This document shows positions 1 to 64,000 of a stretch of DNA of 64,000 nt, in pieces. The DNA is taken from positions 210,417 to 274,416 of the forward strand of contig CAXXWX010000003.1 in assembly GCA_963675745.2 (NCBI GenBank). Reading direction: 5' to 3'. Each line of letters begins with the position of its first letter. The stretch's first letter is position 1. The notes under the pieces were generated by a model, which worked only from the letters and a program-made list of their open reading frames with translations, was not told the DNA's origin and made no database searches. The translations under genes were made by a program, and so were the position numbers. The stretch is from Phycisphaerae bacterium. GTDB lineage: Bacteria > Planctomycetota > Phycisphaerae > UBA1845 > Fen-1342.

Positions 1-1
1 A

Positions 2-484
2 CCCGAGACCGTTTTTGTGCAGGTCCTCGATTGGCCCGCCCGCAAAATGATCGTCAAGCGCGCCACGAAGGCGACGCACTACTTTGAGTATTGCGAAGAG
101 CTGGGCTGCGACGTCTACGACCAACTTGCGGCCATCCCGGATACGCTCCAGGAGCCGATGGGCATGTGGCTACCCGAGGGTCTCCGGTCACCCGGGACGT
201 CGCAGTATGTCCAGGGCGTCGAGGTCGCCGCCGACTATGACGGCGACGTGCCCGACGGCTTCAACGTCACCACGCTGCCCCCCTGCAAGATGATGATCTT
301 TCAGGGCCCGCCGTACGACGACAAGGACTTCGAGAGTGCCATCGCGTCACTCTGGGACGTGATGAACACCTACCAGCCGGAAACCTACGGCTTCAAATGG
401 GCTGATGATGACGGACCCCGTTTCCAACTTCGGCCGGAAGGCTACCGCGGCTACATCGAGGGCCGCCCCGTCCGGCCGGTATAG
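2..484 (+). CDS. C-terminal part of a GyrI-like/effector-binding domain protein (probably an AraC-family regulator), truncated by the window edge
   Basis: Frame is open from base 2 (PETVFVQVLDWPARK...). Contains YFEYCEE.GCD, YVQGVEV, LPPCKMMIFQG and RFQL.PEG.RGYIE, typical of effector-binding C-termini. Confidence 0.6.
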   Translation, partial: PETVFVQVLDWPARKMIVKRATKATHYFEYCEELGCDVYDQLAAIPDTLQEPMGMWLPEGLRSPGTSQYVQGVEVAADYDGDVPDGFNVTTLPPCKMMIFQGPPYDDKDFESAIASLWDVMNTYQPETYGFKWADDDGPRFQLRPEGYRGYIEGRPVRPV

Positions 485-671
485 ACCGGCACGCCGCAAT
501 GCCCGCCCGGCCCGCGACATCGACAACTACATCATGCCGCTGATCAATGCGATCACCGAGACGGAGTGCGTCTGGCACGATGATGAGCAGGTTGATCCCC
601 TCCTGATCGGGCGACAGCACGACAGCAATGCAGACGCGACCGCGATTGAGTTGGAGATCGATGTGATATGA
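485..671 (+). pseudogene. rusA: Remnant of a RusA-like Holliday junction resolvase (C-terminal half)
   Basis: RDIDNYIMPLINAIT...WHDDEQVDPLLIGR resembles the RusA D-x-DN-x-x-K-x3-DAL...DD-x-Q-V motif, with K->M and D->N changes. No N-terminal half is present. Confidence 0.45.
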
Positions 672-761
672 CGGAAACACGCCATCGCCGAGCCCCCCCG
701 GCGGCTGTTTGGCTTTACGGGATGCGGTCCGCGCCACGCACAGCGTACGCTACAATGCCGG

Positions 762-2480
762 GTGACCCGGAGTAACTTCTTGCGATACGGAGCAATCCTC
801 CCGAGGCGACTCATGCGTTCGTTCAGTTCTTGTCCAGTGAAGCAGAACCTCGCGGTCGGTTTGCTATGCGCCCTTGGCAACCTGCAGGCCGAGGCGACGG
901 GGCCTGCTTACGAGACCGATTACCAGCTCGCGCAATATCCACTGATCGTCGTCGCGAAGTGGAACAAGGCAGAGCTGACGCCGCACGAGCTCGTTCGAGG
1001 AAACGTCCTTGAGAAGTTCGAAGTCTTCACCGACCTTGAAGTGGAACGCGTGATCAAGGGCGATCTGAAGCCCGGCCGGCACAGGATCATGCAGGGCTGG
1101 GGGATAGGCTGGCTGGAGGATGGAACCGGGCTGGCAACCTGGACGTCCACACATATTCTGGGGGACGTGGACGACGTCACCAAGCCCAATCTGTGGTTTC
1201 TCGACCGACAGCGGAGCTGGGACGCCAGCGACCGCACAGAATACCTGCACGTTCCACACTACCGCGCGATTCAGCCGCTCGTGCTTGAGCCCTACTTTCG
1301 CGCGGTTGCGAGTGAGGATGGTGATCAGAAAGTGCCACCCCTTCTCTCCTCGCGCGAGCAGTTGATCGTGCGCCGCGCCCTCGGTTACATCTGCGGTTAC
1401 ATCCTGCCGTGGCCGTATGAGCCACCAGCGTGGGACCTCTGCGAGCACCCCAAGAAGCGTGAGCGGCTACTTGTCGATGCCGCTCCTAATGTGGAGGGCG
1501 TGATTGCCGGTGGCCTCGAGGAGGTGCGTCCGCTGGCAGTCGCCGTGTACGCAGAACTGACGCAGAGCGATGGCCGCACACGACTGCGCAGACTGCTGAC
1601 CGACCAGAATCCGACCGTGCGCGGCGTTGCGCTCGGATTGCTCGCCCGGGAAAAGGACGCTTCACAGCTCGACGCGATGATCAACGCGGCCGCAGGAGTG
1701 CGCGATGCGGAAATCGCATGCAAGATCGCGGATGTCCTTCAGGCCTGGGCGGAACCTCGAACCGCGCCGATTCTGATCGACTTTCTCGATAATGACGAAT
1801 TCGCGTACCGCCACGGCGACGACGTCGGGATTCCGGCAATCAAGGCCCGCACGACCTTGCACAAACTGACGGGCTGTTGGTTTCCGTACGATTCTGCCGC
1901 AGCCTCGGAAGCGTGGTCCACAACTGAGCGTATCGGCGAACCCGAGCAGCGCCAACGGCACTTGGCGGAGTTGTTGCCTGATCCAGAACTCCCCGTGCTT
2001 GCGGAGCTGGTTGGCAAGCCGCGCACGCCCCCAATCGCTACGACACAAAGCAGTCTACCCGCACTGGCGCGCGCTATATCCGCCGGTATCACTGCGGGTC
2101 TGTTTGGGCACGAAGAAGGAGACGTCCTGGCCACGGTGCGGGTCCGTAATGTCGCCGGTCATCCGGTAACCATCGCCAGGATTCCCTCCAGCATCGAGCA
2201 GGATTGGCCGGCCGGTAGCTCCTCGCGACGGCTGCGGCCGCGCTGCGGCGAAATAACGCAGGCCGATTGTCTCACCCTCGATCCGAACGAAGGACTGGAT
2301 CTGGAGATTATGCTCGACGGCAGCTTCCTGCTTGCAAAACCAGAGACCCGCAAGCTCACGCTCATGTACACCGAATTCGGACCAGCCCGGGGGCCGGGCA
2401 GATGGATTGGAGCACTGCCGGTTCGGTTCGGTGCACTGTGGAACGAGGAGCGGAAGCTCGGGCGCGTCGAGGAACGCTAG
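762..2480 (+). CDS. Hypothetical exported protein with HEAT/ARM-like repeats; C-terminus possibly truncated by a nonsense codon
   Basis: 572-aa ORF with hydrophobic N-terminal segment and HEAT-like units (LRRLLTDQNPTVRGVALGLLA; APILIDFLDND). The TAG falls within VEER*PNGNL. Start uncertain. Confidence 0.55.
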   Translation: MTRSNFLRYGAILPRRLMRSFSSCPVKQNLAVGLLCALGNLQAEATGPAYETDYQLAQYPLIVVAKWNKAELTPHELVRGNVLEKFEVFTDLEVERVIKGDLKPGRHRIMQGWGIGWLEDGTGLATWTSTHILGDVDDVTKPNLWFLDRQRSWDASDRTEYLHVPHYRAIQPLVLEPYFRAVASEDGDQKVPPLLSSREQLIVRRALGYICGYILPWPYEPPAWDLCEHPKKRERLLVDAAPNVEGVIAGGLEEVRPLAVAVYAELTQSDGRTRLRRLLTDQNPTVRGVALGLLAREKDASQLDAMINAAAGVRDAEIACKIADVLQAWAEPRTAPILIDFLDNDEFAYRHGDDVGIPAIKARTTLHKLTGCWFPYDSAAASEAWSTTERIGEPEQRQRHLAELLPDPELPVLAELVGKPRTPPIATTQSSLPALARAISAGITAGLFGHEEGDVLATVRVRNVAGHPVTIARIPSSIEQDWPAGSSSRRLRPRCGEITQADCLTLDPNEGLDLEIMLDGSFLLAKPETRKLTLMYTEFGPARGPGRWIGALPVRFGALWNEERKLGRVEER

Positions 2481-2692
2481 CCGAATGGCAATCTCCACGC
2501 GGCCGGCAAGAAGATGTTCTCGCCACGTACGGACGAGCACGGACGACGGTGCTACCTCGCCGTGCGTTGGTCTACAAACGCCAGCACCTCCGCAGTTGCG
2601 TCGATTTCCACCCGCTGGAACGACCCGTTGCCGCGTGGGAGTCGCATCCACTGATGATCCATGCCCATGCACGGCGTACCGCGAACCGCGGG

Positions 2693-4798
2693 CTAGCCAC
2701 CCGCCAGCAGCGCGACAAACGGATCGACGTCGCCATTGTTGATCGTGCCGTCGTCGTTGATGTCAGCCGCCGCGGCGTCGCAGTCCGGGTACGCCAGAGC
2801 ATATGCATCGGGATCGGTCAACGCCAAGACGAACGGGTCGATGTCGCCGTTGTTCACCGCGCCGTCGCAATTGAGGTCGCCCAACTCCTGCGGGTCGCTC
2901 GTGATTGCCTCTCCACCGCCGAGCAGACACACGTCATCGATTTCGATGTCCGAGATCGGGCCATCAACGCCGAGCAACTCGAAGAGCATGCTGACCTGCG
3001 AGAGATCGACCGCGTCAGAGATGTCGGTCATGGGAATCTCGACCACGTGCCACTGTCCGTTACGAACGAAGCCGTACGGGTCGTTCCCGTTTTCGAACTT
3101 GATCCACTTCTGGCCAATATCGTCGACATTGCCGCTGCGCATACCAAGGAAGAACGGGGCCGTCGAACTGGTCTTCATCGCCAGGTGCAGCGTGCTTTCC
3201 GGGTAGCGAAAGGCCGTGAGGTTGTACTTGATCGTGGGTGTGAACGCCGCGCCAAACCAGGTCAGGCCCGGCGTCGAGTAGTACGACAGACTGGCGGAAC
3301 CCTCGAAGGGGGCTTGAACACCCGGCTGTAATGTGTTCTCCCAGATGTAAAACTCCCCGTCCACGCCGAGCGCGTATTCGCCGGCGGTCTTGTGGCTCGG
3401 ATCTTCGGTGAAGATGCCGAAACTCCCATTCTCCGGCGTCGCGCGCGCCACGCTTGGCGACCAATACACATTGTCGATCCCAAACTCGAAGGTGGCCGGC
3501 GGAGCATCGCCCGCGATCATGAACAGTTGATGGACGGTATTGAAATCGACGTTGAGGAACGCGTTCAGCGGGATGACCACTTCGTGCCAGTTACCGTCGC
3601 GCACCAGGCCGAACGACTGTTCGCCATCGATGAACTGTACCCAACTCTCACCCGCGGCCGAACTCTTGATGCCGATCTTGAATGGCGCCGTCGAGCTTGT
3701 CTTCATGTGCAAGTGCAGGTGACCGTCGGAGTAATTCTGCATGTTACGATCGATGTGTGAAAACACGCCCATGCCGAACCAAGCGCCGGCCGCGGCGGTC
3801 ATGTTCCACGCCTCACTACCCTCATACGCATCAACCGGCCCCGCGGTCAGGTTGTTCCATAAATACAGCGACGCATCAACATCGTACGTGACACTATTGT
3901 TGACCGTAGTAGTTTCTGTGAATACACCGAAGTTCTCTATCTCGGCGACATCTTCCCCGAAATACAGCTCCGTATCACCGTTGTCGTACAGACGTATGTA
4001 GTCAACGTACATTCGGCCCGGGAACGGGGCCGTGATCAACGCCGGATCAGTAATCTCGACGAAGTTCCAGCCACCAACCGATACATTGGCGATGATGTAC
4101 ATGGGCGCGTGGAATTCCTCGAGCGAGTGGGTCTCAATATCGCTGATGTCAATCTCCCAGAATTGGGTACCATCGACTGACGTGCGGATGTGCGTCGGTG
4201 TCCACTCCACGGCGAAGATGTGGTAGTCGTCATAGAGATCCACGGGCCAATCGATCGAGCCGCCGAAGTCAGCCTGGCTGCCCTCAAAATCCCAAAACAC
4301 GTGCGCCCCCACACGGCGGTTGACCACACCCGCAAGGAACGCGGCCCGACTGCCCACTTCCATAATGTCGAGCTCGCCGCAGCCCGGCCACGGAATCTGA
4401 CCGACGTTGTTGCCCAAGAGCCAGAAAGCGGGCCACATGCCATTGTCCACGTCGGGCAGCTTTATTCGCGCCTCGAGCGTGCCGTATTTGAACGCCATGC
4501 GCCCATGCGTCACCAGGCGTGAGGAGGTGAACTCCTTGCCACCCAGGAAGTTTTCGCGACGCGCTTCGATCACCAGATTGCCGCTTTCGATATACGCGTT
4601 TTCGGGGCGGGCGGTGTGATATTGCAGTTCACCGTTGCCGAAGCCGCTACCACCAACGTTGTACGTCCAGGTTGAATGGTCGATGTTGGGATCGGTGAAC
4701 TCGTCAGACCACACCAGCGTCTGGGCGCCGGCCAACGGCGAACTCACCAACAGTGCGGCGATCCCCAAGCCACACCACGCTACCTGTTGAACCTTCAT
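2693..4798 (-). CDS. Secreted GH16 (laminarinase-type) glycoside hydrolase with two repeated beta-sandwich/CBM-like modules and a C-terminal dockerin-like domain
   Basis: Signal peptide, LVWSDEF, GNGELQY, WPAFW and catalytic GELDIME. Two repeats of FGxFTE...WxN...WFG...LHLxMKTSSTAPF. Tail GDLNCDGAVNNGDIDPFV...DINDDGTINNGDVDPFVALL. Confidence 0.88.
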   Translation of the reverse strand: MKVQQVAWCGLGIAALLVSSPLAGAQTLVWSDEFTDPNIDHSTWTYNVGGSGFGNGELQYHTARPENAYIESGNLVIEARRENFLGGKEFTSSRLVTHGRMAFKYGTLEARIKLPDVDNGMWPAFWLLGNNVGQIPWPGCGELDIMEVGSRAAFLAGVVNRRVGAHVFWDFEGSQADFGGSIDWPVDLYDDYHIFAVEWTPTHIRTSVDGTQFWEIDISDIETHSLEEFHAPMYIIANVSVGGWNFVEITDPALITAPFPGRMYVDYIRLYDNGDTELYFGEDVAEIENFGVFTETTTVNNSVTYDVDASLYLWNNLTAGPVDAYEGSEAWNMTAAAGAWFGMGVFSHIDRNMQNYSDGHLHLHMKTSSTAPFKIGIKSSAAGESWVQFIDGEQSFGLVRDGNWHEVVIPLNAFLNVDFNTVHQLFMIAGDAPPATFEFGIDNVYWSPSVARATPENGSFGIFTEDPSHKTAGEYALGVDGEFYIWENTLQPGVQAPFEGSASLSYYSTPGLTWFGAAFTPTIKYNLTAFRYPESTLHLAMKTSSTAPFFLGMRSGNVDDIGQKWIKFENGNDPYGFVRNGQWHVVEIPMTDISDAVDLSQVSMLFELLGVDGPISDIEIDDVCLLGGGEAITSDPQELGDLNCDGAVNNGDIDPFVLALTDPDAYALAYPDCDAAAADINDDGTINNGDVDPFVALLAGG

Positions 4799-4923
4799 CT
4801 TTCGCCGTCCTTATGTCGCGTAGTAAGAGACACGTGTGTTGTCGTGGCTATACCACGACACCTATCACATCGTAGTCAAAGCCGGGATTGAACACAACGA
4901 AACCGTAGGCTAACGCCGCCGTC

Positions 4924-4936
4924 CGTAACTGTTACG
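4924..4936. promoter_or_regulatory. Palindromic LacI-type operator candidate CGTAACTGTTACG
   Basis: Perfect 6+1+6 palindrome between the divergent GH16 genes. Related copies at 4980-4992, 6890-6902 and 18988-19000. Confidence 0.6.
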
Positions 4937-4979
4937 TTTTGCATAAAAGAGCCACAAGCGTGACTGGTCCTCTTTGGAG

Positions 4980-4992
4980 TGAAACAGTTACA
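4980..4992. promoter_or_regulatory. Operator candidate TGAAACAGTTACA
   Basis: Second copy of the AACAGTT-core motif in the same divergent intergenic region. Confidence 0.55.
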
Positions 4993-5285
4993 TTCCAGCA
5001 CTGACGCCGGACCATGCCACGTCCCCACTGTCCAGTCCTTGCTCGGAACCGTCCCCTATCGCGGCCTGCCCTGGATCGGCGTAACGACCATGGGCGACCT
5101 GATTCACCAGACGTCGCGCGGTCGGCGAAGAGGCGTGTGGCTGCGCCAGATCACATGTTGCCCGGTGAATGCGGGCGCTCGGCTTCCTCACCCGCCGGAT
5201 CGCCAATGCCCAGCACAGCGGCATCGTGCTACAGCTATCGGGGTTTGGGCTATGCCCCGCAGTTCTGTAAAATGAAGCACGGCTG

Positions 5286-6761
5286 TTGATGAAGCGCCTG
5301 AGGAGCGATCTGATGCGGCGGTACATTCTGCACAGCACGGCGGCAATCCTGGTCAGTATCGCCACGACTACGGGGGCGAGGGCCCAGTGCCAACTCGCCA
5401 ACCCGAGCTTCGAACTGCTCGGACAAGACGGCACCAACTTCGCCGGCTGGGAGCAGTACGGCAACGTCGAAATATCAACAGCTCTCGCTCCCCATGGCCA
5501 GTACTCCGCCAGGCTGTCCGGCAACTTCACCGGCGCCTGGAATCTCTCAGCATACTGGCAACCACTCGACTCAGATCCGGGGGAGCGCTGGCGCGTCGCC
5601 GTGCGCGTCGGCCACAACTCGTCCAACCCGCTGACAGGCGATACGCGGGCCATCCTCAATGTCGAGTGGCGTGACCAGAATGATGACCTGATCGACTACG
5701 AATCCCATGTCATCGCCGACGCATCGACACCACCCGACACGATGCTTCGCATTGAGCTGGAGACCGCCGCCGCACCCGCCGGCACCGTGTCCACGCGCCT
5801 GCTGCTGGGCGTGCTTCAGGGGCCGACAAGTGACCCAGGCGCGGCGTATTACGACCTCGCCGAGTTCAACAGCCTGACCACGCCCACAATCGATGACATT
5901 CAATGGAACGACTTCCCGGGTGGACGCATGCTGACGTTTGCTGACCACGTGTGGCGTGTCAAAGGGCCCGGCTACTACGGCCCCGGCCCCAGCCTGTTCG
6001 CCGACTCCGCCAGCCACATCTGGGTCGACGCGCAGGAGCGCCTGCACATGACCATCAAGCGCGTCAGCGACTCGTGGTACAGCACCGAGATTGCGACGGC
6101 GGAACCGCTTGGATATGGCGACTATATCTTCACCACGGTTGGCCGCCCGGACACGTGGGACGATAACGTCGTGCTCGGGCTGTTCACGTTTCAGTATCCC
6201 GTGTGCTGGGACCCGGCCAACCCGTGGAATCTGCACAACGAGTTTGATATCGAACTCAGCCGCTGGAACTCGCCCGGCAACTCGATGGGCCAGTTCGTCG
6301 CCCAGCCGTGGGACTACCCCGGCAACATGAGCCGCTACAACATGGATTTCAGCGGCGGCGGGCTGACCAGTCATGCCTTCCGCTGGCTGCCAGACCGCAT
6401 CGAGTGCCGAGCCTGGTACGGCGGCCCGACCGACGAGTCAGCGGAGTCGTTGGTTCACAACTGGGCGTACTACGGCCCGCACATTCCGCGCCCCGAGCAG
6501 CCGCGCGTACACATCAACTTCTGGCAGCTCAACGGCCCACCGGCAAGCGGCGCCGACCACGAGGCGATTATCGACACGTTCACTTTCATACCATCCTGCG
6601 ACGACAGCAACAGCGAAGTCCCCTGCTTCGCGTTCTGCCTGAGTGGCCCCGACACAGCAATCCCCACCTCCTGCGCGGCGTTCGATCTTGCCGGCGACAA
6701 CGACACAGACCTCCACGACGCCGCCCTGTTTCAGCGATTCTTCGCGCCGACAAATCCGTAA
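5286..6761 (+). CDS. Secreted GH16-like glycoside hydrolase with N-terminal CBM4/9-like module and C-terminal EF-hand/dockerin-like motif
   Basis: Signal peptide, LANPSFE...GW module and catalytic NEFDIELSRW (E-x-D-x-E). Tail CLSGPD...FDLAGDNDTDLHDAALFQ. Start uncertain (5286/5289/5313). Confidence 0.75.
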   Translation: MMKRLRSDLMRRYILHSTAAILVSIATTTGARAQCQLANPSFELLGQDGTNFAGWEQYGNVEISTALAPHGQYSARLSGNFTGAWNLSAYWQPLDSDPGERWRVAVRVGHNSSNPLTGDTRAILNVEWRDQNDDLIDYESHVIADASTPPDTMLRIELETAAAPAGTVSTRLLLGVLQGPTSDPGAAYYDLAEFNSLTTPTIDDIQWNDFPGGRMLTFADHVWRVKGPGYYGPGPSLFADSASHIWVDAQERLHMTIKRVSDSWYSTEIATAEPLGYGDYIFTTVGRPDTWDDNVVLGLFTFQYPVCWDPANPWNLHNEFDIELSRWNSPGNSMGQFVAQPWDYPGNMSRYNMDFSGGGLTSHAFRWLPDRIECRAWYGGPTDESAESLVHNWAYYGPHIPRPEQPRVHINFWQLNGPPASGADHEAIIDTFTFIPSCDDSNSEVPCFAFCLSGPDTAIPTSCAAFDLAGDNDTDLHDAALFQRFFAPTNP

Positions 6762-6856
6762 CCCGCGCCCATCCCATCTCATGCGGCATATTATAGGACG
6801 TGTGGGCAATATCCGCCCGACGAGCAGAATCTTCCGCAAAAAGTGCTGGAACGAGT

Positions 6857-6902
6857 TTGACGTGTGCCCGATACAATGTTACATTGTTTCGTAATAGTTA
6901 CG
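6857..6902 (+). promoter_or_regulatory. Sigma70-type promoter of LacI gene 1 with adjacent operator candidate
   Basis: TTGACG (6857-6862), 17 nt, TACATT (6880-6885), then CGTAATAGTTACG (6890-6902). Confidence 0.6.
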
Positions 6903-6946
6903 GTAACAGTATATGCACTTGTTACCGTCAGTGAGGAGTTCATTTC

Positions 6947-8062
6947 ATGGCGTCAGTTCGTGATATCGCCGAGCAGGCGGGCGTCTCAATCGCCACAGTA
7001 TCTCGCGCGCTGAACAATGATGCCGGCGTGAGCAGTAGTACGCGAGAACGCGTGCTCTCGATCGCCAATGGCGTTGGTTATGCGGCAACCGTTGGCCGGC
7101 GCGCGGCCAGCCATATTGGATTCGCCTACACCGGTGAGCAGAACTTCACCCATGCCTTTGAGGCCGCCGTACTGGAGGGTGTCGCCAAGGCCCTCGGCAG
7201 CAGCGGCCACAGCATGGTGCTGATGAACCTCAAACGTTCCAGGATGCCGGGTGAAAACTTCACACAGATGTTCATGCGCAACGGGGTGCGCGGCGTGATC
7301 TTGCGCGTGACGGCCGAATCTCGCGATCTGTGTCATGAGATCGCCGCCGAGCGCTTTCCGCATGTAGTTCTTGCGGAGCGATTCGAATCGCCCGACGTCT
7401 GCTGCATTGACTGCGATTCAAAGCCGGACAGCTTGCGAGCGGTCGAACACCTGATCGCACTTGGACACCGACGGATCGCGTTTGCGGTTCATAACGTACC
7501 AGACCGCGACCATCAGGACCGTTTTGAGGGCTATCGCGAGGCGCTGGCGCTGCACGACCTGCCGTTCGAGGCCAACTGGGTGTATCGGCAACCGGCGACG
7601 CTGTCCGGCGGCGCTACGGCGTTCAAGATGATCATGAGCGAGCCGAACCGCCCCACCGCGATCTACTTCGCCGACTGGCTGCCCGCGGTCGGCGCGATCA
7701 AAGCCGCCCATGAGTTGGGCGTACGTGTGCCCGACGGCATTTCGATTGTGGGGTTTGACGATGCGCACATGCGGCACACGGTGCATCCGCCGTTGACAGC
7801 CGTATGTCAGAACGCCATCCAACTGGGCAGCGAGGCAGCGTTGCGGTTATCGCAGATGCTGGCCGGACGTCGTCGCGCGCCGTTCCAGATTACACTGCCG
7901 AGTTTCTTCGAGATCAACGAATCCAGCGGCCCGCCCCCGGCCAGGCCGGAGCGCGTGAACCCCAACGGTCACAGCGCCGCGTACCGGCCGAGCGCGGGCG
8001 ACGTCGCCAGGGACACCACAGATTCAGCGGCTTCCGATGGTGCCGCTCGCCGAGACCCGTGA
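6947..8062 (+). CDS. LacI-family transcriptional regulator
   Basis: HTH SVRDIAEQAGVSIATVSRALN; LGHRRIAF; PTAIY; VPDGISIVGFDD; PPLTAV. SD GAGGAG upstream. Confidence 0.95.
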   Translation: MASVRDIAEQAGVSIATVSRALNNDAGVSSSTRERVLSIANGVGYAATVGRRAASHIGFAYTGEQNFTHAFEAAVLEGVAKALGSSGHSMVLMNLKRSRMPGENFTQMFMRNGVRGVILRVTAESRDLCHEIAAERFPHVVLAERFESPDVCCIDCDSKPDSLRAVEHLIALGHRRIAFAVHNVPDRDHQDRFEGYREALALHDLPFEANWVYRQPATLSGGATAFKMIMSEPNRPTAIYFADWLPAVGAIKAAHELGVRVPDGISIVGFDDAHMRHTVHPPLTAVCQNAIQLGSEAALRLSQMLAGRRRAPFQITLPSFFEINESSGPPPARPERVNPNGHSAAYRPSAGDVARDTTDSAASDGAARRDP

Positions 8063-8078
8063 CACCAGGAGCACAGCC

Positions 8079-9215
8079 ATGTCATCAACCAGACGGATTC
8101 ACGCCATGGCGCGACGGCGTTGCCGATTGCACCGACCGGCGTTCACCTTGATCGAGTTGCTAGTCGTTGTCGCAATCATCGCCTTGCTGATCTCGATTCT
8201 GCTGCCATCACTCGGCCGCGCCCGGGAGCAGGCGCGACTGGTGACCTGTCTTGCGCACATGCGCGGCACCGGGCAACTCGTCATGCTGTTCGCCAATGAC
8301 CACGACGGCCGCATGCAACTGACGTCCACGGAGTTTGCGGTCCAGAACGCCGACGCGTCGCGTTCGAAGTATGCCTACGGCGACAGCGGCGAATTGCTGG
8401 CCTGGCCGGTGGCGCTGGCGCAGGCCAACGGCCTGCCCATTCGCAACAACTGGGACTGGGGCGTGCGCGCCGACAACTACTTCTACGCAAAGGAACGCGA
8501 GAAATTCATCTCGAAACAATTCAAGCTCATGCAATGTCCATCGGACCGGGCGCGTATTGCAACGCCCTTCTTCTCACGCGGTGACGGTCTGCGCGGGGCA
8601 GGTAATCCGGACGACGATCACTCACAGGACAACAGCCCCGGGCCACGCACCGCTTATTGGGGCCTGTTGAGCTTTGCGATCAACGAGGACATCACCGGAG
8701 CTGAGTATTCGAGTCTGAATGCAACCTGGGGTTCCTGCTGGCGCGCGGTGTACAACGATGGTGAGTGGACTGAGTGCATCGGCGAAGAGCGCTATGGCCC
8801 CAGCAGCCCCTGCTTCGGCCGAAACGGCTTTCGCCTGCGCGGCGAGCTGGACAAGATCGAATCATCGGCAAACCTGATGCTGCTCGTCGATGCGGGTCCG
8901 GAAAACGACGCGATACCGACACAGGCGGAGGACGAGTGGACCCACGTGAACCTGATCCACAGCGGCGCGGGAGCCGAAGGTCCGTTTCTCGGCCACTCGC
9001 TGCAGGCCAATGCGTCAGCCACAGGGACGCGCGTACCCATGCGGCGGCACGTGGACGGCAATGTGAACGTGCTGTATGTCGACGGGCACGGCGCCACCGC
9101 CAAGATGGTCGAGACAAGTTCCGAGAACGCCTACAACGTCGAAGTACCGAAAAGATACGCCCCCCGCGTACGTGTGTCGCCATATTCGATGGGCAACATC
9201 AATGTTGACGATTAA
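8079..9215 (+). CDS. Prepilin-type N-terminal cleavage/methylation protein (DUF1559-like, H-X9-DG motif)
   Basis: AFTLIELLVVVAIIALLISILLPSLGRAREQAR..C; CPSD; RHVDGNVNVLYVDGH. AGGAG SD before ATG 8079. Confidence 0.88.
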   Translation: MSSTRRIHAMARRRCRLHRPAFTLIELLVVVAIIALLISILLPSLGRAREQARLVTCLAHMRGTGQLVMLFANDHDGRMQLTSTEFAVQNADASRSKYAYGDSGELLAWPVALAQANGLPIRNNWDWGVRADNYFYAKEREKFISKQFKLMQCPSDRARIATPFFSRGDGLRGAGNPDDDHSQDNSPGPRTAYWGLLSFAINEDITGAEYSSLNATWGSCWRAVYNDGEWTECIGEERYGPSSPCFGRNGFRLRGELDKIESSANLMLLVDAGPENDAIPTQAEDEWTHVNLIHSGAGAEGPFLGHSLQANASATGTRVPMRRHVDGNVNVLYVDGHGATAKMVETSSENAYNVEVPKRYAPRVRVSPYSMGNINVDD

Positions 9216-9491
9216 CCCTGGTGAGGGCGCGATGTTTGCTGGGATGGAGAGTTAAACCCTCGACGCAGGACACTGAATAACGTGACCCCAATCTCGCCAG
9301 AGGTGTGATTCGGCGGCCTGATGGTGGGCACGCGGGTCGCGAAATCAGAAGGAGGAAGGGAGTCTCAGAGAGCTTTCGAGCACCGGAGATGGCGAGCCGC
9401 GCCTTTGGGTTCGCACAACGAGTGAAGCGCCGCCGGGTCGCGCCACAGCGCGGCGGACCTGCGGCCTGGAAAGGGATCAGGAGTGTCTGAC

Positions 9492-12400
9492 ATGTCTCAT
9501 ACCTTAACATCCAACTGGCGCAGCGCAGCTATTACCGCCGCACTGCTATCGCTGGCCTTCGGAGTAACCGCCGGGGCCGATTCCTTCTTCGAGAACTTTG
9601 ATGCGGCTACCGGCACGGGGGGCGGCATCTTTCTCGACGGCCGCGGCTTCAGCGCGCTGGAGGACTGGGACGACGGGCTGCTCAACGAGACGGCGTTCGG
9701 ATCGACTTCCGGGCATGCCAACGCCATTCTCTCGGCGCAGGGCGCGCCGGGCCTCGGCGTCAGCGGCGGCGCGGGACTCCTCGAGATTATCGACGTCAAT
9801 TTCAACTTCATCGATGAAGACTTCAGTTCAGTGACCGGCACTGGTGGCGGTGTGTTCCTGATCGGAGACGGAAACACCCCCGATCTCACCGGTTACACCG
9901 GAGCCTGGGATGACGGGCTCGGTGATGAGTTCGCGTTCTTCGGCACGGCCAACGGCGCGATTCTCGTCGGTGATGTGTCGGCCCAGGGCATTCCCGGTGG
10001 CGGCGCGACAGACGGCGGCGGACAGATGATCGTCAACAACGTCAATGTCACCGCCGGTGAGTGGTATGGCGGCCTGGCCTGGACGGTGCCCGGATTCCCC
10101 GCCGGTGCCGCTCCCGTGCTCGTCAACGGCGGATTCGATGTTGACGGGACCATCCCTCCGGGTGGCGACCCCACCATCACGGGCTGGACGCTGGGCGGCG
10201 ACGCGATGTGGTTCCAAGGTGGGCCGAGCTGGGAAGGCAGCGTGTACCTTGAACCCAGCCAGATGCCGCCAATCAGCCCGGCGCACGCGCTGAAGATCTG
10301 GTGCGCGTGGCAGGTTGGCTATCCAAATGAGTCGACGGTGTACCAGGACCTGGCCGCCACGGAAGGACAGACCTGGGAACTGGATTGCTTCGTGGCGAAC
10401 TACAGCGGCGACCCGTTGGCGACCAATAACACGGCCGAGATGCGGATCGAATTCTACGACCCCAATGACAACCTGCTGGGCACGCCCGCCGTGGCGACAA
10501 TCCTCACTGTCTCTGACCCGATCGACACCTGGATCGACGTGACGCCGCTGAGTGCGGTGGCTCCGGCCGGCACAGCCTACGCGCGCGCCGTGCTCGCTTA
10601 CGTCGCGCCGGTCGCACCGGCCGGCAATTGTGGTGCGGCGTTCATCGAAGATGTGACATTCGAGGTCACGGATGGGCCGCCGTCGTTCAATTTGGGTGAC
10701 TTCAGCCTGACGGCCGATGTGCGCGGCGAGGCGCTCGGCGCCGGCGAGCAGCTCGGCCACTACCAGTTGCGTCTGGAAGACTCGTCCGGTGGGCGCCTGG
10801 TCTTCACGTCCACTGCGGTCGCCGATCCGAACGCCTGGACGCCGATCGGCGGCACGCTTGATCTGGCCGATGAGCGTGATGCCAACGACGTGCCGACGCC
10901 CGGCGCGTTCGACCCGTCGTCCAGCAACTTCACGGTCGTGGTGGCGTTTGACAACAACCGCGCGACGACCTGGGGCACAGGCGGCACGCTTGAGGTCGAC
11001 AACATTCTGATGCCGAACACGGTTCAGACCGGCAGCGGCTACGTCGCAGGCCTGTACTGGGATGGCATCCCGGCCGAGGCCGAGGTCGATCCGCGCAACC
11101 TGCAGCTCACAGCCGATCTGCTCGGCGACGTCGCCGGCGGTGACTACCAGCTCCGCATGGAGGTCTTCGGCGACATCCCATACGTCAACGAGAACTTCAG
11201 CACCCTGACCGGCGAGGGTGGCGACCAGCTCAAGGCCCCGAACGACGAGAACGGCTATGTCGAGACGGGCGACTGGGATACGGGCATCGACTTCGAGTTC
11301 GGCTTTGCCGGTACGTTCGAAGGGGCCGTCGTGACGACACCCGCCGGCGGCATCTGGATTGAAGGCGACTTGGCCGAAGGGGCGGCGAAGCTCGAAGCAC
11401 ACGAGATCGCCGTCGGCGGCCTCGCGGGCTGGTATGTCGGCGCGGGGTGGCGCGATCAGGCGCTGGCCTCGACCGATCCGAATCTCGTCACGTTGACCGC
11501 CAGTATCAAGGGTGATGCCAGCGGCGCTCTGGAGTCGCTAGGCACAGTCCAGCTTCGCATCGAAGACCCCGATCTCGACTACATCGGATTTGAACAGATG
11601 GCGACAACTGGTTGGCAGCCCATCGGTGGCGCGCTCTCGACGACCAACGCTTCCGGCGCACTCGGCAGTGGCGACGGTGTGTTCGACTGGAACGCCGAAT
11701 CCTACACCGTTGCCGTCGTATTCGAGGGCACCGACTCCAACTGGAACTGGGGAGGCACGGTCTGGGTCGACAACGTGCAGATCACCGAACCCGCCAATCC
11801 GGTCCGCACGCAGCGCGGCCAGATCAGCTTCAGCGGGTCGGCCAACGGTTCTACATACGATAGCGTCGGCGGATTGCTGATCGACGGCGATTCGAGCTTC
11901 CCCCCGGTCGGCGGCGTGATCCAGGATGGCAACGCCAACTGGGAGCGCGGCATCGAGGGTGAGGCGGCGTTCTTCGGCGGCTGGCTGGCATCGATCGCTC
12001 AGGTTGAGGCACAGGGCTGCACGGATTGCGGCATGTCCGGCACTGGCGGCGCACAACTGATCGCCACCGGAATAACGCACGACGATCCGAACGGCACCTA
12101 CTGGGCCGGTCTGGCCTGGCACAACATCCCGATCGATATCAGTGACCCGAACCTGGTCCGCTTCACCGCGGATGTGAAGGGCGAGTGGGACACTTCGGGC
12201 GGCACGCTCGCCGGTTACACGGTCATCCGCCTCGAGGATGGCAACGGCGGTAACTTCGGCTTCGAGTTGCAAGCTGACGGTGCGTGGCACGCCATTGGCG
12301 GCACTATGAACACCGCCATTGACTACAACGGCTTTAACAAGGCCACCACGCAAGTCTCAGTCGTGCTGATTATCTACACGCACGATTCAGACGAGGGGCC

Positions 12401-12833
12401 GAACGCCACTATCTCGCTCGACAACCTGCGCCTTGAATACAACGACCCGGTCAACGGTTGGACCGATGTGCTCTACGAGAACTTCGATACAGCCGTCGGC
12501 CCGACGCCGGGCTATCTCGACGACGCGGGATCGTTCGACACGTACACGCTGGTGGCCACCATGGAGAATGGCCTGACGACGTGGCCGGCTGGTGGTTCGC
12601 TGCTGATCGACAATCTGTCGCTCGGTGGCCTGCCTCAGTACGAGTTGGGTGATCTGAACTGCGACGGTTTCGTCAACAACGGCGATATTGACGCGTTCGT
12701 TTTGGCGCTCAACGACCCCGGTGTGTATGCCAGCGCATATCCGGATTGCGATATCAATCTGGCGGACATCAACGACGACGGGTTCGTCAACAACGGTGAC
12801 ATCGACCCGTTTGTCGCATTGCTCAGTGGTTGA
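9492..12833 (+). CDS. Large secreted acidic protein: four homologous beta-sandwich-like domains (apparently nested), a CBM4/9-like insert and a C-terminal dockerin-like domain
   Basis: Signal peptide. Repeated motifs ENF..xTG.GG, WDxG, AGLxW, LTADxxG, LRxED, IGG and DNxxL. Tail GDLNCDGFVNNGDIDAFV...DINDDGFVNNGDIDPFVALL. No recognisable GH catalytic motif. Confidence 0.75.
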   Translation: MSHTLTSNWRSAAITAALLSLAFGVTAGADSFFENFDAATGTGGGIFLDGRGFSALEDWDDGLLNETAFGSTSGHANAILSAQGAPGLGVSGGAGLLEIIDVNFNFIDEDFSSVTGTGGGVFLIGDGNTPDLTGYTGAWDDGLGDEFAFFGTANGAILVGDVSAQGIPGGGATDGGGQMIVNNVNVTAGEWYGGLAWTVPGFPAGAAPVLVNGGFDVDGTIPPGGDPTITGWTLGGDAMWFQGGPSWEGSVYLEPSQMPPISPAHALKIWCAWQVGYPNESTVYQDLAATEGQTWELDCFVANYSGDPLATNNTAEMRIEFYDPNDNLLGTPAVATILTVSDPIDTWIDVTPLSAVAPAGTAYARAVLAYVAPVAPAGNCGAAFIEDVTFEVTDGPPSFNLGDFSLTADVRGEALGAGEQLGHYQLRLEDSSGGRLVFTSTAVADPNAWTPIGGTLDLADERDANDVPTPGAFDPSSSNFTVVVAFDNNRATTWGTGGTLEVDNILMPNTVQTGSGYVAGLYWDGIPAEAEVDPRNLQLTADLLGDVAGGDYQLRMEVFGDIPYVNENFSTLTGEGGDQLKAPNDENGYVETGDWDTGIDFEFGFAGTFEGAVVTTPAGGIWIEGDLAEGAAKLEAHEIAVGGLAGWYVGAGWRDQALASTDPNLVTLTASIKGDASGALESLGTVQLRIEDPDLDYIGFEQMATTGWQPIGGALSTTNASGALGSGDGVFDWNAESYTVAVVFEGTDSNWNWGGTVWVDNVQITEPANPVRTQRGQISFSGSANGSTYDSVGGLLIDGDSSFPPVGGVIQDGNANWERGIEGEAAFFGGWLASIAQVEAQGCTDCGMSGTGGAQLIATGITHDDPNGTYWAGLAWHNIPIDISDPNLVRFTADVKGEWDTSGGTLAGYTVIRLEDGNGGNFGFELQADGAWHAIGGTMNTAIDYNGFNKATTQVSVVLIIYTHDSDEGPNATISLDNLRLEYNDPVNGWTDVLYENFDTAVGPTPGYLDDAGSFDTYTLVATMENGLTTWPAGGSLLIDNLSLGGLPQYELGDLNCDGFVNNGDIDAFVLALNDPGVYASAYPDCDINLADINDDGFVNNGDIDPFVALLSG

Positions 12834-12861
12834 ACACGCTCAGCCTGAATGAGCGGATTCT

Positions 12862-12898
12862 GACGACCGCGCCCGGGGCAGCGCCCGGCGCGGTCGTC
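12862..12898 (+). terminator. Stem-loop after the large secreted protein gene
   Basis: GACGACCGCGCC (12862-12873) pairs with GGCGCGGTCGTC (12887-12898); weak U-tract. Confidence 0.45.
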
Positions 12899-13090
12899 TG
12901 TGTCTCCGATGCACGGAACCGCTGAACTGTTTTGAAGGGCCGCCGCCGGGTGTTAAACTGGAGGTAATCTCTTGTGGCGGTGGCAACGGGCAGTCAGAAG
13001 TCGTCGCCGGCGGGAAGACGCAGCACCGCCATAACGTGCTGGTGAACACACTCGCATTGCCGCGCCGTGCGGCGGGCCACGCGACACTCG

Positions 13091-14593
13091 ATGGAGTCCG
13101 ACGTGCATATCACTCGAATAACCGCGTTCATCCTGCTAACCGCGGCGCTATTACCGATCGCGACATCTCTGGCGGAGTACACGCTCGTCTGGTCGGACGA
13201 GTTCGACGGCCCGGACATCGATCCGGCCAACTGGGAGTTCATGTACGGCGACGGGAGCGACTACGGCAATCCGGGGTGGGGCAACAATGAGTGGCAGTGG
13301 TACACGGACCGTTCGGAAAACTGCTATATCTCCGGTGGGCAGATGCACATCGCCGCCCGGCGTGACTACTGGCAGGGGCATGAGTACACCTCCGCCCGGC
13401 TGCGCACGCTATATCGCGCCGACTTCCTCTACGGTCGTATCGAAGCGAGTATCAAGCTGCCATCGACGCAGGGCATCTGGCCGGCCTTCTGGATGCTGCC
13501 GACCGACTCGCCCTACGGCGGCTGGGCCGCCAGCGGTGAAATCGACATCATGGAGTCGATCAATACCGCGGACCGTGTTTACGGAACGATCCACTACGGC
13601 GGAACCTGGCCGGAAAATGTGCACTCCGGCGGCGACTACGCCGACGGTACGGACTACTCCGCGGACTTCCACACATACACGCTCCAATGGGAGCCCGACG
13701 CAATGCTCTGGTACGTTGACGGGCAGCTTTACTACGCCGTCACCAGCAGCGGCTGGTACAGCGACGCCGACCCGGGCAACACGCGGGCGCCGTTCGACAA
13801 TGCGTTCCACATGCTGCTGAATGTCGCGGTCGGCGGCAACTGGCCGGGCTATCCCGACGGGTCGAGCGTGTTCCCGCAGGAACTGGTCATCGACTGGGTG
13901 CGTATCTATCAGGACGAGGCCCCACCGCCCGAGCAGCAGCCATATCACGGCACACCGCTCGCCATTCCCGGCCGGATCGAACTTGAAGACTTCGACATCG
14001 GGGCGGACGGCGTCGCGTATCATGATTGCGACGCCGCCAACAACGGTGGCCAGTACCGGCCATCGAGCGGCGTTGATATCGAGGAGTGCGGCGAAGGCGG
14101 CTACAACGTGGGCTGGCTCTGCGAGACCGAGTGGCTCGAGTACACGGTCGATATCGCAATCCCCGGACCCTACATCGCCGAAGCGCGTGTCGCCTCGCAA
14201 TCCACCGGCGGGCCCTTCTCGCTGGAACTTGACGAAACGCCGATCAGTTCACCCTTTAACGTGCCCGTGACCGGTGGTTGGCAAACCTGGACGACGATCT
14301 CGCGCGAAGTAATCCTCAGCGCCGGTGAGCACGTGCTGAGGTTTGCAAACGGGGGGACATCCGAAGAGTACAACATCAACTGGCTGGCCTTTTACGCGTT
14401 TGCCGACATCAATCGCGATTTCGCCGTGGACGTGCTCGACCTGGGTCTGTCCACAGCCAGCCTCAGTGGACCGGATGACACGACTCCACCGGCCGGTGTG
14501 ACGCCCACGGAGTTTGCCAACAGCGACTTCGATGGCGATGGCGACGTGGATGTGCTCGATGCCGCCGAGTTCCAGTATCTACTGGGAAGTTGA
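13091..14593 (+). CDS. Secreted GH16 laminarinase with CBM6 and C-terminal EF-hand/dockerin-like pair
   Basis: LVWSDEF, GWGNNEWQWY, WPAFWM and catalytic GEIDIMES. CBM6 signature IPGRIELEDFD...GEGGYNVGW...TGGWQTW. Tail DINRDFAVDVLD...DFDGDGDVDVLDAAEFQ. Confidence 0.9.
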   Translation: MESDVHITRITAFILLTAALLPIATSLAEYTLVWSDEFDGPDIDPANWEFMYGDGSDYGNPGWGNNEWQWYTDRSENCYISGGQMHIAARRDYWQGHEYTSARLRTLYRADFLYGRIEASIKLPSTQGIWPAFWMLPTDSPYGGWAASGEIDIMESINTADRVYGTIHYGGTWPENVHSGGDYADGTDYSADFHTYTLQWEPDAMLWYVDGQLYYAVTSSGWYSDADPGNTRAPFDNAFHMLLNVAVGGNWPGYPDGSSVFPQELVIDWVRIYQDEAPPPEQQPYHGTPLAIPGRIELEDFDIGADGVAYHDCDAANNGGQYRPSSGVDIEECGEGGYNVGWLCETEWLEYTVDIAIPGPYIAEARVASQSTGGPFSLELDETPISSPFNVPVTGGWQTWTTISREVILSAGEHVLRFANGGTSEEYNINWLAFYAFADINRDFAVDVLDLGLSTASLSGPDDTTPPAGVTPTEFANSDFDGDGDVDVLDAAEFQYLLGS

Positions 14594-14692
14594 CAGCCCG
14601 TCCCGACGAAATTGTCGTGTGCCACGGCTCTGTGAGCCGTGTTGTGCCGGGGCCCGCGACAATCCCGACGCTACCGGCGCCGCGAGCCCGCT

Positions 14693-16597
14693 CTATTCGA
14701 GGCAGCCGGGGGCGTTGTCCGGTCCACGCAGGCAATCGAGGACGCCACTCAGATCGGCGCCATTGAGCGTGTCGTCCACAACGAACTCAAACACACTTCC
14801 ACAGACGCCGGCGGCGTCCGCGCCTAGGCAGACCTGGAATTCGGCGACATCGAGCACATCCACGTCGCCGTCACCGTCGAAATCAGCGGCGTCGTAGGCC
14901 AGCTCCTGTGCCAACACACTGACGGCCAGCCGCGGGTGCAGGATGTCGGGGGCGGCACCGTTGTCTTCCACGGCGAAGAGCCCCCACCACTCTTCGTTGG
15001 AGTAGCCGTCCGGGTGAAACCGCGTGCCATATCCGCCGGCATCGTGCGTGGTGGGCGAGTCGGCTTTCCACCATTCATCACTGTAGGCCATCAGTGAGCC
15101 GCCGGCGCAGTTGGCCTTGATTTGCCGCCATTGGCGGCGGATGTATTCGGCGTGTACGTCCTGATACTCGGTTTGTGTGCGGTTATCGAGGGCGTCAATT
15201 CCATACTCGGTGAAGATCAGCGGTTTGTCGGTCAGACGCTCGTAGTAGTCGAAGTAGCAGTGGGCGTCAGCGCCGAAGTAGGTGTTGTGCCCCCACATAT
15301 CGACGTAGTCGAGCGACACGTCATCCGAACCGAGAGCCGTGTCGCCGACATCCCACAGGCCCGCGTTCGTCACGATCGTCGGATGGTATAACGCCCCTTC
15401 CTCCTCCCAGGCAATCTCAGCCAGGCGGTTGGCCAGCGCAAACCAATGCGGCAGCATCTCGGTCGAGACATTGAAATTGACTTCGTTGCCGATCCCCCAG
15501 CCCAGCACAGCCGGATGATCCTTGAATTGCCGGACAAACGCGCGGAAGTGGCTCTCATAATACGCGATCGTGCCTGGATCGCTGTAGTCATCAAGTCCGT
15601 TCTGTGGAATCCAGAAGCCGATGATGGCGTAGATCGGCTCGGCGGCGTCATAGTACAGGGCGTCGAGCAGGGTTGTGTCCGGCGGGGGCGACCACGTGCG
15701 GATCGTATTCAGGTTCAGAGTCTCAAAACAGGCCAGATCGCGCGCGATGATCGCCGGGTCTGTAAATACGGAGTATTCGCTTGGCCAGTACCCGATCGGT
15801 GTCGGAGCATAGCCGACGCTCTTGACGGTGAACGGCGCGCCGTTGACAAAAAGGCGGCGTCCCACGACTTGCACCGGCCCCGTGCTCGGCGGCTTCGCGC
15901 TGGGGGCTTTTTGAAACCGCTCCGCCGACCAGACATACTCGGCGTACGCTTCGGAGTCAGAGAACTGCCAATCGAAGAACCGCAGTTCGTCGACCACACC
16001 CTCGCCATATCCGTGATAGCCCGTGTAACCGACTTGCAGTAAGCCGGCGACCGGCGTGCGCGTGCCGTCCAATGAGGCCCACTGCGCGATGCGGCCGTTC
16101 ACGAAAATCCAGAGCACGCAACGGCCGGGCGTACACTCCCAAGCGGCGGCCACATGAGTCCACTCGCTCTCGGACAGCAGGTCCGGCACGGCCGCTTGCA
16201 GTAGATTGCCGTCGTCGTCGCGCATCTCGAATACGAGATAGTCGTCGGCGACGTAAAACAGCCCGAGGCTACGCGGCTGACCGATCGTGCCGAGCTGCAC
16301 AATACCGCCGTCCGTGTCGGCGGAGTTCTTGCGAAACCAGAAGGTCAGCGTGCCGGCCTCGGCCACAAAGGCGCTGTCAGCGTAGATGATGTACTGACTG
16401 CCGGAGAACGAGGCGCCGTTCCCATTAACGGCGGGCGTGAACTGCAACGTCCCGCTGATGAAACCACCATTGGCCTCAACGCCGGCGCTGGTCTCCAGTC
16501 CGTCGTAGCGCACGGCGCAGTCGGCCGCGGCAAGCGGCGTGAAGAGCCCGCTCAACGCCAGGGCCACAAGCATGACAACGCGCGGGTAACCCATCAT
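14693..16597 (-). CDS. Secreted LamG/ConA-like domain + clan GH-A TIM-barrel glycosidase (GH2/GH158-like) + EF-hand/dockerin-like tail
   Basis: LamG motifs WTHVAAAW, IFVNG, GVVDELRFFD. NTIRTW; acid/base WGIGNEVN; nucleophile KPLIFTEYGIDA; YSDEWWK. Tail DFDGDGDVDVLDVAEFQ. Exact family not resolved. Confidence 0.75.
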   Translation of the reverse strand: MMGYPRVVMLVALALSGLFTPLAAADCAVRYDGLETSAGVEANGGFISGTLQFTPAVNGNGASFSGSQYIIYADSAFVAEAGTLTFWFRKNSADTDGGIVQLGTIGQPRSLGLFYVADDYLVFEMRDDDGNLLQAAVPDLLSESEWTHVAAAWECTPGRCVLWIFVNGRIAQWASLDGTRTPVAGLLQVGYTGYHGYGEGVVDELRFFDWQFSDSEAYAEYVWSAERFQKAPSAKPPSTGPVQVVGRRLFVNGAPFTVKSVGYAPTPIGYWPSEYSVFTDPAIIARDLACFETLNLNTIRTWSPPPDTTLLDALYYDAAEPIYAIIGFWIPQNGLDDYSDPGTIAYYESHFRAFVRQFKDHPAVLGWGIGNEVNFNVSTEMLPHWFALANRLAEIAWEEEGALYHPTIVTNAGLWDVGDTALGSDDVSLDYVDMWGHNTYFGADAHCYFDYYERLTDKPLIFTEYGIDALDNRTQTEYQDVHAEYIRRQWRQIKANCAGGSLMAYSDEWWKADSPTTHDAGGYGTRFHPDGYSNEEWWGLFAVEDNGAAPDILHPRLAVSVLAQELAYDAADFDGDGDVDVLDVAEFQVCLGADAAGVCGSVFEFVVDDTLNGADLSGVLDCLRGPDNAPGCLE

Positions 16598-16669
16598 CCA
16601 CCGCCGCTTCCGTTTACGGCGTGTCAGTGTGCATGTGCGGACACGCTACCATTGAGGCTGACCTGCCGC

Positions 16670-16705
16670 AAAACGGGGCGAGGCACACCTGACGGTGTGC
16701 CTCGC
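16670..16705 (-). terminator. Intrinsic terminator downstream of the PEP-CTERM gene
   Basis: Perfect 12-bp stem GCGAGGCACACC/GGTGTGCCTCGC with 4-nt loop, followed on the minus strand by a short T run. Confidence 0.65.
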
Positions 16706-16730
16706 GCCGATGCACTGTACTCGTTCAGCC

Positions 16731-17450
16731 TTAGCGACGGCGCAACAGCAACAGCCCGATGCCGAACAGAGCAATGCTCGCCGGCTCCGGCACGAAGTTG
16801 ATGTTGTCGTAGATCATGCCGCTCTGATCGTAGTTGGTTGCTACGCTCGAGAAGCCGATTTGCAGAATCTGGCCATCCAGCGCGGCGTCGATCGGGATCG
16901 AGATTGAGTCCGAGCCCCAGGTGGTTGGCAGCTCGTGCGTATCGACAGTCAGGAAGTTCGTCATCGCCCAACCGTTGGCTGGATCCAGCGTCTTAATGAA
17001 CGCCAGCGCGGTCGTGGGGGGCACCAGATCGCCGTGCTTGACATCGAAGCTGAACGTCCAAATCGAGCCCACGTCAGCCGTACCAACGGTGAACTCCTGG
17101 TACACGTTGGCTTCGATCAGATTGCCGTTGGCATGGTCGCCGTTGTTGTAGTCACTGTAGACCACCAACTGCTGGGCGCCCTGGTCCAGACCACCCTCGC
17201 CGGCGGCGATGGAACAAAAAGCTGCGCCGCCGTTGGGAGCCGGGAAGGAACCATAACCGTACAGGTAGTTCCACGCCGGGTCGAAGACGTTACCGTATAC
17301 CAGCCAGCCGTCGTTTGCCAGCGCGTCCGGGTCCGCCTGGACCAGACCCTCGAAATCCTGCGAGTATGCCGGCAGGTCCGCCAGGGCAACGCCGCTTGTG
17401 CACAGCAGAAGCGTCGTGGCTATCCCGCCAATCAGAATACGTTGCAACAT
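16731..17450 (-). CDS. PEP-CTERM surface protein with a single CBM-like beta-sandwich domain
   Basis: Signal peptide; C-terminal VPEPASIALFGIGLLLLRRR; strong SD AGGAGG. Confidence 0.88.
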   Translation of the reverse strand: MLQRILIGGIATTLLLCTSGVALADLPAYSQDFEGLVQADPDALANDGWLVYGNVFDPAWNYLYGYGSFPAPNGGAAFCSIAAGEGGLDQGAQQLVVYSDYNNGDHANGNLIEANVYQEFTVGTADVGSIWTFSFDVKHGDLVPPTTALAFIKTLDPANGWAMTNFLTVDTHELPTTWGSDSISIPIDAALDGQILQIGFSSVATNYDQSGMIYDNINFVPEPASIALFGIGLLLLRRR

Positions 17451-17875
17451 TGAGCAATCCTCCTCCTACTTTGCCAGTCAGGTTAGATGTGGAACCGCGA
17501 TCAAGAGGTCAGGCACACCGGCCGGCCGTATTCGACCTTACACAAACCGCAAGATAGCGCTCCACCTTCGTCGTCCACAAAACGTCTGATTCTCGCCTCT
17601 CGTGCGTCGGGTGCTCCTCTCAAGACATCCGGAGCCCCAAAATCACACGGAAGACACGCACAAATCGTGATGTCGCAAACACTCCATCTGGGAAGTTCAG
17701 GTCCCTATGCCATCCACTTCTCCTTTCCTGAGAGACGGGCCGGGATATATCGCTGGCGGAATTGCCGGACGTCCCGACTCTCCTCACACGGAACCCTAAA
17801 CAATCGCACAGTGCTACGACGCAAGTGACACGTGCGAACTCGCTCGCCACCCCAGTGGTGGCGCCTCCTGGTCTC

Positions 17876-18940
17876 CTAACTGTCCAGCGCCGCCGCCGTC
17901 GGCGCATCAGCATCGACCGGCGAAGACGCCGCAACCCGGCGCGACCCCGCCGGCGGGGCCGTGGACTGGTTGATCTCGAGGAACGTGCGCGTCGTCTTCT
18001 GAAGACCGCCCGTGTCCTGTCCTTTGACGGTCCGAGACAGCCAGCGTCCCGCTTCGTAGCCGAGCGCACCCGCATCCTGACAGACGGCGGTCAGCGTCGG
18101 GTAAACGCTGTGGCGCATGTTGCTGTCGTCGAACCCGATGATCGACATGTCGTCCGGCACACGAACGCCGAGTTGCTGCGCCTTGTTCACGGCCCCGACC
18201 GCCAGCAGCGGGTCAGCGAAGTAGATCGCCGTGGGCGGGTCGATCATGCTCTGCGCCAGCTTCATAACCGTCGCCCCGCCCGCCAGCGAGATTTTCTGCC
18301 GGAAGACAAGACGCTCGTCGAACGGCAGATTGTGGTTATCCAACGCTGACTTGTATCCGGCCATGCGGTCAATGTGGTCACGGTCGGTGACGGTGTGCGT
18401 GGCGAACGCGATGCGCTGGTGGCCGAGCGCGATCAGATACTCGATGGCGCGGGTACTGTCGGCCATGGAGTCGTAGTCGATGTAGTTCGTGTCGGGCGAG
18501 TCAAAGCGCTCGCTGATCACGACGTGCGGGAATCCCTCGCGCGCAATCGCGCCGCACACATCGCGCGTCTTCGCCGTCGTGCGCAGGACAACACCGCGCA
18601 CCCCCTTGCGCATGAAGAACTGCGTGTAGGTCTCGTCCTGCTCTTTGTCACGCTGAAGATTGAGGATTACCACGTCAAAGCGGCACTCGTCGAGGCCGCG
18701 CACGACGCCGTGCAGAACCGCCGCATCGAACGCATCGGCGAGGGTGGATTCGGCGGTATAGGCGAAGGCGATGTTGGTGGTGACGCGCCGGCCGATGGTC
18801 GGGACATAGCCGAAGCGGTTGGCGATTGCCAGGACCCGCGCGCGCGTATCCGGATTGACCGCGGAGTCATTGTTCAGCGCCCTGGATACGGTGCTGATGG
18901 AGACACCGGCTTCTTCGGCGATTTTCCGAACGGATGCCAC
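17876..18940 (-). CDS. LacI-family transcriptional regulator (paralog of 6947-8062)
   Basis: GTG start at 18940 gives (M)ASVRKIAEEAGVSISTVSRALNND, matching the paralog's start. Shares FMRxGVRGV, ERFxSPD, PTAIYFAD and GFDD. Confidence 0.93.
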   Translation of the reverse strand: MASVRKIAEEAGVSISTVSRALNNDSAVNPDTRARVLAIANRFGYVPTIGRRVTTNIAFAYTAESTLADAFDAAVLHGVVRGLDECRFDVVILNLQRDKEQDETYTQFFMRKGVRGVVLRTTAKTRDVCGAIAREGFPHVVISERFDSPDTNYIDYDSMADSTRAIEYLIALGHQRIAFATHTVTDRDHIDRMAGYKSALDNHNLPFDERLVFRQKISLAGGATVMKLAQSMIDPPTAIYFADPLLAVGAVNKAQQLGVRVPDDMSIIGFDDSNMRHSVYPTLTAVCQDAGALGYEAGRWLSRTVKGQDTGGLQKTTRTFLEINQSTAPPAGSRRVAASSPVDADAPTAAALDS

Positions 18941-18987
18941 GGCACGCTCGCCACTGTTGGTTCGACAACGTTCTTGGAAACAGTTCT

Positions 18988-19035
18988 TGAAACAGTTGCA
19001 GGGTTTAGTGTACGATGTCGATCGCGGCAGGTCAA
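18988..19035 (-). promoter_or_regulatory. Sigma70-type promoter of LacI gene 2 with adjacent operator candidate
   Basis: Minus strand TTGACC (19035-19030), 17 nt, TACACT (19012-19007). TGAAACAGTTGCA at 18988-19000, with a weaker GGAAACAGTTC just downstream. Confidence 0.62.
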
Positions 19036-19246
19036 GTGTTTTTTCGCCCTTGACGCACAGGATGACGAACAACCGGTTTCGACCATAACCTCGTGTAGGA
19101 AAAAGAGATGTGTGAAAGCCCTGACGCCGTTGCCACGCGATCGGCACGCACACCCGCCTCGCAATCCCGGAGATAGCGCATCGGCCGAGCTGACCGCCAC
19201 CAAACGCATCGCGTCAGTGTCGCACCGCCGAGCTTTGACCGTGACG

Positions 19247-21655
19247 ATGGGAAGTGCTGCACTGCATCTGCTTACGCTCGGGCTGTTGGCTGCGACTGCG
19301 GGTGCGGCTGTGTCTCCGCCCGACGACCAGCGAGCGTTGTCGTTTGTGATGGACGGCGCGTGGCGTGGCGACGGCATCTGTTATGGCCCCCACCGCGATG
19401 GTCAGCGGCCCGGTGGCCCTGGACCGTCATCGGAACAGCTACGCGAAGACCTGCGCATCATGCGGCCGCATTGGCGTATCTTTCGGCTCTACGCCGTCGG
19501 CGATGAGACTGAGACAGTCCTGCGCACAATCCGCGACGAGCACCTCGGCATGAAGGTCTTGCTCGGCGCCTGGATCGATCCTGAACAGCCCGGCGACAGC
19601 GAACATCCCGATGCGCAAACGCAGGCCCGTAATCGCCGACAGCTCGAACTGGCCGGGCAGCTCGCAAACCGCTATCCCGAAGTCGTGCTCGGCATCAGCG
19701 TGGGGAATGAAACACAGGTCTCCTGGTCATCCCATCGTGTCCGCCCGGAAGTACTGGTCGCCTACGTTCGCCAAGTCCGGGCGACGACAAGCGTGCCGAT
19801 CACCGTCGCCGACGACTACACTTTCTGGCTCGAACCGCGGGCGGCGCAATTGGCACGCGAAGTCGACTTCATTCACGCGCACATTTACGCCATGTGGCGC
19901 GGCAAGACCCTGGACGAAGCGCTCCCGTTCACACAGATGCAGTACGCCGCCCTGACGACGCATTATCCCAAACACCCGATCATCATCGGTGAGCTCGGCT
20001 GGGCGACACAGATGCACAGCGCCGGCGACCAGGCCAAGTACATCAAAGGTCGCGCGGGCATGGCAGAGCAGACGGCGTTCTATGATGCGTTTCTGACTTG
20101 GGCGCGGCGTAAGCGCGTAGCGCACTTCTGGTTTGAGGCTTTTGACGAGAATTGGAAGGGTGGCCCGCACCCCAATGAGGTGGAGAAGCACTGGGGTGTG
20201 TTCAACTCGGACCGCTCACCCAAGGCCGCCATGCAGCCGATGGCCGTCTGGGCGCGCCGCGTGCGAGCGCTGGATTGGATCTGTTACTCCCCTACCAACG
20301 CCGACCCGGATGCGGGTCAAATGCCGACGATCGAGTCGATCCGCGCTGACCTCGCGGCGTTGCGGACCGCCGGATTCAGCGGCTTGATCACGTATGGCTC
20401 AGACGGGGTCCGCGGGCGCGACCTGCCCAAGCTGGCGGTGGATGCCGGCTTCAGTGGCCTGATCATGGGCGTGTGGGACCCGACAAGCGCCGAAGAGCTT
20501 GCCGCCGCCCGGAACGCGGCGCAGCTTGACGAGGTATACGGCTATTGCGTCGGAAACGAGGGGCTGCGCGGCCGGTACAAGATGGATGCGCTGCGCAACG
20601 CGATCGCCGAGCTGAAGCGCGCTACCGGCAAACCCGTTACCACAACGGAGGAAATCGACGACTACGCCGACCCCGCGTTGCGCGCGGTTGGTGACTGGGT
20701 GTTTCCCAACGCGCATCCGGTTTTCCACGGCCGTGTTGATCCCGATCGCGCGGCGGATTGGACGGTCGGCGCGTATGATGAACAGGTGCGCCTGTGCAAG
20801 AACTGGGTCTGGTTCAAGGAAGTGGGGTTGCCGACCGGCGGCGACGAGAACGGCATCCTGTCCCCCGCCGCGCAGGTCAAGTACTACACGGCTCTGGCCA
20901 AGACCCCGGTCATCTTCGCGTATTTCGAGGCGTTCGATCAGCCCTGGAAGGACTGGCGGCCATTTGAAACCCAGTGGGGGCTCTTTACCGCCGAGCGGGA
21001 GCCCAAGCTCCTGGCCAGGCAGTTGATCAAGTCAGGCTTTCCCGAGCGCGGCGTTCACGTGCAGTCCCGGTCGGCGGCGGCCACCGAAACCGACACGCCA
21101 CGCCGCGCGACCCCGTTCTGGGTCTATCGCGACGCGGAGTCTCCCGAGAACCACTTCGAGCCGAGCGGCCTCGACGGTGACACCGGCGACGTGATGATAG
21201 ATGCCCATGTCAGCGACCGGCCTCACTCCGGAACAACCTGTTTGAAGCTCGTCTATACGGCCAAGGGCACCGGGCCGCACAAGTGCGCGTACGACCCGCC
21301 CTGTCGGTGGGCGGGGATTCGCTGGCTACACCCGGCGAAGAACTGGGGCGACAAGGAAGAGCACGCCGGCGCCGGATTCGATCTGCGCGGTTATCATCGA
21401 CTGACATTCTGGGCCCGCGCCGACAAGCCGACACGGGCACAATTCATGGTCGGTGGTCTCGATACGCCATACGGCGACTCGCTCGCATACCCGCACGCCC
21501 TGGTTGCCGAGCTCGAAACAACGTGGCGTCAGTTTGAAATCGACTTGAAAGCCGGCGATCTAAGCCACATTATCGCCGGCTTCGGATGGAGCACGAATTG
21601 GGATTTGAACCCCGACGGTTGCTGCATTTACCTGGATGACATCCGCTTTGAGTAA
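19247..21655 (+). CDS. Secreted tandem GH17-GH17 beta-1,3-glucanase/transglycosylase with C-terminal CBM11-like domain
   Basis: Domain 1: GICYGP, VGNE, IGELGW, FWFEAFDENWK, EKHWG. Domain 2: WICYSP, VGNE, FKEVGLP, YFEAFDQPWK, ETQWG. C-terminal WAGI.W...FDL.GY.RLTFWAR...IYLDDIRFE. Start may be 19112 or 19247. Confidence 0.85.
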   Translation: MGSAALHLLTLGLLAATAGAAVSPPDDQRALSFVMDGAWRGDGICYGPHRDGQRPGGPGPSSEQLREDLRIMRPHWRIFRLYAVGDETETVLRTIRDEHLGMKVLLGAWIDPEQPGDSEHPDAQTQARNRRQLELAGQLANRYPEVVLGISVGNETQVSWSSHRVRPEVLVAYVRQVRATTSVPITVADDYTFWLEPRAAQLAREVDFIHAHIYAMWRGKTLDEALPFTQMQYAALTTHYPKHPIIIGELGWATQMHSAGDQAKYIKGRAGMAEQTAFYDAFLTWARRKRVAHFWFEAFDENWKGGPHPNEVEKHWGVFNSDRSPKAAMQPMAVWARRVRALDWICYSPTNADPDAGQMPTIESIRADLAALRTAGFSGLITYGSDGVRGRDLPKLAVDAGFSGLIMGVWDPTSAEELAAARNAAQLDEVYGYCVGNEGLRGRYKMDALRNAIAELKRATGKPVTTTEEIDDYADPALRAVGDWVFPNAHPVFHGRVDPDRAADWTVGAYDEQVRLCKNWVWFKEVGLPTGGDENGILSPAAQVKYYTALAKTPVIFAYFEAFDQPWKDWRPFETQWGLFTAEREPKLLARQLIKSGFPERGVHVQSRSAAATETDTPRRATPFWVYRDAESPENHFEPSGLDGDTGDVMIDAHVSDRPHSGTTCLKLVYTAKGTGPHKCAYDPPCRWAGIRWLHPAKNWGDKEEHAGAGFDLRGYHRLTFWARADKPTRAQFMVGGLDTPYGDSLAYPHALVAELETTWRQFEIDLKAGDLSHIIAGFGWSTNWDLNPDGCCIYLDDIRFE

Positions 21656-21661
21656 GCTCTG

Positions 21662-23146
21662 ATGCGGCAGTTCAAGAAAGCCCTGCAAACCGCCATCGGC
21701 AGCGCCATGTTGCTGGCCGCATTGGGGCTCGTCGCATTCGGGCCGCGCTCGACGCGCCCCGACGCCGGCGGCCGTACGGTCGTCCGCTACTGGGAGAAGT
21801 GGACCGACTTTGAAGGCGAGGCGATGCGCCGGCTGGTCGGCGTATTTAATGATACGGTCGGGCGCGAGCGCGGCATCTTCGTTGACTACCAGACCACGAC
21901 GCAGATTGATTTGAAAGCGCTGGTTGCCGTATCCGGCGGTGATCCGCCTGACCTGGTGGGTCTCTGGCAACACAACGTCACCAGCTTTGCGTCCAGAGGC
22001 GGGTTGCTGGCACTCGACGAGCGCGCCGCCGCCGCGGGCATCACGGCGGACATGCTCATCCCGATCTACTTCGAGCCCTGCCACTATCACGGCCGCTTGT
22101 ACGGCCTGCCGCTCACGCCGTGGTCGATCGCCCTTTACTACAACAAAGACCTCTTCGCCGAATTCGGCGAGCAGTTGCGTGCCGCCGGCTATGACCCCAA
22201 TCGCCCGCCGCGTACGCTGGATGAGCTCGCCGGCTATTCGCGCGTGATCCACCGCCGCGACAAAAACGGCGACATCACGCTGATGGGTTATCTGCCCGGC
22301 GCCCCGGCCCCATCCATCGCCTGGTACTGCCACACCTGGCCGATCTGGTTCGGCGGGTCGTTCTATGACGCCGATGCGCAGACAGTGCCGGTCGCAAGCG
22401 ATATCTCCATCCGCGCGCACGAGTGGGTACGTGATTTCGAGCAGCAGTTTGGTGTGGCCGACGTACAGAAATTCGAATCGGGCCTCTCGAACTTCAATTC
22501 GCCGGACAATCCGTTCATGAGCGGGCGGCTGGCAATGATGCGCCAAGGACCGTGGTTTGCGAACATGATCCGCCAGTATGCACCCAATCTGAACTGGGCG
22601 GCGGCGCCGTTCCCCACGCACGACGGGAGCGAGATCAGCTTCTGTGGCCAGGACGTGCTCGTCATCCCCGATGGGGCACACCACCCCGACGAGGCCTGGG
22701 CGTTCATCGAATGGCTGTTGACCGGCCCGCCCGTCAACGTCCCATCGGGCCAGGCCACGCCACAGCGGGGCTACGAGTATTACGAGGCAAGAACGCCCGA
22801 CGGCATCGAGCGCCGCCCGATGCCGCCGCTGCGGCCGATCGAGTGGATTTGCTGGATTCACTACAAAAACAGCCCCCTGGTGAACCCGTCGCCCGAGTTC
22901 ATCGAGACACACCCCAGTCCGGCGCTGGCGATCCACGAGCGCTTGGCGCGCCTGCCCGGTGCGCAAACCGAGCCGGGGCTACCCAACTGGATACAGCTCA
23001 GTTCGGAGCTGATCCAGACGTACGCCGACATCTGGGCAACCGGAGCGCCGGTGCGGCCGCGGCTGGAAAGCTGTCAGCAACGCATTGACACCCTCATCGA
23101 GCTCGCCCGCCGACAACAGGCGCGCCTCGGGGAGCAATACCCATGA
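21662..23146 (+). CDS. Carbohydrate ABC transporter substrate-binding protein
   Basis: N-terminal TM anchor; YWEKWTDFEG; GGDPPD; LYGLP..LYYNKDLF; PPRTLDEL; FMSGRLAM..QGPW. Confidence 0.88.
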   Translation: MRQFKKALQTAIGSAMLLAALGLVAFGPRSTRPDAGGRTVVRYWEKWTDFEGEAMRRLVGVFNDTVGRERGIFVDYQTTTQIDLKALVAVSGGDPPDLVGLWQHNVTSFASRGGLLALDERAAAAGITADMLIPIYFEPCHYHGRLYGLPLTPWSIALYYNKDLFAEFGEQLRAAGYDPNRPPRTLDELAGYSRVIHRRDKNGDITLMGYLPGAPAPSIAWYCHTWPIWFGGSFYDADAQTVPVASDISIRAHEWVRDFEQQFGVADVQKFESGLSNFNSPDNPFMSGRLAMMRQGPWFANMIRQYAPNLNWAAAPFPTHDGSEISFCGQDVLVIPDGAHHPDEAWAFIEWLLTGPPVNVPSGQATPQRGYEYYEARTPDGIERRPMPPLRPIEWICWIHYKNSPLVNPSPEFIETHPSPALAIHERLARLPGAQTEPGLPNWIQLSSELIQTYADIWATGAPVRPRLESCQQRIDTLIELARRQQARLGEQYP

Positions 23147-24072
23147 GTGATCCGCGCGGTGCCACTGCAACCAATCGGCGTGACACGCTCACGGGTGTGC
23201 TGTGGATCAGCCCCTGGATCATCGGCTTCTCGGTCTTCATTCTGCTGCCCGTGATCATGTCGGCGTATCTGAGCTTCTGCACGTTTGACGGCGTACGCCG
23301 GCCGATCTTCACCGGTCTCGAAAACCTCTCCACGCTGATCGCTGATCCGCGCTTCTGGAAAGTCCTGAAGAACACGGCGATTTACGCCGCCGTCTCCCTG
23401 CCGGTCGGAACGGTGCTGGCGATCACCATCGCCATTCTGCTCAACCAGCGCGTCCCGGGCCGCGCCCTGTGGCGCGCGATGATCTTTGTGCCGACGCTCG
23501 TCCCACTGGTGGCCTCCGCCATGATCTGGATGTGGATGTTCAATGCCAGCCACGGCCTGATCAACGCCCTGTTTCGCCTGCTCAACTATCTACCGTTTGT
23601 CTCCGGCGTCGATGGACCAAGCTGGTTGACCAGCCAGTACTGGACGATGCCGTCGATGATCCTGCTGAGCTTCTGGGCGATCGGCCATCCGGTGGTGATC
23701 TACCTGGCCGGTTTGCAGGACGTTCCGCGGAGTCTCTATGAAGCGGCTCACGTGGACGGTGCAGGCCCGGGTCAACGTCTCTGGCACGTCACCCTGCCGA
23801 TGATCTCGCCGACCATCTTTTTCAACGTGGTGATGGGCATCATCTATGTCTGGCAGGTGTTCGCCATACCACAGATCATGCTCGAAGGTGGCGGTCCCGG
23901 CCGGAATGCTTATTTCTACACCATGTACCTCTATGACGTGGCGTTTCGCGATTTGCGTTTTGGTTACGCCTGCCTGCTGAGTTGGGTGCAACTGCTGATC
24001 ATCCTGGGCCTCACGGCGCTGGCGTTTCGGCTCAGCAAGAACCTGGTTCACTATCGGGGGGCAGCGCGATGA
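23143..24072 (+). CDS. Carbohydrate ABC transporter permease (MalF/UgpA-like)
   Basis: Multiple TM helices; EAA motif IYLAGLQDVPRSLYEAAHVDGAG; ATGA overlap with the upstream gene. Confidence 0.93.
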   Translation: MSDPRGATATNRRDTLTGVLWISPWIIGFSVFILLPVIMSAYLSFCTFDGVRRPIFTGLENLSTLIADPRFWKVLKNTAIYAAVSLPVGTVLAITIAILLNQRVPGRALWRAMIFVPTLVPLVASAMIWMWMFNASHGLINALFRLLNYLPFVSGVDGPSWLTSQYWTMPSMILLSFWAIGHPVVIYLAGLQDVPRSLYEAAHVDGAGPGQRLWHVTLPMISPTIFFNVVMGIIYVWQVFAIPQIMLEGGGPGRNAYFYTMYLYDVAFRDLRFGYACLLSWVQLLIILGLTALAFRLSKNLVHYRGAAR

Positions 24073-24977
24073 CGGCCGCAACAATCAAGCACATCGTCGC
24101 CACGGGTCTCGTTGCGATCGTTGCCGTGGCGTTCGTCACTCCGTTGGTGTGGATGATCGCCACCAGTCTCAAGCCACAAGAGGAGATCAGCACGGCGGGG
24201 CTCTCGCTGTTGCCCGACGAGCCGTCCAAGCTGCCACGCTACGCATACGAGAACTATTATGCCGGCCGCCCCAAAGCCATCGACAAGGACGGTGTCGAGC
24301 GCGTCGGTTACGAGGGCGTGCTCACCAGTGAAAACGTCCACTTCCTGCTGTACGCCCGCAACACGTTGATCGTCGCGCTGCTCAGCGTCGGCGGCATGGT
24401 GCTTTCGAGCGCCATCTGTGCCTACGGGTTCGCGAAAGTTCAGTGGCGCGGCCGAAACGTCGCCTTCGCGATCATGCTCGCGACGATGATGATCCCGTTC
24501 CCGGCGGTCATGATCCCCACGTACTTCATCTTCAAGAGCCTGGGGCTGATTGGCACGCTCGCGCCGCTGTGGCTGCCCGCGTGCTTCGGCGGCGCGTTCA
24601 ATGTGTTCCTGTTGCGCCAGTTCTTCATGCAGATCCCCAACGAGCTGTCCGAAGCCGCCCGCCTTGACGGGCTGGGACACTGGGGCATTTTCTGGCGCAT
24701 CGTCATCCCGCTCTCACGTCCGGCCCTGGCGGTTGTGGCACTGTTCCACTCGATATACGTCTGGAACGACTTCATCGGTCCGCTGATCTACCTCAACCAT
24801 CAGGACCTGTTTACACTGGCACTGGGCTTGCAGTTCTACGAGTCCCAACATGGCGGCACACCGTGGAATCTGCTCATGGCCGCCTGCACCCTCGTCACCG
24901 CCCCACTGCTGATGCTGTTTGTCATGACTCAGCGGACGTTCATCGAGGGTATCGCCACCACGGGCACGAAGGAGTGA
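24069..24977 (+). CDS. Carbohydrate ABC transporter permease (MalG/UgpE-like)
   Basis: FLLRQFFMQIPNELSEAARLDG; WNDF; ATGA overlap at 24069-24072. Confidence 0.93.
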   Translation: MTAATIKHIVATGLVAIVAVAFVTPLVWMIATSLKPQEEISTAGLSLLPDEPSKLPRYAYENYYAGRPKAIDKDGVERVGYEGVLTSENVHFLLYARNTLIVALLSVGGMVLSSAICAYGFAKVQWRGRNVAFAIMLATMMIPFPAVMIPTYFIFKSLGLIGTLAPLWLPACFGGAFNVFLLRQFFMQIPNELSEAARLDGLGHWGIFWRIVIPLSRPALAVVALFHSIYVWNDFIGPLIYLNHQDLFTLALGLQFYESQHGGTPWNLLMAACTLVTAPLLMLFVMTQRTFIEGIATTGTKE

Positions 24978-25103
24978 CTCGGCCCGGAATTGAGCCGCGC
25001 CGAGCACTGCCCGGCGCGACCACGACGCAGCTACAATGATGAAAGGGATTATTTGGTGTCCACAACTTTCGACTTGATACAACGCGCGAGCGGCGATCTG
25101 AGC

Positions 25104-28100
25104 ATGCCCGATTATCAACTCGAGCAGGACGGCAGCTACCGCATCAACCAGTATGACTCAGCCGCGGCGTTTTGCAGCTTCTTGCCCGGGATTGGTGGGC
25201 CGGCCGGCGTCCCCCTGTGGTGCATGTACGTCAACCGCGCCCAGGCGATTGTGTCTTTCGGCGTACACAACAAGGACAACGCCATCTGCGAGTACCTGCC
25301 GGCAACCTGGGCCTATCAGCTTGTCGGCATTCAGGGCTTTCGCACCTTCTGCAAGATTGACGGCAACTACTATGAGCCATTCCGCGCGCCGGCCGATGGA
25401 CGATCGGGCGCAGCGCGCGCGATGCACATTGAGCCCGATCATCTGACGCTGCGCGAAACAGCCGCACCGCACGGCCTGTCGTTCACCGTGCGCTACTTCG
25501 CCCCCGTGAACCAGCCATTGGGCACGCTTTGTCGACGATTGACCATCACGAACACCGGCGACGAAGCCAAATCGGTGGAGGCGCTCGATGGCCTGCCGCT
25601 GATCTTGCCGGCGGGATTCACCGACCATGGCATCAAGACGATGCGGCACATCCACGAGGCATATGCCGCCGTGCGACTCACTTGCGGTCACGTCCCGTTC
25701 TTCGCCTCGAAGGTCCACGCCCACGATGAAGCCGAGGTGACCGAGGTGCGGCACGGCAACTTCTACGCCGCGTGGACTGTCCGCGATGGCGGCCTGGTAC
25801 CGGTTGAGCCGTACGTCGACCCGCACGTGATCTTCGGCGGTGGGCATGACCTGATCTCACCACGGCGTTTCATTGCCGAGGATGCACTGTCGCGCGAGCA
25901 GCAGATCTGGGAGAACCGACTTCCGTGTGCCCTGGCGCCGATAAGCGCCACACTTGAACCCGGCGCCTCGATCGAGCTGGTTGCCCTGGTCGGCACCGCC
26001 CCCAGCGAGAAGCGCCTGGAGGCTTTCCTCCCACGCTATCAGCGGATCGAAGACTTGGACGCCGCGCGAGAAGAGAGCCGGCGACTGTTTGAGAGCCTTG
26101 TCACTCCCGCATTCACGGTCTCGCGGTATCCGACGTTCGATGCCTATGCGCGGCAGAATTACCTCGACAATGTACTGCGCGGCGGGCGCCCCGAGATGCT
26201 GCCGTCGCGCTCCGGGCCGACGCCGCTGTATCTCTATGCCCGGCGGCACGGTGACCTCGAGCGTGATTACAACTACTTCGTGCTCCCGCCGACGCCCCTC
26301 TCGAGCGGCGCCGGAAACTATCGCGATGTCTGCCAGAATCGACGTAGCGACGTCTGGTTCTATCCGGACCCCGACGCCACCTGCATTCGCATGTTCGTCG
26401 AATTGCTCCAGCCTGATGGCTATAACCCGCTGTCGGTCGAAGGCTATCGCTGGCGCCTCGGGCGCGACGTCGATCCGCTGCGGCACTGCCCGGCGACCGA
26501 CACCGCCGCGCGCGACGCATTCCGCACGCTGCTCGACGACACGTTTGTGCCCGGCGAACTGCTTCATTGGGCGCAGCGTTACGCAGTGCCGCTCGACCAG
26601 CCGCGGGCCTGGCTCGAACGCGTGCTCGGCGACTGCGAGCGCAGCCTGGTGGCCAACGGTCACGCCGGCGGCTACTGGATCGACCATTGGACATACATCA
26701 TCGACCTGCTCGAAGCCTTTGCGGCCGTATATCCCGACCGGGTCGAACAAATGCTCACGGGCGCGGCGGACGTTGGCTGGTTCGACGAGGGCGCGAGCGT
26801 GGCATCCCGGCACGAGAAGTACGTTCGCCGGGGTGATCAGCCGCTTCAGCTCAATGCCGTTCAAACCGGCCGCCAGGCCACCGCTGCGTTGCCGCCCACG
26901 ACAATCCTCGGCAAGCTCTGCGCGCTGGTCGCGATCAAGGCTATCAGCTTTGACTACGCCGGTCGCGGCATCGAGATGGAAGCCGGTCGCCCCGGATGGA
27001 ACGACTCGCTGAACGGCCTGCCAGGCCTGTTCGGGTCCTCCACTTGTGAGGCCGCCGAACTGACACGCCTCGCGGCCTGGCTGCGGGCGGCGCTGCCGAG
27101 CGCGCCGAATACGGAGTTACCGGTCGAAATCGCCGACCTGATCGTCGACGTTGTGGCAGACCTCAAGGCGCCAACCTATGACTGGGATCGGGCCGCGGGA
27201 TTGCGCGAGCGATGTCGCGCGCGGCTGTACGGGGCCGGCGGCGGCGAGACGCGCGTGGTCAGCGGCACGCTGCTCACCGATTTACTGGCCGGCGCTGAAA
27301 GCCGCGGACGCCGGGCGACCAAGAACTCGATCGATAGCGCGCGGGGGCTGATCCACACCTACTATGTCGGCAATCCGCAAAGCCACCCCGACGAGACCAT
27401 CGGCGGATTCGCGTCCGAGCCGTTGCCGCTCTATCTCGAGGGGCAGGTGCATTGGCTGCGCATCCAGCGCAGCGCGGACGACGCGCGCGCGATCTACCAG
27501 GCCGTCCGCAACAGCCCGCTCTTTGACCAGGCCCTGCGGATGTACAAGCTCAATGAGTGTCTCGATGGCCAACCTCCCGAGATCGGCCGGGCACGGACGT
27601 TTACGCGCGGCTGGTTCGAGAATGAGTCAATCTGGCTGCACATGAGCTATAAGTTCCTGCTCGAGTTGCTGCGAGCCGGCCTGCACGCTGAGTTCTTTGA
27701 AGACATCCGCACGATGTTCGTACCATTCATGAACCCGGAGACGTATGGGCGCAGCACGCTCGAGAACTCGTCGTTCATCGGCTCGTCGGCGAATCCCGAC
27801 CCCCACACGCACGGGCGCGGCTTCATCGCCAGACTCAGCGGTTCGACCGCCGAGTTCATTCACATGTGGTTGCTAATGACAGTCGGCCAGCGGCCCTTCC
27901 ACATTGAAAACGACACGCTCCACTTTCAGCTCGAGCCCGTTCTTCCTGGCGAGTGGTTCACCACGCAACCAGAGACGATTTCGTGGCAGGGTGAGAAGGT
28001 GGAAATCCCAGTAAACGCCTTCGCCTGCGCCCTGCTCGGAAACACGTTGCTCGTCTACCACAACCCCACCCGGGCAAACACCTTCGGCCCCAACGCCGTG

Positions 28101-28223
28101 CGGCCGGTGGATTACGTGCTCGACGGCTGTTCCTGCGAGCGACAAGCCGCGGGTCTGGCGGGCGAGCTTGCCGAACGCGTTCGCGCCCGGGCATTCACGC
28201 GCATCGACGTACACCTGGCCTGA
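25104..28223 (+). CDS. Cytoplasmic beta-1,3-glucan phosphorylase (GH161-like)
   Basis: FCSFLPGIGG..GVPLW.MYVNR.Q..SFG; GFRTF; RRHGDLERDYNYF; GNYRDVCQNRR; MEAGRPGWNDSLNGLPG; GWFENESIWLHMSYK; GRGFIARLSGSTAEF. No signal peptide. Confidence 0.8.
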   Translation: MPDYQLEQDGSYRINQYDSAAAFCSFLPGIGGPAGVPLWCMYVNRAQAIVSFGVHNKDNAICEYLPATWAYQLVGIQGFRTFCKIDGNYYEPFRAPADGRSGAARAMHIEPDHLTLRETAAPHGLSFTVRYFAPVNQPLGTLCRRLTITNTGDEAKSVEALDGLPLILPAGFTDHGIKTMRHIHEAYAAVRLTCGHVPFFASKVHAHDEAEVTEVRHGNFYAAWTVRDGGLVPVEPYVDPHVIFGGGHDLISPRRFIAEDALSREQQIWENRLPCALAPISATLEPGASIELVALVGTAPSEKRLEAFLPRYQRIEDLDAAREESRRLFESLVTPAFTVSRYPTFDAYARQNYLDNVLRGGRPEMLPSRSGPTPLYLYARRHGDLERDYNYFVLPPTPLSSGAGNYRDVCQNRRSDVWFYPDPDATCIRMFVELLQPDGYNPLSVEGYRWRLGRDVDPLRHCPATDTAARDAFRTLLDDTFVPGELLHWAQRYAVPLDQPRAWLERVLGDCERSLVANGHAGGYWIDHWTYIIDLLEAFAAVYPDRVEQMLTGAADVGWFDEGASVASRHEKYVRRGDQPLQLNAVQTGRQATAALPPTTILGKLCALVAIKAISFDYAGRGIEMEAGRPGWNDSLNGLPGLFGSSTCEAAELTRLAAWLRAALPSAPNTELPVEIADLIVDVVADLKAPTYDWDRAAGLRERCRARLYGAGGGETRVVSGTLLTDLLAGAESRGRRATKNSIDSARGLIHTYYVGNPQSHPDETIGGFASEPLPLYLEGQVHWLRIQRSADDARAIYQAVRNSPLFDQALRMYKLNECLDGQPPEIGRARTFTRGWFENESIWLHMSYKFLLELLRAGLHAEFFEDIRTMFVPFMNPETYGRSTLENSSFIGSSANPDPHTHGRGFIARLSGSTAEFIHMWLLMTVGQRPFHIENDTLHFQLEPVLPGEWFTTQPETISWQGEKVEIPVNAFACALLGNTLLVYHNPTRANTFGPNAVRPVDYVLDGCSCERQAAGLAGELAERVRARAFTRIDVHLA

Positions 28224-28524
28224 ACGACCGCCGACCAGGAAGATTGCCCGCCCAAGCCGGAGTGACCAACGTTGCGCCACGCCGATAGTATCCGGCGCGG
28301 CGCGCGTGGAAAACGCGCTTCTCGCCTTGATTCTCACCAAAACCGCGACCTAGCATTGGTGGAGCTATCACGAGATTACTTCCCTCCGAAGGGTTGTCGG
28401 CCGCACTTGCGGCTGGCAACCCTTCATTATGGGGCTTCATGTACGCGGGCGATCACTACACCCGTTGCGCGCAGGCCGAGGAATCAGAGCGCATCAACTC
28501 TGCAGCGTGTGACTAGCCACGCCC

Positions 28525-28559
28525 CTCAACACTGAAGCCCGAAAACTGAACTCTGAACT
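28525..28559 (+). repeat. Degenerate 7-bp tandem repeat (CTGAACW-like, 5 units)
   Basis: CTCAACA CTGAAGC CCGAAAA CTGAACT CTGAACT. Confidence 0.5.
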
Positions 28560-28630
28560 CTTCACGTGCGGCACAACCCAGCCAAAGCGGTACAATTCGA
28601 GTAGAGGGCGTTTCCGTGAGGGATGCCAAA

Positions 28631-29350
28631 ATGACTCACGCTCACAAACACCACCACGACAACGAGGCCGCGACCTCAGCGTTCACGCTTATCGAGCTGC
28701 TCGTGGTCGTGGCGATCATCTCACTGCTGATTTCGATCCTGACGCCATCGCTGTCGCGTGCGCGCCAGCAGGCCAAGTCAACCGTGTGCCTGACACGGCT
28801 CAACGAATTTATGAAGGGCATCACCGCCTACTCCAACGACCATGATTTCGCTATACCTTTGATGCAGTTCGACAAGATCGACCCCAATCAACCGGGATCG
28901 ACAGCGGCCCGGCACGGCTGGGCGGAGTTGCTGTACACCTACCTCTACTCCGACCACGATTACAGCGACCGGGAAGACTTCCCCGTGCAGCGCAACAATC
29001 ACGGCCGGCACGAGCTGTTCGTCTGCAAGGAGGCGAACCCCACCACCGACAGCACCGGACACTACCGGGTTTACGAAGTTTCCTGGGCGCGCGGCGTCAT
29101 CGACCAGGTGAAACTCAAGCTACCGCTGATCACCGACGCCAATCCGGTCGTGACCGACGAAGAGGATCTGCGGCTCAGCTACATTCCGCGCGAGCGCATC
29201 GCCGGGCTCGAGGGCGAGGCCTACATCGATGAACGACACTACGGCGGCGCGAATTACGCCTTTCCCGACGGCCACGCCAACCGCAGCACCGGCCTGAAGG
29301 AACAACTGGCCCTCGATTGGGACCTCAATCCGGAAACGCCGAATCAATGA
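28631..29350 (+). CDS. Prepilin-type N-terminal cleavage/methylation protein (H-X9-DG)
   Basis: AFTLIELLVVVAIISLLISILTPSLSRARQQAK..C; RHYGGANYAFPDGH. Confidence 0.88.
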   Translation: MTHAHKHHHDNEAATSAFTLIELLVVVAIISLLISILTPSLSRARQQAKSTVCLTRLNEFMKGITAYSNDHDFAIPLMQFDKIDPNQPGSTAARHGWAELLYTYLYSDHDYSDREDFPVQRNNHGRHELFVCKEANPTTDSTGHYRVYEVSWARGVIDQVKLKLPLITDANPVVTDEEDLRLSYIPRERIAGLEGEAYIDERHYGGANYAFPDGHANRSTGLKEQLALDWDLNPETPNQ

Positions 29351-30501
29351 ACCAACCGACTGTGTACCTGGACAACAACGCGACCACGCGCGTGGACGAA
29401 GCGGCCGTCGAGGCCATGCTGCCGCTGTTTTGCGAGCAATTCGGCAATCCCGCCAGCACGCATCGAGCGGGGGCGGCCGTCGGCGCGCTGGTGGATCAGG
29501 CTCGCGCGCAGGTCGCCGACTTGCTGGGAGCGCGTCCGGGCGAGATAGTCTTCACCAGTGGCGGGACCGAGGCTGACAATGCAGCGTTGTTTGGAACGCT
29601 GGCCGCGCGCCCCACGAAGCGACACGTGATCATTTCGAGCGTCGAGCATCCGGCCATCAATGAGCCGGCTGATCGTCTCGAGCGCGAGGGGTATGAGATC
29701 ACGCGCCTGGACGTGGACAGTGATGGACACATTGATCTGGCGACCTTCGAGGCGGCGCTGCGCGACGATACCGCGCTCGTTTCCGTCATGCTGGTGAATA
29801 ACGAGACCGGGGTGGTGTTCCCGCTCGCGGATATCTCACGGATCGCCAAGGCGCGCGGCGTGCTCGTGCACACCGACGCGGTCAACGCAATTGGCAAGCA
29901 CGTTGTCAACGTTGACGAGTTGGGCGTCGATTTGCTCTCGCTGAGCGCGCACAAGCTGCACGGCCCCAAGGGCGTCGGCGCGCTGTATGTGCGCCGCGGA
30001 ACGCCGTTCGTACCGGTGATGCTCGGCGGTAAACAGGAGCGCAGCCGGCGCGGCGGCACCACCAACAGTCCCGGCATCGTCGGGTTGGGAGTTGCCTGTG
30101 AGCACGCCGCCAGCCGCGACGCCGGCCGATTGGATCGCATCAGACAACTGCGCGACCGACTCGAATCGCGGATCGCCGAGCGTTTCACCAACGCCCGCGT
30201 AATCGGCGCCGCGGCCGACCGCGTGGTCAATACAAGCTGCATCTGCTTCGCCGGCATGGCGGCCGAACCGATCGTGTTGCTGCTGAGCGAGGCGGGTATT
30301 TGCGTGTCGAGCGGTGCGGCGTGCGCCAGCGGGTCATTGGAGCCTTCACCAGTTCTGCGCGCCATGCGCATTGACCCGGAGATTGCGCAGGGGCAGATTC
30401 GCTTCTCGCTGGGCAAGCACAACACCGCTGAGGAGATCGACCGCACGCTCGACGCTTTGTCGGTCGTCATCAAAAAGGCCGCCGCCTCGAACCTGTGCTG
30501 A
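29347..30501 (+). CDS. iscS: Cysteine desulfurase (IscS/NifS group I)
   Basis: YLDNNATT; GNPAS; FTSGGTEADN; HTDAV; PLP-lysine SAHKLHGPKG; catalytic SSGAACASG. Confidence 0.92.
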   Translation: MNQPTVYLDNNATTRVDEAAVEAMLPLFCEQFGNPASTHRAGAAVGALVDQARAQVADLLGARPGEIVFTSGGTEADNAALFGTLAARPTKRHVIISSVEHPAINEPADRLEREGYEITRLDVDSDGHIDLATFEAALRDDTALVSVMLVNNETGVVFPLADISRIAKARGVLVHTDAVNAIGKHVVNVDELGVDLLSLSAHKLHGPKGVGALYVRRGTPFVPVMLGGKQERSRRGGTTNSPGIVGLGVACEHAASRDAGRLDRIRQLRDRLESRIAERFTNARVIGAAADRVVNTSCICFAGMAAEPIVLLLSEAGICVSSGAACASGSLEPSPVLRAMRIDPEIAQGQIRFSLGKHNTAEEIDRTLDALSVVIKKAAASNLC

Positions 30502-31320
30502 AAAACGTGGGCGAACGACGATTCTATTGCTCAGAGATTTCCGTCGACCGCATCACGCTGGATGCGGAGCAGTCTCGGCACGCGCTGAACAGCCTGCGTC
30601 TGAAAAGTGGGGATGCCGTCGTGGTTTTTGACGGACGCGGCCATGTCGCGCGTGGGCGGCTCGGCGGGCTATCAGATGATCCATCCCGCCGCTCCGCCGC
30701 CAAAGGTCGATTGGCGCAGGTTGATATCGAGGCGGTCGAGCATACACCGGCGGCGGCACTGTCATTGACCGTGCTGGTGGCCGGCTGCAAGGGGCCCCGG
30801 CTTGCCTGGATGGTGGAGAAGTGTACCGAATTGGGCGTTGCGCACATCGCGCTGGCGGAGTTCGTCCGCTCGACCGTCCGTGTCAGCAGCTCCCACGCCC
30901 GCAAACTGCGGCGAACCGCCGTCGAAGCTTCGAAGCAGTGCGGGCGCGTGTGGCTGCCGACCATCGAGGTGGGTATCCAGGTCGGCGACGATTGGCGAGC
31001 GCGTGGGCAACGCGGCGCTCGCCGTCGCACATCCGTGCGCCGAAGCGCAGCCTTTCGCAACCTGGCTGGATACTCGATTGCGGAACGCTATGTACCAGAG
31101 CCGACACGCGGCGGATTTGGGTGGCAATACCCCCGACTCATACGCAGTGGTAATCGGGCCCGAGGGCGGATTGACCCCCGATGAAGTCTCGGCCCTGACT
31201 TCCCTGGGGGCCACGCCGGTGCGCCTGGCGATGGATACTCTGCGCGTGGAGACGGCCGCGGTCAGCGCGGCGGCGGTGTGGGCCGCGCAAGCTGCGATAC
31301 AGCAGGCTCACCCCGAGTGA
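30495..31320 (+). pseudogene. rsmE: 16S rRNA m3U1498 methyltransferase RsmE split by a +1 frameshift near 30970-30995
   Basis: One frame has HALNSLRL, VEKCTELGV and EASKQCGR. The +1 frame has VIGPEGGLTPDE and LRVETAA. May be a sequencing error. Confidence 0.8.
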
Positions 31321-32063
31321 CCGAGGAACTCGCGCACACCCGCCCGCGATTCTTCCGTGAGGCGCATCGTGGCGCTCAGGTGGCGCGCCGTTTCAACACC
31401 CGCCCCGTGGTCCATCTGCCGAATTTCATTAAACAGGCGTTTGGTCTCGCGGACTGCGCTGGGTGGGTAGGCGGCGATGAGATCGGCGTAGTAGCGCGCT
31501 CGATCCAGCAGCGCTGTATCGGGCGCAATCTCACTGGCCAGACCGCACTGCACGGCGCGTTCGGACATGATCTTCTCGCCGGTGAGCAGCAGGTGTTTCG
31601 CGTGCCGATCACCAACCAGCCGACGCAGGTAAACCATCACGATCGCCGCCACCAGGCCCCGCTTGATCTCAGGGTAACTCGCAAACGCCGAGCTGCCGAG
31701 AATGACAATGTCACAGACAGTGATCAGTCCGGCGCCACCGGCCACCGCCGGCCCATTCACCGCCGCAATCACGGGCTTGCCGAGATTGTCGATGGTCTCA
31801 TACAACGTGAGCAGCGCCGAGGCATCGTGCGTGGCCTGCTCCGATGCGACCTCGGCGATCTCGTTGAGGTCAAGACCGGCACAAAACGCCGGCGGCGCCC
31901 CCGTGATAATCACGCACCGCACTTCCGGTTCCATGTCCGCCTGACGCAGGCGATCGGTTAGCTCGGCGATCAGCGCGCGCGACAGCGCGTTGCGACGTTC
32001 CGGGCGATTCAGCGTGAGCTCGATTGTCGCACCACGGCGGGCGATCTTGAGAGGGGTGTTCAT
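31308..32063 (-). CDS. Enoyl-CoA hydratase/crotonase (methylglutaconyl-CoA hydratase-like)
   Basis: LNRPERRNALS; AFCAGLDL; KPVIAAVNGPAVAGGAGL..CD; YPEIKRGL. Confidence 0.9.
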   Translation of the reverse strand: MNTPLKIARRGATIELTLNRPERRNALSRALIAELTDRLRQADMEPEVRCVIITGAPPAFCAGLDLNEIAEVASEQATHDASALLTLYETIDNLGKPVIAAVNGPAVAGGAGLITVCDIVILGSSAFASYPEIKRGLVAAIVMVYLRRLVGDRHAKHLLLTGEKIMSERAVQCGLASEIAPDTALLDRARYYADLIAAYPPSAVRETKRLFNEIRQMDHGAGVETARHLSATMRLTEESRAGVREFLGHSG

Positions 32064-32491
32064 GATGCACCTCCGTTGCGCGCCGGACTGCCCTGCTCTC
32101 CGCAAGTAGCGGGCAGCGCCTTGTGACCGTAGAGCACCTCTCCGTTGGGGCGTTCAGCTCCCAAGCGGCGAAACACGAGGCGAACCAGAAGACCAGCGCA
32201 CAGGTTCGACGGCTGGCAGTCAGTGATCTCGCACACCAACCGGGCGCCGCAATCGGTTGCCACTATGCCGACGGCCCGTGGCGCCGTATCGGCCTCGCGG
32301 CCGCGGCACTGTTGGATCGTATATGCCAGCAACCTCCCAGTCAGCGCCAGGCGGTGGAGTTCTGTCCGGCGCCGGCCGCAGTAACGGCAGATGCCGAACG
32401 GCGGGTACATGATGCGGCCACAGTCGGTGCAGCGCGTCGCCTCCAGTCGATAGCGCTGTGGTATTTGCCGCCGCTGGCGATCACCGGTCAT
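32060..32491 (-). CDS. DUF35 Zn-ribbon/OB-fold protein (ChsH2/PhlB-like)
   Basis: RYRLEATRCTDCG..YPP..ICRYCG; G.LLAYTI; VRLVFRR; YGHK. ATGA overlaps on both sides. Confidence 0.85.
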   Translation of the reverse strand: MTGDRQRRQIPQRYRLEATRCTDCGRIMYPPFGICRYCGRRRTELHRLALTGRLLAYTIQQCRGREADTAPRAVGIVATDCGARLVCEITDCQPSNLCAGLLVRLVFRRLGAERPNGEVLYGHKALPATCGEQGSPARNGGAS

Positions 32492-33657
32492 GGCTGGTTC
32501 CACTCCGCGCTGAGAATCGTCACCACGGCGCTGGCGCCGGTGCCGCCGATGCAGTGGGCCAGCGCGTTTCGCGCATGAGACACCTGTATGGGCCCGGCCT
32601 GCTGCCGGAGCTGTTGCCCGAGTAACACAATCTGGGCCACGCCGCTGGCCGCCAGCGGGTGCCCGCGTGCCAGCAACCCCCCGGAAGGATTGATCGGCCG
32701 CGAGCCTTCGATCGCGGTCAGGCCGTCGGCCGCCGCCGGCCCGCCCTGGCCTGGTGCGAAGAAACCCAGTGCCTCAGTGGCGCGGACCTCCGCGATCGTG
32801 TACACATCGTGAACCTCGGCCACGTCGATATCGCCGGCAGTCAATCCCGCGGCATCATAGGCACGCCGGGCGGCGCTGCGTGTCGCGCGGCACACGGACC
32901 AGTCGTCACGCTCGTGGAATGCAAGCCGCTCGCAGGCCACACCGATTCCCGCCAGCCGCACCCACGGCGCGGCGCGCAACTTCCGCGCGCGCTCCAGCGT
33001 GGTAACCAGCACCGCGGCCGCCCCATCGCAAACTGTCGCCGCATCAAGCGTGTGCAGCGGATCGGCCAGCATGGGCGAGTCCAGCACTTCATGGCGTGTG
33101 ACGCGCCGTCGATTAAACGCGTATTCGTCGTGGATGGCATTCGTGTGGTTCTTCTCGGCGATCGCCGCAAGTTGTGCCGGTGTGGTGCCGTGGCGTTCCA
33201 TATGCTCGCGCGCCATCATCGCAAAGACAGCGGCGTGCGACGCCCCGCGCTCGACCTCGTACTCCTGGTCCAGCGTCGCCGACAACGGATCGCTCAGCGA
33301 TTCGTCATCCACGTCGGTCACCTTCTCCACGCCGATCGCCAGGGCGGCCTCCACTTGTCCGCTGGCGACATCCAGCCACGCCGCGCGCACAGCCAGCGCA
33401 CCAGACGCATCAGCCGATTCGACGCGCCCCGAGGGAATCGATCCGAGCCCCATGTGGGATGCGATCAGCGGTCCCAGGTGCTCTTGCCCGGTGAGCAATC
33501 CGGATTGGGCGCAGCCCACCCAGAGCGTGTCAACCGCCGCCAGGCCGGCATCGTCCAGGGCGGCCACCGCAGCGGCGGAGGCCAGCTCGCGCAGCGACAT
33601 GCAGACCTGCCACCCGAACGGAACAATGCCGATCCCAGCTATCGCGGCCTCACGCAT
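32488..33657 (-). CDS. SCP2/archaeal-type thiolase-fold protein with the nucleophilic Cys replaced by Asp
   Basis: VESADASG (canonical VExACASG); GVEK; KNH.N; CDGAAA; EVHDVYT; NPSGGL.ARGHP. Confidence 0.88.
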   Translation of the reverse strand: MREAAIAGIGIVPFGWQVCMSLRELASAAAVAALDDAGLAAVDTLWVGCAQSGLLTGQEHLGPLIASHMGLGSIPSGRVESADASGALAVRAAWLDVASGQVEAALAIGVEKVTDVDDESLSDPLSATLDQEYEVERGASHAAVFAMMAREHMERHGTTPAQLAAIAEKNHTNAIHDEYAFNRRRVTRHEVLDSPMLADPLHTLDAATVCDGAAAVLVTTLERARKLRAAPWVRLAGIGVACERLAFHERDDWSVCRATRSAARRAYDAAGLTAGDIDVAEVHDVYTIAEVRATEALGFFAPGQGGPAAADGLTAIEGSRPINPSGGLLARGHPLAASGVAQIVLLGQQLRQQAGPIQVSHARNALAHCIGGTGASAVVTILSAEWNQP

Positions 33658-33667
33658 TGTGGCCTCG

Positions 33668-34672
33668 CTACGAAGTCCGCGCCGATTGCGCCGCTTGATC
33701 GGAGCGGCCTGACCTGTCGCCGGTCAGAGCGGCGCGTTTGCTCGCCATCGCCGCGCGCAGTGATTCGATGCGCGGCCGTATTGTCACTGCACGCGCCTGC
33801 GCTGCGGTGATCTGTTCAGTCGTGGTGATCACCAGGGCATCAGCCCCACTGCGCGCATCTGAGGCGCAGATCAACAAGCGTCCCGCGGGCTTGGCCACGT
33901 CGAGCAGCGCGGCCAGGCTCACTAATGGGAACGCCGGGTTGGATGGCTCCATGAGGGGATCGAGAAACCGGGCGGCAAGCTGCGTTCCACCAAACCCCAG
34001 CGTCGGCCCCGCCTCCAGTAGAGGCTCGACGTCAACCGGGGTGAACGCGGCGTGTGCGAAATCCGCCGGACTGAAACGCCGGCGTGTCATGATGTCGCGG
34101 CCAAGCCGCAGCATGGCGTCCAGGCGCGCATCAACGCGGGCGGACGCCTCTTCCTGCGATGCGCCCAACGTGTGCGTCGCGTCGGGCGCCGCCGATGCGT
34201 CGCGGAGATATTCCTGATCGTTGACGCGCGCAATCATCCGATCCTCGGCACGCGTGATGACAAACGCCGCGGCACCGCACAATCGTCCCTCGGGGCCTGT
34301 GTGCCGGCGATCCGGCGCGTCGGCGACAACCATCAGCCCCAGATTAACCGCGCTGGGCTTGACGATGTTACATACGGCGAAGAACACCTCCACACCGCTG
34401 CGCGAATCGGCCTGCACATCCGCGCAATGACAACGCGCCGAGACACCCAGCACGTCTGCCAGCGCCGGAGCGACGATGTGCGGGCCACGCCGCCCGGGCG
34501 CTGCGCCAACGTAGAGCGCTCCGATGCCATCGGCCGCCTCAATCTCAGCATGGGCCAGCGCATGACGCGCCGCCTCCACCGCCATGGTCAGTTGATCCTG
34601 GTCATCCGCCGGTGATCCATCATCCGGCGTGCCGCGGCAGACGTGACAGCCGTAACCGAGTATTCCAATCAT
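33668..34672 (-). CDS. Degenerate HMG-CoA synthase-like (PhlA-like) protein
   Basis: MIGILGYG; DQDQLTMAVEAA; GALYVG; GAAAFVI; GADAL. Catalytic loop reads ADVQADSRSG, without Cys. Confidence 0.7.
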   Translation of the reverse strand: MIGILGYGCHVCRGTPDDGSPADDQDQLTMAVEAARHALAHAEIEAADGIGALYVGAAPGRRGPHIVAPALADVLGVSARCHCADVQADSRSGVEVFFAVCNIVKPSAVNLGLMVVADAPDRRHTGPEGRLCGAAAFVITRAEDRMIARVNDQEYLRDASAAPDATHTLGASQEEASARVDARLDAMLRLGRDIMTRRRFSPADFAHAAFTPVDVEPLLEAGPTLGFGGTQLAARFLDPLMEPSNPAFPLVSLAALLDVAKPAGRLLICASDARSGADALVITTTEQITAAQARAVTIRPRIESLRAAMASKRAALTGDRSGRSDQAAQSARTS

Positions 34673-34795
34673 CCTCACCCCACAGTGGAGCGGCGTCCGA
34701 CCGCACGCCGCGCCCAATTCCCATCCTGGTGGTGGTAGCTTTCGCCAAACATGAAGGAATGTCAACCACCAGTCCGTGGCGCCCGATGTTACGAC

Positions 34796-36040
34796 TCAGC
34801 GTGCAAGCAACGCGCGCGCGGCGGATAGCGCTTCGGCGCGCGTCGTGACCTCCTCGTCCAATTGTCGCGTGTAGATATCATCCAACACGCGTTTGAAAAC
34901 CGGTCCAGGCGCAACGCCGATGGCCAACAGATCGCTGCCGGTGACCAGCGGCGGCGGCGCGATGCGCTCCGCGGGAATGGAATCGATACGCCGACTCAGG
35001 ATTCGGCTTCGCTCGGCCCCATCGCACATGTCCGCATAGCGCGCTCTCGCCCAGGCGCGCAACGCGCCGAACGACGCCACTGATAGCAAACGCTTGAGCG
35101 CCGCCAGCGAGATGTCCGCCGGCGCATCAAGCGTGCTCTGGTTCTCAACCAGCCAGGTGACGGCCACGCGCCGAGCATTGGAGCAGGCGAGCCGCCGGCA
35201 AATATCGTCAACTTCACGCGGCGGCCGATCGCCCAGCAGTACCGCCCAGGACAGCTCGAAGCCCGCGTTTTCAGGTAGCCGGGCGATCAACGTCAACGCA
35301 CGCGCCAGCGCCTCATCAACCCACGTCGCGCCGGGCCAGAGATGTTCGAGCAACCCCGTATCCCGCAGCAGCCCGATCGCGGCGCAGCGATGCGGATGGC
35401 GGAGCATGCGGTCGAGCTCGTCGTGGATGCGCTCGGGCGCAACCTTGCTCAGACTACTGCGCGCGTCGTACATCGCCGTGCGGGTCTCCGGTTCGATCTC
35501 GAAGTCAAGCCGAGCCGAGAAACGCACCGCGCGCAGCAACCGCAGATAGTCCTCACCAAAACGCTTCGCCGGCTGTCCGATCGCGCGGATGCAGCCCGCC
35601 TGCAAATCGCGGCGCCCCCCCACATAGTCAATCACGCGCTGTTCGAGTGGGTCGAGAAACATCCCGTTAATCGTGAAGTCGCGGCGCTGCGCGTCTTGCT
35701 CGGCATCGCAATACGTCACGCTTGCCGGCCGGCGACCGTCGTGGTACTCGCCATCCGAGCGAAACGTGGCTACCTCGACCCAGCGGCCGCGCCGGCGCAC
35801 CAGCACCACGCCGAACTGAGCGCCCACCCGGCGGGTGGCGCGGAACAATTCGCACACACGCTCGGGCCGCGCGTCGGTTGCCACGTCGAAATCGTGCGGG
35901 GTCTCGTTGCGCAGCAGATCACGAACGCACCCGCCGGCGAGCAGGGCCACATGCCCCGCGGCGTGCAACGCGCGCACAATCTCCATCGCCGGCTCAGCAT
36001 CCGCCGGCAGCGTCTTGTTGATTGTGGCAAAATCACCCAT
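34796..36040 (-). CDS. CCA tRNA nucleotidyltransferase / poly(A) polymerase family
   Basis: AGGCVRD; DFDVAT; EVATFRSD; RRDFTING; EDYLRLLRAVRF; ERI.DEL. Confidence 0.92.
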   Translation of the reverse strand: MGDFATINKTLPADAEPAMEIVRALHAAGHVALLAGGCVRDLLRNETPHDFDVATDARPERVCELFRATRRVGAQFGVVLVRRRGRWVEVATFRSDGEYHDGRRPASVTYCDAEQDAQRRDFTINGMFLDPLEQRVIDYVGGRRDLQAGCIRAIGQPAKRFGEDYLRLLRAVRFSARLDFEIEPETRTAMYDARSSLSKVAPERIHDELDRMLRHPHRCAAIGLLRDTGLLEHLWPGATWVDEALARALTLIARLPENAGFELSWAVLLGDRPPREVDDICRRLACSNARRVAVTWLVENQSTLDAPADISLAALKRLLSVASFGALRAWARARYADMCDGAERSRILSRRIDSIPAERIAPPPLVTGSDLLAIGVAPGPVFKRVLDDIYTRQLDEEVTTRAEALSAARALLAR

Positions 36041-36239
36041 ACACTAAATCGTACCGTGAACGGGCGAATGCGTCGTTAGCGACGCCGACGACGCCCACGC
36101 GCGAGGTGGACCGACCATCCCCGCGCAGAGCCTCGCAACTCGCCGTGCCCCCAGAGTTTGCGACGAGCCGTGCAGTGCCGCGTCAGACCGACACTCGGCC
36201 ATAGCGTTGGCACACAGCCCACCTTTTTCGCCGCCTGGC

Positions 36240-36275
36240 TTGACCTTACCATTAATAGTAATAATATCTTATATC
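36240..36275 (+). promoter_or_regulatory. Promoter with overlapping AT-rich Fur/Per-box-like site
   Basis: TTGACC (36240-36245), 16 nt, TAATAT, inside AATAGTAATAATATCTTATAT, an AT island directly before the Fur-family gene. Confidence 0.6.
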
Positions 36276-36291
36276 GTTAAGGAATCTGCGT

Positions 36292-36714
36292 ATGAATGCC
36301 AGCGTGCGACGACGAAATACGCGACAGCGCCAGGTGGTGCTCGAAGAGCTGAAGAAGACCACCTCGCACCCAACCGCGGCGGAGTTGTACGAGCTAACGC
36401 GACGTCGTCTGCCCAGAATCAGCCTGGGCACGGTCTACCGTAACCTGGAGTTGCTCACCCAGACCGGGCACGTGCGTAAGCTGGTGGCGGGTGGTTCGGA
36501 GACGCGCTTCGATGCCGACGTCACCGACCATTATCACGTCCGCTGCCAGCGCTGTGGACGCGTCGACGACGCACATGACTTACGTGTGGAACCGCTCACA
36601 CGCGGCGTCGCGGACGTGAGCGGTTATGAGATTCTCGGATACCACCTGGAGTTTTTCGGCATCTGCCCGGAGTGCCGAGCGCAACAAACAGGACCCGATA
36701 CCTGTCAGGCTTGA
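36292..36714 (+). CDS. perR: Fur-family regulator (PerR-like)
   Basis: RNTRQR; HPTA; SLGTVYRNL; RFD...HYHVRCQRCG; GICPEC. Followed by peroxide-defence genes. Confidence 0.85.
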   Translation: MNASVRRRNTRQRQVVLEELKKTTSHPTAAELYELTRRRLPRISLGTVYRNLELLTQTGHVRKLVAGGSETRFDADVTDHYHVRCQRCGRVDDAHDLRVEPLTRGVADVSGYEILGYHLEFFGICPECRAQQTGPDTCQA

Positions 36715-36794
36715 TCCAGAATTACCTGGAGCGGCTCGGAGCCGCAGGCAAGCCGGTGACACAATTGACATCTGATCATGCGACGGGGATAAAT

Positions 36795-37310
36795 GTGCTG
36801 AACCACGAAATGCAGGAAGCGTTAAACCGCCAGATCAACGCCGAGCTGTTCTCTTCGTACCTGTATCTATCCATGTCGGCCTGGCTGGACGCGCAAGGGC
36901 TCAAGGGTATGGCCCACTGGATGCGCACCCAGGCCCAGGAAGAAACGTTGCACGCACTCAAGTTCATCGACTTCGTCAGCGAGCGTGATGGACGCGTATT
37001 GCTGACGAGCATCGACGCGCCCCAGACCGAGTGGAAGTCACCGTTGGCCGTTTTCGAGCATACCTGCGAACACGAGGCGCACGTCACGGCGTTGATCGGG
37101 CAGCTTGTTGACCAGGCCGTTCACACCAAGGACCACGCCGCCAACGGGTTTTTGCAGTGGTTCGTGACGGAGCAGGTTGAGGAGGAAGCCACGGTCCGCG
37201 ACATCAGGGACAAGCTGAAAATGATCGGCGACACCGGGGCCATGTTGTACATGATTGACCAGGAGCTCGGCCAGCGCACACTGCCGGTGGCCGACCAATC
37301 CGGCGCGTAA
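36795..37310 (+). CDS. ftnA: Non-heme ferritin
   Basis: LN.QINAEL.SSYLYLSM; QAQEE..HA; HEAHVT; FLQWFVTEQVEEE. GTG start. Confidence 0.92.
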   Translation: MLNHEMQEALNRQINAELFSSYLYLSMSAWLDAQGLKGMAHWMRTQAQEETLHALKFIDFVSERDGRVLLTSIDAPQTEWKSPLAVFEHTCEHEAHVTALIGQLVDQAVHTKDHAANGFLQWFVTEQVEEEATVRDIRDKLKMIGDTGAMLYMIDQELGQRTLPVADQSGA

Positions 37311-37365
37311 CAGATACATGCGCCTCCGGCGCATGATGCACATAAGGCAACAGAAAGGGTGGAAC

Positions 37366-37698
37366 ATGAAAAAGTGGAAATGTGTGTGCGGTTACATTCA
37401 CGATGGCGACGAGGCACCGGCGCATTGCCCCAAGTGCGGCGCCACAGCGGACAAGTTCGTGCTGCTTGACGACAGCGCGGCCAACCTCGTCGAAAGATCC
37501 CGACGCACGAATGCCTTGCACTGCCGGCTGGTCAATCTGGCTCGCAAGATGGAGGCGGCGTGCAAGGACGGCATCGAAGACAACCTCGACCCGAACTGCG
37601 TCAAGGTTTTTCAGCAGACGCTCGGGCACAGCTACGAAATAATGAAGCTGGCCATGACCGAGATGCAAGGGCACATGGCCAAAGGTAAGTGGGGATAG
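37366..37698 (+). CDS. Rubredoxin-like Fe(Cys)4 domain protein with short helical C-terminus
   Basis: WKCVCGYIH.GDEAP..CPKCG; EDNLDPNC; H..KGKWG. Confidence 0.8.
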   Translation: MKKWKCVCGYIHDGDEAPAHCPKCGATADKFVLLDDSAANLVERSRRTNALHCRLVNLARKMEAACKDGIEDNLDPNCVKVFQQTLGHSYEIMKLAMTEMQGHMAKGKWG

Positions 37699-37758
37699 AC
37701 CGTTGTCGGTCCACCTCGCGCGTACGCAACTAACTCACAGCAGGGAGATCACCAACTC

Positions 37759-38349
37759 ATGAGCACTCTGGTTACCAACCCGGCCCCCGATTTCGCGGCC
37801 CAGGCCGTCATGCCGGACAATACTTTCGCCGAACTGAAGCTGTCATCGTATCGCGGCAAGTACGTGGTCCTGTTTTTCTACCCGCTTGATTTCACATTTG
37901 TCTGCCCGTCCGAGATTATCGCGTTCGGCCAAAAGCTCGACGCGTTCAAGGAGCGGAACTGCGAGGTCATCGGCGTCTCCGTCGACTCGCACTTCTCGCA
38001 CTGGGCCTGGAAAAACACCCCGGTCGAGAAGGGTGGCATCGGCAACGTGCAGTTCCCGATCGTCGCCGACATCAAGAAGCAGATATCGCGCGACTACGGC
38101 GTGCTGTTCGACGACTCGGTCGCGCTGCGCGGGCTGTTCCTGATCGACAAGGAAGGCGTAGTGCGCCACGCGCTGGTCAACGACCTGCCGTTGGGGCGCA
38201 ACGTTGAAGAGGCGCTCCGCGTGGTCGATGCGCTGCAATTCACCGAGAAACACGGAGAGGTGTGCCCGGCTAACTGGAAGAAGGGCGAGGACGGCATGAA
38301 GCCAACCGCCGACGGCGTCGCCGGCTATCTGGCCAAGCACGCGGGATAA
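37759..38349 (+). CDS. ahpC: 2-Cys peroxiredoxin (AhpC)
   Basis: FFYPLDFTFVCPSE; GEVCPANW. Confidence 0.95.
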   Translation: MSTLVTNPAPDFAAQAVMPDNTFAELKLSSYRGKYVVLFFYPLDFTFVCPSEIIAFGQKLDAFKERNCEVIGVSVDSHFSHWAWKNTPVEKGGIGNVQFPIVADIKKQISRDYGVLFDDSVALRGLFLIDKEGVVRHALVNDLPLGRNVEEALRVVDALQFTEKHGEVCPANWKKGEDGMKPTADGVAGYLAKHAG

Positions 38350-38377
38350 CCGCCAACAACCGAGGGGATGGGGCGCA

Positions 38378-38397
38378 GCGCCCGGTTCGCCGGGCGC
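38378..38397 (+). other. UUCG-capped GC hairpin between ahpC and actA (no U-tract)
   Basis: GCGCCCGG-TTCG-CCGGGCGC. Confidence 0.5.
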
Positions 38398-38493
38398 GCC
38401 CCGGATACATCACGCCCCCGGGCAGGGCGTCATGTTGTCCATAAGTTGTACGCGGCGGCAGGGCCAGGGTGTGCCGCCACAGAGGTTCGGGCC

Positions 38494-39090
38494 ATGTTCA
38501 CGAAGAAGTTTGAGCGCAGGCTGTACATACTCGTCGCCGTGTTTCTGTTTTCGGCGGTGCTGGGCACGTCATTCGGCGCGTATGTGCTGTGGCCCTCGCG
38601 GCGCGAGGCCGGGTATGAGCCGCGCCAGCCGATCGCCTATAGCCACAAACTCCACGCCGGCGAACTAAAGATCGACTGCCTCTACTGTCATTCGCAGGCG
38701 GACAAGGGGCCACATGCCACGGTTCCTTCATTGACCACCTGCATGAAGTGCCATGAGCAGGTCCAGACCAAGGACGAAGATGGGAACCTCACTCCCGACA
38801 TGGCGATCTTGCTTGATCACTGGGAGCAGAACTCGCCCGTCATCTGGAATAAAGTCAATGACCTGGCCGATTTCGCGTATTTCGACCACAGCCGCCACGT
38901 AAACGTGGGCATCGACTGTCAGGAATGTCACGGGCCGGTTGAGACCATGGAGCATATGCGCCGCGAATACGGATTGAAGATGAGCTGGTGCCTGGCGTGC
39001 CATAAGCAGCAGCCGCGGGAAAGCGATCCCGCGTTCAGCAGGCAGGATCCCACGCGCGGCCCGATCAACTGCACAGCGTGCCACCGTTAG
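38494..39090 (+). CDS. actA: Alternative complex III pentaheme cytochrome c ActA
   Basis: TM helix; QPIAYSHKLHAG; five CxxCH motifs (CLYCH, CMKCH, CQECH, CLACH, CTACH). Confidence 0.9.
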   Translation: MFTKKFERRLYILVAVFLFSAVLGTSFGAYVLWPSRREAGYEPRQPIAYSHKLHAGELKIDCLYCHSQADKGPHATVPSLTTCMKCHEQVQTKDEDGNLTPDMAILLDHWEQNSPVIWNKVNDLADFAYFDHSRHVNVGIDCQECHGPVETMEHMRREYGLKMSWCLACHKQQPRESDPAFSRQDPTRGPINCTACHR

Positions 39091-39102
39091 GCGACGACCA
39101 CT

Positions 39103-42100
39103 ATGAGCGAACAAGCGGGCAAAAAACACCACAGCCTCAACACCATGCGGCTCCTGAAGGACGCGGCCCTGCCGTCGCACGCGGAGAACTTCGGGTTGCC
39201 GACCGAGATGAGCCGCCGTGGATTGCTCAAGCTGCTGATGGGCGCGTCAGCCGCACTGGCGGTGGGAGTTCCGGGATGCGCGCGCAAACCGGTACGCAAG
39301 ATCGTCAGCCGGGCACGCGGCCCGGAGTATCAAAAGCCCGGCAAGCCGCTGTACTACTCGTCAACCTGGACCGACGGGCCCTATCCCTACGGGCTGTTGA
39401 TCAAGACGGTTGACGGCCGCCCGATCAAGATCGAGGGCAACCCGGATCACCCGATCAACCAGGGGACTTCAACGGCCGCCATGCAGGCCTCGATCCTCTC
39501 GCTCTACGATCCGGACCGATTGCGCACGCCAACGCGATCGGGGCAGACGATCTCCTGGCAGGACGTCGACAAGCAGGTCATTGACGCGCTGAGCAAAGCC
39601 GCGTCGGTTGTGCTGCTGACGCGCGCAACACTGGGTCCGGCCGAACGGGCGCTGATCGACGACTTTCTGGCACGTTGCCCCGCCGCGCGGCACTTTGTAC
39701 ACGAGCCCGCGCACGACGGCCCGCGCAGAACCGCCTGGCAGCAGATTTACACGAAAGATGGCGAGCTGCTGCCCCGCATCGATCGGGCGAAGATCATCCT
39801 GAGCCTCGAGTGCGACTTCCTCGGCACTGACGGGGCCGTGCTCGAGAATGTCCGTTCGTTTGTGGCGGGGCGCCGACTCGATGACGCGGCTCACCAGCAT
39901 GCTGAGATGAACCGCCTGCATGTGGCCGAAGGTGTCCTGACGCTGACCGGGTCAAACGCCGACCAGCGGTTGCGGCTGCGCCCGTCGGCGCTTGGGGCAC
40001 TGGCATTGGCAATCCGTGCGGCGCTTGGCGGCGACGACGCCGCACTGAGCAGCTTTGCCCAGGAACATCACGTCGAGCGCCCCGTGCTCGACGCCATCGT
40101 GCGTGATCTCGCTGAAAATCACGGCGCCGCGCTGGTAGTCGCCGGCGCACACCTGCCCTCATCCGTCCACGCCGCTGTCGCCCTCTTGAATGATGATCTG
40201 GGCGCGGCGGGGCAAACGCTCGAGTGGAATCCCATGCCGGCCGCGCTGCCGGTATCAGATCCGGCCGACGTCCGGGCGGCATTTGCAACCGGCGTCGACG
40301 TGGCCATCTGCGTCGGAGTGAACCCGGTATACGACTGGCCGGACGGCGATTTCAGCGCATTGCTCGCAAAGGCCAACCTCTCGATCGGCCACGGGTTGTA
40401 CGCCGACGAGACCTTATCCGTTTGCAACCTCGCTCTGCCCAGCAATCACTATCTCGAATCGTGGAACGACGCCGAACCGCGAGCCGGCGTGAAAACTCTC
40501 TGCCAACCGGTGATCGCGCCGTTGTTTGATACGCGCCAGGAAGCGGAGTCGCTGTTGATCTGGACGCGTGGACTGGCCGGCGACGATGCCGCGTCCGGCG
40601 AAACGGAAGACTGGCACGGGTACTTGCAGAATCGCTGGCAGCGGCGACTCGTCAGCGAGGACACGCCCGACGCCACCACGCGCCGTGCGCGGGCTTGGGA
40701 AGACAGCTTGCGCATCGGCGGTGAGTTCGCCGCGACGGTAACACCGTTGCCCGCGCTGAATCGCGACGTTGCCAAAACGCTGGCTCAATCAGCCTCGCCG
40801 GCCGGTGAGTACGAGCTGGTAGTCCTCCCGCACCACGCCGTGCATGACGGACGTTTCGCCGGCAACGGCTGGCTACAGGAGTTGCCGGACCCGGTCAGCA
40901 AGCTGGTCTGGGACAACGCCGCCGCGATCAGCCCCAAGACGGCCGAGCGGCTCAACTTGGCGGAAGGCGATCTGCTGGGCATCACTGTCGGGAGTCGATC
41001 CGCGATCCTGCCGGCATTGCTCCAACCAGGAATGGCCGATGGCGTCGTCGAGACGACGCTGGGGCATGGCCGATCCGCGGGCGGCAGCGTCGCGCAGGAG
41101 GCGGGCGGCACGAACGTAGCGCCATTGATGGCGGGGCCGGAAGGTCATGCGGCACGCCGATTGGTGCCCGACGTGAAGCTACACAGAGACTCGCTGGCGA
41201 AGAGCCTGGTGCGCACGCAGAAGCAGGTCTCGATGCACGGGCGCCCCATCGTTCTGGATGGCAATCTTGATGAGTACCGCCACGCCGCCGATTTCGTGAA
41301 GCACAGACGCCATCTGCCAGAGTCGGCCGATCTCTACCAGCCGTACGACTATTCAAAGGGGCACAAATGGGCGATGGCGATAGACCTGAACGCGTGCACC
41401 GGGTGCGGCGCGTGCATGACCGCCTGCCAGGCGGAGAACAACATCCCGATTGTCGGCCGCGAGCAGTGCGACAAGGGGCGCGAGATGCACTGGATACGCA
41501 TCGACCGCTATCACGCCGGCGACCCCGACAACCCCACCGTGCATCACCAGCCCATGCTCTGCCAGCATTGCGACAACGCCCCTTGTGAAAACGTCTGCCC
41601 GGTCAATGCCACCACACACAGCCCCGACGGGCTGAACGAAATGGTCTACAACCGCTGCGTTGGCACGCGCTACTGTGCCAATAACTGCCCGTACAAGGTG
41701 CGGCGGTTCAATTTCCTGCGCTTCCAGGAAAAGCGACTGCGCGACCCCGTGCAGGAACTGGTGTTCAATCCGCAGGTGACGGTGCGCGGCGTGGGGGTGA
41801 TGGAGAAATGCACGTTCTGCGTACAGCGCATCAACGCCGGCCGGTACACCCTGGCGGATGCGCAAGCGCGCGTGCCGGATGGAACAATACAGACGGCCTG
41901 CCAGCAGTCCTGCCCCGCCCAGGCGATCGTGTTCGGCGACCTGAATGACCCGGACAGCAAGATCACCAGACTGAGGGCCTCGGGACGCGCGTTTCACGTA
42001 CTGGAAGAGTTAAACGTCAAGCCGAACGTGTCATATCTGGCACGCGTGCGCAACCCGCACCCCGGCGCCGCCCCCAAGACTGATACCCACGCAGGGAGCC

Positions 42101-42111
42101 ACGAAGGATGA
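39103..42111 (+). CDS. actB: Alternative complex III ActB (molybdopterin-oxidoreductase-like + Fe-S domain)
   Basis: Tat motif [69 protein letters not shown]. Confidence 0.92.
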
Positions 42112-43487
42112 GTGCGACCCCGATTTCTCTGGCCGCGCCGCCGCTCTTTACGCGCGATGTCAGCCTGCGCCAGATGGACGACGACATATTTCGTCCGCTG
42201 GAGTCGTTCCCCACCGGTCGGTGGTGGGTGGCGGTGTTGTTGACGGGCACACTGGCGGGCGTGTTCATGGCCTGTGTCGGCATCACCGTCACGCAGGGCA
42301 TCGGCGTGTGGGGCAACAACAACCCGGTCGGTTGGGGCTGGGCGATCGTGAACTTCGTCTTCTGGATCGGGATCGGCCACGCCGGCACGCTCATTTCCGC
42401 CATCCTGTTCCTGCTGCGGCAGCGTTGGCGTACCGGCATCGCGCGGTTCGCCGAGGCCATGACGATTTTTGCGGTGATTTGCGCGATGCAGTTTCCGCTG
42501 ATCCACACCGGCCGGCCGTGGCTGGCGATGTTCTGGCTGATCCCCTACCCCAATGATCAAGGAATCTACCAGAACTTCCGCTCACCGCTGGAGTGGGACG
42601 TCTTCGCCGTCGCCACCTATGGACTTGTCTCGCTGATGTTCTGGTTTACCGGGCTGATCCCCGACCTGGCGATCGCGCGCGACCGCGCCAAGCACCCGCT
42701 GCGCAAGTGCATATACGGCATACTGAGCCTGGGCTGGCGCGGGAGCCACCGCGCGTGGAGCCACTACGAAAAGGCCTACCTGCTCTTTGCCGGGCTATCC
42801 ACGCCGCTCGTGCTGTCGGTACACAGTATTGTCTCGTTTGATTTTGCGGTATCGGTGGTTCCGGGCTGGCATACCACCATCTTTCCGCCGTACTTCGTGG
42901 CCGGGGCGATCTTCAGCGGCTTCGGCATGGTGGCCACGCTGATCATCCTGATGCGCTGGATGTTCAAGCTCGAACACTTGATAACCACCAATCACCTGGA
43001 GTTGATGAACAAGATCACGATCGCGACCTCGCTGATGGTCGGATACGCGTACGCTATCGAGCTTTTCATTGCCTGGTATGGCGGCATAGGTGTCGAGCGC
43101 TTTGCGTTTATGAACCGAGCGCTGGGCCCCTACGCCTGGGCCTACTGGACGATGGTCTTCTGTAACGTCGTGGCCCCGCAGCTTCTGTGGTTCCGCAAGA
43201 TCCGCCGTTCGGTGCTGTTAATGTACCCGGTGGTGATTCTGATCAACGTGGGCATGTGGTTTGAGCGGTTCGTGATTGTCGTCACCAGCCTGCACCGCGA
43301 TTATCTGCCATCGAGCTGGGACTATTTCTCGCCAACCTGGATCGACATCGGCCTCTTCACCGGCAGCATCGGCCTGTTCCTGTTCCTGATGCTGTTGTTC
43401 TGCCGCTTCCTCCCCACGATTGCCGCCGCGGAATTGAAGGCCGTCGCGCCAAACGCGCAACCGTCTCATGGAGGGCATCATGGCTGA
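42108..43487 (+). CDS. actC: Alternative complex III ActC (NrfD/PsrC family)
   Basis: [56 protein letters not shown]. Confidence 0.93.
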
Positions 43488-44049
43488 GAAGCGCACAAAA
43501 ACGGTCGGCGTGGTGGGGCTGTACGATGACGTTGACGCGCTGGTGCGCGCCGCCGAGTCGGTGCGCGACGCCGGTCTGCGCAAGTGGGACTGCCATACGC
43601 CCTATCCGGTACACGGACTCGACCGCGCCATGGGACTTAAAGAGTCGCCAATCCCGTACGTAACGCTGATCGTCGGATTCGTCGGACTGCTGACGGCGAT
43701 CGCGTTGACCGGCGGGTTGAGCGTTTTTCAGTACCCGATTCGCATCGGCGGCAAGGCGCTCTTCAGTTGGCAGGCCTTTGTCCCCATCTACTTCGAGCTG
43801 TTTGTCCTGTTCGCGGCATTGGCCACGATGGCGTCGATCGTCGTCTTCTGCCGGCTCGGACGCTGGCACTCGCCGCTGCACGATTCGGACATTATGCGCG
43901 AAATCACCTGCGACCGATTCGCCATCGTGCTTGACGCAGACAACGGCAATCGCGGCGAACAGGAGCTGCGCGGAATACTGGAGAAGACCGGGTGCAGTGA
44001 CATCCGGCCCCTGGTGCAATTCGAAGAAGAGGATGATTCGATCATATGA
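43480..44049 (+). CDS. actD: Alternative complex III ActD (DUF3341)
   Basis: [37 protein letters not shown]. Confidence 0.88.
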
Positions 44050-44696
44050 GCTCGAACGCGCCACAGGACAATGCGAGCAGCTCGGAATCCCGCTGGTTTG
44101 TGCCGGCGTATAAGGCCACGCTGGTAGCCCTGGTCGCCGCGGCGCTGGTCATTCCGCTGGCCCTCGCGGCGTTGCCGTTTATCGAGTTCTTCAACGGCAT
44201 GGCGGCCCAGCCGAAGGCCAAGACGCAGATGCCCTACGGGCGTACTCATGGACAGGAGCTGCTGTCCGAGCGGCCCGCCGTGGACGGCACGGTTCCCCGC
44301 GGATACGTCGCCTACGAGTTTGCGGAAGTTCCGGCCACGCTTGAGGACGCCAAACGCGTGGGAATGCTGCTCGAGAACCCCCTCCCGCGTGACATGGAAA
44401 ACATGCGCCGCGGGCAGGAGCTCTACAATATCTACTGCATCGTGTGCCATGGGAAGCAGGGCCGCGGCGACGGGCCGGTGATCGGCCCCGATCGCTTTCC
44501 GGCCCCCCCATCGCTGCACACCGATCAGGCGCGCGGCTACGCCGACGGCACGATTTACCACATCATCACCAACGGGACGGAGAAAATGCCGTCTTACGCC
44601 GACAAGCTTGAGCCCGACGATCGCTGGCAAGTCGTGCATTACCTGCGCGCTTTGCAGCGCGCCATGAACCCCACGCCGGAGGATCTGGAGCCATGA
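44046..44696 (+). CDS. actE: Alternative complex III monoheme cytochrome c ActE
   Basis: M..QPK; P..GTVPRG; RGQELYNIYCIVCHG; MPSYA; DRW.VVHYLRALQ. Confidence 0.85.
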   Translation: MSSNAPQDNASSSESRWFVPAYKATLVALVAAALVIPLALAALPFIEFFNGMAAQPKAKTQMPYGRTHGQELLSERPAVDGTVPRGYVAYEFAEVPATLEDAKRVGMLLENPLPRDMENMRRGQELYNIYCIVCHGKQGRGDGPVIGPDRFPAPPSLHTDQARGYADGTIYHIITNGTEKMPSYADKLEPDDRWQVVHYLRALQRAMNPTPEDLEP

Positions 44697-45919
44697 GCAG
44701 CGACTGCGCGCCACCCATGACGGAGTTGGTCGCCGCCCCGCGTGCCAACCTGCGGCTGGACCGGGTCGCCGGCGGCCTGTTGGCGGTCGGTGCGTTGCTC
44801 AGCGTGGCAGCGCTGTTCGGCGCCGAGAGCCGGGCGCGCTTCGGGTTCGCGTACATCTGGGGTTTCGCTTTCGTCTGGACCACCGTGCTGGGGTGCCTGT
44901 TCTTCATCGGCTTGCAGCACCTGACCCGCTCGGTCTGGTCGGTGGTCATGCGGCGCACCGCCGAGGTGTTTGTATCACCAATGTGGCTGCTGGGCATTCT
45001 CTTTCTGCCGGTGCTGCTGTTTGTGTTGATGCCGCATACATTCCCGGTGTTCCCCTGGGCTGATGCCGAGTACGTCGCGCATGACGCGCTCCTTTCCGGC
45101 AAGCAGCCCTATTTGAACACGCCCTTCTTCATCGCCCGGGCAGTCGCGTATTTCGCGATCTGGATTGGGTTCGCACGGTACTTCGTCAACACCTCGCTGG
45201 CCCAGGATCGCGGCCACGGCGGCATCGAAGCCTCACTGGGCGTACGCAAATGGTCGGCACCTTTCATGCTGCTCTTCGCGGTCAGCGCCACATTCGCCTC
45301 GTTTGACTGGCTGATGAGCCTCGACCCCCATTGGTTCAGCACGATCTTCGGCGTATACGTATTCTCGGGGATGGTGCTCGCCGCAGTCGCGGTGATCACG
45401 ATCACGACGGTCAAGCTGCGTGAGAGCGGGCGTCTGGGGGCGGGTGTGGTGACCGGCGATCATCTCTACAGCCTGGGCGCGTTGCTCTTTGCCTTCAGTT
45501 GCTTCTGGGCGTACATCGCGTTCAGCCAGTACATGCTCATCTGGTACGCCAATATCCCCGAGGAGACGCCCTACATGGTTCATCGGCTGCGCGGCGGATG
45601 GCTGGGCGTGAGCGTGGCGCTGGCCCTGGCGCGTTTTGTCGTGCCGTTCCTGCTCCTGCTGAGCCGTCACGCGAAAACGAACCCGCGTATTCTGCTGATT
45701 GCCGCCGTGCTGATCCTCGGCGGCCAGCTTCTTGATCTCTACTGGCTGATCATGCCGGAGTTGCACCATGAGCAACCCGTTTTGGGTTGGCAGGAATTCG
45801 GGCCGCTGCTCCTGATGTCGGGCGTGTTGCTGCTCGCAATCTCCCGCTTTCTTGGGCGACATTCCCCGATGGCGGTGGGCGATCCACTGCTGCACGAATC
45901 GCTCGAGTTCCGCTTGTAG
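44693..45919 (+). CDS. actF: Alternative complex III ActF
   Basis: Polytopic; K.PYLN.PFF; DWLMSLDPHWFSTIFG; FSQYMLIWYANIPEE. Confidence 0.9.
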   Translation: MSSDCAPPMTELVAAPRANLRLDRVAGGLLAVGALLSVAALFGAESRARFGFAYIWGFAFVWTTVLGCLFFIGLQHLTRSVWSVVMRRTAEVFVSPMWLLGILFLPVLLFVLMPHTFPVFPWADAEYVAHDALLSGKQPYLNTPFFIARAVAYFAIWIGFARYFVNTSLAQDRGHGGIEASLGVRKWSAPFMLLFAVSATFASFDWLMSLDPHWFSTIFGVYVFSGMVLAAVAVITITTVKLRESGRLGAGVVTGDHLYSLGALLFAFSCFWAYIAFSQYMLIWYANIPEETPYMVHRLRGGWLGVSVALALARFVVPFLLLLSRHAKTNPRILLIAAVLILGGQLLDLYWLIMPELHHEQPVLGWQEFGPLLLMSGVLLLAISRFLGRHSPMAVGDPLLHESLEFRL

Positions 45920-45930
45920 GAGGCCGCACA

Positions 45931-46746
45931 ATGACGAATCGATCTCCGAACCGGCTTCTCTGTGGCCTGGTGCTCGCGACGCTGGCACCACTCTGCCTGG
46001 CCCAGGAGCCTGTCGAAGTCGGTATCGAAGAGCATCTCGGTCAATATATCCCGCTGGACGAACTCTCGTTCATCGATGAGGACGGTAAGCCGATCGTGCT
46101 CAAGGAGCTTTTTGACAAGCCGGTTGTGCTCACGCTGGTCTATTACCGCTGTCCGGGGATCTGCACGCCGCTGCTGCAAGAGCTGGTCCGAGTCGCGGAC
46201 AACTGCGATCTGACACCCGGCGACGATTACCGCCTGGTCACGATCAGTTTTGATCCGCGTGAAGACGCCACGCTGGCCAAGACCAAAAAGGCCAACATGA
46301 TCGCGGAACTGAAGAACAAGCAGGTCGGCCCCGACGACTGGCGTTTCCTTACCGGCGACGAGGAGAACATCCGCCGCATCACCGAAATCGTCGGCTTCAG
46401 GTACATACCCGACGCCAACATGACCGACTTCATACACGCCGCCACTGTGATTTTCGTCTCGTCCGACGGCATGATTGCCCGGTATCTCAACGGCACGCAG
46501 TTTAATCCCGCCGACCTCAAGCTGGCGGTCATCGATGCTTCGCAGGGCCGGGCCAGGTCATTCATGCAGCGCATCCAGCGGCTGTGCTACAGCTACGATC
46601 CCAAGGGCCAGGCGTACGTCTTGCAGGTCAATCGCATCATTCTGGGCGTTACGATGCTCTTCGTCGCCGCGTTCGGAGCATTTCTGCTGTTCCGGTCCTC
46701 GAGCCGGAAAGTCGCCAAGCCGCAAGCAACAGGACAGACCCCATGA
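45931..46746 (+). CDS. SCO1/SenC copper chaperone
   Basis: YYRCPGIC (CxxxC); ISFDP; WRFLTG; conserved His; C-terminal TM. Confidence 0.88.
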   Translation: MTNRSPNRLLCGLVLATLAPLCLAQEPVEVGIEEHLGQYIPLDELSFIDEDGKPIVLKELFDKPVVLTLVYYRCPGICTPLLQELVRVADNCDLTPGDDYRLVTISFDPREDATLAKTKKANMIAELKNKQVGPDDWRFLTGDEENIRRITEIVGFRYIPDANMTDFIHAATVIFVSSDGMIARYLNGTQFNPADLKLAVIDASQGRARSFMQRIQRLCYSYDPKGQAYVLQVNRIILGVTMLFVAAFGAFLLFRSSSRKVAKPQATGQTP

Positions 46747-48359
46747 CAACGGTAGCCGCGCCACTGACCCCCGCATTGCCTGACTACTTGCGCGCCCGCG
46801 CCGGCGCGCTGTCATGGCTGGTGACCACCGATCACAAGCGGATCGGCATCATGTACATGACCGGCATGCTGGTCTTCTTCCTGTTCGCCATGAGCATGGC
46901 GCTGCTGTTCCGCCTGGAGCTATTTTCGCCCGGGCAGCAATTCATATCCAACAGCCTTTACAATCGCGTGCTGACTCTGCACGGCGTGTCGATGATCTTC
47001 CTGTTCATCATTCCCGGCATACCAGCGGTGTTCGGCAATTTCTTCCTGCCGATCATGATCGGTGCCGAGGACGTCGCCTTCCCCAAGCTCAACCTGCTCT
47101 CGTGGTACTGCTTCGTCGGCGGCGGTCTGTTGGCCCTGGGGTCGGTGTTCATGGGCGGCCCCGACACGGGATGGACGTTCTACGTGCCCTACAGCATGAA
47201 GACCGGCTATAACGTATTGATCCCGATGTCGGCCGCGTTTGTCCTGGGATGGTCCTCAATCCTCACGGGGCTGAACTTCGTAACCACCGTCCACCGGATG
47301 CGTGCCAAGGGCATGGGCTGGTTCGACATGCCGCTGTTTGTCTGGAGCCTCTATTCGACCGGCTGGATCCAACTCCTGGCCACGCCCGTGGTCGGCATCA
47401 CGCTGGTGCTCGTGTTGCTCGACAAATTCGTGGGTGTGCCGATCTTCGACCCGGCCCGCGGCGGCGACCCGATCCTCTATCAGCACCTGTTCTGGATTTA
47501 CTCGCACCCGGCGGTCTACGTGATGATCCTGCCGGCCATGGGCGTGGTCTCCGAGATCATCCCGACCTTCTCGCGCAAGACTATTTTCGGCTACAAGTTC
47601 ATCGCCTTTTCGTCGCTAGCCATCGCCGGCATCGGCTCGCTTGTCTGGGCCCACCACATGTTCACATCGGGCATGGCCGATGTGGCCCGCGTGGTCTTCT
47701 CGTTCCTGACTTTCTTCGTGGCCGTGCCAAGCGGTGTGAAGGTCTTCAACTGGCTGGCTACGATGTATGGCGGTTCGATCTACCTGGGACCGCCGATGCT
47801 CTGGACACTGATGTTCATCTTCATTTTCAGCATCGGCGGGCTCACGGGCATGTTCAACGCCTCACTGTCCACCGACATCCACCTGCACGATACGTCGTTT
47901 GTCGTCGCGCACTTCCACTACACGATGTTCGGCGGCACCGGCGTCATCTTCTTCGCGGCCATGCACTACTGGTGGCCCAAGATGTTCGGCGTGATGTACC
48001 GGCTGCGTCCGGCGTGCATCGGCGCGATCACGTTCTTCATCGGCTTTAACCTGACATACTTCCCGCTCTTCATCGCCGGCATGGTCGGCATGCCACGCCG
48101 ATACGCGGACTACCTGCCCGAATACACGATCTACCACCGGCTTTCCACAATCGGATCATGGGTGCTGGCGGCCTCGCTTCTGCTGACAATCGGCAACCTG
48201 GTGTATTCACTGTTCAAAGGCAGCCGCGCACCGGACAACCCCTGGGGCGGCGCCACGCTGGAATGGCAGGTGCCCACACCGCCGCCGGTGCTTAACTTCA
48301 GCCGCGCGCCCGACCTGAGCCGCGGTCCATATGAGTACCCCACCGAGGTTGAGGAATGA
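46743..48359 (+). CDS. ctaD: Cytochrome c oxidase subunit I (A2-type)
   Basis: TTDHKRIG; LHG; GWTFY; LFWIYSHPAVY (YS motif); WAHHM; VAHFHY; MPRRY. Confidence 0.95.
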   Translation: MTTVAAPLTPALPDYLRARAGALSWLVTTDHKRIGIMYMTGMLVFFLFAMSMALLFRLELFSPGQQFISNSLYNRVLTLHGVSMIFLFIIPGIPAVFGNFFLPIMIGAEDVAFPKLNLLSWYCFVGGGLLALGSVFMGGPDTGWTFYVPYSMKTGYNVLIPMSAAFVLGWSSILTGLNFVTTVHRMRAKGMGWFDMPLFVWSLYSTGWIQLLATPVVGITLVLVLLDKFVGVPIFDPARGGDPILYQHLFWIYSHPAVYVMILPAMGVVSEIIPTFSRKTIFGYKFIAFSSLAIAGIGSLVWAHHMFTSGMADVARVVFSFLTFFVAVPSGVKVFNWLATMYGGSIYLGPPMLWTLMFIFIFSIGGLTGMFNASLSTDIHLHDTSFVVAHFHYTMFGGTGVIFFAAMHYWWPKMFGVMYRLRPACIGAITFFIGFNLTYFPLFIAGMVGMPRRYADYLPEYTIYHRLSTIGSWVLAASLLLTIGNLVYSLFKGSRAPDNPWGGATLEWQVPTPPPVLNFSRAPDLSRGPYEYPTEVEE

Positions 48360-49003
48360 GCAGCGACATCGCCGACGCGGCCGACATCCCCGTTCCGGTT
48401 TCGACGCCGGGTGAACACCACGATCCCGTGGCCGGCAAGATCGGCATGTGGCTCTTCCTGTTCACCGAAGTCCTGCTGTTCGGCGCCATGTTCATCGCCT
48501 TCGCGGTGTATCTGGGCATGTACCGGTGGGAGTTCCTGGACGCATCGAGCCATCTGGACGTGATGGCCGGCGCGGCGAATACGGCGATCCTGTTGACCAG
48601 CAGCCTGACAATGGCCCTTTCCATCGCGGCGCTGGCGCGCGCCAAGCGTGGTCTCTCGCTGGGCCTGATGGTCACGACGCTGGTGCTGGCGGGCGCTTTC
48701 CTGGTGATCAAGTCGTTCGAGTGGGAACACAAGTTCGCGCACGACATCTATCCCAGGTCGGCCGCGATGCTCGAAAGGCCGCCGGGTGAGCAGATCTTTT
48801 ACGGGCTTTACTTCACGATGACCGGTCTGCACGCACTGCACGTGATCATCGGCGCCGTGGTCATCCTGGTCGCCATGGGATTGGTCTGGGCGCGCCGAAT
48901 CCGTGCTGATCGCATTGTCTTTCTCGAGAACGTCGGCCTCTACTGGCACCTGGTCGACATGGTCTGGATTTTCCTGTTCCCGCTCTTTTATCTGATCGGG
49001 TGA
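48356..49003 (+). CDS. ctaE: Cytochrome c oxidase subunit III
   Basis: GMWLFLFTE; NT.ILLTSS; TGLHALHV; GLYWHLVD.VWIFLFP. Confidence 0.92.
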   Translation: MSSDIADAADIPVPVSTPGEHHDPVAGKIGMWLFLFTEVLLFGAMFIAFAVYLGMYRWEFLDASSHLDVMAGAANTAILLTSSLTMALSIAALARAKRGLSLGLMVTTLVLAGAFLVIKSFEWEHKFAHDIYPRSAAMLERPPGEQIFYGLYFTMTGLHALHVIIGAVVILVAMGLVWARRIRADRIVFLENVGLYWHLVDMVWIFLFPLFYLIG

Positions 49004-49016
49004 GGATAGATATCTG

Positions 49017-49307
49017 ATGTCGTCACACGAACACGAACACCAGCTCGTGCCCTATCGGCTGTACATAACAGTCTGGGCGGTACTGCTCGTACTGACCGCC
49101 GTCACGGTCGGCGTTTCGCGAATCGACATGAAGCACGTGGCCGTGCTCGCCGCCATGCTGATCGCCACGTGCAAGGCGACGCTTGTGCTGTTGTACTTCA
49201 TGCACATACGCTTCGAGAAGCCCATGTATGTCGCGATGATCGTGGCTGTGATGGGCACCTACGCCATCTTCATTGGATTGACGTTCACGGATTACTTGTA
49301 CAGGTGA
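49017..49307 (+). CDS. ctaF: Cytochrome c oxidase subunit IV
   Basis: Three TM helices; IA..KA.LV..YFMH. Confidence 0.85.
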   Translation: MSSHEHEHQLVPYRLYITVWAVLLVLTAVTVGVSRIDMKHVAVLAAMLIATCKATLVLLYFMHIRFEKPMYVAMIVAVMGTYAIFIGLTFTDYLYR

Positions 49308-49314
49308 TTGGCCC

Positions 49315-50409
49315 ATGATGCTGGCGACATCCGATATCACTCGCGAGGTGGACCGCGCCCTCTTGCTGATCGGCGGCATGAGCGTCTTCCTGCTCGTCGG
49401 CGTAACGGTTGCGATGATCGCATTCGCCATCCACTTCAGACGAAGTCGCGCGCGCACCACGAAGCAGATTAAAGGGCACACCGGGCTCGAGGTGACCTGG
49501 ATCATCATCCCGACGCTGATTGTGACGTGGATGTTCTTCGTCGGCTACCGCGGCTTTGCCCTGATGCGCAAGGTCCCGGAAAACGCGATGACCGTCGAAG
49601 TCACCGGCAAGCAGTGGATGTGGTCATTTCACTACCCCGAGGAGAAGCTGGACACGGTCGAGATGGTCGTGCCGGTGAACACGCCGGTCAAAGTCAACCT
49701 GACCGCGCCCCCCAGCGACGTTGTTCACAGCTTTTATATCCCGGATTTTCGCGTAAAAGAAGACGCCGTTCCCGGCAAAACCACGCACCTCTGGTTCGAA
49801 GCTGAGCGTGAGGGCACCTACAACATCTTCTGTGCCGAGTTTTGCGGAAAAGACCACTCGCAGATGATCTCGTTGCTCAGGGTCGTGTCGCAAACGGCGT
49901 ACGAAGACTGGATCCGCGCTGAGCGGGCCAAGAGGTACCGGCCGCTCGTGTTTGAGGCCATCGTCGATCCCGCCCACAGCACTTTCGGCCCGGACGAGTT
50001 GAACATCGACGCGCGCACGCTATACCAGACCTTTTGCGCGGCATGCCATGGCGCCGCCGGCGACGGCTCCGGCCTGCCGGGCGCGGCGCGCGATTTCACC
50101 AGTGCCGCGGATTGGAAACACAGCCCGAAAGTCGTGGACATCTTCAGGACCGTGACCGACGGCATCGAAAACACGCAGATGCGCGCGTTTCCCAACCTGA
50201 CGCCCTGGGAACGTGTCGCCCTGGCCCACTATGTGCGGTCGTTCATGAAAACCGAGCTCCCCCAGGACACGGCCGCCGACTACGCCGCGCTTGTTGAAGA
50301 ATACGGTCTCGACAAGGTCCAGGCGCCTGGCGAGACCATTCCCATCGAGCAGGCGATGGAGCTACTGAGCGACGACGACCCGGATCGGGGGCGCGAAGCC
50401 GCGCCGTAA
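49315..50409 (+). CDS. ctaC: Cytochrome c oxidase subunit II with fused C-terminal cytochrome c
   Basis: LEVTWIIIP; QWMWSF; DVVHSF; CuA CAEFCGKDHSQM; heme c motif CAACH. Confidence 0.92.
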   Translation: MMLATSDITREVDRALLLIGGMSVFLLVGVTVAMIAFAIHFRRSRARTTKQIKGHTGLEVTWIIIPTLIVTWMFFVGYRGFALMRKVPENAMTVEVTGKQWMWSFHYPEEKLDTVEMVVPVNTPVKVNLTAPPSDVVHSFYIPDFRVKEDAVPGKTTHLWFEAEREGTYNIFCAEFCGKDHSQMISLLRVVSQTAYEDWIRAERAKRYRPLVFEAIVDPAHSTFGPDELNIDARTLYQTFCAACHGAAGDGSGLPGAARDFTSAADWKHSPKVVDIFRTVTDGIENTQMRAFPNLTPWERVALAHYVRSFMKTELPQDTAADYAALVEEYGLDKVQAPGETIPIEQAMELLSDDDPDRGREAAP

Positions 50410-50454
50410 GCGACTTGCGGGTGTGCCCGCACGCACGGTCCAAAGGCTGTGGAA

Positions 50455-51366
50455 ATGCAGGCTATCTTATCCATGTTGCGCCGTTGGCTGTTGCTCCTGA
50501 TGACGCTCACGCGCCTGCGCATCACGATCGCGGTCACCCTGACGACGGCCACCGGTTACATATTGGGGGCCGGGTGCGTCGATCTGGGCATGTGGCTTGC
50601 CGTCCTCGGCGTATTCCTGCTGGCATCAGGGTCGTCAGCCCTCAACCAATGCCAGGACGCGCGCATCGACGCGCGGATGGAACGCACCCGGCAACGCCCG
50701 CTGCCGGCGGGGCTCATCGACCTGCCAACCGCGATCTTCGTAGCCATCGTGCTGATGCTGGCCGGCATGTACGTCCTGGCTTCCATCGGTCGGAACACCG
50801 AGCTGCTGCTGGCGCTCGGCGGCCTGGCTATCTTCTGGTACAACGGCGTGTACACCTATCTGAAACGACTGACCGCGTTCGCCGTGATTCCAGGCGCACT
50901 GATCGGCGCTATCCCGCCGGTGATCGGATATATCGCCGCCGGCGGAAGCCTGGCCAGCACAACCGTGCTGCTGGTCGGCACGTTCTTCTTTGTGTGGCAG
51001 ATTCCGCACTTCTGGCTGCTGCTGCTCATGTGTGGCAACCAGTACAGCGCTGCGGGGCTGCCGGTGCTGACGCAGATATTCTCCCCCGGCCAGCTCCTGC
51101 GTGTCACTTTCATGTGGTTGATCGCGACGGCCGCCGCCGGTCTGGTTTTTCCAACCATGGCACACGGCGATATGGCGCTTCCCTGGAACCTGGGCCTCGT
51201 CATTGCCTCGTTCTGGCTGATGGCCAAGGCTATCGGCGTCTTGCGTCCGCCGGCGCGCGCTGACGGCAAGCCGCCGTTCAGACGCGCTTTCATGCAGGTG
51301 AATGCCTACGCGCTGGCGGTGATGGTCTGTCTGTCGCTGAATGCGTTGCAAACCGCCGATATCTGA
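50455..51366 (+). CDS. ctaB: Protoheme IX farnesyltransferase (heme O synthase)
   Basis: ALNQ..D..ID.RMERTR.RPLP; YT.LKR; GAIPP; WQIPHF. Start uncertain (50449-50473). Confidence 0.9.
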   Translation: MQAILSMLRRWLLLLMTLTRLRITIAVTLTTATGYILGAGCVDLGMWLAVLGVFLLASGSSALNQCQDARIDARMERTRQRPLPAGLIDLPTAIFVAIVLMLAGMYVLASIGRNTELLLALGGLAIFWYNGVYTYLKRLTAFAVIPGALIGAIPPVIGYIAAGGSLASTTVLLVGTFFFVWQIPHFWLLLLMCGNQYSAAGLPVLTQIFSPGQLLRVTFMWLIATAAAGLVFPTMAHGDMALPWNLGLVIASFWLMAKAIGVLRPPARADGKPPFRRAFMQVNAYALAVMVCLSLNALQTADI

Positions 51367-51598
51367 CCGGCTCGTCACGTTTCGCCCGCCCCACGCCATA
51401 CCTCTTCCCGATAACCGCAACCCCGGGGCCGCGGTCAGTGCGGGCGAAGGATCTTGCCGGAAAGACGCGTTTGACTGGCGCCCAAGTGATTCGCACACTT
51501 GTATGTGGGACATTGTGGGTAGTCAGAGCAGCGGAGGGACCAGCGACAGCATTCGTCAGTAGTGTCTGGCATCCGATCGCCGGATCGGAGGATACAAG

Positions 51599-51871
51599 AT
51601 GGATGCCGTAAACGAAATCGGGACCGTGGGCGTACCGCCCCCGGCACTGAAACGCACCGACGGCTACGACGTTAGACAACGCGTGGTCGAGGGCGTGGAA
51701 AACGGCGAGACTACCGCCACACATACGCACGCCAGCGCCCTCACACGGGGCGATGCGCTTGTGCAGTTGGTGCGCAACTCCGCCGAGGGATTTGAGGAGA
51801 TGCTCGCCACATCTGCTGAGGCCCAACTGAACGGAACAGGCCTCGGTCAGTTGGTGGATACATACGCGTAG
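51599..51871 (+). CDS. Small hypothetical protein (YjfB-like C-terminal G..VD.YA motif)
   Basis: 90 aa, SD GGAGG, ends GLGQLVDTYA. Confidence 0.5.
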   Translation: MDAVNEIGTVGVPPPALKRTDGYDVRQRVVEGVENGETTATHTHASALTRGDALVQLVRNSAEGFEEMLATSAEAQLNGTGLGQLVDTYA

Positions 51872-52118
51872 TCCCCCGCCTGCGCGCGCAGCAGCGGCAG
51901 TATTGAACGGCTCGCCGAATACGTGCTGGCCGGGCCGGATCTGTGCAGGTTGTCGCATCACGCTGGGCGTGTGGCTTTTTGCGCGCGCGCCGCTTCAACG
52001 ACCGATAAGCTGGTGAATTGGGGGAGGGAGGAAAAGCGGCTGGATTCCGACGCGCCCGCCGGGCGCAGCGCCACCTCGCGCGGCGCCCGCGCGCAGCTAC
52101 AGCCGCTTCAGCCACCTA

Positions 52119-52397
52119 CTATGCGGTGGCCGGCTGCTTCAGCACATTCAGTCGACGTGCCAAACGGCTCTTGCGGCGTGCCGCGAGGTTGCGGTGGATC
52201 AGCCCGCGAGCCGCTTCACGATCCAGGTGTTTGCAGACGTCGCGATAGGCGGCATCGGCGCCGTCAACTTCCTTGCGCGACAGCGCCTCGAGATAGCGTT
52301 TGACACGCTTGCGCAGCGCGGCGCTGCGAGCGCGGTTTTGCTCGCGACGCTTCATGTTCTGTCGGATCCGTTTCTTGGACGAAAGTGAATGTGCCAC
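52119..52397 (-). CDS. rpsT: 30S ribosomal protein S20
   Basis: GTG start after AAGGAG; AHSLSSKKRIRQN; LDR.A.RG.IH.N.AARRKSRL. Confidence 0.93.
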   Translation of the reverse strand: MAHSLSSKKRIRQNMKRREQNRARSAALRKRVKRYLEALSRKEVDGADAAYRDVCKHLDREAARGLIHRNLAARRKSRLARRLNVLKQPATA

Positions 52398-52419
52398 AGA
52401 TACTCCTTTGCTACAACAC

Positions 52420-53886
52420 CTATCCCAACGCCTCCAGCCGCTTGCGCGCATCGCCGTTGGCGTAATTGTAATCCATCCGTAGTAACTTCCCGTAGGCCTC
52501 CTTGGCCGCATCGGTGTCGGCGTTGGCCTCGTGTGCGCGGGCCAGCCAGTACAGCAACTCCTTGCCGAGGTCATCACTGTTCTGTTCACGCCGTTCCAAC
52601 GCGTCTTTCAGCACTTCGCGCGCCTGCGAGTACGCTTCGTTCTCGTGGAAACAGCGGCCGATGAGCAATTGCGCCTGCTCGCGTGAACGCGGCTCGCCTT
52701 GCGCTTCCTGCAAGAGCGGGATCGCCTCGTCGAACCGCCGCGCCGTGAACAGCACGCGTCCCAGCTTGAACTTCATGCGCAAATCGGTCGGGTATTTGGC
52801 GACTCGCTCGCGAAAGATCTCGGTCTCGGCGGTGATCTGCTCGGACGCCGTCAGCCGCGCTTGCTGTTTGTCCTCGGCGCTGCCGGACTCACGAGCTTTG
52901 GCCAGCATGCGCCGGGTACGGCGCTGCAATTGACGCATGCGGATGTCATCCGCGCGCATTTTCCAACTGTAATTGTCGGTGGACTTGAAGGCCTCATCGA
53001 GCACCGAGATCGCCGCGTCTTCCTCATCTTCACGATCACGCCGCAACAGCGTATCGACATACGCCAGAATCGTGTTGGGCGTCGTCGGATCTTCCTCATA
53101 CGCCGCACGCGCGGCGGCGATCAGATTGTCTACGGTCTGGTCGCCCTGCTTTACACGTTCGGTGTCGTGCAAGATCTTCTGCGCGTCGGCGTCCTGGATC
53201 GAGTCACGGAAAGAGCCATCGCCCTCATACTTCCCGCGCGCGATTGTGAGCTTGCCCGACATCTCCCGTTGCTCATCGCGCAGCTTGCCGTCCGACGGGT
53301 TCCGCGCCACGAGATATTCGAGAGAGTTCACCGCCTGCTCGTAAAAATAGGCCGCCAACTGCGTCGCACGCGCGTCGCTGGCCTTGTCGCCCGCCTCGGT
53401 GAGCGTTTGACGGAACACCTTGAAGCGACCCAGATTGGGTTTCTTGTCCTTGCGCAGCGAATCGAGGCCCTTCTGCGCTATCCATTTCAGCGTTTCGAAA
53501 TACCCAGCCTTGGCGGCATTCTTCATCAACCCGTCAATATAGCTGCTGCTGGTCGGATCCTTGGCCATCAGGTATTCAGCGTTGAGCATCGCCTTGTGGG
53601 CGTCCTTGCCGGTCATCGACCGTCTCAAGCCGTCCATCATGGTCGGCTTTTTGCCGCCGGCCTGGCGTCGCTGCACGGCCAGCGACCAGAGCGGCATGTG
53701 CCCCTCTTCAACCGCCTCCGGCCAAAAGGACAACCCGGTGATAAAACACTCGATGGCGTAATCGTAGTCGCGACGTTCGCGGGTGTCGGCCGCCTTCTTG
53801 AACCACGCGCGGGCCTTCTTCTTGTCGGCCTCCGTGAACTCGACGCAGCCCGACTCCGGCTGTTGGTCTGTGGTCTTTTCCGCCAT
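52420..53886 (-). CDS. Tetratricopeptide-repeat protein
   Basis: Helical TPR-like units (YDYAIECF; FKLGRVLF..RFDEAIPLLQEA; LLYWLARA.E; DYNY..GD.RKRL). Confidence 0.8.
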   Translation of the reverse strand: MAEKTTDQQPESGCVEFTEADKKKARAWFKKAADTRERRDYDYAIECFITGLSFWPEAVEEGHMPLWSLAVQRRQAGGKKPTMMDGLRRSMTGKDAHKAMLNAEYLMAKDPTSSSYIDGLMKNAAKAGYFETLKWIAQKGLDSLRKDKKPNLGRFKVFRQTLTEAGDKASDARATQLAAYFYEQAVNSLEYLVARNPSDGKLRDEQREMSGKLTIARGKYEGDGSFRDSIQDADAQKILHDTERVKQGDQTVDNLIAAARAAYEEDPTTPNTILAYVDTLLRRDREDEEDAAISVLDEAFKSTDNYSWKMRADDIRMRQLQRRTRRMLAKARESGSAEDKQQARLTASEQITAETEIFRERVAKYPTDLRMKFKLGRVLFTARRFDEAIPLLQEAQGEPRSREQAQLLIGRCFHENEAYSQAREVLKDALERREQNSDDLGKELLYWLARAHEANADTDAAKEAYGKLLRMDYNYANGDARKRLEALG

Positions 53887-54083
53887 TCGCTACCTTATCC
53901 ACTGAACAATCGCCGCCCTGATCGGCGGCCCGCATGCCAGGGCACGCGCGAAGTTCTGTAATATACACTGCTTGCGGAGAATCCCAAAGGCCCCCAGCGG
54001 ACGCCGTGCGCGTTTTTTGCCACCTCCAGAGGCACCTCCGCGGGCTATGCCCGGGCGACAGCGCTGCATTTCGGAGGCACACA

Positions 54084-54605
54084 CTATTTCACCGGCAGCG
54101 AGCCGTCCAACAGGCCGGCCACAAGAACAAATGCCCAACTCCCCAGCAGCAACACCAGTAGTGCGGCAAAGAGACGAAACGGCGTCAGCCAGGGCCAATA
54201 CAGCATTGGGCACCGCCCGACGATAACCACCCAACCGGCCCCAAAGACGACACCTATGGTCGCAAGTGCCAGCACAAATCCGCCCGGCTGAACGCGCGCC
54301 GCGCGCAGCCACTGCCCACGCACCGTGTGCGCAAAGGCGGTCGTCATCCCGCACGTCGGGCACGGGTAGCCGGTGGTTACCAGCATGGCGCACGGGCCCT
54401 GGTACGGAATCTGCGTGTGGGTGCCGTAACCGAGCGGGTTTGGCTTCAGCCGCGCCGCCATCAACAGGAGCCCCACTGCGCCCAGCATGATCAGCAGGGC
54501 AACAGCCCTGGTACGCCATGACGACCGCCTGGCCGTCCACGCCTCCGTCGGCGGTTGCTCCTCGGCCGCCGGCGCCTGATCTGTGGTCTCCCGCGTATCC
54601 GTCAA
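54084..54605 (-). CDS. DUF2752 family membrane protein
   Basis: GTH.Q...PC.....GYPCPTCGMTTAF; three TM segments. TTG start inferred. Confidence 0.8.
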   Translation of the reverse strand: MTDTRETTDQAPAAEEQPPTEAWTARRSSWRTRAVALLIMLGAVGLLLMAARLKPNPLGYGTHTQIPYQGPCAMLVTTGYPCPTCGMTTAFAHTVRGQWLRAARVQPGGFVLALATIGVVFGAGWVVIVGRCPMLYWPWLTPFRLFAALLVLLLGSWAFVLVAGLLDGSLPVK

Positions 54606-54609
54606 CAAC

Positions 54610-55083
54610 TTACTTCCGCCGACCTCGAGTTGCCGTCCGCGCTGTCGCCGGTGGCTTGCGCTTTGGCCGGCGTCCACCCAGTATCTGCAGCGCCTTGCTG
54701 ACATCTGACACGCGGAACACGCCCAAGGCCTTGCCGTTGCGGCTGCCCGTGGTGACGTAGGCGTAGTTGACACTTATGTGTGCCGAAGCCAGTCGCTCCA
54801 CGACATCGGCCAAGGCGCCGGGACGGTTCGGCAGCGTTGCCAGCAGGACGTTCGTCTCCGCCGTCGAAACCTCGAGCGACGATAAGCTGTCGCGAGCGGC
54901 TTCCGGGTTCTCCGCAACCAATCGTAACACCCCGTGCTCGGTCGAATCCATCATGCTGATGGCTAGTACGTTGATCTTGTCCTCGGCGATGCGCTGGCAT
55001 ACGCGCGCCAAGGTCCCCGGCTTGTTCACCAAAAACACGGAGAACTGCGTTTCGGTTCTGATCGCCTGGTGGTTGTCATTCAT
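54610..55083 (-). CDS. Tandem ACT-domain protein
   Basis: QFSVFLVNKPGTLA; LPNRPGALA...ISVNYAY. Confidence 0.85.
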   Translation of the reverse strand: MNDNHQAIRTETQFSVFLVNKPGTLARVCQRIAEDKINVLAISMMDSTEHGVLRLVAENPEAARDSLSSLEVSTAETNVLLATLPNRPGALADVVERLASAHISVNYAYVTTGSRNGKALGVFRVSDVSKALQILGGRRPKRKPPATARTATRGRRK

Positions 55084-56177
55084 GGATGACTCCCCTGCGC
55101 TGCCCGCCCGCAATCCCATGTGTCGACCGTTGCGCGGGCTGTAGTAGTATCCCCAAAACTCGCGTCGAGATTCCGCGTGTCTGGACCCACGTGGATGCGA
55201 GCATCCGCGCCGGATTGGCCGCCGGCGGCACCCCCAACATTCCCGCCGTGACGCGGCCAGCCGATGGCGTTCGCGTGATCGTCAGTTCACTCCCGCGTTG
55301 GTCACTTCACCCATCGTGGTGCCCGGCGCCGGACCGCTGGCGCCTCTCGATGTGTCACTATATCACCGCCGGCCCCAAGCGCCCACTCGGACACGCCGCA
55401 CGTGCCAGCGGGTCAGCCGGCCTGCCGTCAGATTATACGGCGCAGCGCGCCCGCACGCCGCCGCGCGGCGTGACCATGCCAAGCCAGAACTGGTTAGCGG
55501 GCGGCGGCACTGTGTGGCTGGCGACATCGCCGAGCGTACCTGTCCGCCCCTGCCCAGTGTCTAACGCGAATTGTGCCCCCTTCGAAGCGCGCCCGCGCAC
55601 AACGTGTAGTACGACGATCGTCGGCGTGGTTGCGCGAGTGCAGGGCGCCGCCAACTTGACCGAGAATGAGCGCGCTTAAAACCGTGTCATCTCGCGTGCC
55701 AGTTGACGAAGCAAGCGGCGTGCGTTTGTTGGGGTTTTCAGTCCGATAGCGTTGTCGATGGGTTGTGCATGAAACGGTATCTAGGAGCGCCGCCACGGTC
55801 CATATATAAAGAGGGCACCAGGGGCCCTTAAGGCGTCCCGGTGCTCTCCGGAGGGGAAAGAAGCCTGGTAAGTCTCGCCTGTTCAACAGGCTATGACAAG
55901 CTCCCTCTCATATGATGTCAAACGGCGCGATCCCGATCTTACGTCCGGAACCTGCTTATCACTATACGTAATCATAACATCGGTTGTTCGCCCTGTCACC
56001 ATTAGCCTAACCAAAGTTTTTTGCCGCGTACTGCGGCCCCGGGAGCCTTCCTGCAATTGTATTTGTAATAAGGACTTATAGATTATCGGAAGTTGGGCCG
56101 CCAGAAAAAAGTACCCCTTTTTCCGGAATTTCTACCTTTCATATACCCCCGGAACCGCTCCCAGCCCCCAATCTGTC

Positions 56178-57539
56178 CTATTTCCCGATGCAGAAGTTTC
56201 CGAATATACGCGCCAGAACTTCCTCCCCGACCGGGCCACGCTCCAACAGCTCCAGCGCCATCAGACCTTCGCGAAGCTCAAAGGCAACCGCGTCGGGAGA
56301 CGTAATCTCATGTTCCGCTTGCGACGCAACTTCGCGCGCGCGTGACAGCGACGCGCGCACGCCGCCCAGGCGCTCGTCGATCGGGCGCGTCACGTCCGTC
56401 GCGCGCAACTGGTTAACGTGGCGGTTGATGCACGCCGCAAGGGCATCGATGCCAGCGCCAGTGGCCCCACTTGTTTCGACCACGTCCATGAACTCCAATG
56501 CGCGCGGCGACGGCCGGTGTTCGTGCGGCAGGTCCGCCTTGCTGTTAACCAGAACCACCGGGCGTTCAAGAAGCCGACCGCAAGCCTGAATCTCAACATC
56601 GGTCCAGGACTCGGTCGTGGCGTGCACCCACAAGATCAGATCAGCCTCATCGGCCGTGCGCTCCGCGGCCAGGTGCGCCGCCAACTCGAGTTCGTCAGGC
56701 GAGCGGCCCAACCCGGCGCAATCCTGAAGCACCAGAGCCGACCCACCCACGCAGGTCTCCGCCGAGAGGACATCGCGCGTCGTACCCAAAACCGGCGAGA
56801 CGATCGCACGCTCGAATCCCAGCAGCGAGTTGAATAGCGTGCTCTTGCCGGCGTTTGGTAATCCAGCGAGGGCGACGTGGGTCTTGACGGCGTTCTGCAA
56901 GCCCGCCGGCTGGCGCGAGGCCACGTCCATCCGCGCGCACAGGCCGTCGATGGCCCGGCAGAACTGACCCGGCGTGATGAAACGCACGTCCTCCTCGTCC
57001 GTGAAGTCGATGCCGGCTTCAACGGCGGCCAGGAGGTCCAGCAGACGCTCGTGCAGGTCATGGAAGAGGGATTCGTGCGACCGGCGATCACCTCGCGCTG
57101 CACGGCGGGCTGCGCTGGCGTCCGCACAATTGACCAGCTCCAGCACGGCATCGACCTCATCGGCGTCGAGCTTGCCATTCAGGAATGCGCGGGAGGTGAA
57201 TTCACCCGGCAGCGCCCGTCGCGCGCCAAGTCGCAGGAAGTCGGCCGCAACCATGCGCAAGAGCGGCAGCGCGCCGACAGTGTGAATCTCAACCAGATCC
57301 TGGCCCGTGTATGAGCGCGGGGTTTGAAACCAGATGACGTCCGCCGGCATGCCGCGTCCACCCGCGCGCCTGACAGTGTGACGCGTCGCGCGCGGGCAGC
57401 GCGCAGGAGGCGGCGTTATACCGGCCGCCGCCAGCAAGCCGAACGTCCGCGGGCCGCTGAGTCTGATAACCCCCACTTGCGCCGGTTCCCAGGCGCTGGA
57501 AACCGCGATGATCGTGTCGTCTGTGGCGGGAAGCTGCAT
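56178..57539 (-). CDS. mnmE: tRNA modification GTPase MnmE
   Basis: DTI.A; IRLSG; PRSYTGQD; PGEFT.RAFLNGK; GLPNAGKS; GTTRD; C-terminal FCIGK. Confidence 0.92.
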   Translation of the reverse strand: MQLPATDDTIIAVSSAWEPAQVGVIRLSGPRTFGLLAAAGITPPPARCPRATRHTVRRAGGRGMPADVIWFQTPRSYTGQDLVEIHTVGALPLLRMVAADFLRLGARRALPGEFTSRAFLNGKLDADEVDAVLELVNCADASAARRAARGDRRSHESLFHDLHERLLDLLAAVEAGIDFTDEEDVRFITPGQFCRAIDGLCARMDVASRQPAGLQNAVKTHVALAGLPNAGKSTLFNSLLGFERAIVSPVLGTTRDVLSAETCVGGSALVLQDCAGLGRSPDELELAAHLAAERTADEADLILWVHATTESWTDVEIQACGRLLERPVVLVNSKADLPHEHRPSPRALEFMDVVETSGATGAGIDALAACINRHVNQLRATDVTRPIDERLGGVRASLSRAREVASQAEHEITSPDAVAFELREGLMALELLERGPVGEEVLARIFGNFCIGK

Positions 57540-57556
57540 GACGAGGGCAAATGACG

Positions 57557-58204
57557 CTACGGATCACCGACCGGCTCCGACGGTGCGTCGGTCGCTGTGC
57601 CGGGATTCACCGTCGGCGCCGTGGTCGGTGACGGCCCGGCCGGTTGAATTACGGCGACGGTGGGCTCCCAGTAAACTCGGGCAACGCGCCATTCCGGAAG
57701 TGACGCCGCCTTGCGCGTCAGATCGATACGCAGCACCGCCTCGCTGTCGCCGGCCTTGGCCGGGATCGCAGCCGTCACCGCCAGCATATCATCAGTCGGC
57801 TCCGGCACGACCATCTGATCGGCATCAAATCCGTCGCGGTAGTACGAAACCAACGCGGCCCAGTTGCCGACCACCTGGCCTACGATCACTTCGCGATCCA
57901 TCTCGCGGACGCTATTGCCCCGGTACCGGGCCAGCATTCCATCGGCGTCGACAAACTCCATGGCACGCGCCGTACACGTATCGAACAGCTCCGTTCCGTC
58001 CCTGGGGCGTAAGTCCAGCTCGATGTTCAGGAACTCGAGCAGCGATCGTACGGCCTCCCGTGGCGTGCCGAGCTGGGGCTGAAAGGCGGCCAGCGCGGCC
58101 GCCCGGTCGCCGGCGTCACCCTTCCCGTCGCAGCCAAACATCAAGCTGCCGGCCAAGGCACCTATCATCACGAGGGGGATCGCGGTGTTGCGTCGCACGT
58201 TCAT
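57557..58204 (-). CDS. Hypothetical lipoprotein
   Basis: Basic N-terminus, hydrophobic core and lipobox-like LMFGC; Pro/Thr-rich tail. Confidence 0.6.
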   Translation of the reverse strand: MNVRRNTAIPLVMIGALAGSLMFGCDGKGDAGDRAAALAAFQPQLGTPREAVRSLLEFLNIELDLRPRDGTELFDTCTARAMEFVDADGMLARYRGNSVREMDREVIVGQVVGNWAALVSYYRDGFDADQMVVPEPTDDMLAVTAAIPAKAGDSEAVLRIDLTRKAASLPEWRVARVYWEPTVAVIQPAGPSPTTAPTVNPGTATDAPSEPVGDP

Positions 58205-58228
58205 CGACTAAGAAGCTCCCGTCTGGCG

Positions 58229-59914
58229 TCAGGTGATTGCCTTCGGATCGAGTTTCTCAAAGAGAATCTCCGGTTCGCCCAGTCGGTCACCGGGTGTCGG
58301 AGGAGGCGGCGGCTCCCAACGAACCGGCTCGTCGCCGACGCCGAGCATATCGCGCAGTTTCTTGGAGGCACCCGGCATGAACGGGTGGCACAAAATCGCC
58401 AGGTAATGGGCCGCATGGACACAGGTAGCGATCGTCGCGGCACAGTCAGCCTCGTCGGTTTTGCGTGTCTGCCACGGCTGGCGCTCATTGAAATACTCGT
58501 TACAAGCGTGGGCATATGACATCATATGCTCGAGCGCAGCGCGGAACTGGTGGTGCTCGATCAGCTCACCGACCTTGCTCAAGGCCTCATTGCCGCGCTC
58601 GATCAGGGCCCGGTCGACGTCGGTCTGCGCGGGACCGTCAGGCACGCGGCCGGCGTAGTGCTTGGCCACAAAAGCCGTCATGAAGCGATTGATGAAGTTC
58701 CCGAAAGTGGCAACCAGCTCGGCGTTGTTCCGCGTGACAAACTCCGTCATATCAAACGTCGTGCGCGACGTCTCGGGCGCGACCGCGGTCAGCGCGTAAC
58801 GCAGCGCATCCGGGTCATACTGCCTGAGGAACTCCTCGATCCAAACCGGCGAGCGCTCGTCGGTCTTGCTCTTGCTGATCTTCTGCTCCTGGCCGTCGAT
58901 GCGTATGTTCAGGAAGTTGTTGGCCACTACCGCGGTCGGGAGCTGAAAACGTTCATCAGCCATCAACATCGCCGGCCAGATCAGCGCATGGAAGACGGTG
59001 TTGTCCTCGCCGATGAAGTGGATGATCGCGCAATCCGGATCCTGCCACCAATACTCGTGGCCGACGCCGTCGCCACGGGCCGCGCACAACGCCGCCGTGA
59101 ACGAGATATACCCGATGGGCGCATCGAACCAGACGAACATGACCTTGTCTTTGGCGTCCGGATCATCGAGCGGCACAGGAATGCCCCATTCGATGTCGCG
59201 CGTCATCGCGCGCTCCGGCAGACCCTGCTTGATCTGTCCCAGCGCGAAATTGAGCACCTGCGGCCGCCACTGACCGCGCTTTGATTCCAGCCAGCTCCCC
59301 AGCATGAGCTCGAAATCGGCGAGCTTGATATACCAGTGGGTGGTCTCGCGAATCTCCGCCTTTTGCCCCTCGGTGATGGTGCTTTCCGGGTTCACGAGCA
59401 ACAGCGGATCGATCATCTGTCCACATGCGTCGCACTGGTCGCCGTTGGCATCCGGCGCGCCACAATGATGACAAGTGCCCCTGACATAGCGATCCGGCAG
59501 AAAACGCTTGGCCTGGGGATCATAAAGCTGGCGCGTGGTCTTCTTGGTGAAATAGCCCTTTTCGTAAATCCGCAGGAAGAACTCCTGACTGAGCTTTTCG
59601 TGGATGTCACGGAATTCTGGTTGGTGGGTGCCGCCGTAGATGTCGAACTCGATGCCGAGCCCGGCAAAGTCCGCCTTTTGCGTCTCGTGGTAGAAGGTGG
59701 AGATTTCCTGCGGCGTCTTGCCGGCCTGCATGGCGGAAATTTCGATCGCGACGCCGTTGTCATCGCTGCCGCACACGAAACACACGTCGCGGCCGCACGC
59801 CCGCAGGTAGCGCACATAGGTATCAGCCGGCAGATACGCGCCGGCGATGTGGCCGACGTGCAGCCGGTTGTTCGAATAGGGCAGACCGACAGTAACCAGA
59901 AATCGTTTCGCCAT
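58229..59914 (-). CDS. metG: Methionine--tRNA ligase (short form, no C-terminal dimerisation domain)
   Basis: LPY.N..LHVGH; YLPAD; Zn knuckle CHHC...CDAC; WFDAPIGY; KISKS. Confidence 0.95.
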   Translation of the reverse strand: MAKRFLVTVGLPYSNNRLHVGHIAGAYLPADTYVRYLRACGRDVCFVCGSDDNGVAIEISAMQAGKTPQEISTFYHETQKADFAGLGIEFDIYGGTHQPEFRDIHEKLSQEFFLRIYEKGYFTKKTTRQLYDPQAKRFLPDRYVRGTCHHCGAPDANGDQCDACGQMIDPLLLVNPESTITEGQKAEIRETTHWYIKLADFELMLGSWLESKRGQWRPQVLNFALGQIKQGLPERAMTRDIEWGIPVPLDDPDAKDKVMFVWFDAPIGYISFTAALCAARGDGVGHEYWWQDPDCAIIHFIGEDNTVFHALIWPAMLMADERFQLPTAVVANNFLNIRIDGQEQKISKSKTDERSPVWIEEFLRQYDPDALRYALTAVAPETSRTTFDMTEFVTRNNAELVATFGNFINRFMTAFVAKHYAGRVPDGPAQTDVDRALIERGNEALSKVGELIEHHQFRAALEHMMSYAHACNEYFNERQPWQTRKTDEADCAATIATCVHAAHYLAILCHPFMPGASKKLRDMLGVGDEPVRWEPPPPPTPGDRLGEPEILFEKLDPKAIT

Positions 59915-60076
59915 GCGCTAGTGCTCCGACAGAACAGCCAAGAGCGACGATGTTATTGGCGCGCAGGGGTACTCGCAAATGAAAAAGGGGACATTCTGAT
60001 TTCGGTGGGGTTTGAGACCCGCGCAATCCGGCGTAGCGGCCGCCGCCGGCTATCGTGAGCGTGGCACGTGTTTCGG

Positions 60077-61876
60077 CTAGCGGGCGGCGGGCAGGATCAG
60101 CTCGAACCGTGCGCCGGGCGCGCCGTCGGATACGAGGCGTAGATCACCCCCCATATCGCGCGCCATGCGCCGGCTGAGCGATAGTCCGAGACCGACGCCG
60201 GGAGCGGAGTGCGCTGCCTGGCGCGCCGACTTGTGAAAAGCCCGGAAAATACGCTTGCGCTCAGACGGGGCGATGCCGGGCCCGTCATCGCTGACACTCA
60301 GCACCACGCCGGCCTGATCAACCCGTGTGCTCACGCGGATCGCACCATCGCCGGTACCGGCGGCATACTTGCAGGCGTTATCCACCAGATTAAGCAAAAT
60401 CTGTTCGGTGGCCGACGCGTCCACGCGCACGCTCAGGCGACGATGCTCGGGGGCGATGTCAATCACGACGCGCATGCCGCCCTGTTCGGCGCGCCGTCCC
60501 AGCCGCTCGCCAACGCGATCCAGCAAGTCGTCAATCTGGATGGGCTCAGCGGCGTTGCGGGCGCGACCGCGCTCCAGCCGGGCGTATGACAGCACATTCT
60601 CAACCAGGTGACTGAGGCGCTCGGCCTCGATGCGCAGCGTCTCCAGATAACGTTGCCGCTTTGCACCGTCAGTCAACATCCCCTCGGCCAGCATCTCGGT
60701 GTACATGCGGAATGTGGTCAGTGGCGTGCGGAGTTCGTGCGTTATCGCCGACACAAACGCGGCGCGGCGTTCGCTGAGCGCCAACGTGCCCATCAACAAT
60801 ACGGTGACGGCCGCCGCCGCGATCACCAATCCGGTCCAGGTCAGCGCCAGCAGCGCTTCCACGGGCAATAGCCCTTCCTCGACCAGTGACGGGAAGTCAC
60901 CGGGGACCAAGCGAACCGGCAGCGTCGGCAGCAGGCGATTGTCCCCGACAGCCGAAGCACGCGCGGCCGGCTCGAGTTCCGCCTCGGGCAGCAACTCGCG
61001 CACCTCGCGCTGAAGCCAGGCGTGCACCGCCTCCCAATCCAGCGCGCAGCCTTGCACATATTCGCGACCGTTGACCTGCACGCGCCGGGCAAGCACCAAC
61101 GACTGGCCGCACCACAGCGCGCTGAGCGAACCGACAGTCACATCGGCGGCGGTCAAAAACTCGTTGCTGGCCCACTGCAACGTCGGGTCGAGCATCTGCT
61201 GCTGGGCGCGCCCGCGCGCCTGTTGCTCGCGCTGGTTCAGCTCGGCCTGTGCAGTTTTGCTTTTCACGGCGCGCTGTTGCGGCTCGGCCATTTGCTGTTG
61301 CACCATGCCGCCGGTCTGGCCGAGCGTGGCCACGGTCGGCGGCCCGCGCGTGGTGACTTCCAGTGGCAATCGCGCGATCAACTCCTCACGGTCGAGCTGT
61401 CCGCGCAGCGCATCCAGCTTTTCCGCGTAGTCACGGATACGCGCCTCGCTGGTATAGCCATCCTCGGCAATGACGCGCACCTCGCCGGTGGGCACTTGCG
61501 GCGAGGTCAGTGCGCCGTCCGGGCCGATCTGAAAGTGCACGAGCACGTACGGCGAGTCAATGGTCAGCAGCGGCGAGGGAATCAGCACGTCGCCGTAGCC
61601 GATCGAGTTGAACATGCGCGTGTACGCCCGTTCGGCCGGATAGAACGACGTATATGCGAAGTACGGCAGCGCGCTCTCGCGCGTGATCAGCGGGGCCAGC
61701 GCGGAGTGGGTGCGCCAGAGCGCCAGGCGCACGGCTTCTTCGAGTGCCGCCCGCTGGCGCGCCTCGCTCTCGGTGGCATCGAGCCGCAGCAGGGTGGCGC
61801 TGATCATGCCGACAGCGACGGCAACCAGCGCCAGACACGCCGCGAATATGATCCAGATGTGCCAGGGGCGTCGCAT
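60077..61876 (-). CDS. Membrane sensor histidine kinase
   Basis: Two TMs; H-box FVSAITHELRTPLT; N-box NLVDNACKY; DDGPGI; GVGLGL. Confidence 0.93.
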   Translation of the reverse strand: MRRPWHIWIIFAACLALVAVAVGMISATLLRLDATESEARQRAALEEAVRLALWRTHSALAPLITRESALPYFAYTSFYPAERAYTRMFNSIGYGDVLIPSPLLTIDSPYVLVHFQIGPDGALTSPQVPTGEVRVIAEDGYTSEARIRDYAEKLDALRGQLDREELIARLPLEVTTRGPPTVATLGQTGGMVQQQMAEPQQRAVKSKTAQAELNQREQQARGRAQQQMLDPTLQWASNEFLTAADVTVGSLSALWCGQSLVLARRVQVNGREYVQGCALDWEAVHAWLQREVRELLPEAELEPAARASAVGDNRLLPTLPVRLVPGDFPSLVEEGLLPVEALLALTWTGLVIAAAAVTVLLMGTLALSERRAAFVSAITHELRTPLTTFRMYTEMLAEGMLTDGAKRQRYLETLRIEAERLSHLVENVLSYARLERGRARNAAEPIQIDDLLDRVGERLGRRAEQGGMRVVIDIAPEHRRLSVRVDASATEQILLNLVDNACKYAAGTGDGAIRVSTRVDQAGVVLSVSDDGPGIAPSERKRIFRAFHKSARQAAHSAPGVGLGLSLSRRMARDMGGDLRLVSDGAPGARFELILPAAR

Positions 61877-61975
61877 TGCCGAGATTACCCTTACGGCCGG
61901 TGGCTAGGCGGCTTAATGTCCATTTGCATACAGGCCGCGACACGTCGGGGGCCAGCCGGGTCCGACGGCCTGCGA

Positions 61976-62080
61976 GGCGCCGGCCGCTACATTGCCGGCG
62001 CAGGCCGCTACATCGCAGGCGCAGGCCGCCACATTGCCGGCGCAGGCTGTTACGTGGGCGGCGCGGGCCGCTACGTTGCT
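61976..62080 (-). repeat. Five tandem degenerate 21-bp repeats (minus-strand core GTAGCGGCCTGCGCC) overlapping the response regulator stop codon
   Basis: Plus strand: GGCGCCGGCCGCTACATTGCC / GGCGCAGGCCGCTACATCGCA / GGCGCAGGCCGCCACATTGCC / GGCGCAGGCTGTTACGTGGGC / GGCGCGGGCCGCTACGTTGCT. Confidence 0.8.
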
Positions 62081-62781
62081 GGCGGGTCTCCTTTCACGTA
62101 CTTGTAACCCTTGCCGCGGACGGTCTGGATGATCCGCGGATGCGCGGAGTCATCGCGGAGCTTCTCGCGCAGCCGGGCAATATGCATATCGATCGTGCGT
62201 GTCTCGATGCCGCGTGGGTTCATCCGCCAGACGCGCGAGAGGATCTCTTCGCGGTCGATGGCCCGGTCGGGGTTGGCCGCCAGGTACCGGATCAGTTCGC
62301 GCTCACGCTCTGACAGTTCACAGATGCTGCCATCGGCGTGGCGTATTTCGCTCCGCGCCAGGTCGACGCACATGTCGCCGATATTGAGCTCGCTGACGTC
62401 GCCGGGCCGTTCGGGCGACCGCCGCAACACGACGGCGACGCGCGCCAACAGCTCCTTGACGCTGAAGGGTTTGACGACGTAGTCATCCGCGCCGAGCCGC
62501 AGCCCCTTGACGCGATCGGACTCTTCGCCGCGCGCTGTCAGGATGATGACCGGCGCCGTGGGTCGCGCGCGGCGCAACTCGCCGAGAATCTCCAGTCCAT
62601 CGCGCTGCGGCAGCACCAGATCGAGCAGGATCAGGTCGTACTCGGCGTGCAGGGCGCGCTCGAGGCCATCGTCGCCGGTGGCGGCCTCCAGCGTCTGATA
62701 GCCGTCGATCTCGAGCGCATCGACCAGACCTTGGCGAATGCCGGCGTCATCTTCGATCACCAGGACGCGTTTGCGTGCCAT
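62071..62781 (-). CDS. OmpR/PhoB-family response regulator
   Basis: VLVIEDD; DLILLDL; ILTAR; GADDYVVKPF; RTIDMHI.RLR.K; TVRGKGY. AGGAG SD. Confidence 0.95.
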   Translation of the reverse strand: MARKRVLVIEDDAGIRQGLVDALEIDGYQTLEAATGDDGLERALHAEYDLILLDLVLPQRDGLEILGELRRARPTAPVIILTARGEESDRVKGLRLGADDYVVKPFSVKELLARVAVVLRRSPERPGDVSELNIGDMCVDLARSEIRHADGSICELSERERELIRYLAANPDRAIDREEILSRVWRMNPRGIETRTIDMHIARLREKLRDDSAHPRIIQTVRGKGYKYVKGDPPAT

Positions 62782-62922
62782 AACACTCCTCGCGCTGCGG
62801 ACCGGTGCCAGGATAACACGACTCGGCGCGCTTGCCAGCGCGGCCGCGCGCACCGCCCGCAGCGGTTGCTCGCTATCAGAGTATCGCCGCGCGCGCGGCG
62901 TGTTGCTGTAACGTGTGTGTAA

Positions 62923-63768
62923 CTACCAGTAGCGCTCGAAATGCAGGTTACCGGGCTCGTCACGCGTGTGGGTGCGGAAGCCGCGCTGCACAAGGGCCGA
63001 CTCCACGTCGTCAATCATCGTCGGATTTCCGCACAGAAAGACGTGGCAGTGTTCGGGCTCCAGCGGCGCCCCCGTGGCCCGCTGATAAACGTCACCCTCG
63101 AGCAGTGTCTGCACGCGGCCGTGCAGTCCGGTCCAGCCATCTTCGGGCATGGCGCGCGAGACGATCGGGATGTATGTGAGAGCGGAGTCCGCGCGGGCCG
63201 CGGCTTCCAGCTCCTCACGATAACCCAGATCGCGAACGTGGCGCACGCCGTTTACAAGTACGAAACGGCGCCAGCGCCCCGTGCCCTGGTATGTGCGGTA
63301 CATCGACAGGTACGGGGCGATGCCGGTGCCGGTCGAGATCATGACCAGGTCTCGACCATCCGGCACCGGGTCGAGCGTGAACTCACCCTTGATCTCCTCA
63401 CTCATCCAGACGCGCCCGCCCGATTCGATCGTCCACAGCTTGGGCGTGAGCTTGCCCTCGGCCACCAGGATCACGAACAGCTCGAGGTATTCCCGTTCCT
63501 GGGGAGATGACGCTATGGAATAGGCACGGCGGACCAGGCGCACGCGTGGGCTTTTGCCGTGCTGCGCGAGGATTTCAAGCTCGCGCGCATTCGGCTGACG
63601 CGGAAGACCGAGCGTGGCAAACTGCCCGGGTACAAACGCCGGCACCTGCCCGCTGTCCGGGCACACGCGCACGATGCTCAGGTAATCGTTTACGTCGTGG
63701 CGCTCGGTGACGGTTGCGTTGAATACCTCGCCGGCATCCGTCGGGGCCGGCTTCTGCTCTTCGGGCAT
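62923..63768 (-). CDS. fpr: Ferredoxin/flavodoxin--NADP+ reductase
   Basis: FVPGQF; RRAYSIAS; STGTGIAPY; GRVQ; LCGNP.M; ends ERYW. Confidence 0.9.
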   Translation of the reverse strand: MPEEQKPAPTDAGEVFNATVTERHDVNDYLSIVRVCPDSGQVPAFVPGQFATLGLPRQPNARELEILAQHGKSPRVRLVRRAYSIASSPQEREYLELFVILVAEGKLTPKLWTIESGGRVWMSEEIKGEFTLDPVPDGRDLVMISTGTGIAPYLSMYRTYQGTGRWRRFVLVNGVRHVRDLGYREELEAAARADSALTYIPIVSRAMPEDGWTGLHGRVQTLLEGDVYQRATGAPLEPEHCHVFLCGNPTMIDDVESALVQRGFRTHTRDEPGNLHFERYW

Positions 63769-63894
63769 CAGAAGTTCCTCGGGCGGCACACGCATGCAGA
63801 TGTTGGCACTCACCGGCTATCGCCGGCTACCACCGGTTAAAAACCGGTGCCACATTGGTTGAAGACGCGGTGCCATGTTGGTTGGCGGTTTATT

Positions 63895-64000
63895 CTAACC
63901 GCTGGTGACGGTACCGCCCGTGACGCTGCCAAGCAACTCGACGAGCGCTGGATCCTGGATGCCGGCAAGCCTGACCGAAGTGCCCGGCATGCCGGCGGTG
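63895..64000 (-). CDS. Possible 3' end of a gene entering from beyond the window
   Basis: Open frame TAGMPGTSVRLAGIQDPALVELLGSVTGGTVTSG* ending at 63895; no diagnostic motif. Confidence 0.35.
   Translation of the reverse strand, partial: TAGMPGTSVRLAGIQDPALVELLGSVTGGTVTSG

Follow-up and report, generated by a model that had tools for sequence, protein, structure and literature searches.

For the passage of polysaccharides across the planctomycete outer membrane, uptake by pili is already a published hypothesis: in the available parts of the 'fishing rod' accounts of planctomycete fibres, pilin-like proteins are proposed to catch polysaccharide and draw it into the periplasm (PMC5394234, PMC12078418). 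The accessible parts of a 2024 survey describe planctomycete CAZyme clusters as functionally uncharacterised (PMC11131199). We analysed a 64,000-nucleotide stretch of DNA (the window) from a Phycisphaerae MAG (91% complete, 6% contaminated), in which a locus supplies a candidate gene pair for this passage, a pilin-like protein and a large non-catalytic protein. The best explanation of the whole, to which we give a probability of roughly 55%, is a LacI-controlled beta-glucan locus with a pilus-borne capture complex of the pilin and the large protein.

Beta-glucan enzymes and their control

The locus comprises the following features.

2693..4798, minus strand: GH16a, laminarinase-type; signal peptide, GH16 domain (ELDIME), two homologous unnamed modules, dockerin-like tail
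4925..4935: candidate operator for LacI, exact match to G[AT]AAC[AT]GTT[AT]C
4981..4991: candidate LacI operator, exact match to the same motif
5286..6761, plus strand: putative third GH16, lichenase-like GH16-type enzyme; CBM-like module, E-x-D-x-E domain, dockerin-like tail
6857..6913, plus strand: promoter-like site (6857-6885), then two candidate operators (6891, 6903), upstream of LacI-pilin-large protein
6947..8062, plus strand: LacI-family repressor 1
8037..9215, plus strand: pilin-like protein, 378 aa from the database start at 8079; N-methyl motif AFTLIE, H-X10-DG motif
9483..12833, plus strand: 'BIG', the large non-catalytic protein of 1113 aa; four predicted jelly-rolls, nested and homologous, with a CBM-like insert, besides a signal peptide and a dockerin-like tail
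13067..14593, plus strand: GH16c; GH16 domain (EIDIME), CBM6, dockerin-like tail
14693..16597, minus strand: LamG and clan GH-A TIM barrel; NE and TEYG motifs, dockerin-like tail; weakly GH158/GH2-like
16731..17450, minus strand: PEP-CTERM protein with a candidate sugar-binding domain
17876..18943, minus strand: LacI-family repressor 2 (frame open to 19153, with a probable start around 18940)
18977..18999: pair of candidate operators that overlap promoter-like sites, between LacI2 and the GH17-ABC-GH161 operon
19247..21655, plus strand: GH17-GH17 with a C-terminal module; has a signal peptide but no dockerin tail (frame open from 18374)
21662..24977, plus strand: sugar ABC importer, a binding protein and two permeases, no ATPase
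24990..28223, plus strand: GH161 beta-1,3-glucan phosphorylase homologue

All the genes that an earlier note on this DNA had listed (the GH16s, the GH-A enzyme, GH17-GH17, the ABC importer, the GH161 homologue, two LacI genes, and the pilin-like, large-protein and PEP-CTERM genes) were confirmed in place, and its reading of a beta-1,3-glucan locus with putative ABC uptake and GH161 phosphorolysis is supported by the enzyme families. Region 2693..28223 is very probably a locus for the utilisation of beta-glucan, of laminarin or lichenan type, without SusC/D. GH16a has the laminarinase PtLam as its closest PDB match (E 3.6e-79), and both GH16a and GH16c carry a PF00722 domain with E-x-D-x-x-E, PF00722 matching no other protein of the genome. 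The putative third GH16, which shares its CBM-like module with the insert of the large protein, has no Pfam match and, as a single sequence, no PDB match; its E-x-D-x-E motif is invariant among 45 aligned homologues, a profile built from these homologues picks up lichenases at E 2.5e-6, and a shallow profile comparison gave an hhalign probability of 0.9%. The GH-A enzyme matches 9oro (GH158; E 7e-9) and a GH2-like chain (E 1.5e-8) weakly. GH17-GH17 is one ORF here, and in two relatives it is split; its first domain, a TIM barrel with two catalytic glutamates, matches PDB 6fcg at E 3e-23, the second carries NE and KEVG motifs, and the halves are 25-31% identical, as measured via relatives. The GH161 homologue is homologous over its full length to the solved GH161 9qqk (E 1.7e-181 over residues 50-987) and matches 9h8v at E 5e-182, and matches the 6hq6 phosphorylase at only E 5.7e-5. 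No ATPase gene for the ABC importer lies within the locus, and the only GH1 match in the genome is on a different contig.

The PEP-CTERM protein exceeds the cut-offs of PF07589 (22.1 vs 20.7 bits) and TIGR02595 (19.2 vs 16) in a genome that encodes exosortases, and its homologues sit in beta-glucan loci of two orders. For this protein and for the large protein alike, Atlas gives only a lead, to a carbohydrate-binding module (0.92).

The locus is likely repressed by LacI, judging from a conserved palindrome: the candidate operator occurs with at most one mismatch in 7 of 15 upstream regions (shuffles: mean 0.2, maximum 2), a comparison in which the motif was derived from the window, two of the 15 regions are the window's own and the shuffles preserved base content only. 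A wider regulon was rejected on the genome-wide count, since only 3 of the 54 sites with at most one mismatch are exact and two of those three lie inside the locus. Scans for promoters and terminators did not rise above chance (four promoter-like sites in the region vs 2.9 expected).

A pilin-like protein and a predicted jelly-roll protein in a locus without SusC/D

As the earlier note had it, there is no TonB-dependent receptor or SusD among the ORFs of the locus, which does not qualify as a SusC/SusD PUL. Genome-wide, SusD has no match in this 91% complete MAG, and the single TonB-dependent receptor match (706 aa) is on another contig, between histidine kinase and ABC-type binding protein genes, with no operator site beside it among the sites listed genome-wide. 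A co-regulated receptor elsewhere doing the uptake was one of the findings that, by the note, would refute its proposal; of five related carriers tested, three have no receptor match and the other two have one each, and the proposal was not refuted. No pilus assembly gene lies within the locus. The genome holds five PilT over cut-off (retraction ATPases), five secretins, one prepilin peptidase and three exosortases. We infer that the pilin may stand in functionally for SusC/D.

The pilin-like protein has a pilin N terminus, with PF07963 and TIGR02532 over cut-off and a first helix at 24-74; Ala, not Gly, precedes the Phe of its methylation motif. The model (pLDDT 92.8) predicts the core of a type IV pilin, into which a large head is inserted; the head is conserved and aromatic-rich. 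The 14 top structural matches are all pilins or pseudopilins, but even the best (Z 4.3, rmsd 3.6, 121 aligned) falls short of the usual trust level; structure comparison gave no match of the head to a lectin fold, and a Foldseek search with the model had no match at E 0.001, which is not informative on novelty. The gene had been taken for an H-X9-DG pilin; the motif is H-X10-DG, and the Pfam and NCBIfam matches at E 0.01 include no DUF1559 and no H-X9-DG model. Some homologues bear the JGI name H-X9-DG. A second pilin gene (28616-29350), which precedes a cysteine desulfurase-like gene and shares only the N-terminal helix with the locus pilin, was left outside the locus.

The large protein (model pLDDT 90.8) is a predicted sugar binder by fold: in the model its insert resembles CBM16/CBM61 (Z 14.1, rmsd 2.9, 138-139 aligned) and its third domain CBM11 (Z 10.9, rmsd 3.8, 151 aligned). 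Its four domains are mutually homologous in all 83 members of the family. The dockerin tail ascribed to it is present, but is not unique to it, as five proteins of the locus carry such tails.

A complex of the two proteins was predicted with a score of 0.58, vs 0.00 for the best of three controls, which lends weak support to their contact; at least 90% of contacts recur between runs, and the partners have pLDDT of at least 81. In the benchmark, 116 of 157 solved pairs and 2 of 215 mismatched pairs reached the mark, but scores of 0.60 or less included only 18 of the 157 solved pairs and yet both passing mismatches. According to the tool, a pass in this weak range is wrong more often than not, except where the guess was already probable. 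We put at even odds a model in which pilin and large protein form a pilus-borne capture complex that would hold polymer at the cell surface.

Inheritance of the cassette and a probable sorting tag on its neighbours

Of 301 genomes of the class, 10 carry the large protein, at 13 loci altogether, and at 11 of these loci a LacI gene is directly followed by a pilin of the same subfamily, at most 7 kb from the large protein. Of the two others, G040 is a case of a contig break and G215, with its pilin 64 kb off, is a real exception. GH16, the pilin subfamily and the large protein co-occur in the same 7 of 18 family relatives, which are kin rather than independent samples, and none of them occurs in the other 11. 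The synteny search thus found what the earlier note had asked for: pilin and large protein recur together with these glycoside hydrolases. The large protein is absent from 5 of 15 pilin-bearing genomes and from 65 of 75 GH16-bearing genomes of the class, and the families of the pilin and the large protein were found in a single order only.

The planctomycete-specific beta-1,3-glucan system of the earlier note is drawn too widely in view of this one order, and too narrowly in substrate: the cassette is also found in mannan loci, and the pilin, without the large protein, in alpha-glucan loci, where it pairs with different cargo (one of these, G078, was called alpha-glucan from gene order and sizes like those of G148:C21, not from a Pfam scan). 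The window's pilin and its large protein each cluster with copies from mannan loci (supports 98/95 and 100/99, respectively) and not with the other beta-glucan copies, and within this clade the partners are shuffled; the pilin comparison covered 21 of the 24 places where such a pilin lies and omitted G215, G085:C14 and the second copy of G197:C2. Because of this grouping and shuffling, neither protein looks substrate-fixed in the way of SusD. Strict tracking of substrate by pilin lineage was rejected, as the pilin tree does not follow substrate. Across 11 loci, identities correlate at rho 0.69 for pilin and large protein vs 0.51 for LacI and large protein, a difference small enough that co-inheritance of the cassette explains much of the correlation. 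A mirror test of 25 pilin-large protein pairs (rho 0.48, reached in 0 of 2000 permutations) matched the proteins to each other by equal length of their contigs, has no control for shared descent and was given little weight.

The pilin could instead be a secretion adaptor, a type II secretion pseudopilin with the task of recognising and exporting the tailed cargo of the locus, with cutting outside, entry through porins and the large protein as another secreted binder; we regard this as unlikely. Signal peptides and dockerin-like tails on GH16a, GH16c and the GH-A enzyme would suit such an adaptor, as would the different cargo in alpha-glucan loci and the position of 7 of 27 pilins within 3 kb of both PEP-CTERM and dockerin-tailed genes (random mean 0.6, maximum 4 in 300), and a pilin-cargo contact would give the same weak complex pass. 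However, 209 tailed proteins face only 27 such pilins, dockerin genes by themselves show no enrichment near pilins (12 of 27 vs a mean of 7.6 and a maximum of 14), the predicted contact leaves out the dockerin-like tail, and export would not need a large, conserved, aromatic-rich head.

The pilin and the large protein could also serve adhesion only, tethering cells to particles of glucan or to the surfaces of algae without moving substrate, while short oligomers diffuse in, a role we consider quite improbable. The G215 beta-glucan locus retains the large protein, enzymes and ABC system with no pilin nearby, multivalent CBM-like arrays fit adhesion, and, in the available part of the source, a type IV-like pilus for glycan attachment is proposed in Akkermansiaceae (PMC13174399). 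Against this, the accessible part of a study of another planctomycete class reports that dextran bound the fibres and accumulated in the periplasm in an energy-dependent manner (PMC5394234), and the genome has its five retraction ATPases.

The tails themselves had been taken to assemble an enzyme complex, a claim that found no support. They occur on 209 proteins genome-wide (193 C-terminal; 257 repeats counted), four of which carry haem motifs, while Pfam, which could miss divergent cohesins, finds a single cohesin-like domain in the genome, no multi-cohesin scaffoldin, and no cohesin in the locus or in any of five relatives examined. Three cohesin-looking tailed proteins of 282-293 aa were rejected, having no Pfam match and, for the one tested against the PDB, nothing better than E 0.025. 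The tails have two calcium-loop repeats and a helical predicted fold, and the PF00404 match on GH16c is just below cut-off. Canonical dockerin repeats have K/R at positions 17-19; no basic residues were found there in these repeats. Among the best 120 homologues of the GH16-like domain, 36 end in PF13860/PF18962 tails and 6 in dockerin-like tails, and an exosortase-type tail ends 2 of 7 inspected. Because of the 209 tails vs one cohesin, and of homologous enzymes with other sorting tails, the tail is probably a genome-wide tag for export or surface retention and not a cohesin link, which argues against taking Phycisphaerae dockerin-like tails for cellulosomes. A cellulosome-like 'planctosome', with tails docked on a cohesin scaffold that gathers enzymes and large protein, is accordingly very improbable, even though the duplicated loops and helical fold suit it and the one cohesin-like domain lies on a protein elsewhere that also bears a tail, like the adaptor proposed in the accessible part of PMC6461901; tails on cytochromes also speak against it.

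A proposed route and its relation to known systems

In the capture-complex reading, glucan oligomers would relieve LacI repression at three promoter regions, and the polymer would be cut by four exported endo-glucanases, with activities as expected from their families. Dockerin-like tails would serve, here as throughout the genome, as a tag for export or surface retention, and a type IV pilus or pseudopilus containing the pilin would display the five-jelly-roll protein, a multivalent platform for glycans, a step that combines demonstrated co-inheritance, weakly predicted pilin-large protein binding and sugar binding suggested by fold; the PEP-CTERM protein may contribute beta-glucan specificity. 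In the least certain step, oligomers would reach the periplasm by pilus retraction through a secretin, or through porins after surface cutting; pilus-driven import is accordingly put forward tentatively. GH17 would then trim, the ABC system would import with an ATPase encoded elsewhere, and GH161 would free glucose-1-phosphate, as the family is described in the available part of PMC6484121.

It is possible, if doubtful, that the pilin and the nested five-jelly-roll protein sit at the tip of a retractile pilus, catch polymer there and, as the pilus retracts, bring glucans and mannans into the periplasm by way of a secretin; the pair would then replace SusC/D functionally in this order and be a first named gene pair for the 'fishing rod' route. 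A literature search, with most subscription papers and supplements outside its reach, found no publication on the pair. Now that the locus has given two unnamed families with a predicted contact, a probable substrate and a putative operator, the uptake hypothesis can be tested with two recombinant proteins.

In Bacteroidota SusC/SusD loci, surface binding proteins, endo-glucanases, periplasmic trimming and import are co-regulated, and a two-gene pair heads loci for different glycans. Here, too, such functions are probably clustered and co-regulated and a conserved pair heads loci for different glycans, but it consists of a pilin-like and a nested jelly-roll protein, under likely LacI control and with ABC or SSF import at the inner membrane. 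In Gram-positive loci, as described in the available part of PMC6484121, GH161 likewise adjoins an ABC importer without ATPase, with a beta-glucosidase or GH16 laminarinase; the present locus also has laminarinase, but belongs to a diderm cell with a pilin, PEP-CTERM and dockerin-tailed proteins, and with GH1 on another contig. Cellulosomal type I dockerins and the 'planctosome' (PMC6461901, accessible part) share the duplicated calcium-loop tail on exported Phycisphaerae enzymes, whereas here 209 proteins of varied kinds bear the tail, other sorting tails can stand in its place, and no multi-cohesin scaffold was found to go with it. Akkermansia MUL2 (PMC13174399, available part) is similar in that a PVC bacterium ties a pilin-like protein to glycan use without SusC/D; MUL2 has PilM-like assembly genes and an archaeal-pilin-like subunit, whereas the cassette has no assembly genes and lies inside each glycan locus. 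Unlike the 'fishing rod' accounts, which concern class Planctomycetia and in their accessible parts name no genes (PMC5394234, PMC12078418), the present locus offers as candidate a defined, probably co-regulated Phycisphaerae gene pair.

Gene content and regulation of the locus

Gene calling with Pfam and NCBIfam searches finds about sixteen genes in the 25.5-kb stretch at window positions 2693-28223, and the glucan-utilisation genes that the earlier note had listed there are present exactly as stated. Those discussed most below are:

2693-4798: first GH16
5286-6761, + strand: third GH16, or GH16-like domain
8037-9215, + strand: pilin-like protein
9483-12833, + strand: large protein (1113 aa)
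16731-17450, - strand: PEP-CTERM protein
24990-28223, + strand: GH161 homologue, the last gene of the locus

Two GH16 enzymes are clear, being the sole PF00722 matches in the whole genome by Pfam search, and the first has the laminarinase PtLam as its nearest solved structure. The third gives no Pfam or PDB match in single-sequence searches; it has an invariant E-x-D-x-E motif, and a 45-sequence profile reaches lichenases (E = 2.5e-6). In PDB sequence comparison the clan GH-A protein scores similarly against GH158 and GH2-like chains, and GH17-GH17, fused in the window, is split in two relatives (G233 and G215). A GH161 gene adjoining an ABC importer that lacks its own ATPase is a known arrangement (PMC6484121); the genome's two MalK-like ATPases and single GH1 lie outside the locus. 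In the large protein, Pfam/NCBIfam search detects no catalytic family. Database homologues of the pilin and the large protein are, where named, mostly from Phycisphaerae, Phycisphaerales or Planctomycetota.

The locus has no SusC/D. In the whole MAG, which is 91% complete and 6% contaminated, SusD gives no match and there is a single TonB-dependent receptor (706 aa), its gene flanked by those for a histidine kinase and an ABC-type binding protein, with GH2 and GH38 genes near. Among five relatives searched that carry the cassette (LacI, pilin and large protein genes), three, 94-99% complete, give no TonB-dependent receptor match and the other two one each.

Three intergenic regions of the locus contain a palindrome, G[AT]AAC[AT]GTT[AT]C, which adjoins promoter-like sites in two of them; two of its three exact matches genome-wide fall within the locus. 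Among 15 regions ahead of cassette LacI genes, two of the 15 being the window's own, it is found with at most one mismatch in 7 (shuffles: mean 0.2, maximum 2) and at two mismatches in 13 (mean 2.4, maximum 9), which suggests a single regulon taking in the pilin and the large protein. One-mismatch palindromes also stand close to the starts of genes in an assembly cluster for a pilus or a type II secretion system (G000, the window's own genome, C6:42739 and C6:45919); with 54 such sites genome-wide, these may be chance. Elsewhere in the window, at 28616-30501, another pilin-like gene, its head unrelated to that of the first, overlaps a cysteine desulfurase-like gene, and an Alternative complex III and cytochrome c oxidase operon (38368-50409) indicates that the organism likely respires oxygen.

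Distribution of the cassette

Full-length homologues of the large protein occupy 13 loci in 10 of 301 class genomes, all in a single order, and the pilin subfamily 24 places in 15 of the 301, including all ten. In 11 of these 13 loci a pilin-subfamily gene comes directly after a LacI gene, within 7 kb of the large protein gene; G040 is an exception in which contig ends split the locus, and G215, which has the large protein, is a true one. In the window's own family the same 7 of 18 relatives (each of a different genus, although as kin not independent) carry GH16, pilin and large protein, and the other 11 have none of the three. GH16 often occurs without the cassette outside this order: the large protein is missing from 65 of the 75 genomes that have a GH16. 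Among eight GH161 loci fetched from another order, five have an unrelated pilin, as a raw count uncontrolled for pilin density, and four encode a protein homologous to the window's PEP-CTERM protein over the full domain.

A Pfam scan of selected neighbouring ORFs (65, 30 and 41 proteins) assigns eight of the 11 cassette loci to a beta-glucan type, mostly GH16 with GH161, GH1, GH3 or GH17 and ABC or SSF transport, and three, one of them in the window's own genome, to a mannan type (GH130, SSF, GH5-like); pilins without the large protein stand in alpha-glucan loci (GH13, GH31, GH57, CBM53). In the trees, 6 of 7 pilin rows from alpha-glucan loci group as a single clade (support 99/97), the window's copies of pilin and large protein each cluster with those of mannan loci, and the two trees disagree in their sister pairs. 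By these comparisons the cassette seems to be one platform serving several hexose polymers in turn, which argues against a one-pilin-one-glycan model; the PEP-CTERM protein, together with the enzymes, perhaps sets the specificity.

Three further loci were seen in G000. C23:80605-100861 (L037, L038) holds a paralogous cassette, a second pilin of the subfamily, GDSL esterases, a GH5-like gene, and SSF and GH130 genes seemingly split over several frames. C3:195001-206224 (L041), just before the window, has the same design as the window's locus, with glucoamylase-like/DUF3131 enzymes, an ABC importer, a PEP-CTERM gene, a pilin and a tailed protein in which the CBM-like insert occurs three times; its substrate is likely beta-1,2-glucan. 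At C26:185726-198926, pilin, PEP-CTERM and tailed-protein genes cluster with the one GH1 match in the genome, and the CBM-like insert occurs there in several copies.

Predicted structures and dockerin-like tails

The pilin model (pLDDT 92.8) has a long first helix, a pilin-like core and ~200 inserted residues; its best structural matches are type IV pilins, at a low Z of 4.3 (rmsd 3.6, 121 aligned), with no lectin fold among the matches. The large protein is modelled as nearly all beta (pLDDT 90.8, pTM 0.75), with a hub domain of four separate segments into which three homologous domains are inserted; with the alignment cut at boundaries read from sequence and model, each of the four domain profiles detects the remaining three in all 83 members. 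In the predicted model the third domain is CBM11-like (Z 10.9). A fifth domain, an insert unrelated to the other four, is similar to CBM16, CBM61 and CBM4 (Z 13-14) and is seen again at enzyme N-termini and in the PEP-CTERM proteins of loci of this kind; similarity of fold does not establish function. Co-folding of the pilin head with large protein residues 105-770 weakly supports a complex, scoring 0.58 against 0.00 for the best control, with at least 90% of contacts shared between runs and partner pLDDT of at least 81. Of 157 solved pairs 116 reach the mark, as do 2 of 215 mismatched ones; 18 of the solved pairs and both of the mismatched do so at 0.60 or under.

Profiles made from the genome's own dockerin-like tails find 209 tailed proteins, 193 with the tail C-terminal and five in the locus; four tailed proteins have haem-binding motifs. 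The tail repeats keep their calcium-loop residues and are hydrophobic at positions 17-19, where cellulosomal dockerins have K/R. The tails had been taken to mediate enzyme assembly, and a cohesin-dockerin "planctosome" is proposed for other Phycisphaerae in PMC6461901. A cohesin scaffold, possibly through a divergent cohesin, might account for them, but Pfam finds one cohesin for 209 tails, on a protein itself tailed and without paralogue, and none in the five relatives searched; this and the hydrophobic repeat positions speak against assembly. Among the 120 best homologues of the GH16-like domain, 36 end in PF13860/PF18962 tails, called FlgD-like or T9SS type A sorting domains by the sources, and six in dockerin-like tails, while two of seven inspected have exosortase-type tails. 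With tail types alternating on one domain, the dockerin-like tail occupies a sorting-signal slot, and we infer that it is a sorting signal. The sole cohesin-like domain (G000:C13:85608-87974; L039:5608-7974) sits with Chlamydia-PMP-type repeats on a protein encoded next to two PEP-CTERM genes. Three paralogous exported proteins of 282-293 aa (G000:C26:329899, C16:16998, C15:50031) pair an unnamed domain with a dockerin-like tail.

Proposed mechanism and known systems

In the most likely mechanism, LacI would release its operators, tailed endo-glucanases would be displayed at the cell surface, and a pilin-large protein complex would capture the polymer; captured glucan would then enter the periplasm, to be trimmed by GH17, imported by the ABC system and phosphorolysed by GH161. 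Passage across the outer membrane is the least secure part of this scheme. The genome encodes the exosortases (three) and T2SS/T4P machinery (five secretins, five PilT and a prepilin peptidase) that the earlier note had named. The note's reading is partly supported: pilin and large protein are conserved together with glucan enzymes, and assembly through the dockerin-like tails finds no support. The pilin might instead be a cargo-specific secretion adaptor, or pilin and large protein might serve adhesion only.

That planctomycetes take up polysaccharides by means of pili has been hypothesised in print (PMC5394234, PMC12078418), and PMC13174399 ties a type IV-like pilus to glycan use in Akkermansiaceae. 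In the literature searched, supplementary locus tables aside, we found no description of the pilin-large protein gene pair. The locus is a variant of the polysaccharide utilisation locus in which two unnamed proteins form a conserved pair that can be tested.

Follow-up and report, generated by a model that had tools for sequence, protein, structure and literature searches.

The window analysed here, a stretch of 64,000 nucleotides from a Phycisphaerae bacterium (GCA_963675745.2 CAXXWX010000003.1:210417-274416), carries a gene for a secreted protein of 1113 aa in which an unclassified domain of about 205 aa is present in four copies. Copy 1, referred to as the hub, is split into four pieces by copies 2, 3 and 4, and a CBM4-like module is located within copy 2. 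As a reading of the sequence this architecture is almost certainly real, and it very likely holds in three dimensions as well. The explanation that is favoured, with reasonable confidence, combines the nested architecture with non-catalytic capture of glycans.

According to this explanation, the protein would be a secreted, non-catalytic and multivalent glycan-capture protein, of which the unit is a beta-sandwich of about 205 aa with its N- and C-termini together, so that a surface loop of one copy could accommodate another. Copy 1 would form a discontinuous hub with copies 2, 3 and 4 on three loops, each held by two short linkers, and copy 2 would carry the CBM4-like module. The modules for sugar binding, up to five in number, would form a branched particle rather than a string of beads. 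Such a particle could keep beta-1,3-glucan close to the cell, within reach of the GH16, GH17 and GH158-like enzymes encoded nearby, and the oligosaccharides would enter via the ABC transporter, followed by cleavage by GH161.

Nested order of the domain copies and its natural variants

The gene and its parts were assigned as follows, with counts referring to 101 relatives unless stated otherwise.

9492..12833, plus strand: gene of the nested-domain protein, 1113 aa (ORF call; 49 homologues, 46 of them full length)
9492..9578, plus strand: Sec-type signal peptide, aa 1-29, cleavage after AGA, without lipobox (read from the sequence)
9579..9803, plus strand: hub (copy 1) piece 1, repeat positions ~2-80 (found in 99)
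9804..10100, plus strand: N-terminal part of copy 2, repeat positions ~2-95, in hub socket 1 (profile)
10113..10670, plus strand: CBM4/9-like module inside copy 2, aa 208-393 (hhalign; weak Pfam matches in relatives)
10680..11021, plus strand: C-terminal part of copy 2, repeat positions ~100-205 (profile)
11022..11174, plus strand: hub piece 2, positions ~81-130, with YVAGLYW, LTADL and LRME (found in 92)
11175..11795, plus strand: copy 3, intact, in hub socket 2 (alignment and profile)
11805..11900, plus strand: hub piece 3, positions ~131-162, with QISF and YDSVGGLL (found in 90)
11901..12500, plus strand: copy 4 in hub socket 3, circularly permuted, its first strand moved to 12459-12500 (profile)
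12501..12632, plus strand: hub piece 4, positions ~170-205, with YTLV, TWPAGG and LLIDNL (found in 93)
12639..12830, plus strand: dockerin-like double EF-hand module (family profile against solved dockerins; Pfam Dockerin_1)

Ten motifs were each found four times, at the positions given by a first-pass annotation of this DNA, which had proposed that homologous domains are inserted into a copy of themselves. Copy 1 was reassembled by script from aa 30-104, 513-561, 773-803 and 1004-1047; copy 2 corresponds to aa 105-203 and 397-510, copy 3 to aa 562-768 and copy 4 to aa 808-1003. Pairwise alignments among the four copies reached z values of 10-28 (300 shuffles each). Since the reassembly of copy 1 was guided by the earlier proposal, an independent test was made with a profile (A2) built solely from the intact copies 3 and 4, applied at a lenient per-domain threshold to 101 non-redundant four-copy proteins less than 90% identical. 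This profile also gave the hub-piece counts listed above. The nine-piece order (hub 1, copy 2a, insert, copy 2b, hub 2, copy 3, hub 3, copy 4, hub 4; as labels, h1 N2 I C2 h2 Full h3 Full h4) was complete in 73 of these relatives and present as a subsequence in 97, the remaining 4 misfitting the labels used. The nested, non-serial arrangement is thus borne out by the profile order. Plain self-BLASTP of the protein revealed nothing beyond the diagonal and the DNA repeats within the gene are short and 60-89% alike, indicating that the duplications are old.

That copy 2 is interrupted by a CBM4/9-like module, as also proposed, was supported by hhalign, which aligned the insert (10113-10670) to a profile drawn from Pfam CBM_4_9 matches with a probability of 98.5% (E 2e-15), against 0.4% for the reversed control. 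The Pfam CBM_4_9 model matched the insert weakly and below the cut-off in 8 of 40 relatives, passed the cut-off in none of the 40 and gave no match in this protein itself. Judged by these profiles, the insert is CBM4-like and not a filed member of CBM4/9. The sole NCBIfam match, a sub-threshold one to NTTRR-F1, also lies on the insert, and a PDB sequence search with the insert returned chance matches only. The repeat compared with its own insert scored 0.6% in hhalign, so that the insert is not a fifth copy.

On the sequence side, the natural variants among the relatives are the strongest evidence for the architecture. In the three-copy proteins P0051, P0052, P0063, P0068, P0070, P0071, P0157 and P0158 the hub positions 1-129 are contiguous, which means that socket 1 is empty. 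Elsewhere the domain stands alone and carries a PEP-CTERM or dockerin tag, is strung together three times (P0093, P0097) or follows the catalytic domain of a GH5 protein (P0088). Among 8000 candidates a word-based search turned up no short homologues, while an exhaustive search did find some; low-scoring repetitive matches to P0099 (TPR), P0126, P0131, P0132 and P0133 were disregarded as chance.

Copy 4 had been suspected of circular permutation, and its ENF strand is indeed C-terminal here (E996, 12477). Among the 101 relatives this strand is found at the C-terminal end in 26 and at the N-terminal start in 60, with 15 ambiguous, and its presence at either end shows that the permutation is real and polymorphic. 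In a rapidly built tree of 47 proteins, 19 of the 20 permuted ones fell into one clade, with P0029 apart. As single-domain and three-copy forms are unpermuted, the permutation would be the derived state.

The loop of hub piece 4 between TW and LLIDNL represents a fourth socket, occupied by a dockerin in 7 of the 101 relatives. The last hub strand is missing from its usual place in 8 relatives; in 7 of these 8 it reappears behind the dockerin with 14-27 bits (background maximum 5.5 in 87 proteins), indicating that the dockerin is plugged into the fourth hub loop, and in P0003 it is absent altogether. Relatives of this kind are spread over at least three parts of the tree. The retention of a 13-residue strand across a 60-residue insertion would be difficult to account for if the hub pieces did not form a common fold.

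In a tree of the repeats, constructed by a fast method on a subset of 88, the hubs of three- and four-copy proteins formed one clade (SH-aLRT 94.7) and copy 4 another (97.2), while copy 3 was split. The inserted copies share a longer loop, which hubs and single-domain forms lack. This suggests that one insert may later have been duplicated into further loops.

Genomic context, substrate type and cell attachment

All homologues with names belong to Phycisphaerae or other Planctomycetota. The repeat is present in 14 of 401 genomes sampled across the class, the source genome included; among them its family accounts for 9 (22 sampled) and a sister family for 2 (22 sampled). A Pfam scan of the 1113-aa protein gave zero matches, cohesin included, and a promoter and terminator scan around the gene stayed at chance level. 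Two RNA libraries contain identical pieces of 224-258 nt, which is not proof of transcription, and one sequencing run, which could come from the source sample, covers the gene as abutting contigs. The following neighbours were identified.

6947..8062, plus strand: LacI-family regulator, conserved neighbour (31 of 37 loci)
8076..9215, plus strand: prepilin-type N-methylation protein, conserved neighbour (31 of 37 loci)
13067..14593, plus strand: GH16-CBM6-dockerin protein (match in 21 of 37 loci)
2693..4798, minus strand: second GH16 protein (domain match)
14693..16597, minus strand: LamG and GH-A barrel protein, best solved relative GH158 (E 1e-8)
18374..21655, plus strand: GH17-containing ORF, true start probably further downstream
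21662..24977, plus strand: sugar ABC transporter, binding protein and two permeases
24990..28223, plus strand: GH161 beta-1,3-glucan phosphorylase homologue (E 2e-181 to solved GH161)

With two GH16 proteins, a GH158-like protein, GH17, a sugar ABC transporter and a GH161 homologue in the window, the beta-glucan context claimed at first was recovered, and by its gene content the surrounding locus is a beta-1,3-glucan locus. Here the GH family names were read as substrate type (beta-1,3-glucan or mannan). Among 57 loci, 41 were of glucan type, 9 of mannan type (markers GH5, GH130 and GDSL esterase), 2 mixed and 5 without markers. The count of 23 loci for the gene at 5286-6761 was not used because its CBM4-like module matches the insert, a confounding factor. 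Proteins from the 7 mannan-type loci that were scored are 58-74% identical to the contig 23 paralogue of the source genome, against at most 45% for those of glucan type. Distinct W/Y residues mark the mannan-locus clade, lying for the most part in copies 3 and 4 and the insert. As the proteins from mannan-type loci form one clade and some loci are near-duplicates, this match of clade to locus counts as one event. A glucan ligand, as originally put forward, would therefore suit most loci but is too narrow for the family, one clade of which belongs to mannan-type loci.

The prepilin gene lies directly 3' of the LacI gene on the same strand in 26 of the 30 loci with both, and over the 37 loci it accompanies the nested-protein gene more often than any glycanase. 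Together with the dockerin-like tails of neighbour proteins, this could point to a structural or adhesive partner of the prepilin-like protein, or to a scaffold for dockerin-bearing enzymes, with sugar binding being secondary. This is unlikely to be the case: LacI is equally constant, so that the co-occurrence may reflect regulon structure, the aromatic residues shift with the substrate type of the locus, and the protein has no cohesin match.

Tethering by the dockerin, another element of the first-pass annotation, is not supported. The source genome (91% complete) encodes 211 dockerin-like ORFs, detected with our own profile, against a single cohesin match, which is partial and marginal (25.3 bits, cut-off 24.1) and lies in a protein that is itself dockerin-like at its end. 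Relatives exchange the dockerin for IPTL-CTERM or PEP-CTERM tags; P0070, for example, ends in IPTL-CTERM. The assignment of the module itself is based on the match of the family profile to solved dockerins (best E 1.7e-5), on a duplicated EF-hand-like repeat and on Pfam Dockerin_1 matches above the cut-off in 5 of 40 relatives. A cohesin-dockerin 'planctosome' has been proposed for other Phycisphaerae, as a hypothesis only in the available part of that source (PMC6461901). A lipobox-like motif was found in none of 83 relatives by pattern search. Surface association appears likely for the protein family.

The suggested functional analogy to SusD is loose and stands in one respect, as this too would be a non-catalytic protein conserved in glycan loci. 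In contrast to SusD, it is predicted to be all-beta, has no lipobox or other lipoprotein signal and no SusD match, and was seen without an adjacent TonB-dependent transporter; thus neither the SusD_RagB profile nor the SusC-type partner and lipoprotein signal of SusD (SGBP-A) proteins were found. The recurrent neighbours examined include ABC and SSF transporters and no TonB-dependent transporter, the one TonB barrel match of the genome being on a different contig, and no SusD_RagB Pfam match occurs in the genome (91% complete). SGBP-B, by analogy, is the better counterpart. It is defined as a surface lipoprotein adjoining a susC/susD pair; no such arrangement was found here, which leaves the comparison of how the proteins work unaffected.

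Fold of the repeat and assembly of the hub

Mean-field coevolution on 404 pooled repeats revealed antiparallel ladders at positions 41-45/84-88, 87-92/178-183, 123-131/174-185 and 109-114/195-200, and couplings that bring residue 4 near 91 and residue 107 near 202. In our own reading, these couplings are consistent with a jelly roll with its termini together. The repeat scored 35-66% against CBM11-like and 7-51% against CBM4-like profile sets in hhalign (reversed controls at most 2%), and the Atlas neighbours of copy 3 include CBM_4_9, CBM27, Exop_C and SGBP_B_XBD clusters (0.90-0.92). In Pfam, none of 50 intact repeats matched a CBM family and 23 single-domain members were also without family. 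PDB sequence searches returned nothing for the repeat, and with the full alignment dockerins/EF-hands and chance-level matches. The C-terminal domain of the GH17 protein (hhalign 0.2%) and P0122 (5%) were rejected as relatives of the repeat. The fold is probably a beta-sandwich of the CBM-like jelly-roll type. With the CBM11, CBM4 and galactose-binding-domain-like jelly rolls the repeat shares motif order, strand ladders and a remote profile likeness over the C-terminal ~110 positions, whereas no family matches the repeat at the cut-off and its extra N-terminal TG.GG / WD.G..GE.AF region has no aligned counterpart.

Residues W31, E38, F41, W/Y85-86, R127, E129 and W190 are kept in all copies and in most relatives, with copy 4 of this protein being without W190, and are candidates for a binding site. 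Of these, E38, R127 and E129 are near-invariant in all copies, as is D130 in copies 2-4. A catalytic jelly roll, be it a glycanase, a lyase or a transglycosylase, would fit such invariant acidic residues too, making the protein one with multiple active sites; the loci are glycan-degrading and no family match fixes the function. This enzymatic reading is unlikely, since the domain follows a complete GH5 in P0088, the nearest profile likenesses are non-catalytic CBM families and the PDB sequence searches gave no match to any solved enzyme. Non-catalytic glycan capture, taken by itself, is judged quite probable.

Each hub piece shows the hydrophobicity pattern of the intact copies (rho 0.73-0.78) at equal mean conservation. 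In data from hubs only, contacts derived from copies 2-4 alone were over-represented among pairs linking different hub pieces (21 pairs, p 2.5e-3, MI z 1.0). The hub data are thin (effective 86 hub sequences) and the cross-copy coupling controls also gave some positive signal (z up to 0.58, p down to 0.002), and thus the hub-hub coevolution provides modest support. One discontinuous central beta-sandwich hub is plausible. From the strand order that we infer, copy 2 would leave one pole of the hub, with copies 3 and 4 and the dockerin at the other. Three junction lengths vary by 2-4 residues across the 101 proteins, those flanking copy 4 by 27-35, so that the rigidity proposed at the outset is plausible for part of the particle only.

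The same nesting in sequence could also arise if the hub pieces exchanged strands with the inserted copies, leaving no discrete hub. Parts of Si3, as far as described in the sections available of PMC11515920, offer a precedent for such a domain swap, and the coupling of copy 1 with copies 2 or 3 is above background. Among the seven pairings, nevertheless, hub-hub coupling ranks first, copies 3 and 4 are each whole and uninterrupted, the three- and four-copy hubs form one clade in the fast tree and empty-socket relatives exist, all of which makes strand exchange improbable. An artefact of misassembly or chance motif matches, for which the low-complexity composition of this Gly/Asp-rich protein and the lack of a single contig spanning the whole gene in the sequencing runs compared could speak, is refuted by the family data, namely the order common to 101 relatives and the shuffle z values, and its probability is negligible.

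Implications and comparison with known systems

Living relatives preserve the stages of insertion (a lone domain, three-copy and four-copy hubs, the permuted arm and the dockerin in the fourth loop), so that the order of these stages, and how far domain insertion is tolerated, can be tested directly. As an unclassified domain family, the repeat may be a new CBM, of which glucan-locus and mannan-locus variants can be compared. It also provides a lead on polysaccharide capture by Phycisphaerae without SusC/D, and the hub could serve as a ready multivalent display scaffold for protein design. More speculatively, and with considerable doubt, the hub might be a natural plug-in scaffold whose four loops accept any domain with adjacent termini, its own copies as well as the dockerin. 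It would then form a rigid, star-shaped glycan trap with five sites and arms retuned for each substrate, and together with the co-encoded prepilin-like protein could constitute a SusC/D-independent polysaccharide capture of Planctomycetota.

Multi-CBM glucan binders such as BtSGBP-B, BuSGBP-B (PMC7974029) and Cf-SGBP (10.1101/2023.09.07.556657) are tandem strings in the parts of these reports available. The Bacteroidota SGBP-B proteins resemble the nested protein in being non-catalytic (in our case a presumed property) multi-beta-sandwich proteins of beta-1,3-glucan loci with GH16 partners. They differ in being tandem, elongated and located in SusC/D loci, whereas the nested protein would be branched, has no lipobox and is encoded beside ABC or SSF transporters in Planctomycetota. 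A CBM4 inserted in a catalytic domain is known from the GH148 enzyme EngU (PMC5725463, available part). In both cases a CBM4-type module (CBM4-like in the present protein) with adjacent termini is inserted into a host domain without long linkers; in EngU the host is a TIM barrel enzyme, while here it is a putative binding module, itself an insert.

Self-nesting has a precedent in the Si3 of cyanobacterial RNA polymerase, where, in the accessible parts of the sources, HABAS/SBHM domains are inserted in one another and partly swapped (PMC11515920, PMC10895346, PMC13114784) and inserted domains need close termini (PMC13114784). Both systems have homologous domains recursively inserted into their own copies with branching nodes. 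Si3, as described there, has an unrelated small fold within a core enzyme and is partly strand-swapped, whereas the present protein is secreted, is built of a domain of about 205 aa as one hub with three inserts of the same family, and has living one-, three- and four-copy forms. The present case is therefore a variant of a known architecture in a new domain family. No description of the protein, the domain or a self-nested CBM hub was found in the literature searched, which includes few subscription papers. The ECOD insertion tables of PMC13114784, a source available in part, could hold related cases.

Paralogues and aberrant relatives

A paralogue of the nested protein was located in the source genome, and two three-copy paralogues at a further locus, L037:

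G000:C23:80608-84033 (-), nested-protein paralogue of the source genome (loci L069/L070)
L037:9314-14767, pair of neighbouring three-copy paralogues

The locus of the former is of mannan type, with GH5, GH130, an SSF transporter, GDSL esterases, PEP-CTERM and LacI. In L037, the gene order is LacI, prepilin, a double CBM4-like protein and then both three-copy paralogues, whose C-terminal tails differ from each other.

The relative P0076 is a shortened form: besides two incomplete pieces at the N-terminal side, it has a single complete copy and the final piece of the hub. Either part of the gene has truly been deleted, or repeats were collapsed in a misassembly. The nested gene of locus L007 (around 9977-13290) is broken across several frames, probably by sequencing frameshifts.

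Dockerin-like modules

Across the whole source genome, 211 dockerin-like ORFs were counted versus one marginal cohesin match. Two cysteines flank the dockerin inserted in the last hub loop, at the C-termini of relatives P0004, P0005, P0006, P0007, P0017, P0018 and P0035. A disulfide between them could join the dockerin termini, giving an insertable unit.

Neighbours with CBM-like features and prepilin-type proteins

The window also encodes these two proteins:

5286-6761, secreted protein with a CBM4-like module, unclassified central domain and dockerin-like tail
16731-17450 (-), PEP-CTERM protein of one domain with CBM-like motif order

The central domain of the first, a protein with zero matches in Pfam or NCBIfam, bears an E-x-D-x-E motif, which we take to be GH16-like. 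The second falls outside the repeat family.

A prepilin-type N-methylation protein (window 8076-9215) is present in 31 of 37 loci, matching LacI in its constancy as a neighbour. A second prepilin-type protein lies upstream at L071:8374-9324, with a weak DUF1559 match, and adjoins a triple CBM4-like protein.

Follow-up and report, generated by a model that had tools for sequence, protein, structure and literature searches.

Within the window, a 64,000-nucleotide stretch of a Phycisphaerae contig, four co-directional open reading frames encode an HMG-CoA synthase (HMGS)-like protein (HMGS*), a thiolase (THL*), a DUF35 protein (DUF35*) and a crotonase, the last three overlapping via ATGA (Table 1). 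Pfam domains were found in THL* (thiolase), DUF35* (zf-ChsH2 and OB_ChsH2_C) and the crotonase (ECH_1), and HMGS* matched the NCBIfam HMGS model PRK04262 at E 5.6e-31, below the cut-off. The trio is an archaeal-type module, as an earlier note on this DNA had proposed: its HMGS, SCP2-type thiolase and DUF35 genes lie side by side, and genes and folds are those of the archaeal HMGS/thiolase/DUF35 complex, whose thiolase matches THL* at E 1.9e-65, and the zinc ribbon is intact. The operon differs from the archaeal complex in that the HMGS tetrad and lid and both thiolase cysteines are gone, no HMG-CoA reductase occurs in the genome, and a crotonase is attached. The cca gene lies immediately upstream of HMGS* in 4/4 genomes of this genus of uncultured planctomycetes, namely G000 (91% complete), which carries the window operon, and its congeners G001, G002 (94% complete) and G003 (97% complete); it is probably the head of the operon, and a promoter/terminator scan gave a signal no better than chance. 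A contig from a separate assembly (run X1, which may be the source sample) covers 30506-34898 with 0 differences within the operon, so the substitutions described here are not assembly errors.

Table 1. Coordinates of the operon genes, the upstream gene and the clade-specific motif in the window.
Feature	Position	Strand	Description
HMGS-like gene (HMGS*)	33668-34672	minus	334 aa; archaeal-type HMGS fold, predicted pseudo-HMG-CoA synthase
Thiolase gene (THL*)	32488-33657	minus	389 aa; Cys-less SCP2/archaeal-type thiolase
DUF35 gene (DUF35*)	32060-32491	minus	143 aa; zinc ribbon + OB fold
Crotonase gene	31308-32063	minus	251 aa
cca	34796..36040	minus	CCA-adding/poly(A)-polymerase-family gene
Motif NIVKPSAV	34346..34369	minus	HMGS* residues 102-109; clade-specific

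The thiolase had been described as lacking its catalytic cysteine, and comparison with live homologs bears this out: the motif reads VESADASG, with Asp83 (codon GAT, 33409-33411) at a position held by Cys in 58 of 58 aligned live homologs. The second cysteine, that of the HDCF motif present in 116 of 119 thiolase homologs, is also gone (HDVY in the window copy). The histidines said to remain, His283 (HDxF) and His333 (GHx), are indeed retained, in this and both other degenerate copies (3/3), and their motifs are just the ancestral ones. THL* groups with the live thiolases of the family (tree split support 0.994).

HMGS* has likewise lost its cysteine, but the aspartate that the earlier note had put in its place is not the substitute: the nucleophile position is Ser90 (codon TCG, 34403-34405), and the adjoining Asp aligns with the Ala of FAC in live HMGS. 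The E-C-H-N tetrad positions hold Ala, Ser, Thr and Pro, and the TPDFW substrate loop and about 23 residues of the lid are missing. Among dead HMGS proteins (n=17), Glu, Cys and Asn are each retained in 0/17 and His in 2/17, whereas every tetrad residue is present in 57/57 live proteins. Tetrad substitution eliminates HMG-CoA formation (PMC12960953, section 10), and on its residues the window HMGS* is predicted to be unable to form HMG-CoA. Its AlphaFold model (pLDDT 87) matches, best first, the HMGS of 6ET9/6ESQ, PhlA and MucA, with E 1.6e-25 and TM 0.78 for the HMGS of the archaeal complex as the best structural match, and an ESM Atlas search returned just generic HMGS/KAS-III-like clusters. 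FastTree trees recover the dead HMGS clade as monophyletic (support 100, to which long-branch attraction may contribute) and do not place it firmly with the family's live copies. JGI annotates several of its members as HMG-CoA synthase, a naming that should be read as a caution for annotation.

Live orthologs occur in 4 of the 72 genomes of the family, and 64 have no HMGS-like match; the module is therefore dispensable. An open dead HMGS lies behind cca in all four genomes of the genus. The four-gene order, the conservation of which had been in question, is not kept throughout the genus: G000 and G001 have all four genes, three remain in G003 and HMGS* alone in G002, where it is the last gene, faces a convergent gene and still has an open frame. 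No live copy was found in G002 or G003. Gene neighbours of dead HMGS cover 4 of the 17 proteins. No new dead-clade locus emerged from two metagenome-contig scans (one gave 0, the other 0 recognised among 22 loci), a genome-collection scan returned two genus members only and none beyond the four, and a class-wide sample of 401 genomes held no additional member.

Divergence was compared between G000 and G001, which carry the two closest copies. THL* is 59% and 66% identical over two contig-end fragments, against 58% for cca, and thus diverges no faster than cca. In HMGS*, 4-fold sites agree at 0.40 (chance 0.33) and second positions at 0.63 (chance 0.26), synonymous sites being near saturation. 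Neutral simulation to 1 substitution per site left an open frame in 1/2000 runs for HMGS and 3/2000 for THL, the runs ending at about 18% identity, and the four zinc cysteines of DUF35* are retained in all three degenerate copies. These codon tests and zinc ligands show that the genes are not decaying neutrally: HMGS* and THL* are still held by selection and constrained to fold. Recent decay beside Cys-bearing orthologs, which the earlier note had weighed against its own proposal, is borne out only insofar as other genera do have live orthologs with Cys, as selection persists in this genus. The degenerate genes do evolve clearly faster than their live orthologs (HMGS identity is 34-44% within the genus against 82-85% between live genera) and drift toward Gly, Ala, Arg and Pro, a pattern that slow decay would also predict.

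Dead HMGS proteins have, in addition, acquired a sequence of their own. N[LI][VI]KPS is present in 14 of 17 dead and 0 of 57 live proteins, and its region is better conserved than any other 8-residue window in the dead clade, with an identity of 0.76 among 9 non-redundant dead proteins against 0.40 among 21 live representatives. Whole-protein identity runs the opposite way (0.375 dead, 0.562 live), and 4 of 5000 column shuffles matched the contrast. The window version, NIVKPSAV, is predicted by the AlphaFold model to occupy the last part of the central helix and the loop after it, a site which, from thiolase-fold structures, we take to be at the dimer face. Conserved arginines (residues 141, 157, 192, 197 and 199) were acquired in addition to this clade-specific patch.

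As had been suggested, the trio is not there for mevalonate synthesis: none of 10 genomes searched, carriers of live copies included, has HMG-CoA reductase (PF00368; controls positive 5/14), and Dxr is present in 4/5. The window crotonase reached no family cut-off; it retains the single catalytic Glu (PEIKRG) and, from co-occurrence with HMG-CoA enzymes, is probably of the methylglutaconyl-CoA hydratase type. Glu-bearing orthologs co-occur with HMG-CoA lyase or a live trio in 25 of 29 cases, against 2 of 22 Glu-less ones, and G000 is one of the four Glu-bearing exceptions. The operon's live relatives pair HMGS with a crotonase, as does the Myxococcus xanthus AIB route (MvaS, LiuC, AibAB, AibC; PMC5389471); they have no HMG-CoA reductase, and in other families they add biotin carboxylase and carboxyltransferase. 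We infer that this likeness is limited to the operon in its ancestral, live state.

Bacterial trios with a non-catalytic HMGS subunit are known. According to PMC6392133 and PMC12960953 (sections 8-10 and 12), the HMGS subunits of PhlABC (PpATase), MucABC (SmaATase) and PfACAT/HMGS-DUF35 lack E-C-H-N, as HMGS* does. In these systems the dead HMGS is required for assembly, and catalysis falls to the thiolase, which retains the nucleophile Cys. The thiolases of PhlABC and MucABC keep this Cys and have lost HDxF; the window thiolase shows the reverse, with Cys lost and His kept. HMGS* also differs in persisting without thiolase or DUF35 in G002. A dead HMGS with a live thiolase is thus published (PhlA, MucA); no published report of both being dead was found.

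Genes kept by selection therefore most likely survive as non-catalytic pseudoenzymes, and the reading we favour, at a probability of roughly 55%, is that a dead HMG-CoA-forming complex is retained as a non-catalytic module. The operon descends from a live unit, HMGS-thiolase-DUF35 with a crotonase, that this Phycisphaerae family has at its cca...transaldolase locus; the unit would have made HMG-CoA from acetyl-CoA and dehydrated it in what may have been a non-mevalonate, isovaleryl-CoA-type route. In the ancestor of the genus both condensing subunits, to judge by their residues, lost their chemistry; HMGS* acquired the patch at the central-helix end and the arginines and can persist alone. Its role would be one of binding, most likely as a homodimer, with acyl-CoA or another protein as the ligand. 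In this view HMGS* inherited THL* and DUF35* as structural partners; constraint on these two would be relaxing, some species can do without them, and no C-C bond chemistry would be expected of the trio.

A possibility that we advance tentatively goes further: HMGS* may be a neofunctionalised, free-standing pseudoenzyme family that traded its active site for the NLVKPS and arginine-patch surface and binds a partner outside the trio or senses acyl-CoA; a smaller part of this possibility is that the His/His thiolase cleaves HMG-CoA Cys-free. Candidate partners would include enzymes of the KAS III/thiolase fold that are still active, or a neighbour that processes nucleic acids. FabH is present in 5/5 genomes checked, and a HMGS*-FabH heterodimer would be speculation from likeness. 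Rejected were AtuA as partner (present in 1/72 genomes), the idea that mere adjacency ties HMGS* functionally to cca (the adjacency is ancestral) and regulation by HMGS* of a paralog on contig C16 (probably chimeric, and with no live counterpart in G002 or G003).

It is rather doubtful that the genes are passengers in an essential cca...transaldolase transcript, without function of their own and slowly decaying, with selection keeping frames open (no polarity) and products foldable (no aggregation) until deletion. The graded loss across the genus would fit, as would the fate of the crotonase, which most family members keep without the trio (cca and crotonase are co-directional within 1 kb without it in 20 of 22 same-contig cases) and which has lost its Glu in one clade of 22 among 51 orthologs, 20 of them without HMG-CoA lyase and live trio both; residues retained in the dead clade are also mainly Gly, Asp and Ala core positions. 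Slow decay leaves unexplained, however, a new motif more conserved than the core, an open frame in the terminal HMGS* of G002 and a THL* that keeps pace with cca.

The earlier note had favoured an aldolase/hydratase pathway like that of the Ltp2/Sal steroid side-chain aldolases, which share an SCP2-thiolase fold without nucleophile Cys, a DUF35 neighbour and a nearby hydratase (PMC12329534; PDB 6OK1, 9MYR). In such a scheme THL*-DUF35 would be a Cys-less retro-aldolase acting after the crotonase, for instance in place of HMG-CoA lyase, with HMGS* as a PhlA-like scaffold. We consider this improbable. THL* lacks the YDHF/YDCY motif and the second Tyr: in an alignment bridged from the window copy through L012 to 6OK1, Ltp2 Tyr294 and Tyr344 fall on His283 and His333, and the Sal acid Cys304 falls on Val285, leaving neither Tyr base nor Tyr/Cys acid. 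It is also far nearer in sequence to archaeal-type thiolases (7YVY, E 1.5e-82) than to Ltp2 (6OK1, E 1.3e-20), the third HDxF residue differs from copy to copy (V, C, A), and the hydratase is a crotonase, whereas Shy has a MaoC domain. In the two congeners that retain a Cys-less thiolase the crotonase is affected: it is Glu-less in G001, and none was found in G003. In most relatives it persists without the trio. What speaks for the retro-aldolase, besides the retained histidines, is that G000 has a Glu-bearing crotonase and no detected HMG-CoA lyase, whereas 22 of 25 trio-less genomes carrying a crotonase of this kind do have the lyase; that within the genus the lyase occurs only in G002, the member from which THL* is gone; and that G001 THL* is partly Sal-like, with Gly at the nucleophile and HDCF. 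Since G000 is 91% complete, however, its lyase may be unassembled, and, the chimeric end of C16 set aside, two queries found no methylcrotonyl-CoA-type carboxyltransferase in this genome.

Other new chemistry in THL*, namely a His/His oxyanion-hole decarboxylase, Asp83 as an anhydride-forming nucleophile or Cys369 at the acid/base site of the classical CxG motif, is less probable again. His283 and His333 are there, and a Cys-less thiolase-like protein, TbSLP, slowly decarboxylates malonyl-CoA (PMC12329534). THL* carries K329L and N369C, the latter at a position where 57 of 58 aligned homologs have Asn, and its C-terminal loop reads HCIGG. This loop resembles the classical thiolase CxG motif. 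Asp83 and Cys369 are nevertheless private to the window species: the Asp is not conserved, the first site being Gly in G001 and Glu (or a shifted Cys) in G003, and the second is Ser and Asp, respectively. Each degenerate copy has lost the substrate-loop motifs (TFPGLY, CSPITDG, QNMGG) in its own way. An artefact, or a recent pseudogene redundant with a second, intact HMGS-THL-DUF35-crotonase operon on contig C16, is very improbable, as the window operon recurs in the independent contig, its divergence is ancient, G002 and G003 have no live copy, and the C16 copy is probably a chimera: the 87-kb contig end that holds it is foreign in composition and duplicates housekeeping genes, and the copy itself groups with other families.

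The published route of repurposing leads from a dead HMGS with a live thiolase to Friedel-Crafts acylases. In this lineage both are dead and the genes kept, and if HMGS* is indeed neofunctionalised, it would be an HMGS fold that can do without chemistry of its own and without a live thiolase. The genus and its relatives offer a natural series that begins with live operons, passes through intermediates and ends with HMGS alone, which makes it testable whether long-lived bacterial pseudoenzymes are kept for a new job or just by their position in an essential operon and the need to fold.

Four real genes occupy the position that the earlier note had assigned to the operon, and the missing nucleophile it reported in the thiolase (THL*) was borne out, Asp83 (GAT) standing where 58/58 aligned live homologs, those keeping their catalytic residues, have Cys. 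The thiolase also retains its histidine motifs, as claimed (His283 and His333); the same alignment revealed that the HDCF cysteine is gone as well (Val285) and that Cys369 is private to this protein. In the HMGS-like protein (HMGS*) the catalytic Cys is likewise absent, but the position itself reads Ser90, and the Glu, His and Asn of the catalytic tetrad, the TPDFW loop and the lid have been lost with it.

Coordinates and properties of the features discussed
Feature	Position	Length	Remarks
HMGS*	 	334 aa	nucleophile position Ser90
THL*	 	389 aa	archaeal/SCP2-type thiolase; Asp83 codon 33409-33411
DUF35 protein	 	143 aa	
Crotonase	 	251 aa	
cca	window 34796..36040 (-)	 	CCA-adding/poly(A)-polymerase family; directly upstream of HMGS*
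RsmE-like gene (presumed name)	window 30495-31320 (+)	 	appears frameshifted ~30989-30991
ORF after ABC sugar transporter	window 24990-28223 (+)	1077 aa	zero Pfam matches; at a guess, glycoside phosphorylase-like
Fur/PerR-like regulator, ferritin, rubredoxin-like and peroxiredoxin genes, then alternative-complex-III-like cluster (presumed names)	window 36292-45919 (+)	 	
Foreign end of contig C16	G000:C16:200000-287260	87 kb	carries intact operon (L001)
Hydrogenase-like block	G000:C16:186400-193300; start of C2	 	copies 100% identical
Sal-like thiolase-fold gene, G005	L012:1501-2595	 	YDCF and AEGY motifs; adjoins DUF35 gene
AtuA (PF07287), G007	L195:9800-11155	 	after cca
Small AtuA ferredoxin-like gene, G007	L022:10114-10422	 	between DUF35 and crotonase
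Lipoprotein-like ORF directly after cca	L147, L153, L158-L160, L162, L165, L167, L169, L171, L173, L174, L140	165-250 codons	many family members; presumably resembles SecD periplasmic head domain
Glu-less crotonase clade	L175-L194, L140, L020	 	PEIKRG replaced by PG[IV]xxG; AGLDL loop kept

Among 72 genomes of the family, eight have an HMGS-like match, degenerate in 4/4 members of the window's genus and live in G007, G024, G031 and G093; across 279 genomes of the order the dead type was confined to this genus, and a class sample of 401 genomes added none. In all four congeners HMGS* follows cca. The full set of four is present in the window's genome (G000) and in G001. In G003 HMGS* is followed by DUF35 and a thiolase eroded further than the others, with purE next, and G002 retains HMGS* only, a search for a trio-type thiolase or DUF35 there finding neither. 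Conservation of Asp83, which the earlier note had proposed to check, failed: G001 has Gly, and the G003 copy is ambiguous, with Glu if aligned ungapped and a neighbouring Cys alignable by a one-residue shift. We favour, at roughly 55%, a non-catalytic module centred on HMGS*, whose proteins would be inactive and may assemble, HMGS* possibly with a partner. A distinctly weaker possibility is that the genes are passengers in the cca operon, with selection acting on the fold only.

A profile search of cluster representatives with a follow-up search recovered 17 related dead-type HMGS proteins from ~12 lineages, which we compared with 57 others (five taken from loci, and 52 out of 63 search hits lying outside the clade, chosen by eye for full length irrespective of catalytic state). 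The tetrad Glu, Cys and Asn are retained in 0/17 and His in 2/17, versus 57/57 for each residue in the others; 14/17 carry N[LI][VI][KR][PT]S, a motif seen in 0/57 of the others. The three proteins without it (P0136, P0137 and P0139) look like intermediates, since they form a separate branch in the tree and two retain the ancestral YCQV and lid. In nine non-redundant core dead members no stretch of eight residues is better conserved than the motif (0.76 versus 0.40 in 21 live representatives), a contrast matched in 4/5000 column shuffles, and overall identity is lower in the dead members (0.375 versus 0.562); of the positions near-invariant in live HMGS, 30 are kept (mostly Gly, Asp and Ala) and 68 lost. 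AlphaFold predicts the structure of HMGS* with confidence (pLDDT 87), and the model resembles first the 6ET9 HMGS and next PhlA and MucA, which indicates fold compatibility rather than proving the fold because live homologs were in the underlying alignment. The model places the motif at the end of the central helix, which we take, from thiolase-fold structures, to face the dimer partner.

Among the genus members compared, every frame is open, and fourfold sites have reached or come close to saturation, unlike second positions. G000 and G001 are 44% identical in HMGS*, 41% in DUF35*, 49% in crotonase, 58% in cca, and 59% and 66% in two fragments of THL* whose middle is missing. A neutral null (substitutions only, 1 substitution/site) yields ~18% identity and an open frame in 1/2000 runs for HMGS and 3/2000 for the thiolase, and in 110/2000 for the short DUF35, whose zinc cysteines are present in 3/3 degenerate copies. 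Constraint on the dead copies is nevertheless relaxed, since live orthologs are far more identical even across genera (HMGS 82-85%, thiolase 75-81%) and dead copies are enriched in Gly, Ala, Arg and Pro.

The crotonase does not depend on the trio: most genomes of the family have an ortholog, often with no trio alongside, frequently in the order cca, one gene, crotonase, transaldolase, and cca and crotonase are co-directional and <1 kb apart in 20/22 same-contig cases. The catalytic Glu is present in 29 of 51 orthologs examined; the 22 lacking it, G001 included, form one clade (support 0.999), and by their sequences these crotonases of the cca locus may be another pseudoenzyme of long standing, or else an enzyme working through its oxyanion hole only. 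HMG-CoA lyase (the query itself scored above the cut-off; further hits 38-65% identical) is present in 22/25 trio-less genomes with a Glu-bearing crotonase versus 2/22 with a Glu-less one, and in 0/4 live-trio and 1/4 dead-module genomes (G002), related genomes not being independent in these counts. On these counts the crotonase goes together with HMG-CoA metabolism, and where that metabolism has disappeared it tends to shed its Glu yet persist. AtuA was found in 1/72 family genomes (G007), and AtuA-like genes adjoin live trios in two metagenome loci (L072, L073).

The earlier note had proposed a Cys-less retro-aldolase/hydratase acyl-CoA pathway modelled on Ltp2, in place of mevalonate synthesis. 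Its rejection of mevalonate synthesis stands, with HMG-CoA reductase absent in 10/10 genomes tested and Dxr present in 4/5, whereas the aldolase itself is unlikely. Ltp2 uses Tyr294 (YDHF) and Tyr344, and Sal uses Tyr302 and Cys304, according to PMC12329534; with the Sal-like protein of G005 as a bridge, they map to His283, His333 and Val285 of the window thiolase. The aldolase machinery is absent, and besides K329L the alignment showed no replacement residue common to the three dead thiolases. The G005 protein would, from its motifs, be the better aldolase candidate. The best point for an aldolase is that G000, exceptionally, has a Glu-bearing crotonase but no HMG-CoA lyase was found there; against it, the well-constrained THL* of G001 adjoins a Glu-less crotonase, and no crotonase was found in G003. 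Some other new chemistry seems more doubtful still.

The HMGS of PhlABC and MucABC, which has no tetrad, serves as scaffold for a thiolase, as described in PMC12960953, which mined 1,030 bacterial trio clusters, and in PMC6392133. There, however, the thiolase keeps its Cys, whereas here that Cys is gone and HMGS* stands alone in G002, so a scaffold role cannot be the whole story. Live operons in other families run on into biotin carboxylase and carboxyltransferase, resembling the myxobacterial AIB logic (PMC5389471), and an AIB-like role might by analogy have been ancestral.

An artefact is the least credible reading; run X1, which may be the source sample, yielded a contig that spans 30506-34898 with zero changes within the operon. 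Contigs from X1 and X2 are each one base shorter at the RsmE-like frameshift, which is thus probably an error of the window's assembly. Contig C16 of the same assembly (contamination 6%) carries an intact HMGS-thiolase-DUF35-crotonase operon that continues with carboxylase genes and groups with families f7 and f2 in trees. It lies in an end of foreign composition, after mobile-element genes (group II intron RT/IS-like), where housekeeping genes, their names presumed from sequence, recur as second copies at 42-66% identity. Most likely this end is a chimeric join, not a native paralog. The identical hydrogenase-like block on C16 and C2 suggests assembly overlap or duplication.

In the literature searched, with subscription journals mostly outside its scope, we found no report of a doubly dead HMGS-thiolase-DUF35 trio, nor papers on Phycisphaerae HMGS with thiolase, inactive HMGS/thiolase pseudoenzymes or planctomycete DUF35 with thiolase. 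We conclude that the doubly dead operon is real, conserved and narrowly distributed, and that any role it has may well be non-catalytic.
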